Assembly (NCBI GenBank): GCA_043803945.1
Contig: JAZDJN010000101.1
Coordinates: 1-64,000 of the forward strand
Direction: 5' to 3'
DNA length: 64,000 bases
Source: a bacterium
GTDB taxonomy: Bacteria > Bacteroidota > Ignavibacteria > UBA10030
Part shown: positions 1 to 64,000 of the stretch, one piece after another
How positions within the stretch are numbered: the first letter of the stretch is position 1
How the letters are laid out: the number at the start of each line of letters is the position of its first letter
Program-made: the position numbers and the translations under genes
The notes under the pieces: model-generated
Databases searched by the model: none
The model's input: only the letters and a program-made list of their open reading frames with translations
What the model was told of the DNA's origin: nothing

Positions 1-133
1 TGTCCCGACGCTATTTGGCGGGAGTTCCCTCCCAGCATAGGGGTTTAGGATCTACTATGAGGAGCTATTCTTTTCCGCATAGTAGATCCCCGACTGAAAC
101 ATTCGGGGAACACTGAGAGTTGCATTCGAGGTA

Positions 134-250
134 CCCCTCTCCCGTTCACCTGCGCGCCATTTTTCGCGTTTTTTGCGTCCGCCCTGCCTGCGTGCCAAGC
201 ACTTTGGCAGGCAGTCGTCTTTTGGGTGGAGTGGCGGGCGAGAGAGGGAC
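134..250. repeat. CCCTCTCCCG..CGGGAGAGGG-type palindrome carrying three nested hairpin inserts
   Basis: Outer arms ccctctcccgttca / cgagagaggg; inserts at 149-238, 165-230 and 183-215; empty copy of the family at 16875-16898. Confidence 0.8.
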
Positions 251-473
251 CTACGATTTATCTGCGACAGGGTGAGAGGCAGGGAAATAAGGAAGTAAAA
301 AGTAGCAAGTATGAAGTACCAAGAAAACAGATTGGGGAATAATGAGGAGTTTTAGACAAGGCTTTGCTCTCATTCCCCTCTCTCGCTCACGAGAGAGGGA
401 CCTTCGTTCTCTATGCGACAGGGTGAGAGGCAGGAAAATGCGGAATTGGGAATGTGGAATGGGGGTAGAAGCC

Positions 474-1619
474 TTACCCTGTCAAATATTTTTTATAGTT
501 AAGAACCTCAAGATCCTTCGTAAAATCAACTCCTCTCCCTCTATAAAGGAGATATCCCTTTTGATTCTTCTTCTTAATCTGTGAAATTGCCTTCGTCATC
601 TCGGGGCGAAAAGTTTCCGATGATTTTATTTCGATATACTCTTGTTGAGATTTTCTGTCGATAATAAGGTCAACTTCAACTCCATTGCTGGTTCGACAAT
701 AGAAGAACTCTGAATCTGATTTGGTATGAAGCTCTTTTTTTACTATCTCTGAAACGATATAATTTTCAAACAGCGCCCCATACATTGGGCCTTTTTCAAA
801 CAATTCAGTGTTTCGAATACCTGTGAGGAACGATACCAGCCCTGTATCGAAGAAATACACTTTCGGACTTTTTATTACTCTCTTCCCGTAATTTTTATAA
901 TGCGGCGGCAGAAGGAAGAGGATATAAGATGCTTCGAGAACAGAGATCCATTTTCGAATCGTTGGAGTGGAAACACCAATATCCCTTCCAATATCGGACA
1001 TATTGAGTATCTGCGATGTTCGAGATGCGAGCAACTGAAGGCATCGGCGGAAATCCCGCATACTCCCGATCTCCCGCAAGCTGCGGACATCGCGCGTCAA
1101 ATAGGTATCCAGATACGAAGCATACCAATCAATCGATGCCTCATATTTTCTCGTCACAAGTTCAGGATATGCGCCTTTAAATATGGAATCATTGTGCAGT
1201 GCGTTTGGTATTTCAGAGTATTGAAATGGGAGAAGAGAAAGAAGGCCAATTCTGCCGGCCAGGCTTTCCGAGACATTCTTCATGAATGCAAATTGGCTTG
1301 AACCGGTCACGATGAATCTTCCATAGACATCCCGATGTTCATCGACAAGTTGTTTTATTGCATTGAATATCTCAGGGACTCTTTGGACCTCATCAAAAAT
1401 GACCTTCTCAGAATAGGTACGCATGAATCTTTTCGGGTCATCATGGAAGAGAGCGACGTTGTTCAAATCATCAAAGGACACATACCGGTAGGTGCCGCCA
1501 AAAAGCTTTTGCAGCATTGTAGACTTGCCGGATTGCCGTGGCCCAGTGATACCTACGACTGGAAATATCGTAAGGTATTTCTTTATCGTTGATTCCGCTA
1601 CACGCGGAATATATTTCAT
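474..1619 (-). CDS. AAA+ ATPase (AAA_14 + DUF4143 family)
   Basis: Walker A GPRQSGKST, Walker B IFDEVQ, TGSS, KSPKVYFFDTGL, C-terminal EVDLII..IEIK nuclease-like motif. Confidence 0.9.
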   Translation of the reverse strand: MKYIPRVAESTIKKYLTIFPVVGITGPRQSGKSTMLQKLFGGTYRYVSFDDLNNVALFHDDPKRFMRTYSEKVIFDEVQRVPEIFNAIKQLVDEHRDVYGRFIVTGSSQFAFMKNVSESLAGRIGLLSLLPFQYSEIPNALHNDSIFKGAYPELVTRKYEASIDWYASYLDTYLTRDVRSLREIGSMRDFRRCLQLLASRTSQILNMSDIGRDIGVSTPTIRKWISVLEASYILFLLPPHYKNYGKRVIKSPKVYFFDTGLVSFLTGIRNTELFEKGPMYGALFENYIVSEIVKKELHTKSDSEFFYCRTSNGVEVDLIIDRKSQQEYIEIKSSETFRPEMTKAISQIKKKNQKGYLLYRGRGVDFTKDLEVLNYKKYLTG

Positions 1620-2982
1620 AATACACCTTATGTAATATTAATCTTGCGGTTTAAATTTACATAACGTTGAATTCAGAAACAAGGGAGTTGGATGGAAAAT
1701 GGAGAATGTGGGAATATGAGAGTGTAGGAAAATAAGAATATGGAAATATTGAAATTGTGATTTGAGAATTGTGTTTTTGTCAGCGTTCAGTTGCCGCCGA
1801 TCATCATCTCACTTCTCTCCTATTACATCTCACGTATTGTTTTAGGGTCAGGAGCAGGACTTGTCCGCAGTCGTCGCGTTTTTTGCGTCTGCCCTGCCTG
1901 CGTGCCAAGCACTTCCGCCTACACTTCCACCAACGCCATGCTCCGGCGGATAAATCGTTTCGGCGGACAGGTTGGCAGGCAGGCGTCTTTTGGGTGGAGT
2001 GGCGGGCGGCAGAGGGACCTACGATTTATCTGCGACAGGGTGAGAGGCAGGAAAATGCGGACCACAGATAACACGGATTACATTGATTTCTCTGATGAAG
2101 GATGATGTGGACTAATGCCAGTGATCCCGTTATGCAAGCAGCATGGCGAAGGCGGGATGTTGTTAGGATTCTATGAAGTACTTTGTTGCCTTCCCGAACC
2201 CCCTCGTCCCGCAAGCGGGACACTCCCCCTTGGACCACTGATTACTGACCACTGATTACGCGGATTATGCTGATACCGCTGATGGAAGGGGGAGATGTTT
2301 TTTTCCATTACCTGCGACAGGGTGAGAAGCAGGGAAATGCAGAATTTGGAATTCATCCCGCTTGCCCCGATGTTGTTTATCGGGGAGCGAAGTCGAGGGA
2401 TGTTGAGTTAGGGTCGGGAGCTGGAGCTCCCTCCCAGATTTTAGTATGAAGTAACAAGAAAACAGATTGGGGAATAATGAGGAGTTTTAAACAAGGCTTT
2501 TTCACAATCCCCTCTTCCGCCCGCCAAAAATAGTGTCGGGCAGGTTCACGGGAGAGGGACATGCGCTCTCTATGCGACAGGGTGAGAGGCAGGAAAATGC
2601 GGAGTTGAAAAATCTTATTTCCGCATAGTAGATCCCCGACTGAAACATTCGGGGAACACTGAGAGTTGCATTCGAGGTACCCCTCTTCCGTTCACCTGCC
2701 CACCATTTTTCGCGTTTTTTGCGTCCGCCATCTTTTGGGTGGAGTGGCGGGCGAGAGAGGGACCTACGATTTATCTGCGACAGGGTGAGAGGCAGGAAAA
2801 TGCGGAATTGGGAATGTTGAATGCTGAATGTTCGTAAAAGTATATCGGAAGAGAATTGAATTCTTACGTGTAGAACTTCTCGCTTTTTTGGTCGGGAGCG
2901 GGAGCTCCCTCCCAGTACAGGGCGAGTCTAGCGACCTCCCAGCTTGAGGAGTTATATATAATTTGCATTCTGCAATTTGACA

Positions 2983-3075
2983 TTAGTCCAGGAAAATTCT
3001 TACGGCATTAACAAAAAGGCGAAGATCATCGAGTTCATTGAGAAATTCTTCCAGATGCTTTATTCTCTCACGCAT
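2983..3075 (-). pseudogene. Internally deleted DUF86/HepT-type HEPN toxin remnant (30 aa)
   Basis: Hand translation MRERIKHLEEFLNELDDLRLFVNAVRIFLD*; start overlaps the MNT stop; resembles HepT N- and C-termini with no RxxxxH motif. Confidence 0.65.
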
Positions 3076-3517
3076 TATGGAATGTCCCATAGGTACCCTG
3101 CGCTAACCTCTCAGAAAGAGTACGATCCAATAGGGAAAATAGCGGTGCCGCGTCAAGATACCTCAAGAGTGTCGTATGACGATATTCATACAAAATTTTC
3201 GTATCGCGGGTAAAGAGTGATATTCCACCAATGACTATCGTATATGCAAGACCCGGATCCCTCTTCTCAAGACCATTGAGTACAATGATATCGACATCGC
3301 ATGCAAGAATTTTCTCCAGTTGTGATGTCAGCATTCCAAGCTCCATGAGCCCCGGACTTGCAGTGAAGTATATCGCAATGTCAACATCACTCATTTCCCC
3401 TTGAAGACCACTTGCATAAGAACCAAAGAGGTAAGCGAACAAGATTTCTTCCTTTTTGATGAGGAACTCAAGTAGTTCATGTTGATGGAGAAGTAGTATT
3501 GGAGGTTGACAGGGCAT
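3068..3517 (-). CDS. MNT (MntA-type) nucleotidyltransferase antitoxin
   Basis: YLFGS-x10-DVD motif, VDIIVLN. Confidence 0.88.
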   Translation of the reverse strand: MPCQPPILLLHQHELLEFLIKKEEILFAYLFGSYASGLQGEMSDVDIAIYFTASPGLMELGMLTSQLEKILACDVDIIVLNGLEKRDPGLAYTIVIGGISLFTRDTKILYEYRHTTLLRYLDAAPLFSLLDRTLSERLAQGTYGTFHNA

Positions 3518-3530
3518 TAAGTATTAAGTA

Positions 3531-3690
3531 TAAAGTAGAAAGTTTAAGGTTACAGGTTTAAGGTTACAGGTTTAAGGTTACAGGTTTAAGGTTACAGGTT
3601 TAAGGTTTAAGGTTTATGGATATATACAGTTTACAGCTGACAGATTACAGATAACAGACTACAGACAGCAGACTACAGATGACCGAATAT
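3531..3690. repeat. Period-7 repeat spacer (AGGTTTA/AGGTTAC then ACAGA-based heptamers)
   Basis: Tandem heptamers; homologous tract at 4498-4630 and related tract at 6335-6430. Confidence 0.85.
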
Positions 3691-3727
3691 AGAAAACAAA
3701 ATCTAACATACGAAATACGTCAAAATA

Positions 3728-4159
3728 TTATTTCGGATTTTCATTGGATTGAGGAATAATGCTTTCACAGAGTCTAATGATATCCTCAAGAGCCTTTAAT
3801 GCTGTATCAAAGTCGTTTTGTCCATAGGCATCCATGGGCACAAGGTCTGGAAGTCCGTTAGGGTAACGAGTCGGTATATATAATTTATCAAGCAAGAGAG
3901 CTTGCAATCGAACCGCTTCTAATGATTCACGGATATTGTCATTTTTCAGATCAATAATGAGATTAAATATTGAATGTCCCCAGGGATCTTCTCCGAGCGA
4001 AAACCACACAGCCTTCATCATCTTCTCTCCAGACTGCTGGCAATGAAAACAGGCCTGAGCGTATTTCTTGTGAGCTGCCAACACGGTAGCAGCGGCTAAG
4101 TCATCCTTCGCCTGAAGCACCCAGCGTTGTGCAATTCTACCTGCCTTCTCAAGACTCAT
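3728..4159 (-). CDS. HEPN domain protein
   Basis: ACFHCQQSGEK..WGHS..LDKLYIPTRYPN signature; coupled to upstream MNT. Confidence 0.88.
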   Translation of the reverse strand: MSLEKAGRIAQRWVLQAKDDLAAATVLAAHKKYAQACFHCQQSGEKMMKAVWFSLGEDPWGHSIFNLIIDLKNDNIRESLEAVRLQALLLDKLYIPTRYPNGLPDLVPMDAYGQNDFDTALKALEDIIRLCESIIPQSNENPK

Positions 4160-4472
4160 ATAGTACTCTCCCCTCTTTTAAGAGTCGGAGGATAAAATGA
4201 TTTTCTTCCGAGCACATCCGCTCCAGCTCAGTCGGAGTATAGACAAGTACATCGAGCGCCCTTCCCCGGATACGATCCGTTAATAACAATAAGGGCTGAT
4301 CCAGCCGATCAAGAAATCGCAGCGAGGTGTTCTGTACGAATGCAACATCCACGTCACTCCTCTTTGTATCTGTACCGCGAGCAAGTGAGCCAAAAAGGAT
4401 GGCTTTCTGTGCTCCAATAAGAGCCGCAACTTCTTTTATTGCGAGCTCGATTTCAGCGTAGGTGGAAGACAT
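4149..4472 (-). CDS. MNT nucleotidyltransferase
   Basis: LFGS-x10-DVD, LDVLVYTP. Confidence 0.88.
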   Translation of the reverse strand: MSSTYAEIELAIKEVAALIGAQKAILFGSLARGTDTKRSDVDVAFVQNTSLRFLDRLDQPLLLLTDRIRGRALDVLVYTPTELERMCSEENHFILRLLKEGRVLYES

Positions 4473-4497
4473 GGGTTTAAAAAAAGTAAAAAGGATT

Positions 4498-4630
4498 AAG
4501 TAGAAAGTTCAAGGTTTAAGGTTTAAGGTTAAAAGTTTCAGGTTTATGGACATATACAGTTTACAGATGACAGAATGCAGATGACAGACTACAGATTACA
4601 GATAATAGACTACAGATGGCAGATAACAGA
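4498..4630. repeat. Period-7 repeat spacer, direct homolog of 3531-3690
   Basis: aagtagaaag..ggtttatgga.atatacagtttacag.tgacaga shared in the same order. Confidence 0.85.
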
Positions 4631-4705
4631 ATCTATCCAGTAACCATTTAACCGCAACAGAGCACAGTCAAGAATATATTATATGGAATAGAGCTTACTA
4701 TTCCA

Positions 4706-5143
4706 CTATTTAGCGTTCTCTTTCTTCACCAACCATTGGGCAATGATTCTTATATATTCATGAAAAATATGCAGCTCTGTTTGTAAAATCTGGAGAACCC
4801 TGTGGTCATCAACTCCCCAGTAGCGATGGACTAAGACATTTCGGAAGCGGGCGAGTTCACCCAGTTTCTTAGCAAATGGATTTTCAAGCACTCCGCCTTC
4901 CTGCATGACTTCAAAACAATGGCTATAGCTTTCGGGAGTTGTTTTTAGTGTATGAACTGCAAGATGATTACAAATATCGATACATGCCTCTATCAATACA
5001 ACAAACTGATATTTTATCGTACTCATCTTTTCAATACTCTGTAACATCGTTTCGTCATCCAGCTTAGCGTACGATTCCAGGACTCCCAATGCTTTATTGG
5101 CTTCTCCCAGCAGCGTCTGAATTCTCTCTCGGTTGATACTCAT
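4706..5143 (-). CDS. DUF86/HepT-type HEPN ribonuclease toxin
   Basis: RNVLVHRY = RX4HXY motif; overlaps upstream MNT. Confidence 0.9.
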   Translation of the reverse strand: MSINRERIQTLLGEANKALGVLESYAKLDDETMLQSIEKMSTIKYQFVVLIEACIDICNHLAVHTLKTTPESYSHCFEVMQEGGVLENPFAKKLGELARFRNVLVHRYWGVDDHRVLQILQTELHIFHEYIRIIAQWLVKKENAK

Positions 5144-5547
5144 TGGCGCGCTGCAAGCTCTTCAATAAATGCTTTTCGTTTTGGTGCAAAATCGAAGTAT
5201 CGCGACCAGGCAGCGGTGATGAATTCTTCATGCCATTCCGGATCACGATTGAGAATCAGGATACCACGTGAAGCATGATGCACGAAATGGTCCGGAGCAT
5301 AATTCAATACTGATATATCAACGGAGAAATTCAATACTTTTTCGCAGCGTTGAGCCAAAGAGAATTGATAAAGTGGATTCTCTTCCAGCACCGATTGCTT
5401 TGCAAAGATTGCCAGGTCGATATCGTGATACCGTTCCTGCTCGATGAACGATCCGAAAAGATAACAGAAGATGATATCGCTTTCGTTGTTCAGAAATTCG
5501 ATCAAAGGAACGATTAGAGACTGTTTTTCAGTAGATAGATCGGGCAT
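5140..5547 (-). CDS. MNT nucleotidyltransferase antitoxin
   Basis: YLFGS-x8-DID, VDISVLN. Confidence 0.85.
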   Translation of the reverse strand: MPDLSTEKQSLIVPLIEFLNNESDIIFCYLFGSFIEQERYHDIDLAIFAKQSVLEENPLYQFSLAQRCEKVLNFSVDISVLNYAPDHFVHHASRGILILNRDPEWHEEFITAAWSRYFDFAPKRKAFIEELAARQ

Positions 5548-5603
5548 AGCTTAATTAAAGTTCACAAAAGTTCTTTGAAAGTTATAAAGATAAAGATTCT
5601 CCA

Positions 5604-5999
5604 TCATGATGTCAGTTTAGCATTCGGAATTGTCTGGTTTAGAAGCAAGCGAAAGAGCGAACAATATTTCCTCTTGACTCGTTTAAATACTTCACGCGAG
5701 ATCTTTTTATCATACAGATGGACTGTGAGATTTCTATCGTCAATAAGATGGAGGATCGTGTCCTCGAGAGTAACCAATCCAGATCTAAATGCTTCTTTGA
5801 AGCATTCCCTGGGGGTTTTTACTAGAATACCTTGCTCCTCGAAATAATATTTAAGAAATTTCCAGCTTAATTCAAATGTAAATTCGAATCGTTGAAGCAC
5901 ACCATCAATCTCAAGATCGGTTTTTGCCACTTTTACAGCTTCCTCAAGTGATCGCAACGCTTTAACGAATTGAGTCCTTGCAAGGTCAACGCGCTTCAT
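5604..5999 (-). CDS. HI0074-family HEPN protein
   Basis: LQRFEFTFELSWK and RNLTVHLY motifs; start placed at ATG 5999, overlapping the MNT end. Confidence 0.88.
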   Translation of the reverse strand: MKRVDLARTQFVKALRSLEEAVKVAKTDLEIDGVLQRFEFTFELSWKFLKYYFEEQGILVKTPRECFKEAFRSGLVTLEDTILHLIDDRNLTVHLYDKKISREVFKRVKRKYCSLFRLLLNQTIPNAKLTS

Positions 6000-6309
6000 A
6001 AATAAGCTTGCCTTCCTTAAGAATTTCCTTCCGGAACTTTTTATGAATTTTATGAGTCTCGACGACATCGATGCTCAGAAGAGTCCGTATGCTTTCATCC
6101 ATTTCGTTTCTGAAAGGATCGTTTTTCCTTGCACCTTCCAATGCCAGATCGATATCCGATGTTCTTGCAAAATTTCCGCGAGCTCTAGAACCAAAAAGAT
6201 AGATACGTTTGGGTTGCTTCCGTAATACAAGAATCCGTATAATTTCCTTAAGAATTTCTTTGCGAAGCCCATACTCAGCGTCGATAGTACTATCCATACC
6301 GGTGTACAA
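5986..6309 (-). CDS. MNT nucleotidyltransferase
   Basis: YLFGSRARG..SDIDLA. Confidence 0.88.
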   Translation of the reverse strand: MYTGMDSTIDAEYGLRKEILKEIIRILVLRKQPKRIYLFGSRARGNFARTSDIDLALEGARKNDPFRNEMDESIRTLLSIDVVETHKIHKKFRKEILKEGKLIYEAR

Positions 6310-6681
6310 TTGTGATGAATTGGATATTTGATGTATAGAAAACAGACGACAGATTACAGATAACAGACAACAGAATCTAGAAGATAATATTCAGAAAACA
6401 GACGACAGAATACAGATAAAAAAATCTATACAGAAAAGATCAAACGGTAAACAGTTAACGTTAACAATTTACATTAAATTGTGAAAATATGAAGAATAAA
6501 AGACTGTCTGCGGTAAACGGTCTATGGTTAACTTTTATTTTATGTTTCTTTGAACACTTTCTGTGCTAAATATAACAAATTTTTCCCAAATAGGATTTTT
6601 TTTTATAGGAATGTGCTGGGAGGATGGAATAATTAAATGTGTTCACTAAGAGGTTCTTTGGAATTTAAAAAAGAAAACTCA

Positions 6682-7343
6682 GTGATTCCAAAGTGACTTT
6701 GTTTGGAATCTACTATGAGGATTTTGGGGTCCGTTTATTGGATCCCCGACAAACGCATTCGGGGATCACTATTGGGGTTTGTAGTTCGTATATCGGAAAT
6801 AACCGTCTCCCACCTGCGTTAACCTTCGGCGAACTTCGGCAGGCAAGCCGTTTACCGTCTCTCGTCTACCTTTCTCCTTTGGTCACGCTCATTGGTCGGG
6901 AGCTGGAGCTCCCTCCCAGCATAGGGGTTTAGGATCTACTATGAGGAGCTATTCTTTTCCGCTTAGTAGATCCCCGACTACCACATTCGGGGAACACCTT
7001 TGGGTCTTGGGAGAAAATAAAGAAAAGAATAGTGTTCCCAAAGTGTTGTAGTTTGTGATCTACTATGAGGGACTATTCCTATTCGCCTGGGAGCCCCCCT
7101 CTTCCGTTCACCTGCCCGCCATTTTTCGCGCTTTTTGCGTCCGCCGGTTTTCGTGTTTTATACGTCCGCCGGTTTTTTGGCGGATTGGCGGGAGCTCCTC
7201 GCCACCAGCCCCTGCCTGCGCTGCCAAGCACTTCCGCCTACACTTCGTTTCGGCGGACAGGTCGGCAGACAGGCGCTATGCGTCCCGCCTGAACGGCGTA
7301 GTCGGGCAGGTCTGGCGGGGAGGCGAGTCTAGCGACCTCCCAG
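6682..7343. repeat. Mosaic block of several palindromic repeat families
   Basis: Contains GATCCCCGA-N7-TCGGGG, GGTCGGGAGCTGGAGCTCCCTCCCAG and GGCGAGTCTAGCGACCTCCCAG units plus nested hairpin inserts found elsewhere in the window. Confidence 0.8.
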
Positions 7344-7500
7344 CATTAAAAGAATGGAGTAACGAAGAAAAAAGTTGGAAATATCTAGTGTCTCGATTCA
7401 CTATCATCTTGAATAAGTCCGCGAGCCTAAAACGCTCCATGACATCCATGTAGAGATATGGAAACGAATTAGTTTTTCAAGGTATCTTTGAGACTCGACA

Positions 7501-7800
7501 CTAGCGAGGTGAATGGAGTAGTTGCATAGTTTTACGTATCACAGCTTCATCGACAAGACGATTAGTAACGAATTTATGCAAAATACTGGAGATCAGCGTT
7601 TGATATGGGATACCTTCCTCGAGAGATCGTTTCTTTAGTTGTTCAAGAACTGACTCCGAAAGCCGAATATTCACATTTCGTGTCTTACGTATCCGTTCTA
7701 AAAGGCCTTCGATCTTCGCTCGCTCCTTGTTCGAGACTGGCCGGTAAGAGTCGGCAGATTTCTCGATTTCCTGTTCGTATTTATCAAGCTTTGTTTTCAT
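7501..7800 (-). CDS. BrnA/CopG-like ribbon-helix-helix antitoxin
   Basis: VNIRLS..GIPYQTLISSILHKF; overlaps upstream BrnT-like gene. Confidence 0.85.
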   Translation of the reverse strand: MKTKLDKYEQEIEKSADSYRPVSNKERAKIEGLLERIRKTRNVNIRLSESVLEQLKKRSLEEGIPYQTLISSILHKFVTNRLVDEAVIRKTMQLLHSPR

Positions 7801-8083
7801 TGTTCTTTTGTCCGTACTTTTTATGAAATTTTCGACTTGGAAACGCAGTTTTTAATACAACGTTGTTTTCGTTATCTAAGACGAAGGGCACAGCGTGGAT
7901 ATATCCATTGATCGGTAAGACAAAAATTCTTTGGCCACAGCGTTTTGGGTGTTCCACTATGTCAATATATTTTCTTTCCAAGATCAATAAGGTGATTTCT
8001 TCAAATGAAATTCCTCGTTGTTTCTTGAGCTTCTTGTTTTTCTCATCGTCCCAGATGATGTTCATAAAACAAGTTACTACCAT
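7784..8083 (-). CDS. BrnT-family toxin
   Basis: WDDEKNKKLKKQRGISFEE..LKTAFPSRK. Confidence 0.85.
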   Translation of the reverse strand: MVVTCFMNIIWDDEKNKKLKKQRGISFEEITLLILERKYIDIVEHPKRCGQRIFVLPINGYIHAVPFVLDNENNVVLKTAFPSRKFHKKYGQKNNENKA

Positions 8084-9108
8084 TAGTATACAATGTCAAT
8101 TAGTGTCGACGGCCTATCACACGCGGCACCACGAGAAATGTGGAATGAGGAATTGTGGATTCGGAATGTTTGTAGAAGAAATTTGAAACAAGGCAGGGAA
8201 ATGCGGAAGTATGGAAATATGAGAATAAGGGAATAGGAAAATGTGGGAATTGTTATTTGAGATTCGTGCTTTTTATCTGCAACCTGCTTTCATTTGTGAC
8301 CACTGATTACGCTGATTACACTGATTACGTTGATGGAAGGGGGAGATATTATTTCGCGTTATGAAGCATTCCCCCTCTTCCGTTCACCTGCCCGCCATTT
8401 TTCGCGCTTTTTGCGTCCGCCATCTTTTGGGTGGAGTGGCGGGCGGGAGAGGAACCTGCTGATCACTGATTACGCGGATTACGCGGAATGTAATGGTGAA
8501 AGGGTGAGAGGCAGGTAAAGAAGGAAGTATGGAAATATGGGAATGAGGGAATTGAAAAGAGGAATTCATCCCGCCTGCCCCGACTTATCCCGATGTATTG
8601 TATCGGGATGCTGTATATCGGCTTGTCCCGACACCTTTTGTCGGGAGGAGCGTAGTCGAGGGATGTTGAATTAGGGTCGGGAGCTGGAGCTCCCTCCCAG
8701 ATTTGAGTATGCATTTTCAGCACGAAAACTCAGAAGATGTCTAAAATCCATACTTGACCCCTTCGCCCTAAAGGGCACTCCCCCTTGGACCACTGATTAC
8801 TGACCACTGATTACGCGGATTATGCTGATACCGCTGATGGAAGGGGGAGATGTTTTTTTCCATTACCTGCGGCAGGGTGAGGGGCAGGTAAAGAAGGAAG
8901 TATGGAAATATGGGAATGAGGGAATTGAAAAGAGGAATTCATCCCGCCTGCCCCGACTTATCCCGACTTGTCCCGATGCTTTTTGTCGGGATGAGCGAAG
9001 TCGAGGGATGGGGAAATAGCTTAATCTTAGTAATTGAAGGTTGATTTTAATTAAGGTATATTTGCATGGTAACAAACGAATATCCCAAAAGTATTCCATC
9101 ATTACAGA

Positions 9109-9185
9109 GTGTCAACATCGAGGATAATATTTCGTGTCCATGCCCTGCAAAGATTGTTTGATTTGAGAGGAGGAAAGTGCAATGA
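9109..9185 (+). pseudogene. Internally deleted DUF4258-type toxin remnant
   Basis: GTG-STSRIIFRVHALQRLF joined out of frame to FERRKVQ*, whose TGA overlaps the ATG of the YgiT-type gene. Confidence 0.6.
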
Positions 9186-9409
9186 AGTGTGTTATTTGCA
9201 AACATGGGGAGACGAAACCAGGAATGATTGTTGTGACTCTTGTCAGAAATTCCACAACACTCGTTTATAAAGATGTACCAGCCGAGGTATGTGAAAATTG
9301 CGGCGAAGAATATATTGACGAAACGGTAAGTTCCACCTTGGCTGCAACCGCAGATAACGCGATTCGATCAGGAGTTGAGGTTGATGTAAGGCAATATATT
9401 GCTGCATAA
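9182..9409 (+). CDS. YgiT-type zinc-finger (MqsA-like) antitoxin
   Basis: MKCVICK..VPAEVCENCGEEY. Confidence 0.88.
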   Translation: MKCVICKHGETKPGMIVVTLVRNSTTLVYKDVPAEVCENCGEEYIDETVSSTLAATADNAIRSGVEVDVRQYIAA

Positions 9410-9966
9410 TTCAGTTCAAGGTAATTGTTGAAATTGTGATTTGGGCGTTTAGCTGCAATATGCCTTCTGCATTCCGATCTCTGCAACCTTTCCTCTTCTC
9501 GGTTATCTCGACTCTCTTGCTTTTAATCGAACCCCCTCCCGCCAAACAGATCGGCGGGCGGGCGCCCTAAAGGGCACTCCCCCTTGGACCACTGATTACT
9601 GACCACTGATTACTGACCACTGATTACGCGGATTACGCTGATGGAAGGGGGAGATGTTTTTTTCCATTACCTGCGACAGGGTGAGAGGCAAGGAAATGAG
9701 GAAGTAAAAAGTAGCAAGTATGAAGTAACAAGAAAACAGATTGGGGAATAATGAGGAGTTTTAAACAAGGCTTTCTCACAATCCCCTCTTCCGTTCACGG
9801 AGAGGGACCTGCGCTCTCTATGCGACAGGGTGAGTGTTAGTAAAACGTGACCGTGCTATCAAATGTTACTATTAATGGGCTGCAACTCAATAGAAGGGTT
9901 TAAATTCAATCAGAACACATTGTTATTGCTTTCATTCAAATTGAGTCGTATTCTTCCATAGAATCG

Positions 9967-10272
9967 ATGGGAGTTGATGTGCAATACGATTTTGAATGGG
10001 ACACTCAAAAGACAAAATCTAACTTAAAAAAGCATAAAGTAAGTTTCGAACGGGCGACAGAGATTTTTCTTGATCCATTTATGCTTTCTCTTTTCGATCG
10101 TAAGCACAGCCAGTTCGAAGAACGATGGATTTCTATCGGAAAGGATCATGACAACATTGCGTTGGTTGTTGTTCACACGTTCAGAGAGATCGATGCTGCT
10201 CATTCAACAATTAGAATCATCTCAGCCCGTCGAGCGACAAAAAATGAAATTAAGCAATATTCTGCAAGGTGA
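9967..10272 (+). CDS. BrnT-family toxin
   Basis: FEWDTQK..NLKKHKVSFE..EERW..IRIISARRAT. Confidence 0.9.
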   Translation: MGVDVQYDFEWDTQKTKSNLKKHKVSFERATEIFLDPFMLSLFDRKHSQFEERWISIGKDHDNIALVVVHTFREIDAAHSTIRIISARRATKNEIKQYSAR

Positions 10273-10478
10273 GTCTCATGAAAAAAGAATATAATTTCTC
10301 AAAGGGAATTCGTGGAAAGTTTTTTCGACCTCATGTCCGATTGAACCTGCCGATATACCTTGATGATGATGTTGCTCATTTTATTAAAGATTTCGCAAAA
10401 CGAAAAAAAATTGATCCCCAGACTATGGTCAACAAGCTCTTGCGAAGCAACAAAGAGATCATTCAGGCAATTCAATAG
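10269..10478 (+). CDS. BrnA-like antitoxin
   Basis: KEYNFSKGIRGKF..IYLDDDV..QTMVN; overlaps the BrnT stop. Confidence 0.8.
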   Translation: MSLMKKEYNFSKGIRGKFFRPHVRLNLPIYLDDDVAHFIKDFAKRKKIDPQTMVNKLLRSNKEIIQAIQ

Positions 10479-11252
10479 GTTTCTCACAATGAATTGATGA
10501 TTCGCTAGCAGCTGATGACGGCGTACCATTAAGGCAAATAATGATAAAAACCGCAATCGATTGGGATTAGTTTAGAATTATTATAGTCCATTCGCTCAAT
10601 CCAATATTCTCACGTTCCCAAATTCCAATATTCTACCATTCTCTCGTTCCAACATTCTTTCATTCCCACATTCTCCCGCAGAGTGAGCGGCAAGGAAATT
10701 CGGAATGGAAAATATGATTTCACCTTGTGGATCCCCCCCGAAAAAAAACATCCCGATATAAAGCATCCCGATATAAAGCATCGGGACAAGTCGGGACAAG
10801 TCGGGGCAAGCCAACAGAAACACTCGATAAAATACATGGGGGCTAAACGTACTGGGAACACTGAGGAGTTTTCAGCGAGGCTTCTCTCTCACTTCCCTCT
10901 CTCGTCCGCGAGAGAGGGAAGTGCGCTCTCTATGCGACAGGGTGAGAGGCAAGGAAATGCGGAAGTATGGAAATATGAGAATAAGGGAATAGGAAAATGT
11001 GGGAATTGTTATTTGAGATTTGTGTTTTTGTCAGCTTTCAGTCGCCGCCGCTCATCTTCTCTCTTTTCTCATCTTTCATCTCACATATTGTTATAGGTCG
11101 GGAGCTGGAGCTCCTCGCCACGGGCCCAACTGCGTTCGCCTTCGGCCTGCCCCGTCTCACGGGGCGAACTTCCGCCAAAAAGATGGCGGACAGGTCGTCG
11201 GGCAAGCGAGTCTAGCGACCTCCCAGAGTAAAACCTCCAAGCGTGAAGAACA

Positions 11253-11522
11253 CTAGCGGAACCAGAAGAAGAAGAAAACAACGACGCCAATGAAGAGGAA
11301 AAGCCAAAAAGGATGCTTGAGGAGAACAAATATACTGGAGAAGGTAAACTCGATGATTTTTGTCCCGCTGCCATGGAATTTTAATCCGCGCCAGCGGCAG
11401 TCGTGGCAGCGATAGTAGTGTGAAAGGAAAATGGATCTAATGAATCCCTCGAAAATATTATGATGATGAGATTTGTAGATTTGATCGCTGGAACATTTGG
11501 GACAGTACATAATAGGTATCAA
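11253..11522 (-). CDS. Small hypothetical Zn-ribbon membrane protein
   Basis: CPKC..CHDC pair and hydrophobic C-terminus. Confidence 0.5.
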   Translation of the reverse strand: MIPIMYCPKCSSDQIYKSHHHNIFEGFIRSIFLSHYYRCHDCRWRGLKFHGSGTKIIEFTFSSIFVLLKHPFWLFLFIGVVVFFFFWFR

Positions 11523-11852
11523 GTAAAAATGAAAAGGGAAAATACAAAATTAAAAAGAGTAAGAAGTAAAAATAAAAAGGAAAAAGGAAAAAAAATCTGT
11601 ATTCCAAATTCAACATTCAGAATTCTGAATTCCTTCCCCCCAATCTCCAATCGTCAATCGGAAATCGTCAATCTTCAAAGTCCTTCGATCTTCATTCGTC
11701 AATCGGAAATCGTCAATCTCTCCTTCTAACCCACTCTTCTCGTCTTACCCTCTTACACTCTCATCTCCTCATCACCCACTCTCCCATTCTCCACTTCTGC
11801 CACTCTCCTTGCCACACACTCGTACCTCTTACACTCTCATCTCTCCCCCTTT

Positions 11853-14216
11853 TCAACCCGTCTCCCTCTTCCTCCTCTTTATTTCCTTCTCTCCCTCACC
11901 ATTGTCGCCATAAACTCCATATTTTGAGCCATAACCATACGAATAATAGCGATAGCGATAATAACCGTAATAGCCGCCGTAAGCTGTACGGAGGTCGAAG
12001 TTGTTCAGGACTACTCCAAGTACTTTTCCTCCAACTCCAAGAAGAAGCTCCATCATCCTGTCGACGGCATCCATGCGGGTGATACCGGCGGAGACCACAG
12101 GAATAACTCCATCGGCGATGGTTGCAAGAATAGAAGGATCTGATACAGCGAGAACCGGCGGTGAATCGAAGAAAATGAAATCATATTTCTTCTTCATCTG
12201 TTCAATAAAATCACGGAATTTCTGGGAACCCAAAACTTCCGCAGGATTCGGAGGAATGCTGCCGCAACAGATAAGATCCAGATTTTCAACGATGGAAGGT
12301 TGAATGACATCCTGTTCTTTTGCAGATCCAAAGAGATGGTCTGAAATACCGGGCTCTCGCTTTAAGCCAAACTCGTTATGCAGATTCGGTTTGCGCAGGT
12401 CTGTATCGAGAAGAAGGACTTTTTTCCCGGTTTGAGCAAATGCAATAGCAAGGTTGGAAATCGTCGTCGATTTTCCTTCTGAAGGATTGGCACTGGTGAC
12501 AAGGATTACCCTCACCGGCTCATCCAATCGAGCGTATTGAATGTTCGTCCTTAATCGGCGGAAGGACTCTGCAATTGACGACAGGGGATTCGAGAATGTC
12601 AACAGATGAGCATCAAGTTCCTGGTCTTCATAATTAATCTTAGTCTTGCCCCCCAATCTTTTCAGTTCCTCATCCATAAGTGCAATGGCGCTGAGTGGAG
12701 AGATTCCCCGTTTCTTCAGATCCTCCGGAGTGCGAACACGGACATCCATGAATTCCTTTATGTAAACAAAACCGACACCAAGAACGAGCCCAAGCAATGC
12801 CCCTACCATCAGATTGATTTGCTTCCTTGGAGAAACCGGTCCACCCGGCACAACGGCAGGGTCGATGATATCGATGTAGCCGAATTCCGACTGCTCATTG
12901 ATGGTCGCTTCGTTATACTTTTCTTCCACCAATAAATATAACTTTTCATTACTTAAGCGTGACCGTTGAAGTCTGGCATATTCGATACTCCTTTGCGGGA
13001 TGCGTTCGAATTGAGACTCGTATTGTTTGATCACCTCTATGAGAGCTCGTTTTTTTGCGAGCTTCGATTGCCGGTCAATATTGATTTCTGTAATCTTCGC
13101 TTTGAGCAGGCTCAGGTACGCTGCAGGATCGTTCGCACCGGTGACTGTCTGTCCCGGAATGAGAGATTTGAGATACTCATTCGTTCGCTTGGTAAGTTTT
13201 TCCCGAATGCCATTGATTTTTTCATTTAACTCATTAAGAGTTTGAGTATAAATTTGCTGGCCGGTGAGACTCGGATTTTTTGCGATAAAAACGTCGCGCT
13301 CTACTTCGACTTTAGCAAGCTCATTCTGCATTTGGCGGATGTAGGGATCGTTTGCCTCACCCATCGCGCGTGCGACATTCGGTTCGACCTTTTTCAGTTC
13401 TTCCTGGTACGAAGAGAGAGTATTTTCGGTGGCCTGAACTTCAATATCGATTGCATCGCGGTTTGCTTCGAGTTGAGCGAGCTGATCGATCACCTTTTTT
13501 GCCTCATCGTCGAGTGAGACAATTCCTTCCGTTTCCATGTATTTTTGGAGATTTTGCTCGGCGTTGTCGAGATTCCCCTGCCTGGATTTTAGTTGTTCCT
13601 GAAGAAAAACACGAACCGTACGCGATCTTGCCCGGCTTTGAAACATGTTACGATCATAATAAGCGGCGGCGTATGTATTTGCGATGATCGCAGCACATTC
13701 TGCTGAAGCACCCTTAGCAGTAATTTTAATTACATCGGAATCCCGTACAGGTTCGAACGTGATGGTAGTTTCGAGTCGAGAAATAACTTCTGTGACCGTG
13801 GCAAATTCTCTCTCGAATGCTGCATTTTCAGGTGGTGCAATAATAGGGAGTTTTTGCAGTTTGGTAGAGTCTGTGAATTTCTTTTCGAGGAGAGCTTTTG
13901 CGACGACTTCAGCTATAGAACGAGATTTGAGAATCTCGAGTTCATTTTTGATGTTCTTCTGGTCGCCAAAACCGCTAATATCAAAAAGAAAACCCCCGCT
14001 GGACCTCTGCCCTTTTGTATCGACAAGGACGCTCGTGGTTGCTTCATAGATCGGTTGCCTGGTGTAGGTATAAAGAACAGTTGTTACCATAGTGAGGAAG
14101 AAGATGGAGAGGATCCACCATTTCCCTCTGAGGATAATCTGGAGGTAATCCTCGAATCGAGGTTCTTGATTAACACCATTTGAGTTGAGACTATAGCCTT
14201 CTTTACCATTATTCAT
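11853..14216 (-). CDS. wzc: Polysaccharide co-polymerase / BY-kinase (Wzc/GumC family)
   Basis: Two TM segments with coiled coil, SANPSEGKST, DTDLRKP, FDSPP, Tyr-rich C-terminal cluster. Confidence 0.93.
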   Translation of the reverse strand: MNNGKEGYSLNSNGVNQEPRFEDYLQIILRGKWWILSIFFLTMVTTVLYTYTRQPIYEATTSVLVDTKGQRSSGGFLFDISGFGDQKNIKNELEILKSRSIAEVVAKALLEKKFTDSTKLQKLPIIAPPENAAFEREFATVTEVISRLETTITFEPVRDSDVIKITAKGASAECAAIIANTYAAAYYDRNMFQSRARSRTVRVFLQEQLKSRQGNLDNAEQNLQKYMETEGIVSLDDEAKKVIDQLAQLEANRDAIDIEVQATENTLSSYQEELKKVEPNVARAMGEANDPYIRQMQNELAKVEVERDVFIAKNPSLTGQQIYTQTLNELNEKINGIREKLTKRTNEYLKSLIPGQTVTGANDPAAYLSLLKAKITEINIDRQSKLAKKRALIEVIKQYESQFERIPQRSIEYARLQRSRLSNEKLYLLVEEKYNEATINEQSEFGYIDIIDPAVVPGGPVSPRKQINLMVGALLGLVLGVGFVYIKEFMDVRVRTPEDLKKRGISPLSAIALMDEELKRLGGKTKINYEDQELDAHLLTFSNPLSSIAESFRRLRTNIQYARLDEPVRVILVTSANPSEGKSTTISNLAIAFAQTGKKVLLLDTDLRKPNLHNEFGLKREPGISDHLFGSAKEQDVIQPSIVENLDLICCGSIPPNPAEVLGSQKFRDFIEQMKKKYDFIFFDSPPVLAVSDPSILATIADGVIPVVSAGITRMDAVDRMMELLLGVGGKVLGVVLNNFDLRTAYGGYYGYYRYRYYSYGYGSKYGVYGDNGEGEKEIKRRKRETG

Positions 14217-15451
14217 GAAATAACTTTCCCCTTGTTAGAACTTCAATTCTAGCGATTAAATGTACAAAAAAGTGATGCCATCGGCAATGAAATTTTATAG
14301 TAGAATATTAGCCGCCAAGATTTTTTGATTAAAAGATTGAACGATTAAGAATAAATAATATTCGAAAGATTGAACCGCCCTGTCTGCCGACCTGTCCCTG
14401 ACTGCGTGACGAACACTTCGTCAGGCAGGCGCCGAAGCGTAGCGTAGGCGGAAGTGCCTTCAGCCTGACTGCCGGAGCGGCAGCGCAGGCAGGCAAATCG
14501 CCAACGACGCCAAGGATAGAATTTATGAAAAGAATAAGAGTGTAAATACACTACTTCACTCAGGAGATGCATCCAGAGCAAGGACAACGTATAAAGTAGT
14601 GGTACGATGCTTGGACAGCAGTGATACGCATCAATATTTCAACACCCGTAAAAAGAGAAAGGTTTCTGACATTGGGTGTGTGGTGCATGACGATGATAGG
14701 CATCACGTTGAAGCGAAAAAACAGAATGAGTTACGCGTATAAGTCAGGAGTAGAACTCCCTTCCAGTATCAAAGTTAAGACTTGGTATCTTCTAAGAAAA
14801 AATTACTAGTTTTTTCCTTGCTAGCCCGAAGGCATCCCCACCAGACCTGCCCGACTACGCCGTTCAGGCGGGACGCATGGCGCCTGTCTGCCGACCTGTC
14901 CGCCGAAACGATTTATCCGCCGGAGCATGGCGTAGGTGGAAGTGTAGGCGGAAGTGCTTGGCACGCAGGCAGGGGCTGGTTGCCGAGGGCGAAGATAAAA
15001 TTTGAGATATCTTACGTAAAGAGGAAGGGAACTATGTAATGAGAACGATAGGGTGAGGGCTGGAAGCAAGAGAGGCTTTTCTGATGATGGTTGGGAGCGG
15101 AGCGCCTTGCCAGAAGCGTGTCTATCGACCTCCCAGCAGTTGAGGGTGAGGATGAAATGCATGATATCTACCAGCAGCATGCTCGGCGAGACGCCTTCGC
15201 TCTAGGATCTTAGGAAAGAAGAGATAGGTTCCGAACTTTTTTCTTCTTTGAAACCACCCCTCTCCCGTGAACGCGTTATTTGCGTCCCGTGCTTTATGCG
15301 GGACGGGAGAGGGACCTATGAATTACAATCGACAGGGTGAGGGGTAAATGCAGGCGGGGACGCCTTCGGTCCTTTTTTTCTACTCGTTCAGAATTCTCCT
15401 CACGATAATATCTCTTTCCTTGTACGTCCTTTTTCCCTATTTTTCCTACGT

Positions 15452-16153
15452 ATGCGAATTGCGATCCTATCAGATATCCATTCTAACTTACCCGCGTTGC
15501 TTCAAGCCTTCTCCATTATCGATGAGCAGCGCATCGATGAAATTTATTGTCTAGGAGATATTGTGGGCTACGGAGGGAATCCGAACGAATGTGTCAATCT
15601 TATAGGCAAACATGCTACACATTGTGTGCTGGGTAATCACGATCTTGGGGCTATCGATCTTTCTCAATCTGAATATTTTACACGGCCTGGCAAGATTGCA
15701 GCGGATTGGACGTATGAAGTCCTGACAGAGGAGAATTTCGAGTTTTTAAAATCACTCCCCTATAAACAAGAAACAAAGTTCGCCACTTTGTCTCATGCAA
15801 ATCCCTCTGAACCTGAAGGTTGGAGTTATGTAGTATCCCTCGAGGATGCGGAGCCGCAATTTGAGAATTTCAACTCACCGGTGTGCTTCATAGGGCACTC
15901 GCATATCCCCTTTATATGTGGTGAAGATTTAAGGACTCTCACTTTAAAGAAAGGTACGCGAGCATTGATCAACGTTGGGAGTGTGGGTCAACCACGCGAT
16001 CATAATCCACAATTGAGCTTCGGAATCCTGGACACTAGTGAATGGACATATAGGAATATTAGATCTGATTATGATATTAGCTCAGCAGCTGAAGCAATTG
16101 TGAGAAATGGGCTGCCGAGATATTTGGCTGAGAGGTTGTTTAAGGGAGTGTGA
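15452..16153 (+). CDS. Metallophosphoesterase family protein
   Basis: SDIHSN, LGDIVGY, GNHD, GHSH, NVGSVGQPRD. Confidence 0.92.
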   Translation: MRIAILSDIHSNLPALLQAFSIIDEQRIDEIYCLGDIVGYGGNPNECVNLIGKHATHCVLGNHDLGAIDLSQSEYFTRPGKIAADWTYEVLTEENFEFLKSLPYKQETKFATLSHANPSEPEGWSYVVSLEDAEPQFENFNSPVCFIGHSHIPFICGEDLRTLTLKKGTRALINVGSVGQPRDHNPQLSFGILDTSEWTYRNIRSDYDISSAAEAIVRNGLPRYLAERLFKGV

Positions 16154-16978
16154 TTGAGTATCAGTAAAGAGTAGGGAGTATTAAGTAAGAAGCAGAAAGA
16201 GTGAGCAGACAGTAGAAGGCAGATTGCAGACAAAGAAAGATTTTGTACGACAGACCTCTATAACGTGCTCTATTGAGTTTTCCTTTTCATGCTCTGCGGG
16301 CCAGCCCGAAAGAACACCCAGTGTGAAGTAGTTGGCACGTTCTCTCTGATTGTTCCATCTAGCCCGAATGTGTCTTACCGAGGGCGAAAACGAATCCCAA
16401 GCTATCGCTTGACTTGCTCGGCGGGACGCCTTCGCTTTAGGAGATTAGGTAAGAAGATTTAGGTCCCGAACTTTTTTTCTTCTTTGAAACATCCCTCTCC
16501 CGTGAACGCGTTTTTTGCGTCCTGTGCGTTACGCGGTACGGGAGAGGGACATTCGATTTATCATCGACAGGGTGAGGGTTAGTTAAATGCGGAATGAGGA
16601 AGTGTGAATGGGGAATTGTAAGCGGGACACTCCCCCTATGCCGCATTTGAGCCTAGTGGAAAAGGGAGATTGTTATACGCATGGTGGATCCCCGACAAAT
16701 GCACTCGGGGAACACTACCAGTGGTCAGAAAATAACAAGCAAAAATCAGAGTTCCCAAAATGACTCTGTTTGGGATCTACTATATGGTAATGTACTACAA
16801 TGCATAGTAGATCCCCGACAAATGCACTCGGGGAACACTGGTGAGATTTTAGGCAAGGCTTTTCCATCACCCTACCCTCTTCCGCTCACGGGAGAGGGAC
16901 CTGCGTTCTATGAGCGACAGGGTGAGGGTTGGTTAAATGCGAACAGGTAGATAGGAAGCAGGAGAACCGTTGGAATGC

Positions 16979-17401
16979 TCAATCGGAAAGATGGAAATGC
17001 TTCACTATTGCGGTATAAAAAACTTCGAGGTCTTTAAGATTCGATACTAAAATTTTCCTTAGGATATCGAGATTGATTTCTTGATACTCATGAACTGCAA
17101 TATTTCGAAATCCAATCATTCGTTCCATCTTTTCACAGAGATCGTGGTCGATGATGGTGTTATCGCGAAGAAAGCGGAAATGTTCTTTCATATCCTGCGG
17201 CACACCAAATCCTTCCGAAGCAACGATGTGGGCTGCAAGATCGATTGCTGCTTGAACGGCACGCTGGAGATTGAGTACGAAAATATCTTGCCGATCGATA
17301 TCATCGAGGCGGTTTGGATCAAGAGCTGTGACGAGGCTGATACGCTTGAGACACCTTTTAATAATCCCGATTTTCGCGAAGACAACATCACGATCAACCA
17401 T
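16979..17401 (-). CDS. DUF86/HepT HEPN ribonuclease toxin
   Basis: LNLQRAVQAAIDLAAH, GFRNIAVHEY (RX4HXY). Confidence 0.92.
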   Translation of the reverse strand: MVDRDVVFAKIGIIKRCLKRISLVTALDPNRLDDIDRQDIFVLNLQRAVQAAIDLAAHIVASEGFGVPQDMKEHFRFLRDNTIIDHDLCEKMERMIGFRNIAVHEYQEINLDILRKILVSNLKDLEVFYTAIVKHFHLSD

Positions 17402-17822
17402 AGATTAGCCCCTCCAGGATACGGTGTTCAATCGGCCTTCTCACAATTTTTAGGTCATGATAGTTGTTGAACGTGCTCACAATGAATTGGTTGACTTTCC
17501 GTTCGTCCCGCACAAAAATCTTTTTACCTTTCCGCAGCACCTGCATACAAATAATGGGTGAAGAGATATTCATAAGCATCAGATCGATCGAATCATGGCG
17601 GAGAAGATTCGCTACTTTAATTGTTGCTCTAGCGCGATAGTACAGCGGGTAATCGGCTTTTTCGACCTTCTCCTCATAAACGAGGAGTGCAATATCGATA
17701 TCCTCAGGGGTGTCCCTGGTCAGTATTGAACCAAAGAGAAACAGAGCAGCGATTTCCTGGTGTGATTCCGCGAAACTACACAACTGCTGCTCTACCTCAT
17801 CCAGAATCATTGGTGCTTTCAT
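17394..17822 (-). CDS. MntA-type nucleotidyltransferase antitoxin
   Basis: FLFGS-x8-DID, IDLMLMN; overlaps the HEPN start. Confidence 0.87.
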   Translation of the reverse strand: MKAPMILDEVEQQLCSFAESHQEIAALFLFGSILTRDTPEDIDIALLVYEEKVEKADYPLYYRARATIKVANLLRHDSIDLMLMNISSPIICMQVLRKGKKIFVRDERKVNQFIVSTFNNYHDLKIVRRPIEHRILEGLIYG

Positions 17823-18209
17823 ATTGCTTATGAATTATTAATGGTGAAGACTGCGGATTGTTTCTCAGTATTTCCGCTTGTTTAAATATACGACATAATG
17901 AGCGATTGGTGCAAGGAGTGACCTTTAAATATTGAATTGGGAATAATAAATGGTGAATTAGGGGACAGGAAACGGTGAAGAGTAAAAAGTATTGAGTAGG
18001 AAGTAGAAAGAGAGAGCAGAGAGCAGAAAACAGATTTAAATTTCGTTCCTTTTCACACTCGGCGACCTGCCCGACGAAACACGCAGTGTGAAGTCGGGGA
18101 CGCCTTCGCTTTAGGAGGTGAGGAAAGATTGATTTTTTCCGCGTAGTAGATCCACTGTCCACCGGAGGACGCCGAAATGATTTTTATCGCGTGAGAACTG
18201 GGGAACCGA

Positions 18210-18476
18210 CTAGGGAAAATATCTATACACTTCTTTTCTCTGTAAGCACCGGACAAATGTCACCGTATTATGTTCTATTGTGATACCGATACGGTATTGA
18301 CCAATACGAATTCGGTAATACTTCCCCTTTGTTGAGAGCTTTTTGAGATTCTGGATTTGCTGCGGAGTAGAGGCTTGTTCAACGTTGATAATAACTCGTT
18401 CAATTTCCCGTAGAATATTCTTCCCGGAAATAATACGGATATCTTTTTCAAAACTTTCTTTGAAGAGAAGATTCAT
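18210..18476 (-). CDS. RelE/ParE family toxin
   Basis: KKL..YYRIRIGQYRIG..RKEVYRYFP. Confidence 0.9.
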   Translation of the reverse strand: MNLLFKESFEKDIRIISGKNILREIERVIINVEQASTPQQIQNLKKLSTKGKYYRIRIGQYRIGITIEHNTVTFVRCLQRKEVYRYFP

Positions 18477-18682
18477 TTCCGGATCTTTAGAATATTCAAT
18501 ACTTTTGCTTTGGAGATCGTCTTTGTCTTTTCTCCCTCCTGAATAGCCCGCGTGAGAGCGATATCTTCAAACACATCCAATACCGTTTCGCGGATGAAAT
18601 CCTTATTTTCTTCAAACACTTCGCTCACTGCGTCTTTCAGCAAGACTTTGAGCTTAGTTTCTCGAACCGCTGTTGTTGGCAT
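18473..18682 (-). CDS. Antitoxin partner of RelE
   Basis: EDIALTRAIQEGEKT motif; ATGA overlap with the toxin. Confidence 0.8.
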   Translation of the reverse strand: MPTTAVRETKLKVLLKDAVSEVFEENKDFIRETVLDVFEDIALTRAIQEGEKTKTISKAKVLNILKIRK

Positions 18683-19501
18683 ATTATGTTCCTTTTGATT
18701 ATTAGTAATATCGTAATCAGGTATCTGATATGCAATATCTGGAAGAGTGAAGATTCCCGTCTCACGTCTCTCATTTTACTTCTCTCCTGCATTTAGGGTC
18801 GGGAGGAGATCTCCTCGCCACCAGCCCGCCATGCGTTCTAGCGGGGAGGCGAGTCCATCGACCTCCCAGCCTTAGACTGACCCCCTCACCCTGAAGGACA
18901 CTCCCTCTTGACCACTGATCCCTGATCACTGATTACATTGATTACGCTGATTGCAGTGGAAGGGGAAGAAATTCTTTCGTCTGGTTTTCTTTGCCCTACC
19001 CTCTTCCGTTTACGGGAGAGGGATCGAGCCCGCCCGCCTGAGCGCTTGCGGTCGGGCGGGGGTGAGGGACAGTCAAATGCGGAATTGGGAATGGCCTGCC
19101 TACCGGCATGTCCCTGCCTGCGTGCCAAGCACTTTGGCAGGCAGGCGTCGAAACGAAGTGCAGGCGGAAACACGCAGTGTGAAGTCGGGGACGCCTTCGC
19201 TTTAGGAGGTGAGGAAAGGCGAGTTGAAGATCGGTACCTTTCTTCAGCTAAGGATTCCCCTCTCCCGTCAACTTGCCCGCTACGGCGGGCGGGAGAGAGA
19301 CCTTTGATTTACCATCGATAGGGTGAGGGTTGGTTAAATGCGGAATTGAAGAAATATGGAAATATGAGAATGTGGGAGGTTTCTCTCCCTTCTTACCTCT
19401 CATCCGTTCAGGTCGGGAGCAGACTTGTCCGCCGTCTTTTTGGCGGAGCTCCCTCCCAGCAAATAGTCAGGGTCGGTCATGGACCGACCCCTGAAGAATT
19501 T

Positions 19502-20668
19502 TTATTTTGAAAGGAACTCGCAGATAGAATCTACCACGTAATGAATCTGCTCCGGTGAAAGCTCGGGGTAAATAGGCAGCGCTAAAGAAGTATTCGCTGC
19601 ACGGGCAGATTTCGGATAGGCGTTTTGATCCGGTTTCAAATCGGTAAAGCATTCCTGCTTATGGAACGGGACGGGATAATAAATTTCTACTCCAATCTGT
19701 TTCTCCTGAAGAAACTTCCTTAACTCATCCCTCTTCTCAATTCGGATGACGTACTGGTTATAAATATGATGGTTCTTATGGCCGCTTGATTCATAGACTG
19801 CCTTCGGCAGCAGCACTTTGTTCTTTGCATCGTATTCCAGTTTCCCGGTCTCTGTCGCAACACCCTTGTCAATAAACAACTTCGTATAAAGAGCGGCGTT
19901 CTTTCTTCTTCCTTCCGACCAGGAATCAAGATGCGGAAGTTTCACATTTAATACTGCGGATTGGATTGCATCGATCCGGAAATTTCCACCGATAACCTTA
20001 TGATAATACTTTGGCTTACCACCATGGACTCTGAGAATCTTGAGAGATTCACCGAGGGCTGGATCATTCGTCACGACTAATCCGCCATCGCCAAAACAGC
20101 CAAGATTTTTACTCGGGAAGAATGAATAACATCCGATTGTACCAATCGTGCCAACCATTTTTCCGTCTTTGTACTGAACGCCAATTGCCTGAGCGGCGTC
20201 TTCTACCACAGGAATGTTATACTTTGCACTGATCTGCATGATCTCTTCCATTGCAGCGCTCTGGCCAAAGAGATGGACAGGCAAAATCGCTTTTGTGCAT
20301 GGAGTGATTTTCTTTTCAATCTCTGCCGGATCGATATTAAAGGTGACGGGGTCGATATCGCAAAGGACAGGTGTTGCACCGAGGCGGAAGACAACACCGG
20401 CCGTAGCAAAGAATGAGTAATCAGGTACGATCACTTCATCCCCGGCTTTAACCTTGAGCGCCATTAAGGCAACCAAGAGGGCATCCGTTCCAGATGAGAC
20501 TCCGATTGCATATTTACAGCCAAGGTACTCGCACAGGCTCTTCTCCAGTTTTTCTACTTCAGGGCCAAGGATAAAGTATTGGGATTCGGCGACGCGGATG
20601 AGGGCAGCATCTAGTTCTGTTTTTAGCGTAGCATATTGTGCTTTAAGGTCTAATAAGGGTACGTTCAT
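19502..20668 (-). CDS. DegT/DnrJ/EryC1/StrS aminotransferase (WbpE-like)
   Basis: SSGTDAL, EDAAQA, SFFPSKNLG (PLP lysine), GDGG. Confidence 0.94.
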   Translation of the reverse strand: MNVPLLDLKAQYATLKTELDAALIRVAESQYFILGPEVEKLEKSLCEYLGCKYAIGVSSGTDALLVALMALKVKAGDEVIVPDYSFFATAGVVFRLGATPVLCDIDPVTFNIDPAEIEKKITPCTKAILPVHLFGQSAAMEEIMQISAKYNIPVVEDAAQAIGVQYKDGKMVGTIGTIGCYSFFPSKNLGCFGDGGLVVTNDPALGESLKILRVHGGKPKYYHKVIGGNFRIDAIQSAVLNVKLPHLDSWSEGRRKNAALYTKLFIDKGVATETGKLEYDAKNKVLLPKAVYESSGHKNHHIYNQYVIRIEKRDELRKFLQEKQIGVEIYYPVPFHKQECFTDLKPDQNAYPKSARAANTSLALPIYPELSPEQIHYVVDSICEFLSK

Positions 20669-21126
20669 AGGAAGCTCGAAATGTTAGTTGTGATTAGTGA
20701 ATGGTGAATAGTAAATAAAAAATAGTGAAGAGTGAAGAGTAATGGGTAGTAAGTATAAAGTAGTAAGTAAAAAGATAGCACAAAACAGATAGCAGTGAGC
20801 GGTAGATAGCTTGCCCGCTGTAATACGAAGTGTGGAGGCGGGTAAACAGTGTACCGCGCACAGTAGACAGTAAAAAAGATGAAGAGAAAATGGATTTCAG
20901 CATATTGGTCAGGGGTACCTGATTATTTGTTGCTTTTGCCGGTACTCAGGCCGGAAGCAGACTTGTCCGCCGTCTTTCGCGTTTTTTGCGTCCGCCATTT
21001 TTGGGGTGGATTGGCGGAGCTCCCTCCCAGCTATAAATTATTCACCACAGAGACACTGGGAGCACAGAGTATTTTAATAATTTATTTTCTCCTCAGTGCT
21101 CTCTGTGACTCTATGGTTTATCTTTA

Positions 21127-21726
21127 TTAAACCTCTTTGACTAAATTGTTTTCGAGTTTATAGGTTTTGCCAGACTTGGGGCAATTTGCGATGCCGTTGG
21201 CATCGAATTTTAATCTCACGCCGGCTTCGCTCATCGAACCAACGATGCGGGCAGCATTTCCTACCACGAGGGCAAAGTCGGGGATATCTTTTGTGACTAC
21301 TGCTCCGGCTCCCACAAAGGCAAAGCGGCCGATTGTGGTACCACAGACGATTGTACTATTTGCTCCGAGTGAAGCAGCCTCCTTAACGAGAGTCTTAATA
21401 TAGAATGCTGCACCAACCTGTGGATATTTCGAGAGCGTATCACGGATATTGGTAAAAACCATGGAGGGACCGCAGAAGACATAATCTTCCAGCGTAACAC
21501 CCTCGTAGACTGAAACGTTATTCTGTATCTTTACAAAATTACCGATGGTGACATTATTGCCCACGTTTACATTTTGCCCGAGGACACATTACTTACCGAT
21601 TTTGGTTCCAGATTGCACGTGGCTGAAATGCCAGATCTTTGTTCCCTCTCCGAGTTCAACGCCATCATCAACAACTGCATGCTTATCGACATAGAAATTC
21701 TTTTTTTCTGCCTCATTCTGTGACAT
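21127..21726 (-). pseudogene. WbpD-like hexapeptide N-acetyltransferase with premature TAA
   Basis: MSQNEAEKKNFYVDKHAVVDDGVELGEGTKIWHFSHVQSGTKIGK*CVLGQNV continues in frame into ORF 21127-21564; stop at 21589-21591. Confidence 0.85.
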
Positions 21727-22701
21727 GTTTTTTTAATCCTTCCTGAGCACACTCCAGTATTTGTAATACTTCAAAGGCATGCTCGCCGTCTGTTCGTGGT
21801 TGCGTATTATTAAGTACTGACTCATAAAAATGCCGATGCTCTGCTGTGAGAGCAGGTGTATCTCCAAATGAAATGACTTGAAAATCCTCATCGAATTTCT
21901 CGAGAAAACCATTTATTTTTTTGAATCCTTTTTTATAGAACTTCAACTTATCTGCCTTCACACTATCCTCAAAGACAACCATACCCTCTTCACCGATAAC
22001 AACCAGCCGGTGCTCTTTAAAAGGATGGAGCCAGCTAACAAAAATATGGGCATGAACATTGTTTGGATAGGTCAGGTAGGTAATGGTGGTGTCTTCGATA
22101 TCATCCTGAATGAAATCACCACCGTGAGCATCTGTCGTTAAAGGAGAATTGCCCGTGAGAAATTGAATAATGGAAATATCGTGAGGCGCAAAACTCCAGA
22201 GAATATTCTCCTCACTTCGAATTGTCCCTAAATTCAAACGATTACTATAAATGTATTGAAGCTTGCCGATCATACCCACTTCCATCATGCTCTTTATCTT
22301 CAGGATTGCAGGATGATGGAGAAGAACATGGCCGACCATCAATTTTAATTTATACTTCGCCGCCAGATCTACAAGGTGGCGGGCTTCCGATGAATAGAGT
22401 GTGATCGGCTTCTCAATCAGGACATGCTTACGATGCTCAAGGCATTTCTCTGCAATCCAAAAGTGAGTTTCTGCCGGTGTAGCGATAACAACCGCATTGA
22501 AACTGGGATTCTCTAAAATATCCTCATACCGGGTGGTGAACTGTATAGCAGGATTAACGGCTTTGACGAGATCTCGTGATTTGGGATCAGGATCACAGGC
22601 AATAATGTTTTCCGGTCCTAAAAGACTAGATGCGGTTTTGACATGGTTAATACCCCACTTCCCATAGCCAATCAACCGAGTTTAATGTTTTGATACTCCA
22701 T
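21713..22701 (-). pseudogene. Gfo/Idh/MocA oxidoreductase (WbpB-like), 5' frameshift
   Basis: ATG 22701 MEYQNIKLG then a 1-nt shift into LIGYGKWG; EKP, VGH, RLNLG, APHDIS motifs. Confidence 0.8.
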
Positions 22702-22868
22702 TGTATTTCCCCCACTGTATATTTTGACATAGAATGACAGTTTGGTAAATCGTAAATAGTGTTAGTAAACGGTTTACTGTATACAGTGTACAGTAGACAG
22801 TTTATAGTGAACCGTTCATCATAAATCCTGTATCATGAAGCACGAGCCGAGTATTGCCTATCGTGATA

Positions 22869-23327
22869 TTAAAGCCTCTCTAATTCCTCGATGTCGAGGA
22901 GGTCTTGTTTTCGACCTGCGATTTTTTTGCTCGTAATAAGGTCTTGTTTAGAAATATAAAAGACCTCTTGGTTTCCAAATTTCCCTGTTACTTTTCGATC
23001 CCACGTTTCATGAAAATCAATCCCGGATATTCCAATAATCAAGTCAATGCGAAGAGGTGGATATCCCAACTGAATCACAGTATTGGGATTCATAAGATCA
23101 TCAAGCGTGATATCGAGACTACCAAATCCAAAATCCTTCAAGACAAGGATGATACGCTCAGCATTTTCTCTTTCCGTACAGAGAAGAATATCAATATCGC
23201 GCGTGAAGCGCGGCCGAGCGTGGATAGCAAATGCATACCCACCAACGATTAAATATTTCGCTTTATGATTGTTTAATAATTCGAAGAACTCTTCGAAATC
23301 CTTCGGCACCATCATATTCATTTTCAA
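22869..23327 (-). CDS. Nucleotidyltransferase-superfamily protein (TA-associated)
   Basis: IVGGYA..PRFTRDID..RIDL..K..GRKQD motifs. Confidence 0.8.
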   Translation of the reverse strand: MKMNMMVPKDFEEFFELLNNHKAKYLIVGGYAFAIHARPRFTRDIDILLCTERENAERIILVLKDFGFGSLDITLDDLMNPNTVIQLGYPPLRIDLIIGISGIDFHETWDRKVTGKFGNQEVFYISKQDLITSKKIAGRKQDLLDIEELERL

Positions 23328-23484
23328 ACTGATTCATTTTTGACCATTGTTGGCGAAGCGTCTCAAGAACCATGAGCTTATAGTCAATCGTTTGACTTCT
23401 CCAGAAATTCAACTCGTCAATCTCTTGTTTGGAGTCGTTGAGCGGGTATTTATTGATTTTTTTATTCATAGTAAAAACCGACAA
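23263..23484 (-). CDS. Small partner protein of the nucleotidyltransferase
   Basis: FWRSQ..GFRRVLRIIKQ; overlaps the nucleotidyltransferase start. Confidence 0.65.
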   Translation of the reverse strand: MSVFTMNKKINKYPLNDSKQEIDELNFWRSQTIDYKLMVLETLRQQWSKMNQFENEYDGAEGFRRVLRIIKQS

Positions 23485-23661
23485 TTTACATTTTCCAGAG
23501 ATTATAAATGGTCAATGATATACAGTTAACGGTTTGCGATAGACAGTTCACCGTCAAAAGTTCACAGTATACAGTTTACTGTAATAGATTTCCTAAAACC
23601 TCTCTCGTTGTCATCTTGAGTATCCATTGTTGATTCTCTTGCTTCTGCATAGGTTGGCACC

Positions 23662-24159
23662 TCACCGTTCATCCTTCAGCAAATCTTTCATCTTCTTCCA
23701 TAAATCTTCGAGATCCTCGGAGATTAGTTTGACATCTCCCAGGACCGGCATAAAGTTCGTATCGCCTGACCAGCGTGGGACAATATGAAAATGAACATGC
23801 TTATCAATTCCTGCACCGGCGACTCGTCCTAAATTGGCCCCGAAGTTAAAACCATGCGGGTCACTAATTTCTCTCAAGGCATTCATCCCCATCGAAGATG
23901 CCCTCATTATTTCAGCGGTTTCTTTTGCAGTCAGCGACGTAAAATCACCGGTATGGCGATAGGGTACCACCATAAAATGTCCGCTATTATAGGGAAAGCG
24001 ATTAAGAACGATGAAACAGAACTCTCCTTTCCAAACCACAAGGTTTTTGGATGTCAACCTTCCTTTTGGCACACTGCAAAACAGACAGCTTCTGGTTTTT
24101 TTTCCATTCGAGAAGGATTTTATATAGGTCGAGCGCCATGGAGAATGCAGTTTCTTCAT
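23662..24159 (-). CDS. HIT family hydrolase
   Basis: CLFC, LNRFPYNSGH, HVHFHIVPRW histidine triad. Confidence 0.93.
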   Translation of the reverse strand: MKKLHSPWRSTYIKSFSNGKKTRSCLFCSVPKGRLTSKNLVVWKGEFCFIVLNRFPYNSGHFMVVPYRHTGDFTSLTAKETAEIMRASSMGMNALREISDPHGFNFGANLGRVAGAGIDKHVHFHIVPRWSGDTNFMPVLGDVKLISEDLEDLWKKMKDLLKDER

Positions 24160-24191
24160 CGGCTACTCTGAGAAATTGCAATAAAACGCCA

Positions 24192-24559
24192 TTATTGTTC
24201 TGCTTTCTGTTTCTTGAGCTTCTCTTCTAAAAATACAAGATCAAGCTTATCTTTTTCTCGAACCGTCTGCTTGAGTTGCCATAGTAATTCTACCGAGGCA
24301 AATGGAATTACTACACCTCGATTTCTACCATTTCTCTCAGGGATGCAACTTCGTTATACGCGTACCCACCAGCGGAAATTAACAGATCGACGACAATTTC
24401 ATCGGCGATTTTAACGACCATATAATTTATTAGATCATCTGGTGTCGCCTCGAGCGACGCCTTATCTGGTAAGATTGAAAGAGCATCACAGACTTTGAGT
24501 AAATCTTTTAACTCTGGTGGTCTTGATTCGAGTCTCGTGTTATCATGCTTAGTACCCAT
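24192..24559 (-). pseudogene. Nucleotidyltransferase-family remnant (core deleted plus frameshift)
   Basis: ESRPPELKDLLKVCDAL joins directly to LPD..ADEIVVDL with no GG..DxD; after a shift continues GVVIPFASVELLWQLKQTVREKDKLDLVFL*. Confidence 0.65.
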
Positions 24560-24726
24560 TGCTGGCTTTCTTCGAATGTCTTAAATCGATAGACTCCTTT
24601 CGGAATAAAGGGATTCCCTTTTCGAAGTCTGGCAACCAATGCAAGAAATCCGCGTGCCTTTTCCAGATTGATCTCTGTGGGTTGCCGTCGTCCAATAATC
24701 TTTATGGGCTGTATTTCTGTTTTCAT
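24508..24726 (-). CDS. Small partner protein upstream of the nucleotidyltransferase remnant
   Basis: PKGVYRFKTFEESQQW motif; overlapping arrangement. Confidence 0.65.
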   Translation of the reverse strand: MKTEIQPIKIIGRRQPTEINLEKARGFLALVARLRKGNPFIPKGVYRFKTFEESQQWVLSMITRDSNQDHQS

Positions 24727-24786
24727 CGGATAATCTGGTATTACTTTTCGTCATTCACTGTAAGATATTTCAGAGTCCTCACCGAA

Positions 24787-26106
24787 TTATATTCCATCTC
24801 CCAACAACTCAATTTTCTCTCTTCCAATCTTGATATTCTTTGTTGCATTACGAGTATCAACAATCCTTTTCGAATTCTTCACGATAAACTCATAATCGAA
24901 CTCTGAGTGATCCGTAGTGATCACAACACAATCAGCTTTCTTTAAAATATTTTTTGTCAGGGATACCGATTTGAAGTGTGCTCCATCGAAATCAAGCTCC
25001 TTGACGAAGGAATCGTGATAGGAGATATTCCGCGCACCATCGGCATGGAGCAGTTCCATGACTCTGATTGCCGGAGAGTGGCGGATATCGTCCACATCGC
25101 GTTTGAAGGCGACGCCGAGGAAGAGAATATTTGCGTCTCTGAAACTCTTCGGCATCATACTCATTTCCCGAAGGATCATATTTTTCACATAGAAGGGCAT
25201 ATTCTCGTTGGTCTCTGCAGCCAGGGTGATAAAGTTGGTGTGGAAATCATACGCATGGGCAAGCCATTTGAGGTAATAGGGATCGATCAAGATACAGTGG
25301 CCGCCAATACCCGGGCCGGGATAAAAAGGCATAAATCCGAAAGGTTTTGTTGAAGCCGCCTCGACAACTTCCCACATGTTGATTCCACCCATCCGATCGC
25401 AAAGCAAGGCAAGTTCATTCACCAGGGCAATATTCACGCTGCGGAAAATATTCTCCAACAGTTTTTCCATCTCGGCAACTTTAGGGTTGGAAACCGGAAC
25501 GACCTTTGCAATAACCTGAGAGATAATGAGGCAAGCCAGTTCTGTACATCGGGCAGTGACTCCACCGACAACAACGGGGGTGTTGGCGGTTGTCCATTTC
25601 TTATTCCCCGGATCGATTCGCTCAGGAGAGAAGGCGAGGTAATAATCTTTTCCAACAATCAACGAAGATTTTTCCAGGATCGGGAGCACATATCCCTCTG
25701 TCGTATTCGGGAATGTGGTGCTCTTCAGAATAATAATATGATCTCTGCGCAGCCGTGGAGCGATCTGGTTTGCCGCATCGACTATAAACGAGATATCTGG
25801 TTCTTTGTTTAGAGTGAATGGTGTGGGCACACAGATAAAGATTACATCGAGGTCGCTCACCTCCAAATAATTATTAACGGCGCGGAGGTTTCCTTCCTTC
25901 ACTGCTTTATTGAATTTGTGCTCCTCAACGTCGTCGATATAATTCTTCCCTGCATTGACAGCATCGATTTTTCTTTTGTCGATATCGATACCGACTGTCT
26001 TATATCCTTTTGCCGCATACTCAACTGCAAGGGGCAGTCCGACATATCCTAATCCTACAATGCCGATTGTTACTTTCTTCGATTTTATTCGTTGTTCCAG
26101 TGTCAT
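24787..26106 (-). CDS. UDP-N-acetylhexosamine 6-dehydrogenase (WbpA/WecC family)
   Basis: GLGYVGLP, CVPTP, SPERIDPG, KLLEN, GGHCI. Confidence 0.93.
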   Translation of the reverse strand: MTLEQRIKSKKVTIGIVGLGYVGLPLAVEYAAKGYKTVGIDIDKRKIDAVNAGKNYIDDVEEHKFNKAVKEGNLRAVNNYLEVSDLDVIFICVPTPFTLNKEPDISFIVDAANQIAPRLRRDHIIILKSTTFPNTTEGYVLPILEKSSLIVGKDYYLAFSPERIDPGNKKWTTANTPVVVGGVTARCTELACLIISQVIAKVVPVSNPKVAEMEKLLENIFRSVNIALVNELALLCDRMGGINMWEVVEAASTKPFGFMPFYPGPGIGGHCILIDPYYLKWLAHAYDFHTNFITLAAETNENMPFYVKNMILREMSMMPKSFRDANILFLGVAFKRDVDDIRHSPAIRVMELLHADGARNISYHDSFVKELDFDGAHFKSVSLTKNILKKADCVVITTDHSEFDYEFIVKNSKRIVDTRNATKNIKIGREKIELLGDGI

Positions 26107-26223
26107 ATTGCTATTCTCATTAATGTTATCGTTTATATTTTACCACATAGTTCAAAAAGGGCAGAACACTATATCATGCACTATCGTATCAATACTGCGA
26201 AAAACCACCACTACAAGCTCTTA

Positions 26224-26679
26224 CTACCATCCTCTTTGTTGAATGAATGCTTTTGTCGAATCGATTGCCCTAAGAAGACTTGGGTATCGAGCGATGATCT
26301 CACTATTGATTCGCGGCAATTCGGAGAAAAGGTATTCATGGACAATTTCGTTTCTCAGATCTCGTATCAGTATCAATTCATCCGCTGAAGGAATCATTTC
26401 CAGCTTTTCAGCCAAATTTGCTTTATCAATGAATGATCGTGGATTTTCTCTCAGAAGAAGGAAAATTGTTTTTAATATTTTTTGAGAATAGAGATCCGCA
26501 ATACGAGCAAATTTTGATGACAGCGAATCGAACGATTCTTGCTCTTCAAATGTATGGCTCGCCTTCAACCCGATCTTTGTGCATTTCTCATTCGAATACT
26601 GCAATCCTTCAAGAGCAGCGGAGAGATCAGTAAGATCGTTCTTTAGTTCCAATTGTATGTGAGCTTCTGAGTGCTTCAT
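26224..26679 (-). CDS. HEPN-superfamily protein
   Basis: RDLRNEIVHEY (RX4HXY); coupled to MNT. Confidence 0.82.
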   Translation of the reverse strand: MKHSEAHIQLELKNDLTDLSAALEGLQYSNEKCTKIGLKASHTFEEQESFDSLSSKFARIADLYSQKILKTIFLLLRENPRSFIDKANLAEKLEMIPSADELILIRDLRNEIVHEYLFSELPRINSEIIARYPSLLRAIDSTKAFIQQRGW

Positions 26680-26963
26680 AGCTCGATTGAATGGCTAAGG
26701 GCGATACTCTTGAAGGGATCGATATCGTCAAAGGTAAAATTCACAAGATCAATTTTTTGTTCACCGCACGTTTTATAAAATTCTATCCGCATTCTTGACA
26801 GATCCGAATAGTTCAATCGTTCCTTTGTCAGAATGAGGAGATCGATATCTCCCCCTTTTTCGCTGTCAGAAATCCGAGACCCAAAGAGAAAGATCCTTGC
26901 ATCGGAAAAATGTTCTTTGACGTAGGCGGCTAAAAAAATTTGTATGGTCTGTTTTAATCTCAT
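26676..26963 (-). CDS. MNT nucleotidyltransferase
   Basis: FLFGSR..KGGDIDLL, QKIDLV. Confidence 0.88.
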   Translation of the reverse strand: MRLKQTIQIFLAAYVKEHFSDARIFLFGSRISDSEKGGDIDLLILTKERLNYSDLSRMRIEFYKTCGEQKIDLVNFTFDDIDPFKSIALSHSIEL

Positions 26964-26999
26964 ACAACTTTCAACGTCTCGCTTCGCATTAGAATTTCT

Positions 27000-27299
27000 T
27001 TATGCATGCCTGCGAAAATACAATGTGAAGTAGTTTTTCACTTTTGGTAAATAATTACAGCGTGCCTGGCGCGTCCGTTTGCGGAATATTTTTGCGGTCT
27101 GAGAAAGTCCTATCACATCAAACAGCTTTTTCACATCTTCCAGCAATCCATAATTGAGGATGGTCTCAACCAAGAACTCATCGCTGATATGGACTTTTGC
27201 ATCATCCTTAATATACCAGAACAACTGCTTCCGCTTTCGAATAAATTGCTCTCGCTGGCTTTGAGAATTAATTGCGGTTTTCCTCATCAGTGTCCTCAT
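27000..27299 (-). CDS. DUF6922-like small protein
   Basis: LFWY..LVETILNYG..DVKKL motif. Confidence 0.65.
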   Translation of the reverse strand: MRTLMRKTAINSQSQREQFIRKRKQLFWYIKDDAKVHISDEFLVETILNYGLLEDVKKLFDVIGLSQTAKIFRKRTRQARCNYLPKVKNYFTLYFRRHA

Positions 27300-27982
27300 T
27301 ACGCGTGCGAGAGTGAATTTTCTCTTTTCTGGGCAATATCCTTGGCAATTCTCTGGAGATCATTGAATGCGTCCTGAAACGATATATCAGAAACCCAATG
27401 GACTTTTGCTAAATACTCAATAGGAAACTCACTGAGCACTAGGCTTAAATCAATTGGATCCAGATACGACGTTTTCTTTTCCCCTTCTTCCAATGCAGAG
27501 GCCCAGGTAAAGGATCTCGATCGGCAGATGTAAAGGATATCAGCTATGTCTTTTGGTTCTCTCCGGTCAAGTGCGGTCAGCTTATTGGTCAAGATATTCC
27601 ACCAGTTATCAACTCTCGGAAACAGATCAAACTTCTCTGGTAGGCCGAAGCGGTACGGAATATCATTCACGAAATCCACTTTGAGTTCTACAGTATTCTT
27701 GCTACACTGTACACGGATAAAATCGGCTGTTTTGATTATAATTGTTGCGGTGAGAGCATGTTGTTGAAACGCCGATAAGACCTCTTCAGTCTGCTCTCGA
27801 AATGTATTTGAAGTATTCACAAAAAAATCTATATCATCCGAATAGCGATGCTGCAAAAAAAATCTTCCTAATGCTGTCCCGCCCGTGAGATAAAAATCTG
27901 TCGTGCAGCTTGCCACAGCTCTCAGCACATCATCCTGCAATGGATAGAGCTTATTGAGATAATAATCGTTTGACAGCAACAT
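27299..27982 (-). CDS. AbiEii/AbiGii-family nucleotidyltransferase toxin
   Basis: FYLTGGTAL..HRYSDDIDFF, NKLTAL..EPKDIAD. Confidence 0.9.
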   Translation of the reverse strand: MLLSNDYYLNKLYPLQDDVLRAVASCTTDFYLTGGTALGRFFLQHRYSDDIDFFVNTSNTFREQTEEVLSAFQQHALTATIIIKTADFIRVQCSKNTVELKVDFVNDIPYRFGLPEKFDLFPRVDNWWNILTNKLTALDRREPKDIADILYICRSRSFTWASALEEGEKKTSYLDPIDLSLVLSEFPIEYLAKVHWVSDISFQDAFNDLQRIAKDIAQKRENSLSHA

Positions 27983-28247
27983 ATTTCTCCCGGAGAGCTT
28001 TCGAATGAATTCTTCTCAGGACCGCATCCGACAACAATTCATCGACATGCTCTATCCCGACAAGATCCAGAATATCATACCACTTCCAAGAAGTCAGCAG
28101 ACGGGCATAGAGCCCTTCTCGATCGAGATGGCCAACCCGCTCTCGTTTACCTGCGAGAAGATCCTGTAATTCCTCTTCTGAAAAAGTATAATCCCAAAAT
28201 ATTTTTCTCAGTTGCATCTTTATTGCCTGAAAGCACAACACAAACAA
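27951..28247 (-). CDS. Putative antitoxin partner of AbiEii
   Basis: IFWDY motif; overlaps the AbiEii start. Confidence 0.65.
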   Translation of the reverse strand: MFVLCFQAIKMQLRKIFWDYTFSEEELQDLLAGKRERVGHLDREGLYARLLTSWKWYDILDLVGIEHVDELLSDAVLRRIHSKALREKYVAVKRLLSQ

Positions 28248-28295
28248 TCAATCTTACAGTTTGACCTGAAGAGCTCTGTCTTGGTACAACAGTCG

Positions 28296-30404
28296 CTATT
28301 CTGCCTCTTCCTTTGCCTTTTCGGTGGCAGCAATGACCTTCTCGGTCTGCTCCCGCGGCAACTCATCATAGTGGGAGAACTTGGTACGATAAATTCCGCG
28401 GCCCTGCGTCATCGAACGCAACACTGTCGAATACTTATGCAGCTCCGACATTGGAATCTGCGCTTTGATCTTCTGGAAGGGCCCTTCGGCTTCCATGCCC
28501 ATGATCTTCCCGCGGCGGCCGGAGATATCGCCCATCACATCTCCCATATATTCCTCTGGCACGACCACTTCAACTTCATTAATCGGCTCGAGAAGAATGG
28601 GCTTGGCTTCCATAAATCCTTTTTTGAATGCCATGATGCCGGCAATCTTGAACGAATGCTCGTCGGAGTCGACCGTATGATACGATCCGTCAAAGAGCGT
28701 GACTTTCACATCCACCACCTGATAACCGGCCAAGACTCCCTTTTGCATGGTCTCAATAACACCTTTTTCTACGGCAGGAACGAATCTGCCGGGTACAACA
28801 CCACCGACGATGGCATCTTCAAATTCAAAGCCCGTACCACGCGGTAATGGCTCAATCTTAATATAAATATGTCCGAACTGTCCACGGCCGCCCGTTTGCT
28901 TTTTGTGTTTGTATTCGATCTCCGCGACGGTCGTTTTAATCGCTTCCTTGTAGGGAATCCTCGGTTCTTTCAGATCGACCTCAACGCCATATTTTTCCTT
29001 CAGGCGCCGTGTGACAACCAAGAGATGCAGTTCACCCTGACCCGAGATAACCGTCTGGCTCAATTGCCCATCGACTCTGACGACAAACGTCGGATCTTCC
29101 TCATGCAGACTGTGGAGACCATTGGCGATCTTGTCTTCATCGCCCTTCGATTTGGAATGGATCGCCATATGGATCACGGGATCGGGGAAGGCGATCTTCG
29201 GGTAGACCACAGGGAAGGATCTGCTGCCTAAGGTATTATTAGTATGGGTATCTTTTAATTTCACCACCGCCCCGAGATCACCTGCATGCAGTTTACTGAC
29301 TTCGCGGCGTTCCTTGCCGTTCATGACAAAGATTTGCCCCAGGCGTTCCGCCTTGCCATTGGTGTGATTCGTCATATCAAGTCCGGCCGTAACGATTCCG
29401 GAATAGACGCGGAAGAACGAAAGCTCGCCGACATGCTGTTCGGAGACTGTCTTGAAGACAAACATCGAAACCTGTCCATTCACATCGGGAGCAACAGTTA
29501 CTTCATTTTTCGCTTGCAGATCGGTAGCCGTTACGCTTCCCTGTTCTGCCGGCGATGGTCCGAAGCGGGTGAGAAACTCAAGCAATCCCAGACCGCCGAT
29601 GTTCATGCTTGCAGAGGAGCAGAAGACTGGAAAGATTTTCCGTGTCTTCAAGGCAAGCTTCATTCCCTTCTCCAGATCGGCATCCATCAATGTGCCTTCT
29701 TCGAAGAATTTATTCATTAAGTCTTCGTCCGTCTCGGCAATCTTCTCGATCAATTCTTCATGGAGCGCGTTTGCTTTTTCCTGCAACTCGGCAGGGATAT
29801 CGGATTCAGTGAACTTCCCACTGGTATCGCGATTGAATTTGATGAGTTTCATCTTCAGGACATCGATAATCGCGTCGAAGACCAACCCCTCATTCGCCGG
29901 GAACTGCACGACGACCACATCGTGGCCAAACCGATTCTTCGCTGTCGTCAAGGCGTGATCGAAATCAGAATTTTCATTATCGAGTTTATTCACTACTAAG
30001 ACACTTGGCGTGTTATACTGCTTGGTATATCCCCAGACAATCTCCGTCCCGACCTCTGTACCTTCCACGGCCTTCAGCAGGACAACGGCGATATCGGAGA
30101 CCGGAATAGAGCCGATCACTTCGCCGGTAAAATCGGAGTACCCGGGAGTATCGAGGATGTTGAATTTGACTCCCTGATAGTCGCAATGCAGCAGAGCCGC
30201 ATTGATCGAGATCCGGCGTTCAATTTCATCCGGATGATAGTCTGAGGTTGTGGAGCCATCTTCAACCCGGCCGATGCGATTGATGGTTCCGGTTGAAAAC
30301 AACAGTGTTTCCGCGAAGGTGGTTTTCCCTGATCCACCGTGACCGATGAGCGTAATGTTTCGAATTTTATCGATTGGATAATCTTTAATTTGTGCTAGTG
30401 CCAC
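28296..30404 (-). CDS. fusA: Elongation factor G paralog (EF-G2 type)
   Basis: GHGGSGKTT, DTPG, NKLD, GELHL, KQTGGRGQFG; G2 motif RRISI rather than RGITI; not in a str operon. Confidence 0.92.
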   Translation of the reverse strand: MALAQIKDYPIDKIRNITLIGHGGSGKTTFAETLLFSTGTINRIGRVEDGSTTSDYHPDEIERRISINAALLHCDYQGVKFNILDTPGYSDFTGEVIGSIPVSDIAVVLLKAVEGTEVGTEIVWGYTKQYNTPSVLVVNKLDNENSDFDHALTTAKNRFGHDVVVVQFPANEGLVFDAIIDVLKMKLIKFNRDTSGKFTESDIPAELQEKANALHEELIEKIAETDEDLMNKFFEEGTLMDADLEKGMKLALKTRKIFPVFCSSASMNIGGLGLLEFLTRFGPSPAEQGSVTATDLQAKNEVTVAPDVNGQVSMFVFKTVSEQHVGELSFFRVYSGIVTAGLDMTNHTNGKAERLGQIFVMNGKERREVSKLHAGDLGAVVKLKDTHTNNTLGSRSFPVVYPKIAFPDPVIHMAIHSKSKGDEDKIANGLHSLHEEDPTFVVRVDGQLSQTVISGQGELHLLVVTRRLKEKYGVEVDLKEPRIPYKEAIKTTVAEIEYKHKKQTGGRGQFGHIYIKIEPLPRGTGFEFEDAIVGGVVPGRFVPAVEKGVIETMQKGVLAGYQVVDVKVTLFDGSYHTVDSDEHSFKIAGIMAFKKGFMEAKPILLEPINEVEVVVPEEYMGDVMGDISGRRGKIMGMEAEGPFQKIKAQIPMSELHKYSTVLRSMTQGRGIYRTKFSHYDELPREQTEKVIAATEKAKEEAE

Positions 30405-30467
30405 GTACGTCTCCTCTCAAGCTTGGGCATGATCTGTTAAAAGGATTGTTGCTTACCGAGGCCGGGT

Positions 30468-30833
30468 TCAACCGCGAAACCGACCGAAAAATTCTATTAC
30501 ACTTCCCACAATGGCACCGATAATAGAGGACACCTGCATGATCGGCTCTTCTAGCTGCTGCCGGATGCGGCGCTCAAAGAGGACCACATTGTCGGCAACC
30601 GTTTTAAACGATTGAAGGGAGCCTTTGATGATGTCGGCCTGTTCATCAATCTTGGCGGCGGCCGACTTCAGACGTTCGGTAATATATGTCAGATTTTCCA
30701 GCACGGGTTTGACGCGCTGTGCAAACTCTGCCAGATCGTGACGAATCTGACGGAGAGTGACGACGAGGTAGATGCACAACACGGAGACGCTCAGGAGCGC
30801 AAGCAGTTGTGCAAGAGCAAGAACCGTTTCCAC
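30468..30833 (-). CDS. DUF948-like membrane-anchored coiled-coil protein
   Basis: N-terminal TM plus helical body; adjacent to YtxH gene. Confidence 0.65.
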   Translation of the reverse strand: METVLALAQLLALLSVSVLCIYLVVTLRQIRHDLAEFAQRVKPVLENLTYITERLKSAAAKIDEQADIIKGSLQSFKTVADNVVLFERRIRQQLEEPIMQVSSIIGAIVGSVIEFFGRFRG

Positions 30834-30925
30834 GATACCGTTCCTTCAAAAAGCTGTTCTGTGAGAGAACGCCTCACACAGCGAGGCGGTGATTTAAAAA
30901 TGGGCAATGCAAGGCATTTTAAGCT

Positions 30926-31085
30926 TGGGTGTCACGGTCCCCCGCAAAAAACACGGGGCGGGCATACCGTGACACTTCACATCTCGATGATTTCACTTGA
31001 TGCGTCACGAAATCCCTGCCTGCGGCAGGCAGGCTGCCCGCCTCATTTGGATCTTTTGTGGCAGGCGGGGGTTCGTGACGCCCAT
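30926..31085. repeat. Inverted pair of REP-like palindromes with nested hairpin inserts
   Basis: TGGGTGTCACGGT..ACCGTGACAC and GCGTCACGAA..TTCGTGACGCCCA; the second carries CCTG-type inserts. Confidence 0.7.
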
Positions 31086-31117
31086 AGTTTTTCCTTTTTT
31101 GGACAATCACGAAAATC

Positions 31118-31438
31118 TTAGCTGTTGGATTTTCCCCGAGCATCCGTCAGGATTCGCTCGGCATCGTTCATCAGATCGCTCGCCTGTTTGCGGGCGTCGT
31201 CGATGATATTATCAGACTTTTTTTTTCCTTCGTTGACGATCTCGCCTGCTTTGGCTTTGGCTTTTGCCACCAACTCTTCGCTTTTTTCGACCAGCTCATT
31301 TGTTTTCTCACGAAGATCGGCGCGCAATTCCTTGCCGGTTTTTGGGGCATAGAGCAATGCAAGAACCGCTCCGACGACACTGCCGGCAATAAATCCGACG
31401 ATCAGGCCTTTTGCCATTCCATCATTCTCGTTCGACAT
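31118..31438 (-). CDS. YtxH domain protein
   Basis: GAVLALLYAPKTGKELR signature. Confidence 0.9.
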   Translation of the reverse strand: MSNENDGMAKGLIVGFIAGSVVGAVLALLYAPKTGKELRADLREKTNELVEKSEELVAKAKAKAGEIVNEGKKKSDNIIDDARKQASDLMNDAERILTDARGKSNS

Positions 31439-31596
31439 AGATGTCTCCTTTCAGGTTATCTCTTCAGGATAGACTTACCATTGGTTGTACATGTGACGAT
31501 CAACCGCGTTTATAACAATTCAGTATTCAAGCATCGAGAACGACTTGCCCTGCCGTGATAAGAGCGCAGTGCATCGCTCTTCGACAACAGCGCTAC

Positions 31597-31692
31597 CTAA
31601 CGATGCTTCTTCTTATGACGCATTTTTCGCAAGCGTTTCTTCCGCTTGTGCGTCGCCATTTTATGACGTTTCCGCTTTTTACCGCTCGGCAT
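31597..31692 (-). CDS. AURKAIP1/COX24-domain small basic ribosomal protein (bS22/mS38-like), 31 aa
   Basis: Hand translation MPSGKKRKRHKMATHKRKKRLRKMRHKKKHR*; preceded by AAGGAAG. Confidence 0.85.
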   Translation of the reverse strand: MPSGKKRKRHKMATHKRKKRLRKMRHKKKHR

Positions 31693-31704
31693 CAGCTTCC
31701 TTTA

Positions 31705-32445
31705 TTATTTGGTTTGGAGATTTTGTGGATTAGAATGTTGCATGAGAAATTGCTGGGCTTGCTTGCCGATATCACTCGTGGGCGAGAGCGCAACAGTTTT
31801 CTTAAACCACTCATTGGACTCTTTGAGTTTTCCCGCCTTCAGGTTCACCATGCCTAAATTGAAATGAGCCTGGAGGTGTTTCGGGTCCTCCTTGAGAGCA
31901 CGCTCCATGGCCTTCTGGGCATCATCGAGCTTGTCCAGTTCAAAATAACAGATTCCGAGGTCCACCCGTGCATTGGGATCCTTCGGATTCTTTTCCAGAA
32001 ATTTGGCGTAGTATGTCACGGCACGATCAAAGAACCGATGATCGTGGAGAAGATTGGCAAGCTGTAACATGGACTGCTGATCGTCTGGATTCGCTGCGAG
32101 CTTCCGTTCTAATTCTTCAATTTGCGGCATCACCTGCATATTTGGAGCCGCCATGGTCGGACCCGGCTGCTGCGGGGCTGCGCTCGGCTGCGGCTGGGAC
32201 TTTGGATTCATCACCAGATCAATCACGACGGCACCCGCGACGATAAAGAGTGCCACACCGCCGATCGTTTTCCAATTGCTGACGACTGATCCTTGCGATT
32301 GTTTTTGTTGCGCAGAAGCATCGCTTCCCTTCTTTGCTTTCCCTCCAAATTCAGGCCACTCGATCTCGGCGCCGCATTTATTACAAATCCGGTCACCGGG
32401 ACGGAGTTCTGCCTGACATTCTGTACAACTGTGTTTTGGCTTCAT
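31705..32445 (-). CDS. Zn-ribbon + TM + TPR protein
   Basis: CTEC..CNKC, TM helix, TPR repeats (ARVDLGICY, AHFNLG). Confidence 0.85.
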   Translation of the reverse strand: MKPKHSCTECQAELRPGDRICNKCGAEIEWPEFGGKAKKGSDASAQQKQSQGSVVSNWKTIGGVALFIVAGAVVIDLVMNPKSQPQPSAAPQQPGPTMAAPNMQVMPQIEELERKLAANPDDQQSMLQLANLLHDHRFFDRAVTYYAKFLEKNPKDPNARVDLGICYFELDKLDDAQKAMERALKEDPKHLQAHFNLGMVNLKAGKLKESNEWFKKTVALSPTSDIGKQAQQFLMQHSNPQNLQTK

Positions 32446-32452
32446 GCTCGTC

Positions 32453-32749
32453 TTATGGTGTTGGTTTCTTGAGATTCTCGTCTACAATATGTTTCAGATC
32501 TTTGGAGACCTTGAAGATGGGAACATAGTGTTCATCCACTTTGACCTGTTCCCCGGTCCGTGGATTCCGGGCCATCCGGCCTTTCCGCTTCTTCACTTTA
32601 AAACTGCCAAATCCCCGGATCTCGATATTCTTGCCCGTCTTCATGGCATCGATGACAGTTGAGATGAACCCATCCACAACAGCTTCCGTCTCAACTTTTG
32701 TCAATCCTGTTGCTCCGGCAATGACATCAACGATATCAGCCTTCGTCAA
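32453..32749 (-). CDS. hup: HU/IHF family DNA-binding protein
   Basis: IEIRGFGSF..ARNPRTGE..PIFKVSK. Confidence 0.93.
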   Translation of the reverse strand: MTKADIVDVIAGATGLTKVETEAVVDGFISTVIDAMKTGKNIEIRGFGSFKVKKRKGRMARNPRTGEQVKVDEHYVPIFKVSKDLKHIVDENLKKPTP

Positions 32750-32767
32750 GGTCGCTCCTCCTAAGTA

Positions 32768-33670
32768 TTAGTAGGGTGAAGTGAATTTATATTGCACTAC
32801 TGGTTGACGGAATAATTCATTCCGTATCTCTTTCAGATCCGAGACTGCCTCTCCCAACATTCGTTCCCAGAATGTTTTGAGCTTGCGTTCTTTCACAATT
32901 TTCGGTTTGCCGGTAATTCCGCCTAATGCAGCGGCGAGATCAATGGCATCTTCCATCGTGCCCAGGGTATCCACGAGTCCGATCTGCTGTGCCTGCCGGC
33001 CGGTGAAAATGCGTCCGTCGGCGTATTCTACGACTTTCGTGCGGGGCAGTTTTCGCTCTTTGGCAACCACATCGACAAATTGATCATAGACATCGCCCAG
33101 GAGCACTTCAAAATATTTCTTCTCATCCTCGGTGGTCTTCCGCAAGGGTGAGCCGATATCTTTGTACTTCCCTGTTTTAAAGGTTGAAGCGTCGATACCG
33201 ACTTTATTCATCAACTCCTGGAAATGGAGAAACTGGAAAATCACTCCAATGCTTCCGGTGAGTGTACCTGGATTAGCAACAATTTTTGTTGCTCCACAGG
33301 CAACATAGTAGCCGCCGCTCGCTGCGACAGAGCCCATGGAGACAACGACGGGCTTTCCGCTTTCGCGGGTCTTTTTCACCTCTTCATAAATTTCCTGGCT
33401 TGCCGAGACGCCGCCGCCAGGAGATTCGATTCTAAAGACAATGGCCTGGATTGCAGAATTCTGTCGATATTTCTTAAACTGCCTGACGATATCTTCTGAG
33501 GAGATGATTGGTTCATTCAGCTCAACTACAGCAATACGCTGACCGGATGTTCCGATAGACTCGTCTTCCGGTTGAATGAAAAATAGTGAGGCAAGAAACA
33601 GCATAAAAAGGGCACCAAAGAAGAAGATTCCTACTATGATGCCGAGTACCCACTTCGCAGTATTTGACAT
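32768..33670 (-). CDS. sppA: Signal peptide peptidase SppA (S49)
   Basis: ESPGG, VAASGGYY, TGSIGV, GRIFTG. Confidence 0.93.
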   Translation of the reverse strand: MSNTAKWVLGIIVGIFFFGALFMLFLASLFFIQPEDESIGTSGQRIAVVELNEPIISSEDIVRQFKKYRQNSAIQAIVFRIESPGGGVSASQEIYEEVKKTRESGKPVVVSMGSVAASGGYYVACGATKIVANPGTLTGSIGVIFQFLHFQELMNKVGIDASTFKTGKYKDIGSPLRKTTEDEKKYFEVLLGDVYDQFVDVVAKERKLPRTKVVEYADGRIFTGRQAQQIGLVDTLGTMEDAIDLAAALGGITGKPKIVKERKLKTFWERMLGEAVSDLKEIRNELFRQPVVQYKFTSPY

Positions 33671-33989
33671 GAATAGTTTTTTCCCAATGCGTGTAACTTA
33701 TTTATTGGCTTGTAATTATAAGAAAAGAGTATCTGAAAGTCAATCCGGAATTTCTCTAACTCATTGGAAAACAAGGGAATGAAGAGGATAGGTGATAAGT
33801 ATTAAGTCGAAAGTAGAAACTATAAAGTAAGAAGAGATAAGCGAAGTTAAATCTCCAAGTGATCCCCGAACGTTTCTGTCGGCCTGCCCACCGTAGCAAA
33901 GCGAAGGTGGGGGATCTATCATACAGAAAAATTCAAATATACGGAAAACTTCAGCGCCTCATAGTAGATTCTAAGCTAAAGAATTTTAG

Positions 33990-34500
33990 GATCAATAATT
34001 TCCCTTGTTCTGGCAACGATCCTCATCTCTCTTGTTGGTTCAATCCTCTTACGCAAAGGATATCTTCAGGCGTCCGGCCTTTGGAAGATCAGTGTGATGT
34101 GGCTTATGTTTTCCACTGGCTCGTTCTCCGAAGGTGGAATCACCTCCAGCTCATTTGCCGGCACACTCGCCATGGTTATCTACGCCGGCCTGGCTTAGGG
34201 TTTACCAGCTTCGATTGGAATATCGATTCTCAGCGTCCTGGTCGGAGCTCTTTATCTTTATCTCCAATCAGTCGACATGCTTCCAACACCGGCGATTGCC
34301 TACTCCCAAGTAAACATTTTATCGGATTACATCCTCTACATCACCGCCACGAGTCTCTTCACCGGAATTGCTATTGACCGGATCAATAAATCGACCAGGA
34401 AGTTCGAAGCTGAAATCGAGGAACGCAGAAAAGCGGAGGAGCAGATGAGGTCCAGCCAAGATCGGTTCAAGGCGCTGCTGGAGGCAACCTTTGAAAGAGA
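33990..34500 (+). pseudogene. Remnant of a membrane sensor (TM helices + coiled coil, truncated at a PAS start)
   Basis: Hydrophobic segments broken by stops, then EIEERRKAEEQMRSSQDRFKALLEATFE and abrupt loss of sense; boundaries approximate. Confidence 0.55.
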
Positions 34501-34741
34501 AACACCCCGCACTCAAAGTGTTATTTATTTCCGGGTATTCCAATGCATTGATTGCCGGGCGGGGGATTCTCGAGGCGGACGATCTATTGCTCTAGAAGCC
34601 ATTCGAAGTGAGCACATTGCTCAGGAGAATCAATGAAGTGATGAGCGTTATAAGTTAAGGCAGAGGAAGGCCTTCGCCCCTCTTACCTTGTTTGTCAACC
34701 CAAAATTATGTATTTAGTGTTTAAATTATCAAAAACGTTGT

Positions 34742-35320
34742 ATGGAATCGACTAATACCAATAAAAGAACTATCAGCAATAAAGCGATCGTGCTCATCGT
34801 CGAGGATGATCCTCTCGAAGTCCAGTTGATCACGAAATTCCTCCAACTGGAATTCCAGCTTCTCTTCGCTGCCGATGGTGAAGAGGCCCTTGCTCTGGCA
34901 AAGAAACAGAAACCGGATTTAATCCTGCTCGACATCATGATCCCCGCGATGGACGGCTATGAGGTCTGTGAACGTTTAAAACAACACATCGCCACAAGGA
35001 CGATCCCCATCATCTTCCTGACCGTGAAGAATGAATCAGAGGATGTCGTGAAGGGTTTTGAGGTCGGTGCCGCCGATTATATCACGAAACCGTTCAGAGG
35101 CCCGGAACTCATCGCACGGGTGAGAACCCATGTCCAACTCCATCAACTTCAGAGCTTGTTGACCATTTGCAGTTGGTGCAAGAAAGTCAAGGACAACGAT
35201 GCCTGGTACGATTTGACTTCGTATATCAATCAAAAGACCGGTACCAGTTTCACACACGGGATTTGTCCGGTCTGTTCGGAGCGGGCGTTGAATGAGTTGA
35301 AGAAAAAGAAATCTCAATAA
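34742..35320 (+). CDS. Response regulator with C-terminal Cys-rich domain
   Basis: VEDD, LLDIMIP, DYITKPF; ICSWCKK..THGICPVC. Confidence 0.9.
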   Translation: MESTNTNKRTISNKAIVLIVEDDPLEVQLITKFLQLEFQLLFAADGEEALALAKKQKPDLILLDIMIPAMDGYEVCERLKQHIATRTIPIIFLTVKNESEDVVKGFEVGAADYITKPFRGPELIARVRTHVQLHQLQSLLTICSWCKKVKDNDAWYDLTSYINQKTGTSFTHGICPVCSERALNELKKKKSQ

Positions 35321-35380
35321 ATTCCAGCGTTTCTCTGGACTGTTCGAATGCCGTTGGACACCTATTAAAAGGCTGTCCCA

Positions 35381-35470
35381 ATGACTTCGAAACATCGTGA
35401 ACCGACACACCCCGGAGAAGTTCTCATTGAGGAATTCCTCAAACCTCTCGCATTAAGTCAGACAGAAATC
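35381..35470 (+). pseudogene. HigA-type antitoxin N-terminal fragment
   Basis: MTSKHREPTHPGEVLIEEFLKPLALSQTE; similarity ends at the convergent trxB stop. Confidence 0.7.
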
Positions 35471-35471
35471 A

Positions 35472-36413
35472 TCAATGCGTTAAAAAGCGCTCAACATCGA
35501 TGGCCGCCATACATCCAGTACCGGCTGCGCTGATAGCCTGACGATAGGTTGGATCGGCGACATCACCGGCAGCGAAAACCCCGGGAATATTGGTTGCCGT
35601 GCTGTGAGGTTTGGTGATGAGATAACCCACAGGATCCATCTGGAGCTGTCCGGTAAAGAGCTTTGTGTTCGGCTGATGTCCGATAGCGAGAAAAACACCG
35701 TCGCATGGATAGTCAGTGAGGACATTGTTCTTCAAATTTCTCAATCGCACACCCGTCACCGACTTCTTTCCCCCATCGTTTTTCCCGAGCACCTCATCGA
35801 TCGTCGAATCCCAGACAAACTCGATTTTAGGATTGTTGAAGGCGCGCTCCTGCATGGCTTTTGAAGCGCGCAGTTCATTGCGGCGATGGACGACAGTGAC
35901 CTTCGCTGCATGGTTGGTAAGATAGGTCGCCTCTTCCATCGCCGTATCGCCGCCGCCGATTACCATCACATGCTGATTCCTAAAGAAGAATCCGTCGCAT
36001 GTCGCACAGGCCGAGACACCATAGCCGCGGTATTCGGTTTCCGAAGGGAGTCCAAGATATTTCGCCGTAGCGCCGGTAGCAATGATCAGCGTGTCGGCCA
36101 GATATTCGGCATCGTCGGTCTTGAGTTGAAAGGGGCGTTTCGAGAGATCTGCTTCAGTAATTTCCCGATAAATCGAAGTGGCGCCAAAGCGGTGCGACTG
36201 TTCGCGAAAAAGTTCCATGAGCTCCGGTCCGGTGATCCCTTTTGGGAAGCCGGGGTAATTTTCCACCTCTGTGGTGATGGTGAGCTGCCCGCCCGGCTGA
36301 GAGCCTTCAAACACGACGGGAGCGAGAGTTGCGCGTGCAGTATAGAGTGCTGCAGTGAAACCGGCTGGACCTGATCCGAGAATGACGACTTTGTGATGAT
36401 ATTGTTCTGGCAT
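35472..36413 (-). CDS. trxB: Thioredoxin-disulfide reductase
   Basis: GSGPAG, VENYPG, CATCDG, GGGDTA, FAAGDV. Confidence 0.96.
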   Translation of the reverse strand: MPEQYHHKVVILGSGPAGFTAALYTARATLAPVVFEGSQPGGQLTITTEVENYPGFPKGITGPELMELFREQSHRFGATSIYREITEADLSKRPFQLKTDDAEYLADTLIIATGATAKYLGLPSETEYRGYGVSACATCDGFFFRNQHVMVIGGGDTAMEEATYLTNHAAKVTVVHRRNELRASKAMQERAFNNPKIEFVWDSTIDEVLGKNDGGKKSVTGVRLRNLKNNVLTDYPCDGVFLAIGHQPNTKLFTGQLQMDPVGYLITKPHSTATNIPGVFAAGDVADPTYRQAISAAGTGCMAAIDVERFLTH

Positions 36414-36723
36414 AATCTATTCCAAGACTAATGATGAGTGATAAGAATAATAAAAATTAGAAAATGAAAAATGAAAAATGAAAACGACAGATAAAAAAGT
36501 AAAATGTTCTCGAATTTTCTATTAACGATACTGACTTCATGTTTTAGAATATTGCAAATGAGCGCTATAGATTTTATTTTTCAGATATGTATTTTTTCAA
36601 GATAACATTATCCCTTAATAACAAGAGTCTTCACAAATTCATTTTCATTTTTGCATCGTTATTTTATTGTTTTCAATTTGGTCTTTGATATCAATCTGGT
36701 TTCTATAGTAGCCATCGCTCAAT

Positions 36724-37662
36724 TCATCTTGCTTTTAAGGCCGTCTGGACATTTCGCAGGAGCCCCTGGTGTTTTGTGCGTTTAATCGGACTCTTGTGAA
36801 ACCGTTGTGAAAATTCTTCCTGAGACATCGCCGCCAGTTCAGTTAATTTCGGTGCGATGTTTTCCACGCGCGGTTGAAATGCGGTTTCTCCTGTGCCTTT
36901 CTGAAATCGGTTCCAGGGACAGACATCCTGGCAAATATCGCAGCCATAGATCCATCGGTCGAATTGTGCTGCCAGTTCGACTTGAATACTTCCGCGATGT
37001 TCGATGGTAAGATAGGAAATGCATTTTTGAGAATCGAGTACATAGGGTTCGACGATGGCCTGCGTCGGACAATGTTCGATGCAAGCTGTGCAGGTGCCGC
37101 AAAAATCTTCTATGGGCGTATCGAACTCGAGCTCGACATTGAGGAATATTTCACCAAGGAATATCCACGAACCGAATTCTTTTGTAATCAAATTGGTATG
37201 CTTCCCGATCCAGCCAAGACCGGCTCGGGCAGCCCATGCTTTTTCCATCACCGGCCCGGTATCGACATAGGAACGCGCCTCGATATCAGGGTGTTCCAAC
37301 CGGAGCGTTGTCAGGAGTGATTCAATACGATGGGAGAGTGGTTCATGATAGTCATCTCCCCATGCATAGCGGGAAATCTTCCCTGCGGCCGGATCTTCAG
37401 AGTGCTGTGCCTCAGTGTAGTAATTCAGGGAGAGCGAAACCACTGATTTCGCGGAAGGGAGCACTGCCCGGGGATCAATGCGTTTCTCCCGGGTCCGCTG
37501 CATCCACTCCATCGATGCCTGATACTTTCGCTCGAGCCATTGATCGAGACGGCGGCCTTCTTCGCTCAGTTTCCCGGCTTGTGCGATACCGATCTGGGAG
37601 AAGCCGTGACTGATGGCAAGCTCTTTCATCCTGCGGGTGAGAGTCTTTCGTTCGTTCTCCAC
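36724..37662 (-). CDS. queG: tRNA epoxyqueuosine reductase
   Basis: SRYAWGDDYH, VDTGP, CGTCTACIEHCPT, GCDICQDVCPWN; start placed at GTG 37662. Confidence 0.94.
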   Translation of the reverse strand: MENERKTLTRRMKELAISHGFSQIGIAQAGKLSEEGRRLDQWLERKYQASMEWMQRTREKRIDPRAVLPSAKSVVSLSLNYYTEAQHSEDPAAGKISRYAWGDDYHEPLSHRIESLLTTLRLEHPDIEARSYVDTGPVMEKAWAARAGLGWIGKHTNLITKEFGSWIFLGEIFLNVELEFDTPIEDFCGTCTACIEHCPTQAIVEPYVLDSQKCISYLTIEHRGSIQVELAAQFDRWIYGCDICQDVCPWNRFQKGTGETAFQPRVENIAPKLTELAAMSQEEFSQRFHKSPIKRTKHQGLLRNVQTALKAR

Positions 37663-37666
37663 CGAT

Positions 37667-37996
37667 CTACCACGACGTTTGTTCTTCGGGATCTTCGATC
37701 CACACTGCACCTTTGTTGATCGAAACGTTATAGCGCTGCAGATTCCCAGCACCAATGAGCGCCTTGCCGGATTTCAGATCGTACGTCCAGCCATGCATTG
37801 GGCAGGTAATCTCATAGCCATTCAGGATTCCCTGGACAATTGCCTGCACATGCTGATGCGGGCAGTCATTTTGCACCGTATGGAGCTCCCTTTCGATATA
37901 AAAGAGGGCAACCTCCTCATTATTCACCGTCACCCGCATAGCATGGCGGGTTTTCAATTCTTCGAGTTCACAGACCCGAATCATTTCTCCCATCAT
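37667..37996 (-). CDS. Rieske [2Fe-2S] ferredoxin
   Basis: CPH..CPMHGW. Confidence 0.9.
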   Translation of the reverse strand: MMGEMIRVCELEELKTRHAMRVTVNNEEVALFYIERELHTVQNDCPHQHVQAIVQGILNGYEITCPMHGWTYDLKSGKALIGAGNLQRYNVSINKGAVWIEDPEEQTSW

Positions 37997-37998
37997 GC

Positions 37999-38844
37999 TT
38001 ACTCCAACATCAGCATTTGATCCACGACAATCCCTTTCTCTCCCTGTTTCAACATGATCGCTTCAATATTCGGATCGTGCTGCAGAAACATGATCCATTG
38101 CTGCTCAACGGCACGGGTAAATATCTTTTTGCGCTCCTCCAGTGTCACCAGGGGACGGACATCAAACGACATGATATAGGGTAAGGGAAGATGAACTGTC
38201 GTGGGCAATAAATCGCAACTGAAGAGCATTGTGGTTTGGCCGTCAGAAATTTTCGGGAGCTGCTGTGAGGAGGTATGGCCATTAGTGACGAGCACTTCGA
38301 TCCCAGGGAAGAGTTCGGTCTGGCCATTGACCAATTCCAGCATTCCCATCTCATGCAGAAGCATGAAATCCTCACGGAGAAAGCTCGCTCTGTCCTTCTC
38401 GGTCGGCTGCTGTGAATTTTCCCACTGTTTCTGCTGGACATAGTACCGTGCATGGGGAAATGTCGGGACGAGCTTGCCATCCGCGTACCTTGTTGAGCCT
38501 CCCGCATGATCGAAATGAAGATGTGTGAGGATGACATCCGTAACATCGTCGGGCGAGACACCATGCTTCTTCAGCGAGGAGAGAAGGTCGTGTTTTGAGT
38601 TATCGAGTTTGTAAATATCTTTGAGTTTATCGGGCCATTTGTCCCCATTCCCATTATCGACGAGAATGGTCCGTCCTTTCCCCTGGATCAATAACGATCG
38701 GACTGCAAGCTCGACTCTCATCTGTTCATCGGGCGGCAATGCCCTGCTCCAGAAGATCCATGGAACAACACCGAACATCGCCCCTCCATCAAGCCGGAAG
38801 TGTCCTGTCTCAATTGGATGGATTTCGTAAGGTCCAATCTTCAT
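37999..38844 (-). CDS. MBL-fold metallo-hydrolase
   Basis: LDGGAMFG, THLHFDHAGG, GHT. Confidence 0.92.
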   Translation of the reverse strand: MKIGPYEIHPIETGHFRLDGGAMFGVVPWIFWSRALPPDEQMRVELAVRSLLIQGKGRTILVDNGNGDKWPDKLKDIYKLDNSKHDLLSSLKKHGVSPDDVTDVILTHLHFDHAGGSTRYADGKLVPTFPHARYYVQQKQWENSQQPTEKDRASFLREDFMLLHEMGMLELVNGQTELFPGIEVLVTNGHTSSQQLPKISDGQTTMLFSCDLLPTTVHLPLPYIMSFDVRPLVTLEERKKIFTRAVEQQWIMFLQHDPNIEAIMLKQGEKGIVVDQMLMLE

Positions 38845-39036
38845 ACCGGTTCCCCTTAAAGCTATTATTGAACGAAGTATCCCTCATCTGTTTTTATCGT
38901 CTCGCTAAACAACACAACGGCGAAGCGAACGGAGTACGAATAATGTTCGGTGACCGAAGCCATTGAAAGAGTATGTTTGAATCCATTCAATAATACGACT
39001 GTCATTGTTTGGTATACGAAATGCAGCGGCGGCGAC

Positions 39037-39258
39037 CTATACAAGTTCATTAAACTGCTCATCGGAAATGCCAGCTTAACGAATGATAGCCCTTAATGTC
39101 CCACGATCCAATTCTTTATGATCCGGAACGACAAGTTGAGCAAATGGTTCATAACGACGGAGAATGATATGACTTCCCTGCTGGCGTCGGATAGAGAATC
39201 CAACCTTTAAAAGTGAATTAACGCAATCACGTCCAGAAATTCGGGGGAGAGTATTCAT
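39037..39258 (-). pseudogene. hicA: HicA toxin with premature TAA
   Basis: RQQGSH..VPDHKELDRGTLRAIIR*AGISDEQFNELV*; internal stop at 39076-39078. Confidence 0.8.
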
Positions 39259-39461
39259 ACAGCGACCAAGAGAGCCTCGAACCGCTCCGGAGGTACGTTC
39301 AGATGATCCTCTTCAAGAGCAAAGATATAAGCTTGAATTGCTTCACGGATGTTTGCAATTGCCTCTTCTCTTGTTGGGCCTTGACTGATGCAACCTGGAA
39401 GGCTGGGGCATTCCGCTACCCAATATTGGTCTTCGCCAGGATATACATTAACTTGTCGCAT
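39255..39461 (-). CDS. hicB: HicB family antitoxin
   Basis: AECPSLPGCISQGPTREEAIANIREAI. Confidence 0.92.
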   Translation of the reverse strand: MRQVNVYPGEDQYWVAECPSLPGCISQGPTREEAIANIREAIQAYIFALEEDHLNVPPERFEALLVAV

Positions 39462-39540
39462 AACTAAACTCCTTATTATTGCTCATGTAAATATACTATT
39501 CTGATTCGACCTTTTCCAATACCTACCATTGCTCAGACCT

Positions 39541-39798
39541 TCATCTTTCAAGTTTCTCGGGCCGTTCGATAAACCACTCCAACCGTCCGCACTGTTTGCA
39601 GACGAGGATCGTTGCAGATTTGTTCGCCCAGTCGAGATTGAGGAATGTCAATCCCGCTGTATTCAAAAGCGCAGACCCCTCTTCGAACTTATCGTGTCCG
39701 CAATGATGACAGAGTATTTTTTCCCCGACAAGTACATATGATCCGGGTCCCATCGCTTTTTTCATCGCACGGACAACTCGCCCCAGTCGTTCAAACAT
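39541..39798 (-). CDS. Zn-ribbon domain protein
   Basis: CHHCG..LNTAGLTFLNLDWAN..CKQCG. Confidence 0.7.
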   Translation of the reverse strand: MFERLGRVVRAMKKAMGPGSYVLVGEKILCHHCGHDKFEEGSALLNTAGLTFLNLDWANKSATILVCKQCGRLEWFIERPEKLER

Positions 39799-39910
39799 TG
39801 CCGCCTCCTCTCATCCGGAAGGAATGCTAGAAATACAAAGGTCGGACGCCGAACACCATCATTGTTATGATGGGACGACACCGACCTTGAATACGTATGA
39901 ACAAATAAAA

Positions 39911-40249
39911 TTACTTCCGGAAATGCGACGTCGTTGCCGAAAGCTCCGGGAACTGTCGATCCGGATGAAGCTGTTTTGCACGATCGAGCAAGACCTCTTC
40001 ACTCTCGACGATATCCGGATTTGGTACGCAGCAATCAACAGGGCATACCGCAGCGCATTGCTCTTTTTCAAAGTGACCGACACACTCGGTGCATTTTTCC
40101 GGGACGATGTAATAGAAATCGGCGGATATTGCATCGTGTGCTGCGCCATTCAGATCCCACCCTGCACCGCCAGCATAAATTGCGACATTCGGGCACTCTG
40201 GTTCGCATGCTCCACAGTTAATGCATTCTTCAGTGATCATCGTTGCCAT
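39911..40249 (-). CDS. YfhL-family 4Fe-4S dicluster ferredoxin
   Basis: CINCGACEPECP and CTECVG..QCAAVCPVDCC. Confidence 0.93.
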   Translation of the reverse strand: MATMITEECINCGACEPECPNVAIYAGGAGWDLNGAAHDAISADFYYIVPEKCTECVGHFEKEQCAAVCPVDCCVPNPDIVESEEVLLDRAKQLHPDRQFPELSATTSHFRK

Positions 40250-40567
40250 GCTTAACTCTCCTTATGCTTATGTTACAAGAACATCTGATTTTAGGAATAA
40301 TTTCGTTTTTTGATTTTCGATTTTGAGCTTCACAGATAACAGAAGCAATACAGACTCACAATCAGGTGATGCGAGTATAGCAAATTGAGGCTTGAAATTC
40401 AAGGTGAAAAACAGAAAGAATATTATCTATTTTTGACCAAAAGGGGCATTTATTTGAATTGTTAGGCAATTGAGAATGGTGGTCGTGCAGCTATTAGATG
40501 TGCCGCATTCCTTTCGGGGAGAGGATTCTTGTAAGCGAGTTTTCGCTCCTGCTTCAGTTCGTATTCG

Positions 40568-43500
40568 TCATACTGTAAAATAGCGTGCTTCCGGATGATG
40601 CACAATTATAGCTGATGTGGATTGTTCAGGTTCCATCTGATACCCTTCTGTCAGCGAGACCTCTATCCGCTCTGGTGTAAGCAACTGAAAAAGTTTAACC
40701 TGATCTTCGAGTTTCGGGCATGCCGGGTAACCGAAACTATACCGCGATCCCTGATAGCCCTGACTGAACAGTTTTTTAATTTCCTTTGCATCACGATCGG
40801 CAACGCCCAGTTCTACGCGGATACGCTTATGCCAATACTCCGCCAGCGCCTCCGTAGTTTCAACGCTTAACCCATGGAAATACAGATAATCCTTGTAATT
40901 ATTCTGGGCATATAAATGAGCAGAGTGTTCGCTCGCCTTCCTTCCAACAGTGACAACGTGGCAGGCAAGAACATCGTACCTCCCTGAATCCGTGGAAGCA
41001 AAGAAGTCGGCAATGCAGAGGCGTTTGCCTGACGATTGCCTAGGGAATGCAAAGCGAATAGGCGCTGAGAGATTCTTATCCGGGATTGAGGGATCAAAGC
41101 CGGGCAAAGGTTGATACACAATCAGATCATCACCAGATGATTGACAAGGGAAGTAACCATAGACTACCCTGGGTTCAAGCAAGTACTGTTGTTGCGCCTG
41201 CGCTTTCAGGAATTCGAAATCGGGATAGACCTGTTTCTTCAGAAGCTGCTGATAAGCCTCTGCACTCATCGTTCCCCGGACAACTCTCCATTGCCCCCGG
41301 ATCAGTGCTACTTCATTGATGAAGGGATAGAGCTCCTGAAGATCGAGATTGGTGACGACCTTCGATCCCCAGAATGGAGGCTGCGGTATCTGATGATCAT
41401 GCCGGATTGTGATGGTGTGACTTTGATAAGTTAAAGAGATCTCAGGCTCCTGCTGAAGGCTCATTGCAATTTTTGCTTCTGATCCTGTCAGCGTCTCTTC
41501 ATCCACAGATTCCTGGAGTGCGGCAGCATCACCCTGCCCGGATTTAATCTGTTCGAGTAATCGGAGGCCATCAAAGGCGTCATTTGCATAGTAGACTCTT
41601 CCCTTATAGAGCGGGCGTAGATCAGATTCGACATAGCGGCGTGTGAGGGCAGCACCGCCGAGAATGACCGGTATGGTCAGGCCCCTCTCATTCATCACTT
41701 CCAGATTTTCCTTCATGATGAGTGTCGATTTGACTAAGAGTCCGCTCATACCGATTGCATCGGCTCGACGCTCCTGAGCTGCATGCAACATTGTTTCGAC
41801 AGTGCATTTAATGCCAAGGTTGATGACCGTGTAGCCATTATTCGTCAAGATGATATCGACCAAATTCTTTCCGATGTCATGCACATCGCCCTTAACCGTC
41901 GCAAGTACCAACACTCCCTTGCCGCTCCCTTCAGTTTTTTCCATAAAAGTCTCCAGATGAGCAACGGCCGTTTTCATGGCTTCCGCAGCCTGCAGGACAA
42001 ATGGCAGTTGCATCTGTCCCGAACCGAAGAGTTCGCCCACCCTCTTCATACCCCCAAGGAGGATGGTATTGATGATTTCGAGGGGTGTGTATGTTTTCAA
42101 TGCCTCATCAAGATCACGCTGGATACCCGCCTTGTTGCCATCGATAATGCGATTTGTTAATCGTTCTTCCAATGGAGCAACTGCCGATGCTTCTTGATAC
42201 TCCACTTCCTGCTTTTGTACTGCACCATACGTGATGAGTTCAGTCAGCGGATCGTAGACCAGCGTCCGATTTTCTTGTTCTCCTTCATAGCGGCGCTTAT
42301 CGTAAATAAGATCGCTGCAGATCGACCGCAGCTGTTCATCGAGTTTGAACAGGGGAAGTATCTTGGATGCATGGACGATCGCCATATCGAGCCCGGCTTC
42401 CACCGCGTAATGCAGAAAGACACTATTCACGGCATGCCGCGCACGCGGTGCCAATCCGAAGGAGATGTTACTGACACCCAGCAGCGTTTGGACTTCGGGG
42501 AATTCCTGTTTGACTCTCCGGATAGCCTCGATCGTATCAGCTCCGGCATGGCGGAACTCCTCATCACCGGAGCCTAGGGTGAAGGTGAGCATATCGAAAA
42601 TCAAGTCATGCGGCCGCATCCCGAATCGGCGCACGGCGAGATCATAGATTCTCCGTGCAACCTCAAGTTTTTTCTCGATCGTTTTCGCCATTCCCTGCTC
42701 ATCGATTACGAGCGCAATCACCGCAGCGCCATAGCGTTTGCAGAGATGGACAATTCGCTCCAGCCGTGCTTCCCCGTCTTCAAGATTAATCGAATTGACG
42801 ATAGCTTTTCCACTCACGCGCTGGAGCGCCTCTTCGAGGACATTCACCTCAGTAGAATCGATGACTAACGGGATGGAGACCTGCGTATTAAATCGCGGAA
42901 CCAGTTCCCTCACATCCGCTGCCTCGTTGCGGCCAACGTAAGCGACACAGAGATCCACCATATGCGCCTGTTCTTTTGCCTGTTCACGCCCCATCGCCAC
43001 CATGGACTCCCAATCCTCACGGGCAAGAAGATCGCGGAACAGCTTGCTGCCATTGGCGTTCGTTCTCTCACCCACGAGCGTAGGAGCCGGTTTAGTTCTA
43101 TAGGGAACCGCCTGATAGAGGCTGGATGCCGCTGGGACAAACTCGATCGAGCGCGGCCTTGGAGCAAGATTCCCAACAGCATCGACAAGCTTTTTAAGGT
43201 GGCTCTTCGTCGTTCCGCAGCATCCGCCGACCGCCTGAACGCCAAGATCTTTTACGAAGTGGGAGAGATACTCAACAAATTCCTCAGGAGAGAGGTGGTA
43301 ATGCGCTTGTCCTCCAACATTTTCCGGAAGACCGGCATTGGGCATGACGAACAATGGCATTGGGCTGGAGGAAGCAAGTGCGTGGATATGCTCCGACATC
43401 TCCTTTGGCCCTGTGGCGCAATTCATGCCAAACAGATCGATATCGAACGGTTCAAGCGAAGTCAAGGCTGCAATGATTTCAGTCCCAAGCAACATGGTCC

Positions 43501-44104
43501 CGGTCGATTCAATCGTGACGGAGACACTCACCGGTACTTTCTTCTTGAGATCGCGAAAGCAATCGGTGATTCCGCAAAGTGCGGCTTTTGCCTGAAGAAT
43601 ATCCTGGCAGGTTTCCACCGAAAGCAGATCAACACCGCCTTCGAGCAAACCTTTCGCCTGAACATAATAGGAATTCAGCATATCGGGAAACGCGATGTGT
43701 CCTAATGTGGGCAGCTTCGTTGTAGGCCCGAGTGACCCTGCCACAAACCGCTGATGGCCTGACTGGGAAAAATCCGCCGCAACGCGCCTGGCAATTTGTG
43801 CTGCCTTGTAGTTCAGTTCATACGCACGATCCTGGAGGTTATATTCGGCGAGCACAATGGACGCACCGCCAAAGGTGTCAGTCTCGATAACATCGCATCC
43901 CGCGTCAAGGTAATCGGCATGGACATTTTCGACAGCGCTCGGTTTGGCAATGACGAGGTACTCATTGCACCCGTTGTATTCTTCTCCTCCAAAATCATCG
44001 GCCGTTAAGCCCTGGCTTTGCAAATGTGTTCCAGTTGCACCGTCGAACACCATGATTTTTTCTTTGAGAACATCGAGAAATGATTTTTCCAACGCGAATC
44101 TCAT
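40568..44104 (-). CDS. metH: Cobalamin-dependent methionine synthase
   Basis: DGATGT, NCATG, GGCCG, GERTNANGS, DVHDIGKNLV, RYSFGYPACP; start placed at ATG 44104. Confidence 0.96.
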   Translation of the reverse strand: MRFALEKSFLDVLKEKIMVFDGATGTHLQSQGLTADDFGGEEYNGCNEYLVIAKPSAVENVHADYLDAGCDVIETDTFGGASIVLAEYNLQDRAYELNYKAAQIARRVAADFSQSGHQRFVAGSLGPTTKLPTLGHIAFPDMLNSYYVQAKGLLEGGVDLLSVETCQDILQAKAALCGITDCFRDLKKKVPVSVSVTIESTGTMLLGTEIIAALTSLEPFDIDLFGMNCATGPKEMSEHIHALASSSPMPLFVMPNAGLPENVGGQAHYHLSPEEFVEYLSHFVKDLGVQAVGGCCGTTKSHLKKLVDAVGNLAPRPRSIEFVPAASSLYQAVPYRTKPAPTLVGERTNANGSKLFRDLLAREDWESMVAMGREQAKEQAHMVDLCVAYVGRNEAADVRELVPRFNTQVSIPLVIDSTEVNVLEEALQRVSGKAIVNSINLEDGEARLERIVHLCKRYGAAVIALVIDEQGMAKTIEKKLEVARRIYDLAVRRFGMRPHDLIFDMLTFTLGSGDEEFRHAGADTIEAIRRVKQEFPEVQTLLGVSNISFGLAPRARHAVNSVFLHYAVEAGLDMAIVHASKILPLFKLDEQLRSICSDLIYDKRRYEGEQENRTLVYDPLTELITYGAVQKQEVEYQEASAVAPLEERLTNRIIDGNKAGIQRDLDEALKTYTPLEIINTILLGGMKRVGELFGSGQMQLPFVLQAAEAMKTAVAHLETFMEKTEGSGKGVLVLATVKGDVHDIGKNLVDIILTNNGYTVINLGIKCTVETMLHAAQERRADAIGMSGLLVKSTLIMKENLEVMNERGLTIPVILGGAALTRRYVESDLRPLYKGRVYYANDAFDGLRLLEQIKSGQGDAAALQESVDEETLTGSEAKIAMSLQQEPEISLTYQSHTITIRHDHQIPQPPFWGSKVVTNLDLQELYPFINEVALIRGQWRVVRGTMSAEAYQQLLKKQVYPDFEFLKAQAQQQYLLEPRVVYGYFPCQSSGDDLIVYQPLPGFDPSIPDKNLSAPIRFAFPRQSSGKRLCIADFFASTDSGRYDVLACHVVTVGRKASEHSAHLYAQNNYKDYLYFHGLSVETTEALAEYWHKRIRVELGVADRDAKEIKKLFSQGYQGSRYSFGYPACPKLEDQVKLFQLLTPERIEVSLTEGYQMEPEQSTSAIIVHHPEARYFTV

Positions 44105-44138
44105 CCTTCTGATTGATCGATTATGCTCCGAGCACCCT

Positions 44139-44170
44139 AAAACAAAAAACCCCAACTCTCAGCGCTGGGG
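44139..44170 (-). terminator. Intrinsic terminator in the metH leader
   Basis: CCCCAGC-loop-GTTGGGG followed by TTTTTTGTTTT on the minus strand. Confidence 0.8.
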
Positions 44171-44189
44171 GGAATAGCTCTTCATCCAA

Positions 44190-44241
44190 CGCTTTAGCAC
44201 TTTGTCATGTGGCTGCAAGCTGTCTTTCAAATCACCACAGT
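44190..44241 (-). ncRNA. SAM-II class riboswitch
   Basis: Minus strand GTGGTGATTTG..GCTTGCAGCCAC..ACAAAGTGCTAAAG matches the SAM-II (SAM_alpha) consensus; upstream of metH. Confidence 0.85.
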
Positions 44242-44391
44242 GTAACATAAGAAAGAATGGTACGAACTGCAAGGCGTTGGTTCTGCTGAATTATTGAGTG
44301 AACACCACGTCATGAAGCGAAGGACATCCATGGCGAGAGGAAAAGCTTAGACAGAAGGAGCAATGGACTGATGCGGCAGAGAACCGACTCC

Positions 44392-45423
44392 TTATGAGGG
44401 AGTCAGGATAATCTTCCCAAACTGCTTTCCTGCTTCGACAATCTCGTGCGCTTCACGTACGGCATCAAGCGGCAGTACCCGATCGATGACAGCTCTGAGT
44501 TTCCCCTGCTCTACAAATTTCAGGATGGAGACCAGATCTCCTTTCCGTCCCATGGTTGAACCTATGATCTGGAGCTGCTTATAAAAAATATAGCGCAAAT
44601 CCGTTTTTGCCTCATAACCGGATGTGGCGCCGCACGTAATGAGCTTGCCTCCCTTTGCAAGCGATTTGATACTCTCCTCCCAGACTGCCTGCCCTACATG
44701 ATCAATGATGACATCCACGCCGCGCTTGTCTGTGAGTTTTCGAATTTCCTGACCTACATGTTGATGCGTGTAAAGGATGACGTGATCCGCCCCGAGCATG
44801 AGAGTCTTTTTTGCTTTCTCCTCTGTGCTGGTTGTGGCAATCACCCTGGCACCGAATAATTTTGTAATCTGCACTGCCGCACTTCCAACTCCACTGCCTG
44901 AGCCGACGACGAGCACATCCTGCCCGGGTTTCACATGGGCTTTCTCCACAATCATCTGCCACGCGGTGAGAAATACTAATCCGATCGCCGCTGCTTGCTC
45001 AAACGAGATCGCTGTGCTCAATGGTATCACATTCTTCCCGGGTACAGAGAGATACTCTGCATCGGCTCCATCCCGATGCTCGCCGATCAGGATATAGTCT
45101 TTGCACAAATTATCGTCGCCGTTGAGGCAATCCGCGCAGTGCCCACACGAGATCCCCTGAGCCACGATCACACGGTCACCCGTTTGCACATGGCGGACCG
45201 CAGCGCCTGTTTCAGCGACAATGCCTGCGGCATCCACGCCAGGGATCATCGGCAGCGGGATCTTTACACCAGGTAATCCCCGCCGGACCCAGAGATCCAT
45301 GTGGTTGATGGACGTTGCCTTAACGTTGACGAGAACCTCGTCCGGTCGAATGGTTGGAGTGGGAATTTGTTCCAGGAGTAACTTCTCAATGCCGCCATGC
45401 TCATGAATGCGAACGCATTTCAT
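44392..45423 (-). CDS. Zinc-binding MDR dehydrogenase/oxidoreductase
   Basis: CGHCADC..C, GSGSGVG, CGATSG, GSTMG. Confidence 0.9.
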   Translation of the reverse strand: MKCVRIHEHGGIEKLLLEQIPTPTIRPDEVLVNVKATSINHMDLWVRRGLPGVKIPLPMIPGVDAAGIVAETGAAVRHVQTGDRVIVAQGISCGHCADCLNGDDNLCKDYILIGEHRDGADAEYLSVPGKNVIPLSTAISFEQAAAIGLVFLTAWQMIVEKAHVKPGQDVLVVGSGSGVGSAAVQITKLFGARVIATTSTEEKAKKTLMLGADHVILYTHQHVGQEIRKLTDKRGVDVIIDHVGQAVWEESIKSLAKGGKLITCGATSGYEAKTDLRYIFYKQLQIIGSTMGRKGDLVSILKFVEQGKLRAVIDRVLPLDAVREAHEIVEAGKQFGKIILTPS

Positions 45424-45520
45424 CAGAGAATTCCTTCATAGTATTGCGGAAAAAGTATCTAAAATTGGAGGCAAACTCAAGGGAGGGGGGAATTCTGACT
45501 TGCCACCTCACATTCCATAA

Positions 45521-45890
45521 GTTCCCCGAGTGTCCGACTCGATTCAATGAATCGAGTCGAGACCTCGACGGATTCGGGGCTTCTGTCGGCTTGCCCCGAC
45601 CTGTCCCGACTTGTCCCGATGCTTTATATCGGGATGCTTTATATCGGGATGCTTTTTATCGGGGGGATCTACTATGCACTACCTTTTCGCAGATCCCAAA
45701 CAAAGACATTTTGGGATCACTGGCTCTTTTCTATCTGCTACCCAATACTCGATGAGTTCCCCGAGTGCCTGCCCCGAATTCTTTTTTCGGGGCTTCTGTC
45801 GGCTTGCCCCGACCTGTCCCGACTTGTCCCGACGTTTTATGTCGGGATGATCTATATCGGGATGCTTTTTATCGGGGGGATCTATCATGC
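45521..45890. repeat. Array of alternating inverted palindromes left of GIY-YIG
   Basis: GTTCCCCGAGTG..TCGG..GGATCT alternating with AGATCCCAAACAAAGACATTTTGGGATC; self-nested inserts. Confidence 0.85.
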
Positions 45891-46005
45891 GGATCAATGG
45901 TATAATTATGCTAACAACTCATGCCTTGAAATTAACTATCCCGTTTCATACTATTCACCACCAATCATTCGATATCCTCATCGCACCGAAAATCCAACAG
46001 GGGGT

Positions 46006-46301
46006 ATGCTATCAGCAAAGGATACTTCTACATTGTTTCAAACTACACAAGCACAACTCTCTATTGCGGATCCACTGTTGATCTTGACTCAAGGATCCGC
46101 CAGCACCGATCCGGTGAGGGAAGCAAATTCTCAGCAAAATATAACTGCAAATATCTTTTATACTATGAAGAATATGATACTCTCGAAGAGGCCCTCCTAC
46201 GCGAAAAGAGGGTAAAGCGCTGGAACCGTGAGTGGAAAATGCGCTTGATCAAATCGATCAATCCAGATTTAGAAGACCTTTGGGAAAAAGAATGGCTATA
46301 G
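46006..46301 (+). pseudogene. GIY-YIG nuclease family protein, 5' frameshift
   Basis: KGYFYIVSN..LYCGST.DL..RIRQH..YYEEY..ALLREKRVKRWNREWK..NPDLEDL*; ATG 46006 is one base out of frame (GCAAAGGA). Confidence 0.85.
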
Positions 46302-46310
46302 CACAAACAA

Positions 46311-46700
46311 GTGTTCCCCGAGTGCCTTAGTCGGGGATCTATCATGCAGTGTAGTTCATTGGCCATTTGGCAGATCCCAAACAAAGACACTTTGGGATCG
46401 CTGGCTCTTTTCTATCTACTACCCAACACTCGATGAGTTCCCCGAGCGCCTTAGTCGGGGATCTATCATGCAGTGGAGTTCATTGGCCATTTGACAGATC
46501 CCAAACAAAGACATTTTGGGATCGCTGGCTCTTTTCTATCTGCTACCCAACACTCGATGAGTTCCCCGAGTGCCTGCCCCGAATTCTTTTTCGAGGCTTC
46601 TGTCGGCTTGCCCCGACCTGTCCCGACTTGTCCCGACGTTTTATATCGGGATGCTTTATATCGGGATGCTTTGTATCGGGGGGATCTATCATGCAGTGTA
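46311..46700. repeat. Array of alternating inverted palindromes right of GIY-YIG
   Basis: Same units as 45521-45890; ~80-bp core repeated at 45690, 46371 and 46495. Confidence 0.85.
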
Positions 46701-46774
46701 GTTCAATGCTGTTTGATTTTTTTCTAAATCGGTTTTAAGGAAAGTTCCAGACCAAAGAGGTGTGGATTGGTAAT

Positions 46775-49700
46775 TTACTTCGCTTCTGAGAGGCCGAAGA
46801 GATCCTGGTCGAATTTGAAGCTGAGGGAGACGAATGGGCCTTTGCTCCAGAGGGAATAGTCAATAAGATCCTGCTCTTTATAGCCCTTGAAGTTGTAGCC
46901 GGTGGTGAGGCGCAGATTCTTTGCAACGGCGTAGCCAAGCTCTACACTGTACCCGTTCAGCAGGTCATTCGCTTCAATCTGATGCAAGCCGCGATATTCT
47001 GCTCCGACACTCCAGGCCTCGCTGATGTTATAGTTGGCGTGGATGAGTCCAAAGAATGTATGACTGCTCGAGGCAAACGTTGGCGATTCTTCATCTGAAA
47101 GTTTGAATGCCGTTTTAATTGCGAGTTCGAATCTCCGTACCGGTTCAGTATATGCATGGAGTGAAAAGATCGTGGCCGAATTATCAATGTAGGGCTGGAG
47201 GTAGCGATTTGCATCGCCCTTGATCTCAAACTTCGCGATGGCATTGAAATCGTTCGACTCGGTCGGGCGATAGGCAAGCCCGGTAATCAAATGAGAGAGT
47301 TTCCGGTAGCCTGAGGACTTCGTCGAGATGTCATTAGCCAGCCGATATTTAAAGATGAAACCAAAATCGTTATGGAAGCGGTAATCGCTTGCTATAAAAT
47401 AATTAATTTTTCGACTGATATAATCGTTAGCGAACTCAACCTTTGCACTTGCCTTCACTGCGGACTTCGGCAAATATTCCAAACCGCCGGAGATTGCATA
47501 ATGATCCTGCGTGCCGATCTCACCGACACGCTTAATAAAGCTCTTCGCTTGCTCGAAACTTGCATTGCCGGAAAGGTCATCGGTGATTTTCACGGTATTC
47601 CTCAAACCAATGCTTCCCATATTGCGCTCGCCGGAGATCAAATTCCCGATCTCATATTTTGCAAAAACCTCTGTACCCTGGAATACTGTCGATTTAATAT
47701 TAACACCGGTCAGAGAGCCGCCGCCTTCAACAAATTTATGCTGGCCGGCGATGGAAATCGATTGAATCGGTCTGTACTCCGCGATGACTGACGTGCCGTT
47801 GGGCCGTGCAAGATCCTGTTCCGATGCCAGGTTTCGTTCATGCTCGAGGCCAACACTGAAGCGGTTGGAAATCTGGAATGCGGAAGTCAGCGCTGCGAGC
47901 GAAGAGTGCGTTGCATCTTTCACTGTCGTCGAGTCAAGTGTCTTCGATTGGAGATCCTCAAAGCGGAACTTCCCCGTCCACCAGTCTGTCACCTTTGCCT
48001 CGAATGCCCCGAGCAGAGAGGTCCACTCCATCTTGCCCATAGGAAGATTTTGCGAAGCTTGATAATATTCCGTATGGATCTTGGTACCTTTGGAGATCTC
48101 GTAGGCACCCGTCAGGCCATATTTTTGAGAACCGAGTTCACGCCGTCCACCCGACTGGGTAATATTAAAGAATCCCACATCGACATTGCGATAGTACCCT
48201 TTAAGATTCAATCCTGTCGCGAGCATGGCATTCGATTCAACCTTATAGGCAATCCCGCTGCCATTGATGTTTGATGACTGGCCGAACTCGCTGAGAATGG
48301 AAAACTGGTCGTTGACCTGCAGTTTTGCATCAACTCCGAAGAGATAATAGTTCTTGGGTTCCTGTTGTTCTGTGATGCCGGTGAGTCCGACGTGGATACT
48401 CTTCCCAAAATTTCGTTCAACCCGGCCGCCGGCAACATAGGAGCTTGCACCGTAGGTTTTCGCTTCGAAATGCACAACGATAAAGATGGGATTACCGGCA
48501 ACATCGATGGCAGGCATCGGCTGTTTGAAGAAGAGCGAACCCTGTTCATAGTCGATGTCATAATCCTGGAATCGTGTCATCAGATCCCGCCTGATGAGAA
48601 CCTCGGAGTGGAACCGGTCGCGTGTCTCAATCGTCACCTGCTCGGAGCCGGGAGTGATGGTGGTGTATCCAAGGAAATAGAAGCCGGAAATCCCTTCCCC
48701 CCTCTTCTCGACCTGAACCTGCTTACGATCCGTGAGAGATCCGAAGCCACCGACCTTCCACTCATCATCCTGTAGGTTTGCTTTCACACCATTCAGGGTT
48801 CTGTTATAAGCGGTAAATTCCTGTTTCGTGAGATCAGAGGTAAAGTCACCCAGGTGGATGTAGCTCATGTTCTTTTCGATCTTCGCGAAGAAGTTCCGAT
48901 TCGTCTGTGCATCGTAGAAAAGCATGCTATTATCGCCATAGATCGTATAGAGATAATCGGGATCGACCTGGCGGAAGAACTTCGAATTATCCCGACGATC
49001 GGTGTCCACTGACAACTGAAGCAGATAACCATCGCCGACGGTTCCACGGGCGTAGGCTGCCAGCCGTCCATGACGATTGAACTTCTCCGGGTAGGCATCG
49101 AACGGTGTTACACCGGTCTTGTCACCTTTGGCCTCGTAGTATCCTCCCGTGCCGGTGGCAAGACCAACAAGTGAAAATTGCTCTATCGGCGTTGTCAAAA
49201 GCAGATCTGAGCTTGCTTCTAAGTCGGAATATTTTGCTCTAAACACGATCATCCGGGGTGATGATCCCGCTTGAAACTCAAAGTGTGCTTCCCCTTTGAC
49301 CAAATGCAACTGCAATCCTGGAGCATTAGGATCAAGATCCTTCGCAATAAGGATTCCACCGCTGTCCGCAGCCAATGTGACATTGATATCCCGATCGATT
49401 TGAGCATTCCACCTATCATACATCAGCACAAGTCCATTGATTTTCGATTTTCCATCTGCACTTATGCTATTTTTTTCGAATTGGATTTGAAGCTCGACCG
49501 GTGAACCAAAGATGTGAATGTTTCGAATTTGAGATGCTACGTATTGACCAGTCCCTTCATAAAGCTTCAGTTCATATTGGACGGGACCTTCAGGAACGGT
49601 AACACCGATGAACTCTAACGCGCCATCAATTCTCACCTCAGACTTTTGTACGATTTTACCGTTGACCAAAAGAGAGGCAAAATGCCCAATAGGAGCGGTT

Positions 49701-49879
49701 GCTATGACAGCTTGACTTCGAACATCACTTTTCAAACTATCTGGCGGATACGTGATAACGAATTGACTAAACGTCATAGGAGCGATTGTACACAGCGCAA
49801 CCAGGACAAAGAGAATTCTTACAACATCTCTTTGTCTGCTGGTGACCCAATTGCTATATGTATGGCTATGCGCTTGCAC
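46775..49879 (-). CDS. Large outer-membrane beta-barrel protein with N-terminal Ig-like domains
   Basis: Signal peptide; ADGKS Ig segment; YTIYGDNS, YNRTLNG, DYDIDYEQG motifs; many amphipathic strands; C-terminal VSLSFKF. Confidence 0.75.
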   Translation of the reverse strand: MQAHSHTYSNWVTSRQRDVVRILFVLVALCTIAPMTFSQFVITYPPDSLKSDVRSQAVIATAPIGHFASLLVNGKIVQKSEVRIDGALEFIGVTVPEGPVQYELKLYEGTGQYVASQIRNIHIFGSPVELQIQFEKNSISADGKSKINGLVLMYDRWNAQIDRDINVTLAADSGGILIAKDLDPNAPGLQLHLVKGEAHFEFQAGSSPRMIVFRAKYSDLEASSDLLLTTPIEQFSLVGLATGTGGYYEAKGDKTGVTPFDAYPEKFNRHGRLAAYARGTVGDGYLLQLSVDTDRRDNSKFFRQVDPDYLYTIYGDNSMLFYDAQTNRNFFAKIEKNMSYIHLGDFTSDLTKQEFTAYNRTLNGVKANLQDDEWKVGGFGSLTDRKQVQVEKRGEGISGFYFLGYTTITPGSEQVTIETRDRFHSEVLIRRDLMTRFQDYDIDYEQGSLFFKQPMPAIDVAGNPIFIVVHFEAKTYGASSYVAGGRVERNFGKSIHVGLTGITEQQEPKNYYLFGVDAKLQVNDQFSILSEFGQSSNINGSGIAYKVESNAMLATGLNLKGYYRNVDVGFFNITQSGGRRELGSQKYGLTGAYEISKGTKIHTEYYQASQNLPMGKMEWTSLLGAFEAKVTDWWTGKFRFEDLQSKTLDSTTVKDATHSSLAALTSAFQISNRFSVGLEHERNLASEQDLARPNGTSVIAEYRPIQSISIAGQHKFVEGGGSLTGVNIKSTVFQGTEVFAKYEIGNLISGERNMGSIGLRNTVKITDDLSGNASFEQAKSFIKRVGEIGTQDHYAISGGLEYLPKSAVKASAKVEFANDYISRKINYFIASDYRFHNDFGFIFKYRLANDISTKSSGYRKLSHLITGLAYRPTESNDFNAIAKFEIKGDANRYLQPYIDNSATIFSLHAYTEPVRRFELAIKTAFKLSDEESPTFASSSHTFFGLIHANYNISEAWSVGAEYRGLHQIEANDLLNGYSVELGYAVAKNLRLTTGYNFKGYKEQDLIDYSLWSKGPFVSLSFKFDQDLFGLSEAK

Positions 49880-49887
49880 GTTTGCTA

Positions 49888-52800
49888 TTATTGCGTCTTT
49901 ACCTGGAGCATGAATGGTTGTGCATCTTCCTGCCGCTTCTCGCCGGTTTTCTGCTGCCGCTGAATTGTCATTCGACTGATGAGTGAACCTTTGGCTGCTA
50001 CTTCATCTGTCACTTCTACTTCAAAGAGCAGGACGGTCGTTTCTTCGCTGCCACACTGAATCGTCAACGTGTTGCCGACTGTCGTAACATCGGCTACACC
50101 CTTCAGTTTATAAATCGAATTCGGCACCAACTGCAATCCCTTTGCCAGCGAATCGACGACAACGGTCTGCTCAGCCATTGTGGCTGCGGAGCGATTCAAT
50201 TCGAGATGCATAAAGAGCCGCTGGCCTTTGCTCACCGTCATGGTGGAATCAAACTGATCACGTCCGGCCTTCGGTACCAATCGCCGGCTTGCCACACCGG
50301 TCGAATCGATGCCACCCTCGGCAAACACACCGTTGACAAAAATATTTCGGAGAATTCTCATCTCGACCCGACGATTGCTCTGACGGCCAACCGGTGTGGA
50401 GTTTGCTGCCACCGGCCGCTTCGAACCAAATCCCATAGGCTTGATCTTTTCTGGATTAATGCCGTAGGAGGAGCGGAGGTACTTTGCAACCGTATGGGCA
50501 CGGGCCATTGAAAGACTCATCGCTGCACTTTCGCCCTTCTCTCCAGCTTCTCGGGAATCTGTGTGGCCTTCAATAATCACCTGCGCTTTTCGATCCTGCG
50601 TGAGCATAATGCTCGCAATCTTTAATGCGGTAATATTCGTATCGATGATCGCTGACTGAGCTTCATTGAATAATATTCCGGAGAGCACATAGTTCGAATT
50701 TCTGCTTCGAATGCCGATCGCGGTTTCCGTGCGGGTTACAAGTGTATCGGTTATCGTCACAGCGTCGTTGCCTATCCAGTAGGTCACCTTCTGGGTTCTG
50801 GATTTCAATGTCACACGATCGCTCCTCGGTGTCACGACATTCAGTTTATACTCCAGGGTCTTCTTGAAGCTGCGTCCGATCCCTTCGATGCTCCATACTA
50901 CTGATTGATCCTGGACGGAAGCCTTGAGAGGAGTACCATTGAGTTTGCCGCTTCCCTCGACGAACTGATATCCCTTGTCCAACTGATCCTGAATCTCGAT
51001 CTTCGAGATCGATGCCGATCCTCGATAGGAAATTGGAAGTTGAATGGTAACAGAGAGCGTATCGAGGTTTTGCACTCGTTCCTGCTCCGTTTGAATATCG
51101 AATTCCACACGACGATTATTCGCACGTCCCTGCACAGTTGTGTTCGAAGCAATGGGCCGTGTCTCGCCGTAGCCGCGTGTCGTGATTTGCTCCGGAGTGC
51201 AGCCCAACACATTGACCAGATAATTCTTCGCAGCGTTCGCACGTCCATCCGAAAGCTCGAAGTTGTTCTTGAATTCCTTTGTGTTGATCGGCGACCAATC
51301 CGTATGCCCGGAGATGACGACACGCGTCCTGGCATTTTCCCTTAGCTGCTTGCCGAGTTGATTTAAGAGCGAGAATGCTGCTGGCTTCAGCACGGCTTTC
51401 CCGACTTCGAAATTCAATCCTGAGAGTGTCAGATCCGGCAGCCGTTCTTCCTGCGTGAAGACCAGGTTCTGTGGCTCGGCAATTCTTCTGATGGTTAACT
51501 CACCGGATGCCGCCACAGTCTTTCTCAAGAAGACCGGTTCCCACACAATTGTCGGTGTCAGGTCTTCGAGATAGAAATCGGCTCGGGCAATACCGCTGGC
51601 AGGCAGCTTCACAAACCGCGACGCCGGATCGCCGGCAAATTCATTGTAGCCGACAATCAGGTTCGAGAACTTTGGCAATGACGCTTTTCGCACCATAATC
51701 ACATGCTCACCCGGCTCGATATCCGGAATAGAGTACTTGCCATCATCGCCGGTAACGATCCGGATACCGCCCTCGGTAATAAGCTCCACTCCCTTGATAC
51801 CAACTTCGCCGAAATCCTGATGGGCATTCCGATTGCGGTCGAAGAACACCTTGCCGATGATGACGCCGCGCTCGGTAAAGAGCCCCCGTTGAATTTGGAC
51901 TTGTTCCACCGCCGAGGCGCTGGAGACAATCACCTTATTCAGAGCATTCGCAAATGCAGTTGCAGTATTGATACCATCGCTCTCAATACCACCGGCACCA
52001 ACCACAAGGCGATACATAAATTCTATTGTTTCATTTGGTGCAATTGAATCAGCGACCAGGAATCGTAATTCACGAGTGCCGGTCGGCTCCGGAAGTTTCA
52101 CAGTGCCGCGGTACGCTGAGTTTTCAACGTAACGGAACCCAAACGGAATACGATCGGCGACCTGAACATCCGTTAAGGTAAGGCCGGTCGTTCTGTTGGT
52201 GACTCTGATCTGATAGGTTACGATATCACCGACTTCAACCATTTTCTTCAGTGCGATCTTCACAATCTGGAGTTCCGGCACCAGGACTTTTGTATTCACG
52301 ATTGAAGTCATCGGGTACGCTTCATTCGATGTCACCACTGCTCTGTTGACAAGGGTCAGCAATCCTTTGAGTGAATCGGCAAACCGCACCGTGACAGATG
52401 CTGAGAACTTGTTCGCGGCACCGCCGACAGAGTCAAGTTTTCCAATACTCCAGACCACCCGATGATTTAAGGAATCGTAGCCGCCGCCATTCGTCGCAGA
52501 GATGAACCGCATACGGCGGTCGAGCGAGTCGACGACAATCGTATTCGTTGTCGCTATTCTTCCGATGTTTGTCAGCGACACGCTATAGGTGACAGTGTCT
52601 TTTGCATTTGCTTCCGCCGGTCCATTCTTCACGAACGCAACTTCTGGATTCAGAATGATCGGTATGTTCACATTGAGAACATAGTGACCGCTATCGGGTA
52701 ATGAGGTTCGAACAGTACCTTCAAGCAAGCCATCGTGGATACTGATTTCATATTTCCCTTGAGGCAAATCACCGAAGAGATACATCCCCAATGTATCGGT

Positions 52801-55800
52801 GATGGTCGAATCGAGCAGTGTCGAATATTCCAAAGCACTTGGAACTTTTGCCGGACGCTGATCAACGATTCGGTGCAAATAGACCTTGATATATTGACCG
52901 GCTACCGGTTGACCGGAGACAATGAAGTACACCTTTCCGGAAATGAACGATCGGTTCAACACCGGAGGATGTCCTCCTGTACCAGGCACCTCGACACGAA
53001 CGATTGATCTCACGGGAACGGGCACACCGAACCGATCAAGCACCGTGATCACTACTCGGTAATTATCCGTTTTGGGCACGGGAATCATATAATGGCCGTC
53101 TTGCAGCGTGATCTGACTACCAACGAACTGTCCTGTAGAAGTGAAGACCTCGACCAATGCACCTTCAACCGGTTGTTCAGTCTCATTATCCATGATCTCT
53201 CCTGCAATGGCGCCCGGATAGAAAACGATATCAATCGAGGAAGAGGCATTGCAAAGATCGGACTCTGACACAGAAACAACAGCTTTTGCCGTCACAATTG
53301 AATTACTCGAAATAAGTGCTCTCAAGGAATCGATTGCATAGCCGTTCTTCGTCGGCACAGCCATGGAATCGAGACCGTTGGAATAGAACCCGATATCAGT
53401 CTTGAAATGAACAATGCTGCCATCCGGTTTCGGATTGCCCAGCGTATCAGCAACAAATGCTTCAATACTCGCAGCCTGAATTCCATTACCGATCACCAGA
53501 AGCGGAGTGACACGCAGGTGGATGGCGCACGACTTGTCGACAACGATGGCTCTTGTCCATATGACGGCGCGACCCGTATCTGCCCTGGTGGTGTCGATAT
53601 AGCCGTACGCGATATTTGGAATCTGCTCATTGTGCGGACGATCTGATGGCACGGTTGCCACGACAAAAATTGTATCGCGCTGGAGAGAGAGCATCGAATC
53701 ACGGCGTGCTGCAATGATGTTGTTTGCGAGTGCTGCATTATTCGAAACACTTACCGGCACCAGCGGAGCTTTCAGCGTGTCGAGAATTGAAACATTATAA
53801 ATTGTATGATCGGATTTATTCTGGAAGATGATCCGGTAGTTTGCGTTCTCTCCGACCGTCACGACTTCTCGCTCTGCATACTTCCAGACTTCAAGATCAT
53901 CGCCGGATCCTGAGCCACCCGTCGGTTTGCGCGTAATGAAGATTGCCTGCGCGCGGCGCACTTCGCCTGGTAATTCTTTTGCCTGTGCAGTGACCGTATT
54001 CAGAATGCGGGTGTTCACCGGTGCATCCTGTTTCAGCCTGGCATCAATGAACACAGTATCCCGTTTTCCAACAGAGAGGGAATCGAGCTGATAGGTCACA
54101 ATGTTGTTCGCCAACGCAGCATTCTGTGAGACTGAAACTCCAAGAATCTCAGCAGCAAGCGTATCTACAAAACTGATATTCGTTAATTTGACTTCGCCAG
54201 TATTGTGCAGGACGATTGTGTACCGGAGCGTTCCGCCAAGTTCCACAGTGTCAAGCGAAACAGACTTGCTGATTGCCAATTGCGGTACCAACACAACACC
54301 GCCACCCTGCTTCTTCGTGACGAAGATAGCTGTTGATCGTTTTAATTCACTTCCGAGTTCCCTGGCACCGGCATACGCTGTATTGCTCACCTGTTGATTG
54401 GCGGCAACGGAGGAATCAACCTGAGCCTGAATAAACAATGTGTCGCGCTGACCAACCTTTAACGAATCGCGACGATAGGTGATGATATTATTGTCAACCT
54501 GCGCTCCGGGGAACACTGCGACCGATCTAAGCTTGCTTGAGAGGGTATCTACCAGCTCGACATTCTTCAGTGTAAGATCGCCCGTGTTCTCCAGTATGAT
54601 GGTGTAGAGTACTGTTCCGCCAAGTTCCACCGTGTCAAGCGAAACGGACTTGCTGATTGACAATTGCGGTACCAACACAACACCGCCACCCTGCTTCTTC
54701 GTGACAAAGACTGCCGTTGACCGTTTCCACTCGCCTCCGAGTTCCCGAGCTCCTGCAAATGCTGTATTGCTCACCTGTTGATTGGCGGTAACGGAGGAAT
54801 CAACCTGGGCCTGAATAAACAATGTGTCGCGCTGACCGACCCTTAACGAATCGCGCAGATAGGTGATGATATTGTTGTTAACCTGCGCTCCGGGGAATAC
54901 TGCGACCGATCTAAGCTTGCTTGACAAAGTATCGACCAGTGTGATATTCTTCAGTGTGAGATCGCCCGTGTTTTCCAGGATGATGGTATAGAGTACTGTT
55001 CCGCTAAGATCGACAGAATCCTTCGAGACGCTCTTGCGAAGCGCGATCTGCGGATGTGTCCCTGAGCCGGTCGATGTACCTCTGATATAGACGATCGCTT
55101 CAGCTTCGTACCATATATAGCCTGCTAATGAAGTGCCATTATCAGTCGAGGGTGCCACCAATTCATTTGCACTCGCCCACACGTCATTGATAATCGTCTG
55201 ATTTTCCTTCACTGTCGGGAGCACCCGTACCGGGATTTCAAATTGGAACGATTCACCGGGATTTAACAATTCTTTTGAATAGGTCACTATCTGTTCGCGC
55301 TGACCGGCAGTTCCAGCATCGGAAAGAAGATCGATATACTGACTTGGCAGCGTATCAAGTACACTTATTCCAGTGAGAGGAGCCCAGCCTTTGTTCGTCA
55401 ACCGGATTGTATAGAAGTAGAGCCCACCGATATCGACTGTATCCTGCGAGGCTTTCTTTGTCAGTTCAAGTTTGTACTGAACATTCTTGATCAAGAGTGA
55501 TGCCTGCGCAGACTGACCCTGGATCAATGAGGCACCGGCAGTTGCATTGTTCACAAGAGTGGTGTTTTCGGATGTCGTCACAACAGCGAGAATCAGGTAC
55601 GTTTCATCAGCACCAACTCTCACGGTATCTTTTATCCAGGAAATGTTTGCACCGGAGACTTGCGGATTACCAGTAGCGGAGAGGAACGCCAATCCGACCG
55701 GGAGAACGTCGCTTACACGCACTGTCGCCAATGGAAGCTCACCGGTGTTTTGTACTTTCAACGTATAGGTAACAGTATCACCTTTACGAGCTTCCACCGG

Positions 55801-58800
55801 CAGCACCTGCTTCCTGAAGGCCATTCCCCTCTTCGCACTCACGGTGATGGTTGTTGTTGCAGATTTCATGCCCGTCTCGTTCGGTTTTGCATACACGGTA
55901 TTGAGTATGAGCTGTCCATCGTTCAGGTCAGGTGACACACGTGCGATAATACTTATCGAGGATGTTGCACCGACTGCCAGGTTATCAATGACAAACTGTT
56001 GCAATTCACTTGCATCGGATGTTTTCTTGGAATTTGCAGAGAACGTTGATGCTCGTGAATTCAGCAGCATCGATGAGAGCGAATCAACCACAACAATATT
56101 CGTCAATGGGACATTGCCGGTATTGATGACATTGATCGAAAAGAATACTTCTTCGCCTGCCTTCGGATTCGAGGGGGTAGCGACTTTGGTGATCGTGAAT
56201 GATGGCTGTGCCGCAATGGTCCGGACGGCAGCGCTGGAGGAAACAGGTGTTACCTGCTGCGCTCCGGCGTAGGCGGTATTGCGAACTATCTGGCCTGATG
56301 CAACTGACAATGAGAGGTTCGCTGTCACAACGATTGTATCTTGTTTACCGGCCTGCAGCGAATCGAGTTGATACGTCACGACATTGCCATTCAACATCAC
56401 CTTCTGAGAAGCCTTTACTGATGTCAGGAGTGCGTTCAGCGTATCGGAAACGATCACTCCCTTTGCGGTGACGGTTCCGGTATTTGCCACGATGACGCGG
56501 AATGTCACCGTACCACCGCCGATGGTAGTATCCGGCGACACCGTTTTCTGAATTGAAAGTTTTGGCGTTGGCGGCGGAACCACAATCCGCGTCGCAACCT
56601 TCACGGTGTTACTAGGGATCATACCAGACAATCCTGAAGCACCGGCATAGGCAACGTTCGTGATCGTCTTACCGGAAGTATTCTCTGTCAGCACACGAAC
56701 TGTTACACTCACCGAATCGGACTGATTGATGCGCAGCGTATCTCTGGTATAGAGGATCAGATTGCCGGCAATCCGTGCATTATTGCTGACGAACACCGGA
56801 GCAATAAGCGCAGCGTTCAATGTATCCGCCAGAGAGATCTTGGTCAGCGGAATATTTCCGATATTCTCCACCCGTATCAGGTAGCTGTAGGTGTCGCTGG
56901 CATTTACCGTGTCTATCGATGCTTGTTTCGTCAAGCGCATCTGAGTAACCGGAACAAACGGCTTCACCTGGAGCGATACTTTCGATTGGATAGGCGAGGT
57001 GTCTGATGACGAACCATAGGCTGTGTTCTCAACCACCTCAGTATTCGTTATCGATAAGGAGACTGAAGCCTGAATCTTTAATGTATCGATCGAACCGATC
57101 GGCAGGTTTGAGATTGTATACTTTACAAGCGCTGCTGTTCCTGCCGGAGTGACGGTACCTTTTGCACTCGTAACAGTTGTGAATTTTGAAGAAACCGTAT
57201 CGACGATGACGACATTGCTCAGCGGGGCTGAACCGATATTTTGAATGGCAATCCTAAACTCAACGTTCTCACCACCGACGGCAGACGACTTCGACACGAG
57301 CTTCTTGATCGATAAAAGCGGTTTCGGTGGAGGTGGTGTCGTACCGACAGTAATTTGGGCTGATGCCGTCTGTGTAAGACCGGTATTGTCTTTCGCACTT
57401 GCCATGTTTGTAATCGAAGTTTCTGATGGTGTACCTGCCTGAATCCTTGCACTCACTTGTAGTGTTGTCGTTGCTCCGACGCCGAGTGAGGAGACTGTCC
57501 ATGTTGCCTTGTTTCCAGAGACCACCGCTCCCACCGCATTTTGCAGGATGAGCTGAGCCGGCAGCGAATCGACGACAGTCAGTTGACTCAGGTTGGCCGT
57601 TCCATTGTTTCGAAGAATCAGATTGTACGTTACATCGTCGCCCGGCAACACGGTCGAAGACGATGCGACCTTATTCAAAGTGAAGGAGCGGAATGGCAGT
57701 GTGATTGTAACGATGCTCGCCGACGAACTCACAGTGGTGTTATTGACATTCTTCACACTGACCGTATTCGTTATCGATGTTCCCGGTGTAACGGTCGAAA
57801 GAATCGAAGCTTTCAGTGTCAATGTCTGCACTGCTCCGACGGCCATGCTTCCAAGATTCCACGTCGCCGTGTTTCCGGAGATTGTCGAACCGGAAGCACT
57901 CACAAGCTGCATTCCGGATGGCACTGCATCGGTTACCACAACCTGGATGACCGGAACTGAACCGGTATTTCTCACAACGATTGAATAGGTAATCGTATCA
58001 CCGGCAACTGGATTGGTGACTGAAGAGGTCTTGCTTACGGCAAAGACCGGCGAGGGCGGAGTCTGTGTGATAACGGTTGCCGACGAAGAAACCGATGTGT
58101 TGTTGACATCCGTCGCTGTTGCTGTATTTGTAATGGAAGTACCACCTGCGACTGTCGAGAGCACGGATGCCCGCAAGGTAAGTGTTGAACCAACTCCGAT
58201 GGCAAGTGTACCAACATTCCATGTCACTGTAGAACCGGCAATCGTTGCACCGGAAGCCGCTATGAGTTGCAGTTGCGCCGGCACCACATCAACGATTGTC
58301 AATTGATTCACAGCCAGCGTACCGGTGTTCTTTGCTGTGATCGTATAGGTCAGTGTATCACCAGGCAATGGATTACTGATGGATGCCGTCTTGCTCAACG
58401 TGAAGGCGGTGCTTCCCGGAGTGATCGTAATGATCGAAGCAGAAGCGCTCACGGTTGTGCCGGCAGCATCGGTTGCATTGGCGGTATTCTGGATCGTGGT
58501 GTTGCCGGCAACGCTCGTAAGCACCTTTGCATTGAGCTGCAGCGAAATTGTCGTGCCCACGGCAACAGTACCGAGATTCCATGTCGCTGTGTTACCTGCA
58601 ATCGTTGCACCGGCTGCTGAGACTAATTGCAGTTGAGCAGGCAATGCATCGACCACGTTCAATTGAATGATAGCTACTGATCCGGTGTTCTTCACTGTAA
58701 TCGAATACAGCACGGTGTCGCCGGGCAGCGGATTGTTCACCGAAGCGGTCTTGTTGATCGTAAACACGGGTGACGGCGGTGTCTGTGTCGTCACACTTGC

Positions 58801-61800
58801 TGAGGAGGAGACTGAAATATTATTGACATCACTCGCTGTTGCAGTATTGGTGATCGTCTTTCCGCCGGCTACAGAAGAAATTACTGTCGCTTGCACGGTC
58901 TGCGTTGTTGTTGCTCCCACAGCCAGCGTGCCCAGATTCCACGTTGCCGTATTGCCGGAGATTGTCGCACCGGTGGCACTGGTAAGTTGCAGCTCGGCGG
59001 GCAACGCATCGACGAGCGTGAGCTGATTGACAGAAACCGAGCCGGTATTTTTTATCGTAATAGTGTAAGTCAACGCATCACCGGGCAGCGGATTATTCAC
59101 TGAGGCCGTCTTGCTGATGGTAAAGACTGGTGATGGCGGTGTCTGCGTAATGGCACTGGCAGAGGATGAGACCGTTGTGTTGTTGACATCGGTTGCCGTT
59201 GCCGTGTTCAGAATGGTTGTGCCGCCTGCGATCGAAGCGAGCACGGTTGCCTGGATGCTCAATGTTGATGTTGCCCCGACAGCGAGTGTACCGAGATTCC
59301 ATGTGGCAATACTGCCGGAGATTGTCGCACCAGCAGCAGTCTGGAGCTGCATCGTTGCAGGAATTGTATCGACCACTGTCAGTTGATTGACCGGGACCGA
59401 GCCGGTGTTCTTCACAACGATCGTGTAGACCACTGCATCACCCGGCATTGGATTATTCACAGAGACTGTCTTGCTTACCGTAAAGACCGGTGCGGGCGGC
59501 GTCTGTGTTGTCACATCTGCAGAAGAAGAGACCGTTGTGTTGTTGATATCTGTCGCTGTTGCCGTATTCGTGATGGTAATTCCACCTGCGACCGAGGAAA
59601 GTACTTTTGCCTCGATGGTCAATGTCGATGTTGCGCCAACTGCCAGAGTACCGAGGTTCCACGTTGCCGTAGTACCGGATACTGTTGCTCCTGCTGCGCT
59701 GATCATTTGCAAACCGCTCGGCAGTGCATCAACAATCGTAAGCTGATTGACCGGAACGGAGCCGGTATTCTTCGTTACAATTGTATAGACGATTGTATCG
59801 CCGAGCATCGGATTGCTTACAGAGACAGTCTTACTCACCGTAAAGACCGGTAAGGGTGGTGTCTGGGTCGTCAGGCTCGCAGAAGAAGAGACGGAAACAT
59901 TATTGACATCCGTCGCTGTGGCAGTGTTTGTGATCGTTGTTCCACCCGCAACGGAAGAGAGAACTGCCGCTTGAATTGCGAATGACCTGGAAGCTCCTAC
60001 GGCGAGAGTATCGATATTCCATGCAGCTTTATTGCCGGCAATTGTCGCACCCGAAGCGCTTACCAGTTGAAGTTCTACAGGCAACAGATCGATAACGGCA
60101 ACTTGAATAACCGGATTCGTACCTGTGTTTCGGACAACGATGGCGTAGGTCACTGTATCGCCGGGCAATGGATTGTTGATGGAGACCGTCTTACTGACCG
60201 TAAAGGTTGTCGTTCCTGCAGTAACCGTTGTAATATCGACTGAAGCATTAAGCGATGTGTTATTGACATCAGTCGCTGATGCGGTGTTCGTTATGGTTGT
60301 ACCGCCAGCCACCGATGAAAGAACGGTTGCCTGAACGGTTACGGTCGATGTGGCGCCAACTGCTAACGTGCCAATGTTCCATGTTGCAGTATTACCGGAA
60401 ACCGTTGCACCGAAAGCACTCGTGAGCGATAACTGAGCTGGCAGGCTATCGACGACCGTTAATTGATTCACTGCCACCGAGCCGGTGTTCTTCACCGTAA
60501 TCGTATAGGCGATAGCATCGCCGGGGAGCGGGTTGTTGACAGATGCTGTTTTGCTGATTGTAAAGAGCGGTGATGCCGGTGTTGCAGTGGAGATACTCGT
60601 CGAGGATGAAACAGAAATATTATTGTCATCGGTAGCTGTGGCCGTATTGGTGATTATCGTGCCACCGGCAACAGAAGTGAGCACTGAAGCCTGTATTGTG
60701 AGAGTTGATGTTGCACCAACCGCCAATGTACCAAGATTCCACGTTGCTGTATTGCCGGTAATCGTTGCGCCCGCGGCGCTCGTGAGTGAAAACTGAGCTG
60801 GCACTACATCGACAACCGTCAATTGATTGACTGCGACCGTGCCGGTATTCTTCACCGTAATGGTGAACGTTACAGCATCGCCGGGCAGCGGATTATTGAC
60901 GGAAGCAGTTTTACTGATTGTAAAGACCGGTGTCGGTGGTGCGCTGACCGTTACCGCTGCAGAGGAAGAGATGTTTAAGTTCGTGCTATCTTTTCCCGTT
61001 GCCGTGTTCGTAATTGTTGTTCCTGCTGCAACCGAGGATAAGACTGTTGCCTGTACGGAAAGCGTCGTTGTTGCACCAACCGCCAATGTGCCAACATTCC
61101 ATGTTGCCGTATTTCCGCTGATGGTTGCGCCTGCAGCGCTGGTTAACTGCAACTGTGCCGGCAACGGATCTGAGACAACGAGCTGAGTAACTTCAATCGG
61201 GCCGGTGTTTTTTACTGCGATTGTATAGGTTAACGCATCACCCGGCATCGGATTATTGACGGATGCCGTCTTGCTCACCGAGAATACTGGTACTAATGGT
61301 GTTAGCGCCGAGAAGGTCGCCAACGCTGAATACGTTGTTCCAGCATTATCTGTCACCTGCACTGAATTTGATACGATAGTACCAACAGCAATTCCACCCT
61401 TCATCCGGGCAGTGAGTGAGTAGGTACTTGTTGCATTCTGAGCAAGCGATGCTACCGACCAGGTTACCGTATTGCCGGAAATTGTTGCACCCGGAGCGCT
61501 CACTACAACCAGTTCGACTGGCACGGTATCAACGACCGGTACATTACTCTCGACACCATTACCGCCATTCTTCACGGTGATCGTGTATGTGATGAAGTCA
61601 TTCGTTGTTGCGGTGCTCATCGATGACTGTTTCTGCACCGAAAGATTATGGACAGTGGCAACGAAGACGGACGCAATATTGCTCTGCGCGGTTAAATTTA
61701 CACCGCTTATAGTTGAGTACTGGACAGTACAGATGTTATCGATCTGCGTACCAGCGGCCGTTTGTGAAAAGACAACATTACTGCTCACCATGCACAGAAG

Positions 61801-61842
61801 CAGAAGAACCGGCAACAGGATATGTTTATTGATTTTTGTCAT
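49888..61842 (-). CDS. Giant secreted DUF11-repeat protein with SdrD-B-like and two OmpA-like domains (3984 aa)
   Basis: Signal peptide; about 24 K..GD..Y.I...N.G..D..P..W..N repeats; GKVFFDRN..GDDGKYS; two GHTD..LS..RA..NRRVE domains. Confidence 0.9.
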   Translation of the reverse strand: MTKINKHILLPVLLLLCMVSSNVVFSQTAAGTQIDNICTVQYSTISGVNLTAQSNIASVFVATVHNLSVQKQSSMSTATTNDFITYTITVKNGGNGVESNVPVVDTVPVELVVVSAPGATISGNTVTWSVASLAQNATSTYSLTARMKGGIAVGTIVSNSVQVTDNAGTTYSALATFSALTPLVPVFSVSKTASVNNPMPGDALTYTIAVKNTGPIEVTQLVVSDPLPAQLQLTSAAGATISGNTATWNVGTLAVGATTTLSVQATVLSSVAAGTTITNTATGKDSTNLNISSSAAVTVSAPPTPVFTISKTASVNNPLPGDAVTFTITVKNTGTVAVNQLTVVDVVPAQFSLTSAAGATITGNTATWNLGTLAVGATSTLTIQASVLTSVAGGTIITNTATATDDNNISVSSSTSISTATPASPLFTISKTASVNNPLPGDAIAYTITVKNTGSVAVNQLTVVDSLPAQLSLTSAFGATVSGNTATWNIGTLAVGATSTVTVQATVLSSVAGGTTITNTASATDVNNTSLNASVDITTVTAGTTTFTVSKTVSINNPLPGDTVTYAIVVRNTGTNPVIQVAVIDLLPVELQLVSASGATIAGNKAAWNIDTLAVGASRSFAIQAAVLSSVAGGTTITNTATATDVNNVSVSSSASLTTQTPPLPVFTVSKTVSVSNPMLGDTIVYTIVTKNTGSVPVNQLTIVDALPSGLQMISAAGATVSGTTATWNLGTLAVGATSTLTIEAKVLSSVAGGITITNTATATDINNTTVSSSADVTTQTPPAPVFTVSKTVSVNNPMPGDAVVYTIVVKNTGSVPVNQLTVVDTIPATMQLQTAAGATISGSIATWNLGTLAVGATSTLSIQATVLASIAGGTTILNTATATDVNNTTVSSSASAITQTPPSPVFTISKTASVNNPLPGDALTYTITIKNTGSVSVNQLTLVDALPAELQLTSATGATISGNTATWNLGTLAVGATTTQTVQATVISSVAGGKTITNTATASDVNNISVSSSASVTTQTPPSPVFTINKTASVNNPLPGDTVLYSITVKNTGSVAIIQLNVVDALPAQLQLVSAAGATIAGNTATWNLGTVAVGTTISLQLNAKVLTSVAGNTTIQNTANATDAAGTTVSASASIITITPGSTAFTLSKTASISNPLPGDTLTYTITAKNTGTLAVNQLTIVDVVPAQLQLIAASGATIAGSTVTWNVGTLAIGVGSTLTLRASVLSTVAGGTSITNTATATDVNNTSVSSSATVITQTPPSPVFAVSKTSSVTNPVAGDTITYSIVVRNTGSVPVIQVVVTDAVPSGMQLVSASGSTISGNTATWNLGSMAVGAVQTLTLKASILSTVTPGTSITNTVSVKNVNNTTVSSSASIVTITLPFRSFTLNKVASSSTVLPGDDVTYNLILRNNGTANLSQLTVVDSLPAQLILQNAVGAVVSGNKATWTVSSLGVGATTTLQVSARIQAGTPSETSITNMASAKDNTGLTQTASAQITVGTTPPPPKPLLSIKKLVSKSSAVGGENVEFRIAIQNIGSAPLSNVVIVDTVSSKFTTVTSAKGTVTPAGTAALVKYTISNLPIGSIDTLKIQASVSLSITNTEVVENTAYGSSSDTSPIQSKVSLQVKPFVPVTQMRLTKQASIDTVNASDTYSYLIRVENIGNIPLTKISLADTLNAALIAPVFVSNNARIAGNLILYTRDTLRINQSDSVSVTVRVLTENTSGKTITNVAYAGASGLSGMIPSNTVKVATRIVVPPPTPKLSIQKTVSPDTTIGGGTVTFRVIVANTGTVTAKGVIVSDTLNALLTSVKASQKVMLNGNVVTYQLDSLQAGKQDTIVVTANLSLSVASGQIVRNTAYAGAQQVTPVSSSAAVRTIAAQPSFTITKVATPSNPKAGEEVFFSINVINTGNVPLTNIVVVDSLSSMLLNSRASTFSANSKKTSDASELQQFVIDNLAVGATSSISIIARVSPDLNDGQLILNTVYAKPNETGMKSATTTITVSAKRGMAFRKQVLPVEARKGDTVTYTLKVQNTGELPLATVRVSDVLPVGLAFLSATGNPQVSGANISWIKDTVRVGADETYLILAVVTTSENTTLVNNATAGASLIQGQSAQASLLIKNVQYKLELTKKASQDTVDIGGLYFYTIRLTNKGWAPLTGISVLDTLPSQYIDLLSDAGTAGQREQIVTYSKELLNPGESFQFEIPVRVLPTVKENQTIINDVWASANELVAPSTDNGTSLAGYIWYEAEAIVYIRGTSTGSGTHPQIALRKSVSKDSVDLSGTVLYTIILENTGDLTLKNITLVDTLSSKLRSVAVFPGAQVNNNIITYLRDSLRVGQRDTLFIQAQVDSSVTANQQVSNTAFAGARELGGEWKRSTAVFVTKKQGGGVVLVPQLSISKSVSLDTVELGGTVLYTIILENTGDLTLKNVELVDTLSSKLRSVAVFPGAQVDNNIITYRRDSLKVGQRDTLFIQAQVDSSVAANQQVSNTAYAGARELGSELKRSTAIFVTKKQGGGVVLVPQLAISKSVSLDTVELGGTLRYTIVLHNTGEVKLTNISFVDTLAAEILGVSVSQNAALANNIVTYQLDSLSVGKRDTVFIDARLKQDAPVNTRILNTVTAQAKELPGEVRRAQAIFITRKPTGGSGSGDDLEVWKYAEREVVTVGENANYRIIFQNKSDHTIYNVSILDTLKAPLVPVSVSNNAALANNIIAARRDSMLSLQRDTIFVVATVPSDRPHNEQIPNIAYGYIDTTRADTGRAVIWTRAIVVDKSCAIHLRVTPLLVIGNGIQAASIEAFVADTLGNPKPDGSIVHFKTDIGFYSNGLDSMAVPTKNGYAIDSLRALISSNSIVTAKAVVSVSESDLCNASSSIDIVFYPGAIAGEIMDNETEQPVEGALVEVFTSTGQFVGSQITLQDGHYMIPVPKTDNYRVVITVLDRFGVPVPVRSIVRVEVPGTGGHPPVLNRSFISGKVYFIVSGQPVAGQYIKVYLHRIVDQRPAKVPSALEYSTLLDSTITDTLGMYLFGDLPQGKYEISIHDGLLEGTVRTSLPDSGHYVLNVNIPIILNPEVAFVKNGPAEANAKDTVTYSVSLTNIGRIATTNTIVVDSLDRRMRFISATNGGGYDSLNHRVVWSIGKLDSVGGAANKFSASVTVRFADSLKGLLTLVNRAVVTSNEAYPMTSIVNTKVLVPELQIVKIALKKMVEVGDIVTYQIRVTNRTTGLTLTDVQVADRIPFGFRYVENSAYRGTVKLPEPTGTRELRFLVADSIAPNETIEFMYRLVVGAGGIESDGINTATAFANALNKVIVSSASAVEQVQIQRGLFTERGVIIGKVFFDRNRNAHQDFGEVGIKGVELITEGGIRIVTGDDGKYSIPDIEPGEHVIMVRKASLPKFSNLIVGYNEFAGDPASRFVKLPASGIARADFYLEDLTPTIVWEPVFLRKTVAASGELTIRRIAEPQNLVFTQEERLPDLTLSGLNFEVGKAVLKPAAFSLLNQLGKQLRENARTRVVISGHTDWSPINTKEFKNNFELSDGRANAAKNYLVNVLGCTPEQITTRGYGETRPIASNTTVQGRANNRRVEFDIQTEQERVQNLDTLSVTIQLPISYRGSASISKIEIQDQLDKGYQFVEGSGKLNGTPLKASVQDQSVVWSIEGIGRSFKKTLEYKLNVVTPRSDRVTLKSRTQKVTYWIGNDAVTITDTLVTRTETAIGIRSRNSNYVLSGILFNEAQSAIIDTNITALKIASIMLTQDRKAQVIIEGHTDSREAGEKGESAAMSLSMARAHTVAKYLRSSYGINPEKIKPMGFGSKRPVAANSTPVGRQSNRRVEMRILRNIFVNGVFAEGGIDSTGVASRRLVPKAGRDQFDSTMTVSKGQRLFMHLELNRSAATMAEQTVVVDSLAKGLQLVPNSIYKLKGVADVTTVGNTLTIQCGSEETTVLLFEVEVTDEVAAKGSLISRMTIQRQQKTGEKRQEDAQPFMLQVKTQ
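58011..61300 (-). repeat. Intragenic tandem repeat, 360-nt (120-aa) period, about 10 units
   Basis: Equivalent (V/I)..NP codons recur at 58011, 58371, 58731 ... 61251, exactly 360 nt apart. Confidence 0.9.
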
Positions 61843-61855
61843 TTATTTCTAGGCC

Positions 61856-61882
61856 CGGAGTCGGGCAGCAAGCCCGGCTCCG
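61856..61882. promoter_or_regulatory. Strong intergenic hairpin without U-tract
   Basis: CGGAGTCGGGC-AGCAA-GCCCGGCTCCG between the 582-aa and 3984-aa genes. Confidence 0.65.
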
Positions 61883-61896
61883 AACATTACAAATAA

Positions 61897-63645
61897 CTAC
61901 TTCACAGTTACTTGAAACTTAAACCATACTTGTGTGCTAGCTGTCGTTGGGCCAGCTAGAGGGTTTTTTAGTGTAACCACAAGGTTTGGAGTGCTCCAAG
62001 TTACATCCGCATCAGCATTCGTTGTGGCTCCAGCAACAAACGCTGGGAAGGATACCCAGGCTGAGCCGCCATCTATTGAACTCTGAAAAGTTCCTGATGT
62101 TGTAATGAAATCAACGTACCCCGTTGGTACTGCGTCATTGATCGCTACTACGTATGCAGGCGCATGTCCAGTGTTTTGAATTTTGATTGTATATGTAATA
62201 ACATCACCAGGTAATGGATTTGCTGGTGAAGCAATCTTTCCTACTACGAGCAGCGCCTTTAACGGTGTGGTAACACCTGTTACCGCCTGTGTCTGCGTTC
62301 CCGTTTGGGCTGTACCAGTCCAGGTAATAGTCACAGGTGTAAAATCTGTCGCACCGAATGGGATGTATGGAGCTACCCAAAACTCAACCGTACCACCACC
62401 TGAAGCCGGAACAGTGACAGTTACATTACCACTGTTATTGATCCAGGTGAACTTAGCGGCATTCGTTGAATCCAGGGTTGTTTGGGCACCTACAGGAGAC
62501 CAGTTCGACATCCACCAAGTGCCATCGTTTGAAATGACGACGTTGGTTGCTGCACTACGGTTGTTTGAGAGCACAACCCGATACACAACACCTGCCGAAA
62601 CCTCATTGGAAGCGCTCGCTGTTCCAGCGAGTGATCCCTGGAGAGTACCGCTATAGTACGCCTGTATTTGCATCGTAAATCCACGCGATGTCCACGCGGC
62701 GGTGGCGTCAACAGTAGGAGATTCAGCTCTAGTATGTTGAGTGCTCTGATTTGAATATGTTGCTGCAGTAGTGTAGTTAACTGCCGATCCATCACCAGCA
62801 GAGACCGTACCGGTAAATGTTAATGTTACCGAAGCACCCACTCCTAAACTTGGAATAGTCCAGGTTCCACCACTATAAGTTCCATTTATTGAGCTAACTG
62901 AGGTAAGACCTGTAACCGTTAAAGGAATAGTAGTATTTCCATACGTGGCTTTGTCGCCATTATTCGTGTAGGTTACTGTATAGGTGATCTGTTCACCAGG
63001 AACCGGATTTGCCTCTGAGGTTGTCTGCCCAGTGACCGCGAGAATTGCCCGATCAATTGTAATATGATCGGTTCGTGGAGCTGGATTATTACCATCACCA
63101 GTCTTTGCAGTAAAGTCGATTTGATTATCATCACTAATAGTAACACCAGCAGGAACAGTAACGACGGCCCAGATCTTTGTCGTGACATCAGAAGTTTGCT
63201 GATTTCCCCCCACTGTCTGTGCAATTGCTACAACATTGCCACCACCACCTAATAGTGGCTCCGTACCAGCAAATGGAACTACTCCGTTAGCATAGTAGTA
63301 GGTTATCGTCCAAGGACTACCCATTGATTGCACGGCTGTGATGGCGATATTATCATCATCATTCCCAGTATTCGTGACATTGATTGGGATGGCGATGGTC
63401 TCATTGCCGTATGATGAATATGTAGCACCGGCATCGACTGAGACTCCGTATTTATGACCAACGGTTACGGAAATTGAAGCGACCTCGTTGGCGTAACTAT
63501 TGAGTCCTGTAACATCTTTATAAGAAACCGTAGCTGTATTCATAATCACGGTTCCAGCCTTAGTTCCAGATGCTACAAGTGTATGTGTTGAGAATACGAG
63601 CAGTAAGGCAAGTATTCCTAACAGCAGAACATTTGAGTGTTTCAT
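61897..63645 (-). CDS. Secreted Ig/DUF11 protein, putative fibre subunit (582 aa from ATG 63645)
   Basis: GGAG + MKHSNVLLLG signal peptide; N-terminal AGTVIMNTATVSY; C-terminal DUF11 domain ending at FKFQVTVK; ORF is open upstream to 63843. Confidence 0.8.
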   Translation of the reverse strand: MKHSNVLLLGILALLLVFSTHTLVASGTKAGTVIMNTATVSYKDVTGLNSYANEVASISVTVGHKYGVSVDAGATYSSYGNETIAIPINVTNTGNDDDNIAITAVQSMGSPWTITYYYANGVVPFAGTEPLLGGGGNVVAIAQTVGGNQQTSDVTTKIWAVVTVPAGVTISDDNQIDFTAKTGDGNNPAPRTDHITIDRAILAVTGQTTSEANPVPGEQITYTVTYTNNGDKATYGNTTIPLTVTGLTSVSSINGTYSGGTWTIPSLGVGASVTLTFTGTVSAGDGSAVNYTTAATYSNQSTQHTRAESPTVDATAAWTSRGFTMQIQAYYSGTLQGSLAGTASASNEVSAGVVYRVVLSNNRSAATNVVISNDGTWWMSNWSPVGAQTTLDSTNAAKFTWINNSGNVTVTVPASGGGTVEFWVAPYIPFGATDFTPVTITWTGTAQTGTQTQAVTGVTTPLKALLVVGKIASPANPLPGDVITYTIKIQNTGHAPAYVVAINDAVPTGYVDFITTSGTFQSSIDGGSAWVSFPAFVAGATTNADADVTWSTPNLVVTLKNPLAGPTTASTQVWFKFQVTVK

Positions 63646-63893
63646 AGTGAACTCCATTTGTGAAAAAGTTGAATTATGATTTATTGTTGTACTGTAATTC
63701 TGTTGAACATTGTGGTGCTTGTTACTCTCAATTCTATCCCTGATCGGTGGTGAAGAATCAGTGAATAGAGCTATGAACATTGGACCTGGAGATCGAGCTC
63801 TGTTGATCGGTGATCGCCTCGCTTGCATGATGATTGGTTCCATAATTGTTCTCCTTATATTTTTGTGTGATTAAGAAAAAGGATTACTGGTTC

Positions 63894-64000
63894 TCAGAAA
63901 ATTACTTTATACCGCACGGTTCGTTCTTCCCCGGGGTTGATGATCGATTTAAAAGCCCATTGAATTTCTTTCACTGGCTCACGAGCAGGAGGGGCTGCTG
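63894..64000 (-). CDS. 3' end of a DUF11-like protein (partial, continues beyond the window)
   Basis: Hand translation ..PVKEIQWAFKSIINPGEERTVRYKVIF*, matching the W....PGE...V.Y.V strand pair of DUF11. Confidence 0.6.
   Translation of the reverse strand, partial: AAPPAREPVKEIQWAFKSIINPGEERTVRYKVIF

Follow-up and report, generated by a model that had tools for sequence, protein, structure and literature searches.

Tagged mini-hairpins nested within other palindromic repeats of an Ignavibacteria genome behave as insertion modules and may be linked to small GIY-YIG nucleases

A 64,000-nt stretch of DNA from an Ignavibacteria genome (contig JAZDJN010000101.1, hereafter the window) contains many members of one superfamily of tagged mini-hairpins. 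These units are discrete modules with exact ends that some sites carry and otherwise matching sites lack, and that recur in unrelated contexts. The explanation that we consider best overall, with a probability of roughly 0.42, is that they are mobile elements entering folded, single-stranded DNA and that small GIY-YIG nucleases are their likeliest driver. Below, G000 is the source genome and other G numbers are genomes of the same class.

In its single form, a unit is 19-37 nt long and made up of the 5′ tag CYTG and a perfect, YCC-rich stem whose loop mostly begins with G. Three prototypes were recognized: a 19/20-nt palindrome (CCTGCCTG-N3/4-CAGGCAGG), a 24-nt form (CYTGYCCGCC-N8-GGCGGR) and a 36/37-nt form (CCTGCCCGCC-N16/17-GGCAGGCGGG). 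When the 4-nt 5′ flanks of 8258 perfect hairpins (stem ≥6 bp) were ranked, CCTG came first with 195 cases (3.0 times background), and CTTG accounted for 115 (1.7 times background). The pattern CYTGYCCRCC-N6-20-GGYGGR was found 46+51 times in the source genome, and the control, a reversal of a narrower pattern with the stem set to CCGCC and a gap of 6-10, 1+1 times. Of the 233 indel events sized 15-70 nt, 84 carried the tag; the remaining small inserts were untagged, an example being the 33-nt double hairpin at 20978-21010. Stem arms covary with pairing maintained, and in triple nests the covariation is mirrored, CCCCGA..TCGGGG forming the outer arms and TCCCGA..TCGGGA the inner ones. The relevant features of the window are as follows.

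134-250, plus strand: four-level nest, in which host hairpin CCCTCTCCCG...CGGGAGAGGG holds a CYTG unit of the 24-nt type, this an untagged double hairpin, and this a long CCTGCCTGC...GCAGGCAG unit (core 183-211)
1855-2030, plus strand: same nest type, deeper, with an inverted 58-nt composite unit (~1915-1972) that itself has a 29-nt insert
2361-2385, plus strand: solo 25-nt unit, CTTG+CCCCGAT stem
2412-2437, plus strand: empty host hairpin GGGAGC-TGGA-GCTCCC
2681-2761, plus strand: filled CCCTCTTCCG host; the nested 57-nt block is a CYTG unit whose loop holds an untagged double hairpin of 33 nt
7233-7261, minus strand: solo 29-nt unit, CCTG+TCCGCC stem
8622-8646, plus strand: solo 25-nt unit, CTTG+TCCCGAC stem; sister copy at 8967-8991
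10736-10810, minus strand: triple self-nest of CYTG+YCCCGA units, arms covarying in mirror order
11146-11194, both strands: adjacent units at 11146-11164 (plus) and 11171-11194 (minus)
14391-14452, plus strand: two-level nest, a 29-nt unit holding a 33-nt minus-strand unit (14397-14429)
15181-15207, plus strand: empty host REP CTCGGCGA^GACGCCTTCG, of the type that flanks the RAYT gene on contig C72 of G000
16875-16898, plus strand: empty host hairpin CCCTCTTCCG-CTCA-CGGGAGAGGG
18066-18098, plus strand: 33-nt unit, CCTG+CCCGAC stem, inside a REP host (filled site 18058-18116)
19113-19141, plus strand: 29-nt core of a long CCTGCCTGC...GCAGGCAGG unit; another short unit at 19272-19289
19424-19447, plus strand: 24-nt unit CTTGTCCGCCGTCTTTTTGGCGGA in the loop of a GGGAGC host (filled site 19411-19459)
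20810-20842, plus strand: 33-nt unit, CTTG+CCCGC stem
20951-21030, plus strand: 24-nt unit as at 19424, its loop holding the untagged double hairpin 20978-21010
31014-31069, plus strand: two-level nest, a 37-nt CCTGCCCGCC...GGCAGGCGGG unit holding a 19-nt palindrome (31015-31033)
33883-33911, plus strand: 29-nt unit at TCGG^GGATCT (filled site 33859-33917); the host belongs to the hairpin family bracketing the GIY-YIG frame
45590-45877, plus strand: composite in two copies upstream of the GIY-YIG frame, with two triple nests (45590-45664, 45803-45877) and, in a host loop, a solo unit (45768-45792)
46017-46241, plus strand: reading frame for a small single-domain GIY-YIG nuclease (PF01541, 57.5 bits)
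46311-46340, plus strand: empty hairpin GTTCCCCGA-GTGCCTTAG-TCGGGGATCT; a second empty copy starts near 46437
46573-46683, plus strand: filled copy of the 46311-type hairpin, with a unit in the loop and a triple nest at TCGG^GG, resolved in four excision rounds

The sequence-only reading had offered four pairings of empty and filled sites, and all of them align as claimed. Site 15181-15207 differs from 18058-18116 by the 33-nt unit, and 16875-16898 differs from 2681-2761 by the nested 57-nt block. The pair 46311-46340 and 33859-33917, separated by the 29-nt unit, has the TCGG^GGATCT junction in common, with host loops that have diverged. The fourth is a stepwise series running from 2412-2437 through 19411-19459, with its 24-nt insert, to 20951-21030, where excision of 20978-21010 yields an exact match to the 19424 unit plus flanks. 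The nest of several levels at 134-250 was confirmed as well, and the one at 1855-2030 is deeper still.

Iterative excision, which the same reading had proposed as a check on whether host repeats are restored, produced for 16 of 31 window units a 24-mer junction matching another genomic site at ≤2 mismatches, versus 0/31 for controls displaced by +6 nt and 0/31 for those displaced by -6 nt (0/62 in total). At ≤3 mismatches, 24/31 were restored versus 4 and 6 in the displaced controls. A genome-wide scan with split 12-mers recovered 58 tagged empty/filled events comprising 51 distinct inserts. As had been supposed, no fixed target duplication was found: microhomology at the junctions was 0 nt in 12 events, 1 nt in 32, 2 nt in 11, 3 nt in two and 4 nt in one. 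In their precise ends and lack of target-site duplication, the units thus behave as the non-autonomous micro-elements that they had been taken for. The 19-nt palindrome was observed in at least seven different flanks, and TCGG^GGATCT held at least six distinct inserts; together with the GGGAGC loop and CGGCGA^GACG, it is a hot spot that accepts different inserts.

These observations bear on an explanation that needs no dedicated enzyme, in which template switching, gene conversion or precise hairpin loss takes place on folded DNA, composites spread as blocks, and the pairs reflect deletion as much as insertion. Palindromes are indeed hot spots for deletion. Moreover, within a given host the inserts keep one orientation, which would follow from filled hosts multiplying whole, and four of the window's triple nests, being copies of a single composite, do not count as independent events. 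However, one unit in unrelated flanks and different units at one host point are at odds with this explanation, as are the exact ends and the microhomology of only 0-2 nt in 55/58 events, since slippage requires flanking direct repeats. Local repair errors would also hardly yield an identical 20-nt sequence over many phyla and viral contigs (see below). We regard an origin without a dedicated enzyme as distinctly unlikely, and the events as probably true insertions of mobile modules into hairpins.

Hairpin hosts were preferred. Among 192 units, 54 lay between the arms of a host stem of ≥6 bp; the same held for 80 of 768 control positions nearby and for 132 of 3000 sites drawn at random. A host stem of ≥5 bp straddled the junction in 23/57 events, versus 17.5% of displaced junctions and 7.6% of 5000 random sites. 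This enrichment supports the earlier proposal that the target is hairpin loops and stem-loop junctions rather than any one sequence. Among the host palindromes are RAYT-type REPs, dead tRNA fragments, Ssn-like hairpins and other units, the last of these giving rise to nests. Only about a third of the units have a clear host hairpin, which counts against our preferred explanation.

The unit family is not private to the source genome. A pattern for one subfamily matched 243 of 401 genomes of the class, whereas most controls gave 0-3, and it matched all 22 genomes of the same family, the single-contig genomes G385 and G191 among them. Nests and tandem copies were also present in G143 and G370. 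Among the matches listed, the 24-mer at 19424-19447 was identical in genomes of another family of the class, and the 20-nt palindrome was unchanged in at least 118 stretches from many phyla and in 35 viral stretches; by our own estimate, chance would give about one exact 20-mer. An assembly artefact might be suspected in a metagenome-assembled genome of 118 contigs, but hundreds of independently assembled genomes, single-contig ones included, show the same families with their nests and tandem copies, and the units sit within long contigs between intact genes, so that we consider this possibility almost negligible.

The exact 24-mer shared between families and the exact 20-mer shared between phyla, like the covarying stems, would also be expected of functional sites under selection, such as a site bound or cut by a host protein or an RNA stabilizer, with mobility being incidental. 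Against this, orientation is unbiased with respect to flanking genes (21 vs 23 and 20 vs 17) and shows no bias relative to GC skew, no Rfam family was matched, and copy number varies among close relatives (245, 25 and 5 in genus g90), as is typical of selfish repeats. Selection for such a function as the main cause is thus very unlikely.

As to what moves the units, HUH enzymes provide cleavage and joining alike, and the sequence-only reading had pointed to them. A Y1 enzyme (RAYT or IS200/IS605 TnpA), or a Y2 enzyme of the IS91 type, would then mobilize REP-like units in trans, in single-stranded form, cutting and rejoining hairpins without target duplication. A tetranucleotide tag with a GC hairpin is the architecture of tagged REPs as outlined by Di Nocera et al. 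2013 (PMC3733652). G000 has 12 PF01797 matches and a single Y2 gene of the IS91 family, some 230 nt downstream of which lies a 20-mer unit; units are also somewhat denser at its RAYT loci than across the genome (1.02 vs 0.47 per 10 kb). However, every RAYT gene examined was flanked by its own distinct hairpins and not by CYTG units (12 genes in G000 and 14 in G143, G370, G316, G023 and G100), and RAYT loci of unit-rich relatives showed no enrichment (0.69 per 10 kb). The Y2 gene, single-copy here, was found in only 8/401 class genomes, versus units in 243/401, and in none of the 22 other family genomes, though all 22 carry units; zero units were counted across 29 kb of Y2 loci. Finally, the inserts adjoin no conserved target tetranucleotide, unlike those of IS200/IS605. 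The HUH link was thus not borne out, and we rate it as rather unlikely.

The likeliest driver would instead be small single-domain GIY-YIG nucleases. The earlier statement that the window has no cognate enzyme needs qualifying, given that the GIY-YIG frame at 46017-46241 is bracketed by hairpin arrays full of nested units; it has no in-frame ATG, GTG or TTG start and so may be decayed. The longer ORF at 45547-46215 is a spurious frame across repeats. Genome comparisons pointed to a second type of gene, represented by an 89-aa gene on contig C109 of G000. In 30 loci (80.9 kb) with a relative of this gene, from 29 relatives of the same family plus G000, a tRNA adjoined 27, and all 13 strict units lay ≤260 nt from the GIY-YIG gene. 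Nine of the 30 loci bore units, four of them on both sides. Per 10 kb, these loci held 1.6 units, versus 0.69 for RAYT loci in unit-rich relatives, 0.47 across G000 and 0.08 in generic related contigs totalling 502 kb. Units in duplicated tRNA fragments occupied a single fixed point, and one locus held two different units; the combination of a dead tRNA copy, the 20-mer and a GIY-YIG ORF recurred in one WWE3 genome (L193) and in one viral contig (L337). Among solved relatives, the tRNA-lodged nuclease was closest to UPF0213 protein BH0048 (E 8e-12) and to SLX1, a structure-specific nuclease. Unit counts within the family correlated with GIY-YIG hits, counted to at most 13 per genome (rho 0.46, n 23, the genomes being related).

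Several findings count against this link. In G000 itself, strict units occurred at only 2/18 PF01541 loci, and none of its genes was bracketed by units so as to name an enzyme. A GIY-YIG gene was present in only 5/80 cross-phylum loci and 1/35 viral loci with the 20-mer, and units matching the searched pattern are scarce or absent in many GIY-YIG-rich genomes of the class, e.g., in genera g66 and g160. As neutral, hairpin-rich targets, dead tRNA copies and nuclease-associated hairpins could also collect units that the nuclease does not move. Judging by position, it is a tentative proposition, at somewhat below even odds, that small GIY-YIG nucleases drive the units.

Under the mobile-hairpin explanation, the units would be non-autonomous DNA that enters other DNA in a single-stranded, folded state. 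Candidate drivers are the nucleases of GIY-YIG cassettes with units at their borders, both the UPF0213/Slx1-like ones beside tRNA genes and Ssn-like ones. The nuclease would nick a folded hairpin where stem meets loop or close by, a unit would be copied or ligated into that nick, and solo units would be satellites of the cassette. GIY-YIG nucleases cut DNA but are not known to join it, so the joining step must come from something else.

IS91-family rolling-circle elements, which have Y2 HUH enzymes, target CTTG/GTTC without duplication. The units resemble them in that a CTTG tetranucleotide adjoins a hairpin-bearing end and no target is duplicated, but here the tag travels with the unit, and the Y2 gene is single-copy and was found in 8/401 genomes of the class. 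The SDR4-6 repeats of Nostocaceae are reportedly 21-27 nt mobile modules that insert precisely into other repeats and nest, and are said to be without an identified enzyme. Passages citing Elhai et al. (2008, Genome Res 18:1484) state that SDR5 inserts between fixed bases of HIP1 and that, among HIP1-rich cyanobacteria, no SDR-like repeat occurs outside Nostocaceae (PMC5861425, PMC4390886). In contrast, the present units belong to a different phylum, have apparently different sequences, and offer a candidate enzyme link.

Chenal et al. 2025 (PMC11893778), in the available excerpts, describe Ssn nucleases with NTS/SRM hairpin repeats and equate Ssn with CDD family cd10448. As in that system, copies of a hairpin repeat with short non-palindromic flanking motifs bracket a small single-domain GIY-YIG gene, many further copies stand alone, and folded single-stranded DNA, recognized by Ssn, would be the substrate here. 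Unlike in Ssn repeats, CYTG stands on one side only (vs CGTC...CYRG), and the best-linked nuclease is tRNA-lodged and closest to UPF0213/Slx1; those excerpts do not describe precise insertion, self-nesting or tRNA lodging. G000 also has a textbook-like SRM (GTCATTCCCACGCAAGTGGGAATCCAG) around a gene on contig C112.

The units share with GTAG-/CGTC-tagged REPs and the REP/RAYT (REPIN) system palindromes of 20-40 bp, an unpaired tetranucleotide tag at one end and many families per genome (passages of PMC3733652 and of Bertels and Rainey 2011, PMC3116915). Di Nocera et al. 2013 (PMC3733652) also mention three species in which REPs lie "inserted within" other palindromes, empty targets being noted for one of them. 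Unlike these, the present units have a third tag, CYTG, flank no RAYT gene examined, and are singlets rather than inverted doublets; their recursion reaches four or more levels, and one member is identical over phyla.

The genome of the window comprises 5.54 Mb in 118 contigs with a GC content of 46.5%. Palindromic repeats make up the intergenic spacers of the window, most of all in its first 27 kb, which are rich in toxin-antitoxin genes. The sequence-only reading had described mini-hairpin units with a 5′ CCTG or CTTG (CYTG) tag that are inserted into other palindromic repeats (hosts), both empty and filled copies of which exist. Upon alignment of the window sites, the four empty/filled comparisons were found to agree base for base. 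The inserted blocks were as follows:

18066-18098: 33-nt block interrupting a repeat whose intact copy lies at 15181-15207
33883-33911: 29-nt block at TCGG^GGATCT of a hairpin whose empty copy lies at 46311-46340
19424-19447: 24-nt block in a hairpin loop, the empty copy of which lies at 2412-2437
20951-21030: the 24-nt block as at 19424 plus an extra 33-nt block (20978-21010), excision of which gives the exact 19424 form

The nest reported at 134-250 was confirmed, and nesting goes deeper still at 1855-2030. Tagged hairpins of the window were then removed iteratively (31 excisions in four rounds), and each new 24-mer junction was sought genome-wide at ≤2 mismatches. Sixteen of the 31 junctions recurred elsewhere in the genome, compared with 0 of 62 control junctions made with cuts shifted by 6 nt in either direction. 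The arms of triple nests covary in mirror order (CCCCGA/TCGGGG for the outer pair, TCCCGA/TCGGGA for the inner), as predicted by insertion but not by two independent tandem duplications. Nests generate spurious ORFs and can break assemblies; the 222-aa ATG ORF at 45547-46215 (+), for example, is a spurious frame over hairpin repeats, with the true GIY-YIG nuclease frame lying in another phase.

Other features of the window were also noted. About 10 copies of a module consisting of CCCCTCTCCCG-loop-CGGGAGAGGGAC and then ...CGACAGGGTGAG... are clustered at 134-19340, where they sit between small toxin-antitoxin genes (HEPN/MNT, HepT, BrnT) in a layout resembling a gene-cassette array. The 12-mer CGACAGGGTGAG has only 13 copies genome-wide, several of which, by eye, are in the window. 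A match to the Rfam SAM_alpha riboswitch (44173-44248, minus strand; 37.6 bits, gathering score 36) lies directly upstream of a 1195-aa methionine synthase gene (40568-44155); SAM_alpha is named for the alpha-proteobacteria, and its occurrence in this genome was unexpected. A single 3984-aa ORF occupies 49888-61842 (minus strand) and is followed by a 1034-aa ORF (46775-49879) without a Pfam match.

Among 8258 perfect hairpins with stems of ≥6 bp in this genome, CCTG was the most frequent 4-nt 5′ flank (195 hairpins, 3.0x background), and CTTG was enriched as well (115, 1.7x). Stems of tagged hairpins start with YCC, and the subfamily pattern CYTGYCCRCC-N6-20-GGYGGR matched 97 times in the genome, versus 2 matches for the reversed form of a narrower pattern. 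A genome-wide indel scan, which sought pairs of 12-mers that adjoin at one site but are separated by 12-120 nt elsewhere, returned 372 events. Inserts of 15-70 nt with microhomology of ≤5 nt accounted for 233 of these, 84 of which begin with the tag; deduplication left 58 tagged events with 51 distinct inserts. Junction microhomology was 0-2 nt in 55 of the 58 and had no fixed length, so there is no fixed target duplication and the earlier claim that flanking duplications are absent was supported. By-products of the same scan, on several contigs, were CRISPR-like repeat-spacer arrays with periods of 65-66 nt, tandem units made of a 30-nt double hairpin (TGCGCC..GGCGCA TCAGCC..GGCTGA) and, around the RAYT gene on contig C65, REP units of 62 nt.

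A strict set of 192 units was taken from the hairpin table; a slightly different procedure gave 258, and the latter set was used for density figures. Single units are 19-37 nt long, most commonly 24 nt (34/192), and consist of one hairpin, usually with a 6-bp stem; CYTG is confined to the 5′ side, and no motif is conserved on the 3′ side. The first loop base is G in 128 of the 192, and a purine directly precedes the tag in 159, with no other flank preference. Stem sequences vary among unit families while pairing is kept. A CCAG-tagged subfamily is also present, as are untagged inserts, for example a double hairpin of 33 nt that accounts for five events in the genome. A looser definition (stem ≥5 bp, loop ≤40 nt) was rejected as too noisy, since it gave 937 matches versus 235-970 for control tags. 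No Rfam family covers the repeats, and unit orientation showed no bias relative to flanking gene direction, GC skew or gene-strand majority.

In 23 of 57 events, the junction was straddled by a perfect host stem of ≥5 bp, compared with 17.5% of displaced junctions and 7.6% of random sites. Likewise, 54 of the 192 units lay between the arms of a stem of ≥6 bp, versus 80 of 768 nearby control positions and 132 of 3000 random positions. Hosts of the unit's own kind accounted for 20/192, and about two thirds of units had no obvious host hairpin. Empty sites are detectable in repeated hosts only, and the sites so found are therefore a biased sample. Among the hosts are the REP type flanking the RAYT gene on contig C72, the NTS-like hairpin GTCATTCCCGCGA^AAGCGGGAATCCAG, the family of hairpins that surrounds the GIY-YIG frame of the window and a dead fragment of a tRNA. 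Several host points took different inserts (at least six at TCGG^GGATCT), which speaks for recurrent, independent insertion at favored points. Taken as a whole, the recurrence of excised junctions, the enrichment of host stems and the differing inserts at shared points bear out the earlier view of the units as mobile, structure-seeking micro-elements that prefer hairpins, and we put the probability of true insertion of mobile modules at about 0.8.

In silico analysis of 401 genomes sampled from the class Ignavibacteria detected the subfamily pattern in 243, with 0-3 matches to reversed-pattern controls in most. All 22 other genomes of the window's own family carried it, typically in 10-49 copies each. 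Copy number was patchy: one genome (G143) had up to 245, another family (f15) had none in 22 of 22 genomes, and congeners differed greatly. The exact 24-mer of window position 19424 recurred in genomes of another family of the class; nested and tandem copies were present in G143 and in a further genome, G370, the latter also having tandem triplets. Outside the class but within the phylum, counts were mostly at background, one of the few exceptions being genome G528 (17 versus a control of 4). The window's genome is the sole representative of its genus among those searched, and the nearest metagenome match to the neighboring aminotransferase was 74% identical.

Exact copies of a 20-nt palindrome, CCTGCCTGCCGGCAGGCAGG (20-mer), one of the prototype units, were present in at least 118 stretches of a collection with one genome per species; by our own estimate, about one match would be expected there by chance. 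Carriers among the matches listed were Patescibacteria, Omnitrophota, Bacteroidota, Planctomycetota, proteobacteria, Thermodesulfovibrionales, Chloroflexi and others, and 35 viral-contig stretches also contained it. In these cross-phylum and viral loci, the 20-mer occurred in hairpin loops, within itself and in tRNA D-arms. An assembly artefact is ruled out for practical purposes by this breadth across genomes and by the presence of units in single-contig genomes. On two viral contigs (loci L307, 8616-8635, and L330, 2284-2303), a tRNA-Met gene contains the 20-mer, and on a Thermodesulfobacteriota contig (locus L216, 3861-3880) the 20-mer lies within a 713-aa ORF that has a GIY-YIG domain. The anticodon arm of tRNA-Asp at two further loci (L277, 1282-1357; L276, 1375-1450) reads CCTGCCTG..., the first eight bases of which are common to the 20-mer; this match may be fortuitous or may point to where the palindrome came from.

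The sequence-only reading had pointed to HUH enzymes (RAYT, IS200/IS605 TnpA) as possible movers, and in this respect it was not supported. The genome has 12 Y1_Tnp matches. Most are RAYT-like, with lengths of 180-207 aa, and each of these is bordered by distinct hairpins of its own. CYTG units flanked RAYTs at none of these 12 loci and at none of 14 Y1 loci in five unit-rich relatives, and the classic GTAG hairpin was confined to the surroundings of the Y1 gene on contig C56. An IS91-family Y2 transposase as driver was rejected on its distribution, since PF04986 was found in 8 of the 401 class genomes versus 243 with units, and in 0 of the 22 other family genomes. The single Y2 gene of the window's genome (400 aa; locus L068, contig C65, 24241-27828) lies behind a frameshifted tyrosine recombinase gene and is inserted in the 62-nt REP array flanking a RAYT gene, with a 20-mer unit ~230 nt downstream of the transposase. 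The genes that units bracket in this genome are, as judged largely by eye, toxin-antitoxin and other ordinary genes, with no nuclease or recombinase among them. An HUH enzyme moving the units in trans is thus an unlikely explanation.

Small GIY-YIG nucleases were a better candidate. PF01541 had 18 matches in the genome. About 12 are genes with products of 83-121 aa, and each has hairpin repeats of its own. The GIY-YIG frame of the window (46017-46241) lacks an ATG, GTG or TTG start and is bracketed by hairpins loaded with nests. On contig C109, an 89-aa GIY-YIG gene adjoins tRNA-Asp and a dead tRNA copy carrying a unit. This dead 5′ copy (1287-1316 of locus L276) has the CYTG unit in its D-loop and lies just upstream of the intact tRNA-Asp and the 89-aa gene, the 3′ end of which overlaps another hairpin-interrupted copy, that of the tRNA 3′ half. 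A search with the 89-aa gene found relatives in 33 of 41 family genomes, with an adjacent tRNA at 27 of the best 30 loci. All 13 strict units in these 30 loci (80.9 kb) were within 260 nt of the GIY-YIG gene; 9 of the 30 had a unit within that distance, and 4 were bracketed on both sides. Units occupy one fixed point of duplicated tRNA 3′ fragments. Unit density at tRNA-lodged GIY-YIG loci was 1.6 per 10 kb. On the same scale, RAYT loci of unit-rich relatives reached 0.69, the window's genome as a whole 0.47 and generic related contigs (502 kb) 0.08, and Y2 loci had no units (0). A WWE3 genome and a viral contig show the same design of dead tRNA copy, 20-mer and GIY-YIG ORF. PDB neighbors placed the tRNA-lodged nuclease closest to UPF0213 proteins and the structure-specific nuclease SLX1, and no NCBIfam family scored above cut-off for it. 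GIY-YIG matches and unit counts also showed a modest correlation within the family (rho 0.46, n=23, from the best ≤13 matches per genome in related genomes). Tandem arrays of near-identical small GIY-YIG genes were also observed in two other genomes (G016:C2:365024-369127, ~15 copies with a period of ~299 nt; G004:C9:1492190-1494262, 7 copies, ~305 nt).

Several observations count against this link. A GIY-YIG gene was present at 5 of 80 cross-phylum 20-mer loci and at 1 of 35 viral ones. On the best ≤13 scored matches per genome, many GIY-YIG-rich genomes of the class, in a tally that includes the unpublished genome G391 (no conclusion depends on it), had no match to the unit pattern searched, and the GIY-YIG profile is therefore not specific. 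Moreover, the nuclease neighborhoods are themselves neutral, hairpin-rich targets, and the joining step is unexplained by a nuclease alone.

These results show that the units are precise modules that lack a target duplication, prefer hairpins, nest recursively, are distributed widely but patchily and are linked by position to small GIY-YIG cassettes. Their position makes GIY-YIG nucleases a possible driver, at somewhat less than even odds; the remaining probability, beyond an HUH enzyme in trans, falls to enzyme-free or selection-based accounts of the repeats. If nucleases are the driver, the target would be DNA that has become single-stranded for a time and has folded. It would be nicked at or near a stem-loop junction by a structure-specific GIY-YIG nuclease, and the unit would next be copied or ligated into the nick; no duplication would be left because only one strand would be cut. 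Solo units could be satellites of the nuclease cassette, by analogy with solo NTS copies and ssnA. More speculatively, and in our estimation doubtful, CYTG mini-hairpins might constitute a third great class of bacterial tagged palindromes, one member of which, the 20-mer, has the same letters throughout in bacteria of the candidate phyla radiation, Bacteroidota, proteobacteria and viral contigs. They might also be the smallest mobile DNA known to spread horizontally. On this view, they would enter single-stranded DNA folded into hairpins (of REPs, nuclease sites, tRNA genes and the units themselves) by an unrecognized route that needs tiny tRNA-lodged Slx1/UPF0213-like GIY-YIG enzymes and no transposase. 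The multiplication of short palindromic repeats in bacterial genomes has long been a puzzle. If small GIY-YIG nucleases do bring about precise insertion into folded DNA without duplication, this would represent a new mobility mechanism and possibly a tool for single-strand DNA engineering. The genome supplies clean empty/filled pairs by the dozen, with defined points of insertion and few candidate nucleases, so that the question lends itself to direct tests with oligonucleotides.

In the literature searched, we found no bacterial description of such nesting units and no occurrence of the 20-mer string; the repeat families tabulated in the supplements of PMC11893778 and PMC3733652 might include CYTG-type repeats. 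RAYTs account for GTAG-tagged REPs. In REP/RAYT (REPIN) systems, an imperfect palindrome of 20-40 bp has a conserved GTAG at its 5′ foot and the RAYT is flanked by the same repeats, whereas the units carry CCTG or CTTG and did not flank the Y1 genes at the 12 loci here or the 14 in relatives. The mobile form of a REPIN is an inverted doublet; the units were catalogued as singlets. Published REPs have been sorted into GTAG and CGTC superfamilies, with REPs inserted in other palindromes mentioned in passing (Di Nocera et al., 2013; PMC3733652). The Ssn/SRM (NTS-like) hairpin lies between CGTC and CYRG, unlike the units with CYTG at the 5′ side only. Both systems have a small single-domain GIY-YIG gene with the repeat at one or both sides, seen here at 9 of 30 loci (4 bracketed) and at the window's frame. 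CGTC-type NTS/SRM hairpins have been tied to the Ssn GIY-YIG family in an IS-like layout, NTS-ssnA-NTS (Chenal et al., 2025; PMC11893778). Ssn nucleases belong to CDD family cd10448, and their cleavage is site-specific and confined to single-stranded DNA; PDB neighbors set the tRNA-lodged nuclease beside UPF0213 and SLX1.

Miniatures of IS200/IS605 insert 3′ of a fixed tetra- or pentanucleotide and have subterminal hairpins at both ends, unlike the units, with a purine at -1 only and a single hairpin. IS91 satellites co-occur with a Y2 transposase, which is not the case here (PF04986 in 8/401 genomes, units in 243/401), and classical MITEs have terminal inverted repeats and a target-site duplication of fixed length, in contrast to microhomology of 0-2 nt at 55 of 58 junctions. 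The nearest behavioral analogs are the SDRs of Nostocaceae, modules of 21-27 nt (the commonest unit is 24 nt) that likewise insert precisely and without duplication into other repeats. To our knowledge, no enzyme has ever been found for the cyanobacterial SDRs. According to a citing passage (PMC5861425), SDR-like repeats were not found outside Nostocaceae among HIP1-rich cyanobacteria. The units differ from all of these systems in their tag, in the depth and regularity of their nesting, in the cross-phylum identity of one member and in their link to a tRNA-lodged UPF0213/Slx1-like nuclease.

What the first reader, a model, noticed from the sequence alone, without database searches (positions are those of the whole stretch)
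46775..64000. Candidate covalent fibre system: split DUF11 subunits + OmpA-anchored base + dedicated beta-barrel
Seen: each full repeat of the 3984-aa protein has a first-strand Lys (FTISKTAS), a central Asp (VVDALP) and a final hairpin with Asn (GTTITNTATA..SSASVT). The 582-aa protein is split. Its mature N-terminus is an orphan final hairpin (AGTVIMNTATVSY..VASISVTV). Its C-terminal domain has the Lys (LVVGKIAS) and Asp (AINDAVP) but stops at FKFQVTVK, before the Asn hairpin. The giant protein also starts with an orphan hairpin (AGTQIDNICTVQY..SNIASVFV), and the partial upstream gene also ends without the hairpin. Established: Lys/Asp/Asn triads form autocatalytic isopeptide bonds in CnaB-like Ig folds; OmpA-like domains bind peptidoglycan; donor-strand complementation builds chaperone-usher and type V pili. 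Inference: the 582-aa subunit polymerises head-to-tail through an intermolecular Lys-Asn bond without sortase. The giant protein would donate the basal hairpin and anchor in the cell wall, and the 1034-aa barrel would be the translocon.
Basis: partly seen in the sequence, partly recalled or inferred. Interest (0 to 1): 0.88.

Follow-up and report, generated by a model that had tools for sequence, protein, structure and literature searches.

The report
Split-domain, self-ligating surface fibre operon
A five-gene operon, found in many environmental Gram-negative bacteria, appears to build a cell-surface fibre from separately made proteins that snap together by completing each other's unfinished Ig-like domains, probably with a self-made covalent bond, next to a very large outer-membrane barrel of no known family.

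Summary
The 582-aa protein and the 3984-aa protein each start, right after the signal peptide, with an orphan Asn hairpin. The 582-aa, 376-aa and (outside the window) 1803-aa proteins each end in a DUF11/CLIPPER domain cut off just before that hairpin. This is conserved. Of 44 barrel loci with at least 6 kb upstream, 42 hold an orphan-hairpin ORF and 38 also hold a truncated-end ORF. Only 5 and 3 of 150 generic DUF11 proteins show these ends.

The hairpin Asn is invariant in 27 of 27 base proteins. The acceptor Lys and Asp are invariant in 33 of 33 subunits. A complex model places the giant's hairpin in the 582-aa acceptor domain (ipSAE 0.87, best control 0.00), though this may reflect likeness to the solved intact domain. 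In other lineages the barrel is fused to the base protein.

Best reading: a modular fibre (tip, 582-aa subunit, OmpA-anchored base) joined by hairpin complementation in trans, locked by a Lys-Asn isopeptide bond, and exported and anchored through a new giant barrel.

Not settled: whether the 582-aa subunit polymerises or is a single adaptor, whether its own hairpin can dock in cis, and whether the bond actually forms. Autocatalytic "exchange-and-lock" fibres are known only in Gram-positives and archaea, so this is a new variant of that kind.

The parts
46775..49879 (-). 1034-aa outer-membrane barrel protein. It has a signal peptide, two Ig-like domains (about residues 41-230), and then about 45 beta-strands, 32 of them long and consecutive from residue 464 to 1024.
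   Evidence: ORF. No Pfam, NCBIfam or PDB-sequence match. AF2 mean pLDDT 77.5. Foldseek gives only generic large OM barrels at TM <= 0.22. 98 homologs found, and 565 relatives in species genomes.
49888..61842 (-). 3984-aa base protein: signal peptide, orphan hairpin, about 22-24 DUF11/CLIPPER domains, other Ig-like domains, two OmpA domains and a C-terminal domain.
61657..61764 (-). Orphan donor hairpin of the base protein (residues 27-62). Its Asn is residue 36, which is N10 of the mature chain.
   Evidence: The Asn is invariant in 27 of 27 base proteins, and the first full domain has its own K45/D79/N133. The hairpin forms the modelled interface.
51112..51411 (-). OmpA-like peptidoglycan-binding domain 1 (residues 3478-3577).
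   Evidence: Pfam PF00691, two stretches, E 1.3e-34 for the protein.
50347..50622 (-). OmpA-like domain 2 (about residues 3741-3832).
   Evidence: Second OmpA stretch; its position comes from the NCBIfam MotY-type match.
61853..61885 (-). Strong RNA stem-loop between the subunit's stop codon and the base gene's start codon.
   Evidence: MFE -29.4 kcal/mol, z -4.5, 0 of 200 shuffles as stable. Conserved after subunit genes in related loci.
61897..63645 (-). 582-aa subunit, with a donor hairpin at the N-terminus and an acceptor (truncated DUF11) at the C-terminus.
63460..63570 (-). Orphan donor hairpin of the subunit (residues 26-62; Asn36).
   Evidence: The motif is conserved directly after the signal peptide. 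The Asn is at least 90% conserved in A3.
61900..62268 (-). Acceptor domain of the subunit (residues 460-582). Lys470 and Asp504 are K445 and D479 of the mature chain. The domain ends before the Asn hairpin.
   Evidence: K and D are invariant in 33 of 33 sequences. It aligns to repeat-HMM columns 4-76 only. It forms the interface with the base hairpin.
63894..64000 (-). 3' end of the 376-aa gene, which runs to contig position 65024. Its C-terminal DUF11 is truncated and lacks the isopeptide Lys and the catalytic Asp.

Best explanation
The operon (1803-aa, 376-aa, 582-aa, 3984-aa and 1034-aa genes) encodes a modular surface fibre.

Each connecting module ends in a CLIPPER/DUF11 Ig-like domain that lacks its last two strands. 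The next, more cell-proximal, module supplies those strands as a hairpin at its mature N-terminus. Docking rebuilds the Lys/Asp/Asn triad of the intact domain, so a Lys-Asn isopeptide bond is expected to form by itself and lock the joint.

The proposed order is: a tip with no donor (the 1803-aa protein, or alternatively the 376-aa protein), then one or more 582-aa subunits, then the 3984-aa base. The base's long stalk ends in two OmpA domains that hold on to peptidoglycan.

The 1034-aa protein is a very large outer-membrane barrel. It works with the base as conduit and anchor, with the polarity of chaperone-usher pili: tip first, growth at the base.

Shown here:
- the split architecture and its conservation;
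- residue conservation at the triad positions;
- synteny of the barrel with split-DUF11 genes, and fusion of barrel to base in other lineages;
- a supportive complex model.

Inferred:
- the bond itself;
- the cellular location;
- the export route;
- the number of 582-aa copies per fibre. I put polymerisation at about 0.5.
For: (1) Ends. Orphan hairpins and truncated last domains are mapped on the repeat HMM and by profile-profile alignment. Donors number two (582-aa, giant). Acceptors number three (1803-aa, 376-aa, 582-aa). The giant and the tips have no complement in their own chain.

(2) Conservation. The hairpin Asn is invariant in 27 of 27 base proteins, whose first full domain already has its own K/D/N. 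Acceptor K445 and D479 are invariant in 33 of 33 subunits, and the subunit hairpin Asn is at least 90% conserved. Of 49 proteins with both ends, 33 are N/K/D and 3 have lost all three residues. In a second family of about 900 aa, Asn and Asp were present in 52 of 52, and a first-strand Lys was seen in 10 of 10 printed.

(3) Complex model of the subunit acceptor plus the base N-terminus. The score was 0.87 in three runs against a best control of 0.00. That mark was reached by 58 of 80 solved complexes and 2 of 110 mismatched pairs. The runs agree in at least 98% of contacts, and the partner pLDDT is at least 91. The interface is the Lys strand (441-454), the Asp strand (470-482) and hairpin residues 1-36. 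Residue 479 touches residue 12, so by register D479 lies diagonal to N10.

(4) Synteny. Of 44 loci with at least 6 kb upstream of the barrel, 42 have an orphan-hairpin ORF, 38 also have a truncated-end ORF, 32 have one ORF with both, and 33 have a base protein with a hairpin. The usual gene order is tip, ~370-aa protein, ~600-aa subunit, base, barrel.

(5) Fusion. In 7 of 7 fused proteins examined, a region like giant residues about 3190-3583 (in five of them including the OmpA domain) lies upstream of the barrel homolog, which begins within 57-234 residues; in L081 and L061 the match ends near giant residue 3430 and no OmpA domain was detected. A related family has hairpin, barrel, then OmpA.

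(6) The repeat profile matches 9IFR, a domain with a crystallographically seen Lys-Asp-Asn isopeptide, from an adhesin with an N-terminal adhesive end and a C-terminal OmpA anchor. TIGR04226, an isopeptide-forming fimbrial domain, matches six stretches.

(7) No sortase, chaperone or LPXTG-type end is present. The flanking genes are housekeeping.

(8) Subunit excess. A strong stem-loop follows the subunit gene. It recurs in 21 of 37 such gaps (z <= -3), against 0 of 7 gaps after barrels and 0 of 5 gaps before subunits.
Against: - No experiment exists, and the bond is inferred from homology.
- The complex pass may only reflect likeness to the solved intact domain. Halves of a split domain tend to pass, and my own alignments were used.
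- Direct Lys-Asn contact was not among the 25 pairs listed, and no coordinates could be read.
- In the AF2 monomer of the subunit the hairpin has pLDDT 86-93 and pTM is 0.61. This fits cis docking onto the subunit's own acceptor.
- In 3 of 49 proteins the subunit's hairpin lacks Asn while its acceptor keeps K/D (L014, L047, L035). In L047 the tip also keeps a K/E acceptor that then has no Asn partner in the subunit.
- A second locus type lacks the catalytic residues altogether: 7 N/-/N and 3 S/I/A.
- The weak matches of the orphan hairpins to the giant's own repeat HMM (i-E 0.52 and 0.02) would not stand alone.
- The barrel has no detectable relationship to any known translocon.
- The sequences are related, so the counts overstate independence.
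Confidence: 0.6

Rival explanations
1. A defined hetero-oligomer, not a polymer. Exactly one 582-aa adaptor joins one tip to one base (tip, adaptor, base). The system is then a three-piece fibrillar adhesin with exchangeable heads.
For: In L014, L047 and L035 the subunit's hairpin lost its Asn, but its acceptor K/D and the next protein's hairpin Asn are kept. So the base-to-subunit joint is the conserved covalent one. In L035 the tip acceptor also lacks K/D, which matches the Asn-less subunit hairpin. Some loci carry two or three distinct subunit paralogs (L049, L035), as in ordered tip fibrillae. The base alone already gives a stalk of 22-24 domains.
Against: The subunit carries both a donor and an acceptor, and its hairpin motif is nearly the same as that of the base. 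Nothing visible in the sequence prevents self-addition. The conserved stem-loop right after the subunit gene suggests the subunit is made in excess over base and barrel. In most proteins all three residues are kept in one chain (33 of 49).
Confidence: 0.4
2. Cis closure. The 582-aa protein's own N-terminal hairpin completes its own C-terminal domain, giving a closed monomer that is in effect a circularly permuted domain. It would then not be part of any chain.
For: In the AF2 monomer the hairpin has pLDDT 86-93, the acceptor domain 90-95, and pTM is 0.61 for a four- to five-domain protein. Co-retention or co-loss of N, K and D within one chain (36 of 49) fits cis pairing as well as homotypic trans pairing.
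Against: The base (donor only) and the 1803-aa and 376-aa proteins (acceptor only) cannot be completed in cis. Three variants keep K/D without their own Asn. The base hairpin is modelled confidently into the subunit's acceptor. Monomer predictions tend to satisfy intermolecular couplings within one chain. The coordinates could not be read, so cis docking in the model is itself unverified.
Confidence: 0.15
3. The N-terminal motif is mainly a targeting or secretion signal read by the barrel, as the TPS domain is in two-partner secretion. The truncated C-terminal domains would then be ordinary domain variants, with no chain formed between proteins.
For: The motif sits exactly at the mature N-terminus in 89 of 97 hits. 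It co-occurs tightly with the barrel. The barrel has conserved N-terminal Ig-like domains that could bind a strand by beta-augmentation.
Against: The tips lack the motif yet belong to the same operons. The motif aligns to the very hairpin that the acceptors lack, Asn on Asn. The acceptors keep Lys and Asp that have no Asn partner in their own domain. The complex model is specific, with controls at 0.00. The two roles are not mutually exclusive.
Confidence: 0.1
4. Artefact of repeat register. The hairpin really belongs to the domain that follows it, so nothing is split.
For: In a tandem array the repeat register is ambiguous from the sequence alone.
Against: Pfam DUF11, the 9IFR chain and the triad put the Asn hairpin at the end of the domain (PMC12617251 table passage). 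The domain after each orphan hairpin has its own Lys, Asp and Asn in the base (K45/D79/N133). In the subunit the following domain has no Lys strand. The model places the hairpin in the other chain's domain.
Confidence: 0.05

Closest known systems
OmpA-anchored CLIPPER (DUF11) fibrillar adhesins, e.g. Acinetobacter silvestris B9T28_05395 (PDB 9IFR; PMC12617251, passages read)
   Same: The domain family and the Lys-Asp-Asn triad are the same. So is the polarity: a distal N-terminus, a tandem CLIPPER stalk and a C-terminal OmpA anchor.
   Different: There, one chain carries its own adhesive head and all the bonds are intramolecular. Here the head is encoded separately. The base starts with an orphan hairpin, partner proteins end in unfinished domains, and a dedicated barrel gene is attached.
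Chaperone-usher pili (type 1, P pili); recalled knowledge plus mentions in PMC9715654
   Same: Both use an incomplete Ig-like fold completed by the N-terminal extension of the next subunit. In both, the tip lacks a donor and the last subunit ends the chain. Both have a large outer-membrane barrel encoded in the operon. The polarity is presumably tip-first in both.
   Different: This system has no PapD-like chaperone and no usher family match. The donor is a two-strand hairpin, not one strand. The joint is predicted to be covalent. The base is tied to peptidoglycan. The barrel is much larger, with about 32 or more strands.
[quoted passage not shown]
   Same: An N-terminal donor segment inserts into the neighbour's sheet, and an Asn/acid/Lys triad then forms an intermolecular isopeptide bond without sortase.
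   Different: The fold is different (TasA-like versus CnaA-like CLIPPER). BsaA is from a Gram-positive with no outer membrane or barrel. It is a homopolymer of a small subunit, and mutational evidence exists for it but not here.
Archaeal thread of Sulfolobus acidocaldarius (PMC9715654, passages)
   Same: It has donor-strand complementation plus a covalent inter-subunit isopeptide link.
   Different: The bond runs from the N-terminal amine to Asn57 of subunit n+2. The fold is unrelated, and it is archaeal with no barrel.
SpyTag/SpyCatcher-type split isopeptide domains (PMC6539128, search listing and abstract only)
   Same: A peptide carrying one reactive residue completes a truncated Ig-like domain carrying the other two, and the pair ligates spontaneously.
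   Different: Those are engineered from a CnaB domain. Here the split would be natural, in a CnaA-like domain, and used for assembly.
Sortase-assembled Gram-positive pili (RrgB and others)
   Same: They are covalent fibres of multi-domain pilins with internal isopeptide bonds. TIGR04226 matches the repeats.
   Different: No sortase gene and no LPXTG-type C-terminus was seen. The link would be autocatalytic, and the host is diderm.

Membership tests
CLIPPER / DUF11 (PF01345) isopeptide domain | Match to the family profile | tested here: met
   Giant: 24 stretches, E 2.3e-300. 582-aa: E 3.9e-17. 376-aa: E 3e-8. 1803-aa: 11 stretches.
CLIPPER / DUF11 (PF01345) isopeptide domain | Lys (first strand), Asp and Asn (penultimate strand) in the columns of the solved bond (9IFR) | tested here: met
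   K8, D42 and N96 of the repeat profile align to the Lys, Asp and Asn of 9IFR. 19 of 22 repeats are K/D/N.
CLIPPER / DUF11 (PF01345) isopeptide domain | Whole domain, with all three residues, within one chain (an intramolecular bond) | tested here: not met
   This fails for the terminal domains of the 582-aa and 1803-aa proteins. They stop at repeat-HMM columns 76 and 82 of 120 and keep K and D but no Asn hairpin. The 376-aa protein stops at column 51 and lacks K and D. The feature is met for the internal repeats.
CLIPPER / DUF11 (PF01345) isopeptide domain | The isopeptide bond is actually formed | not testable with these tools
   This needs mass spectrometry or a structure.
Chaperone-usher pilus | PapD-like periplasmic chaperone and an usher-family barrel | tested here: not met
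   The barrel has no Pfam or NCBIfam family. The operon's other genes and its flanks show no chaperone. FimD appears only as a generic barrel hit, with TMq 0.22.
Chaperone-usher pilus | Subunits with an incomplete Ig fold completed by the next subunit's N-terminal extension; the tip lacks the extension | tested here: met
   This is met by analogy only. Architecture. Complex model: 0.87 against a best control of 0.00.
Sortase-assembled pilus | Sortase gene and a C-terminal LPXTG-type sorting signal | tested here: not met
   The C-termini end at the pre-hairpin strand. There is no sortase among the neighbours scanned. Only the operon and its flanks were examined, not the whole genome.
Type V (FimA/Mfa1) pilus | Lipoprotein precursors with a lipobox Cys, and protease-triggered strand exchange | tested here: not met
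   The signal peptides of the 582-aa, 376-aa and giant proteins end in Ala/Ser-type sites with no Cys at +1. This was read directly, and no predictor was run.
OmpA-like peptidoglycan-binding anchor | PF00691 domain above the curated cut-off | tested here: met
   Two stretches, 118.9 bits against a cut-off of 27.2.
Autotransporter / inverse autotransporter (type V secretion) | Barrel of the autotransporter or intimin/invasin families | tested here: not met
   There is no family hit. The only resemblance is of the N-terminal Ig-like part to intimin D00-D0 (rank 42, TMt 0.44). The fused forms have the passenger-then-barrel order, so it may work like one.
Exchange-and-lock fibres (BsaA type) | N-terminal donor plus an intermolecular Asn/acid/Lys triad in a TasA-like fold | tested here: inconclusive
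   Donor and triad are present across chains. The fold is CLIPPER, not TasA. A sub-threshold Peptidase_M73 match in the giant, with 0 stretches passing, carries no weight.

The most novel reading that the evidence does not exclude
This would be a further, chaperone-free pilus pathway of diderm bacteria. Sec-exported modules would be ligated in the periplasm by a natural SpyTag/SpyCatcher-like split CLIPPER domain (Lys-Asn isopeptide). They would be threaded tip-first through a barrel of about 32 or more strands, of a new family, which acts as both usher and anchor. The 582-aa protein would polymerise into a covalent shaft. The ~370-aa protein, with its non-catalytic acceptor, would act as a hairpin-holding assembly factor or cap. 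The system is spread over Ignavibacteriota/Bacteroidota, Marinimicrobia, Krumholzibacteriota, Latescibacterota and Proteobacteria.
Probability: 0.3. Interest if true: 0.92.

Novelty: new variant of a known kind. Interest (0 to 1): 0.8.

Why it matters
Covalent pili are a textbook feature of Gram-positive bacteria and need sortases. Gram-negative pili built by strand complementation are non-covalent. Autocatalytic "exchange-and-lock" fibres have so far been reported only in a clostridial TasA relative, a Bacillus spore fibre and an archaeal thread (PMC11580942, PMC13111695, PMC9715654).

If this reading is right, a large group of environmental diderm bacteria join separately encoded adhesin modules by a natural split isopeptide domain. 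At least 565 loci were found in species-representative genomes. They would export the modules through an undescribed giant barrel.

That would have three consequences:
- It adds an assembly principle to Gram-negative surface biology.
- It explains why many "DUF11 repeat proteins" begin or end with partial domains.
- It offers natural, orthogonal peptide-protein ligation pairs for protein engineering.

It is directly testable with two short recombinant constructs.

My full-text searches found no description of it. Subscription-only papers are not covered, and the supplements of PMC12617251, which list the predicted domains, could not be seen.

Tried and rejected
- The search of 1.84 billion representatives with the subunit alignment A3 was swamped by giant generic DUF11 proteins. 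Only 2 of the 150 listed were subunit-like, so it gave no extra power for the covariation test.
- A single repeat searched against PDB sequences gave nothing. The profile was needed.
- Foldseek of the subunit model returned only generic multi-Ig proteins.
- The Atlas search of the barrel gave only unnamed clusters. The Atlas search of the 376-aa N-terminal part gave no usable hit.
- The sigma-70 promoter scan around the subunit gene was not above shuffles: 5 found against 4.5 expected. Terminator-like sites were 4 against 2.0, and none lay in the subunit-base gap, because its stem-loop lacks a T-run.
- RNA. One metatranscriptome run held identical short contigs on the barrel, giant and subunit genes. 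The longest, 982 nt, lies over 62956-63935. Two sister runs held none. Contigs cannot rank genes or prove transcription, so I draw nothing from this about expression level or from the uncovered parts.
- The structure prediction monomer could not be inspected for cis docking, because no coordinates were available.
- The idea that the barrel's own N-terminus supplies a hairpin in loci without a giant base was rejected. No barrel N-terminus printed carries the motif.
- One search was a malformed request. One search timed out and was rerun with fewer shuffles.
- A mirror-tree test of which hairpin co-evolves with which acceptor was considered and not run. Only about 16 complete loci were available, which is too few.

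Full report
**What is there**

On the minus strand the window holds three complete genes:
- a 1034-aa protein (46775-49879);
- a 3984-aa protein (49888-61842), 8 nt upstream of it;

The window is the first 64 kb of a 76.8-kb contig. Beyond its edge the same strand carries a 376-aa gene (63894-65024) and an 1803-aa gene (65051-70462). Downstream of the barrel lie an alcohol dehydrogenase and methionine synthase. Upstream lies a divergent OmpA/TSP3 gene. The unit is therefore five genes. All five products begin with a Sec-type leader, read by eye, since no predictor was available.

**Checking the observation**

The giant has 24 DUF11 stretches and two OmpA stretches in Pfam. Six of its stretches match TIGR04226, an isopeptide-forming fimbrial domain. 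Ten of its repeats are exactly 120 aa long.
- 19 of 22 detected domains carry Lys, Asp and Asn in the expected columns. The other three carry Asp and Asn.
- A profile of twelve repeats hits one solved CLIPPER/DUF11 domain, 9IFR (E 0.0053), with the three residues column on column. That structure shows a Lys715-Asp748-Asn806 intramolecular isopeptide bond (PMC12617251, abstract and passages). A single repeat found nothing in the PDB.

Against an HMM of the giant's own repeat:
- the first residues after the giant's leader (23-52) align to columns 83-110;
- those of the 582-aa protein (21-53) align to columns 81-113;
- the last domains of the 582-aa, 1803-aa and 376-aa proteins end at columns 76, 82 and 51 of 120.

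Those hairpin matches are weak on their own (i-E 0.52 and 0.02). But profile-profile alignment of 27 base hairpins and 33 subunit hairpins lands on repeat columns 88-101 and 89-106, Asn on Asn (P 2.4e-4 and 7.9e-4).

- DUF11 is CnaA-like rather than CnaB-like.
- The 376-aa protein's truncated domain lacks the Lys and has Asn where the Asp should be.
- There is a further acceptor-only protein of 1803 aa.

**Is it a family trait or an accident?**

Homologs of the 582-aa protein share the leader, an AAGTPAGTxIxNxA...Y.D..G hairpin and an end at F.V.I[NK].

The barrel has 98 homologs of similar length, nearly all unnamed. 80 of them were fetched. Their sources name them as Ignavibacteriota/Bacteroidota, Marinimicrobia/Fidelibacterota, Krumholzibacteriota, Latescibacterota, Lentisphaerota, Desulfuromonadales and Brocadiia.

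With HMMs I built from the hairpins and from the truncated ends:
- 85 ORFs in these loci end exactly at the pre-hairpin strand.
- 89 of 97 hairpin hits lie directly behind a hydrophobic leader.

The usual gene order is acceptor-only tip, ~370-aa protein, ~600-aa protein with both ends, giant with hairpin and OmpA, then barrel.

Of the 44 loci with at least 6 kb upstream of the barrel:
- 42 have an orphan-hairpin ORF;
- 38 also have a truncated-end ORF;
- 32 have one ORF with both;
- 33 have a base protein with a hairpin.

The other 36 loci were too short to assess.

As a control, only 5 of 150 generic DUF11-rich proteins have the N-terminal hairpin and only 3 the truncated end. Two of them are true subunit relatives.

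Within the window's phylum the barrel is patchy: 31 of 201 genomes sampled and 11 of 110 genera. All these counts use my own models and thresholds on related sequences.

**Residue evidence**

In 27 of 27 base proteins the hairpin Asn is invariant. The first complete domain behind it has its own Lys (at least 90% conserved), Asp and Asn. So this Asn has no Lys in its own chain.

In 33 of 33 subunits the acceptor Lys and Asp are invariant, and the hairpin Asn is at least 90% conserved.

Over 49 proteins with both ends:
- 33 are N/K/D;
- 3 have lost all three residues (S/I/A);
- 7, of a second locus type, have Asn in place of Asp and an unaligned Lys column;
- 3 have lost only the hairpin Asn (L014, L047, L035);
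- the remaining 3 are other combinations or have an unaligned Lys column.

Of the acceptor-only proteins, 19 are K/D and 8 are K/E.

A related family of about 900 aa includes proteins that their sources name from Polaromonas, Glaciimonas soli and Thauera sinica. It has Asn and Asp in 52 of 52 members. My HMM left the Lys column unaligned in 48 of them, but a first-strand Lys was visible in all 10 that I printed.

**Modelling**

The subunit's acceptor domain (mature residues 425-557) was folded with the base N-terminus (mature residues 1-164), each with its own alignment.
- The score was 0.87 in all three runs, against a best control of 0.00.
- That mark was reached by 58 of 80 solved complexes and 2 of 110 mismatched pairs.
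- The runs agreed in at least 98% of contacts, and the partner pLDDT was at least 91.

The interface is the Lys strand (441-454), the Asp strand (470-482), the last two residues of the acceptor chain, and residues 1-36 of the partner. Residue 479 touches partner residue 12. By the antiparallel register this puts Asn10 diagonal to Asp479. That is my inference, because the Lys-Asn pair is not among the 25 pairs listed.

This supports binding but does not show it. Because the intact domain has been solved, the pass may simply reflect that likeness.

The AF2 monomer of the mature subunit (mean pLDDT 72.5, pTM 0.61) gives the hairpin pLDDT 86-93. That would fit docking in cis, but no coordinates are readable, so I cannot say.

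**The barrel**

AF2 (mean pLDDT 77.5) predicts a leader, two Ig-like domains and about 45 strands. 32 of them are long and consecutive, from residue 464 to 1024. Foldseek finds only generic large barrels (LptD, TonB-dependent receptors, SlpA, MtrB, FimD, SprA) at TM 0.22 or less. It also finds intimin D00-D0 for the N-terminal part. Pfam, NCBIfam, a PDB profile search and the Atlas give no family.

In 7 of 7 longer homologs examined, a stretch like giant residues about 3190-3583 (DUF11-like and SdrD_B-like parts, plus OmpA in five of the seven) lies upstream of the barrel homolog, which starts at barrel residue 45-196 after a gap of 57-234 residues. In L061 and L081 the giant-like match ends near residue 3430 and flags no OmpA domain. 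In another family the order is hairpin, Ig-like region, barrel, then OmpA.

This gene fusion ties base and barrel into one unit. It makes a topology likely in which the stalk passes through the barrel while OmpA stays on the peptidoglycan. Export itself is inferred.

**Polymer or adaptor?**

Two new observations pull in opposite directions.
- For an adaptor: in L014, L047 and L035 the subunit's hairpin has lost its Asn, while its acceptor Lys/Asp and the next protein's hairpin Asn are kept. The conserved covalent joint is therefore base to subunit, and covalent subunit-to-subunit links are dispensable there.
- For a polymer: the 54-nt gap after the subunit gene folds into a strong stem-loop (-29.4 kcal/mol, z -4.5). 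Such stem-loops recur in 21 of 37 gaps after subunit genes (z <= -3). They occur in 0 of 7 gaps after barrels, 0 of 5 gaps before subunits and 8 of 34 other gaps. By position, five of those eight (L028, L030, L032, L033, L038) also follow unflagged subunit genes. A stabilising or attenuating hairpin after the major-subunit gene is, as I recall, typical of pilus operons. It would give the subunit in excess.

I leave this question at about even odds.

**Other findings**

The ~370-aa family, and a ~160-aa single-domain form in other phyla, keeps the truncated domain. It has Asn or Gly at the Asp position and no Lys in the isopeptide column. It is therefore an acceptor that should bind a hairpin without ligating it. 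It could be an assembly factor, a cap or an alternative head.

**Comparison with what is known**

The domains are CLIPPER/DUF11. The base resembles the single-chain OmpA-anchored adhesin from which 9IFR came.

The logic (an incomplete Ig fold, an N-terminal donor, a tip without a donor, a barrel in the operon) is that of chaperone-usher pili. But no chaperone or usher family is present.

Intermolecular autocatalytic isopeptide bonds coupled to strand insertion are published for BsaA (PMC11580942), the Sulfolobus thread (PMC9715654) and, in an alpha-helical fibre, A-ENA (PMC13111695). I read passages of each. None is a split CnaA-like domain, none is from a diderm, and none has a barrel. A 2026 review passage lists only sortase pili for such bonds (PMC13721041).

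Six full-text searches found no description of this system. Supplements were closed, and those of PMC12617251 may list such partial domains.

**Verdict**

The mechanism is partly supported. The system is a new variant of exchange-and-lock fibres with a new barrel family, and it can be tested with two small constructs.

Noticed in passing
window 63894-64000, continuing to contig position 65024 (L010:2098-3225): The 376-aa protein belongs to a conserved ~360-385-aa family, with a ~160-aa single-domain form in other phyla. It sits between the tip and subunit genes. Its C-terminal truncated DUF11 has Asn or Gly in place of the catalytic Asp and no isopeptide Lys. It is therefore a non-ligating acceptor, possibly a hairpin-holding assembly factor, a cap or an alternative head. 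Its N-terminal 250 aa has no detectable family.
   Followed up: partly
window 61853-61885 (minus strand): A strong stem-loop lies between the subunit's stop codon and the base gene's start codon (-29.4 kcal/mol, z -4.5). Comparable stem-loops occur in 21 of 37 gaps after subunit genes, against 0 of 7 after barrels and 0 of 5 before subunits. This suggests differential expression within the operon.
   Followed up: yes
L025, L026, L029, L037, L039, L040, L058, L067 (barrel at about 10001-13100 in the full-flank loci): A second locus type has a ~600-aa subunit directly before the barrel and no giant base. After the barrel it has a 2250-2770-aa acceptor-only protein, a ~365-aa protein and a ~550-aa subunit. 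Their hairpins and acceptors lack Asn, Lys and Asp (S/I/A or N/-/N). This looks like a non-covalent version of the same system, and what serves as its base is unclear.
   Followed up: partly
L061, L069, L074, L080, L081, L085, L086; L091:8738-15919, L092:8445-15623: Base and barrel are fused into one protein of 1800-2400 aa. In one family with many complete genomes the OmpA domain follows the barrel instead of preceding it.
   Followed up: partly
proteins P0271-P0375: A family of about 880-980 aa has the same orphan hairpin and truncated end. Its acceptor domain carries an extra Cys-containing loop. It includes proteins that sources name from Polaromonas sp., Glaciimonas soli and Thauera sinica, which are possible culturable models.
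   Followed up: no
window 62956-63935 and seven shorter places between 48662 and 59779: Contigs 100% identical to the window occur in one groundwater metatranscriptome library. The longest, 982 nt, spans the 5' half of the subunit gene, the 248-nt gap and the end of the 376-aa gene. This shows presence in an RNA library only, and DNA carry-over is not excluded.
   Followed up: partly
window 63646-63893: A 248-nt non-coding gap lies before the subunit gene, whereas the other gaps in the operon are 8-54 nt. The longer 648-aa reading of the ORF runs through this gap without a signal peptide at its start. An internal promoter is possible, but the sigma-70 scan was not above shuffles.
   Followed up: partly
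L010:9124-10653 (contig 70923-72452, plus strand): A divergently transcribed 509-aa protein has an N-terminal small OMP barrel-like region, six bacterial TSP3 calcium-binding repeats and a C-terminal OmpA domain. It lies next to the operon's first gene.
   Followed up: no
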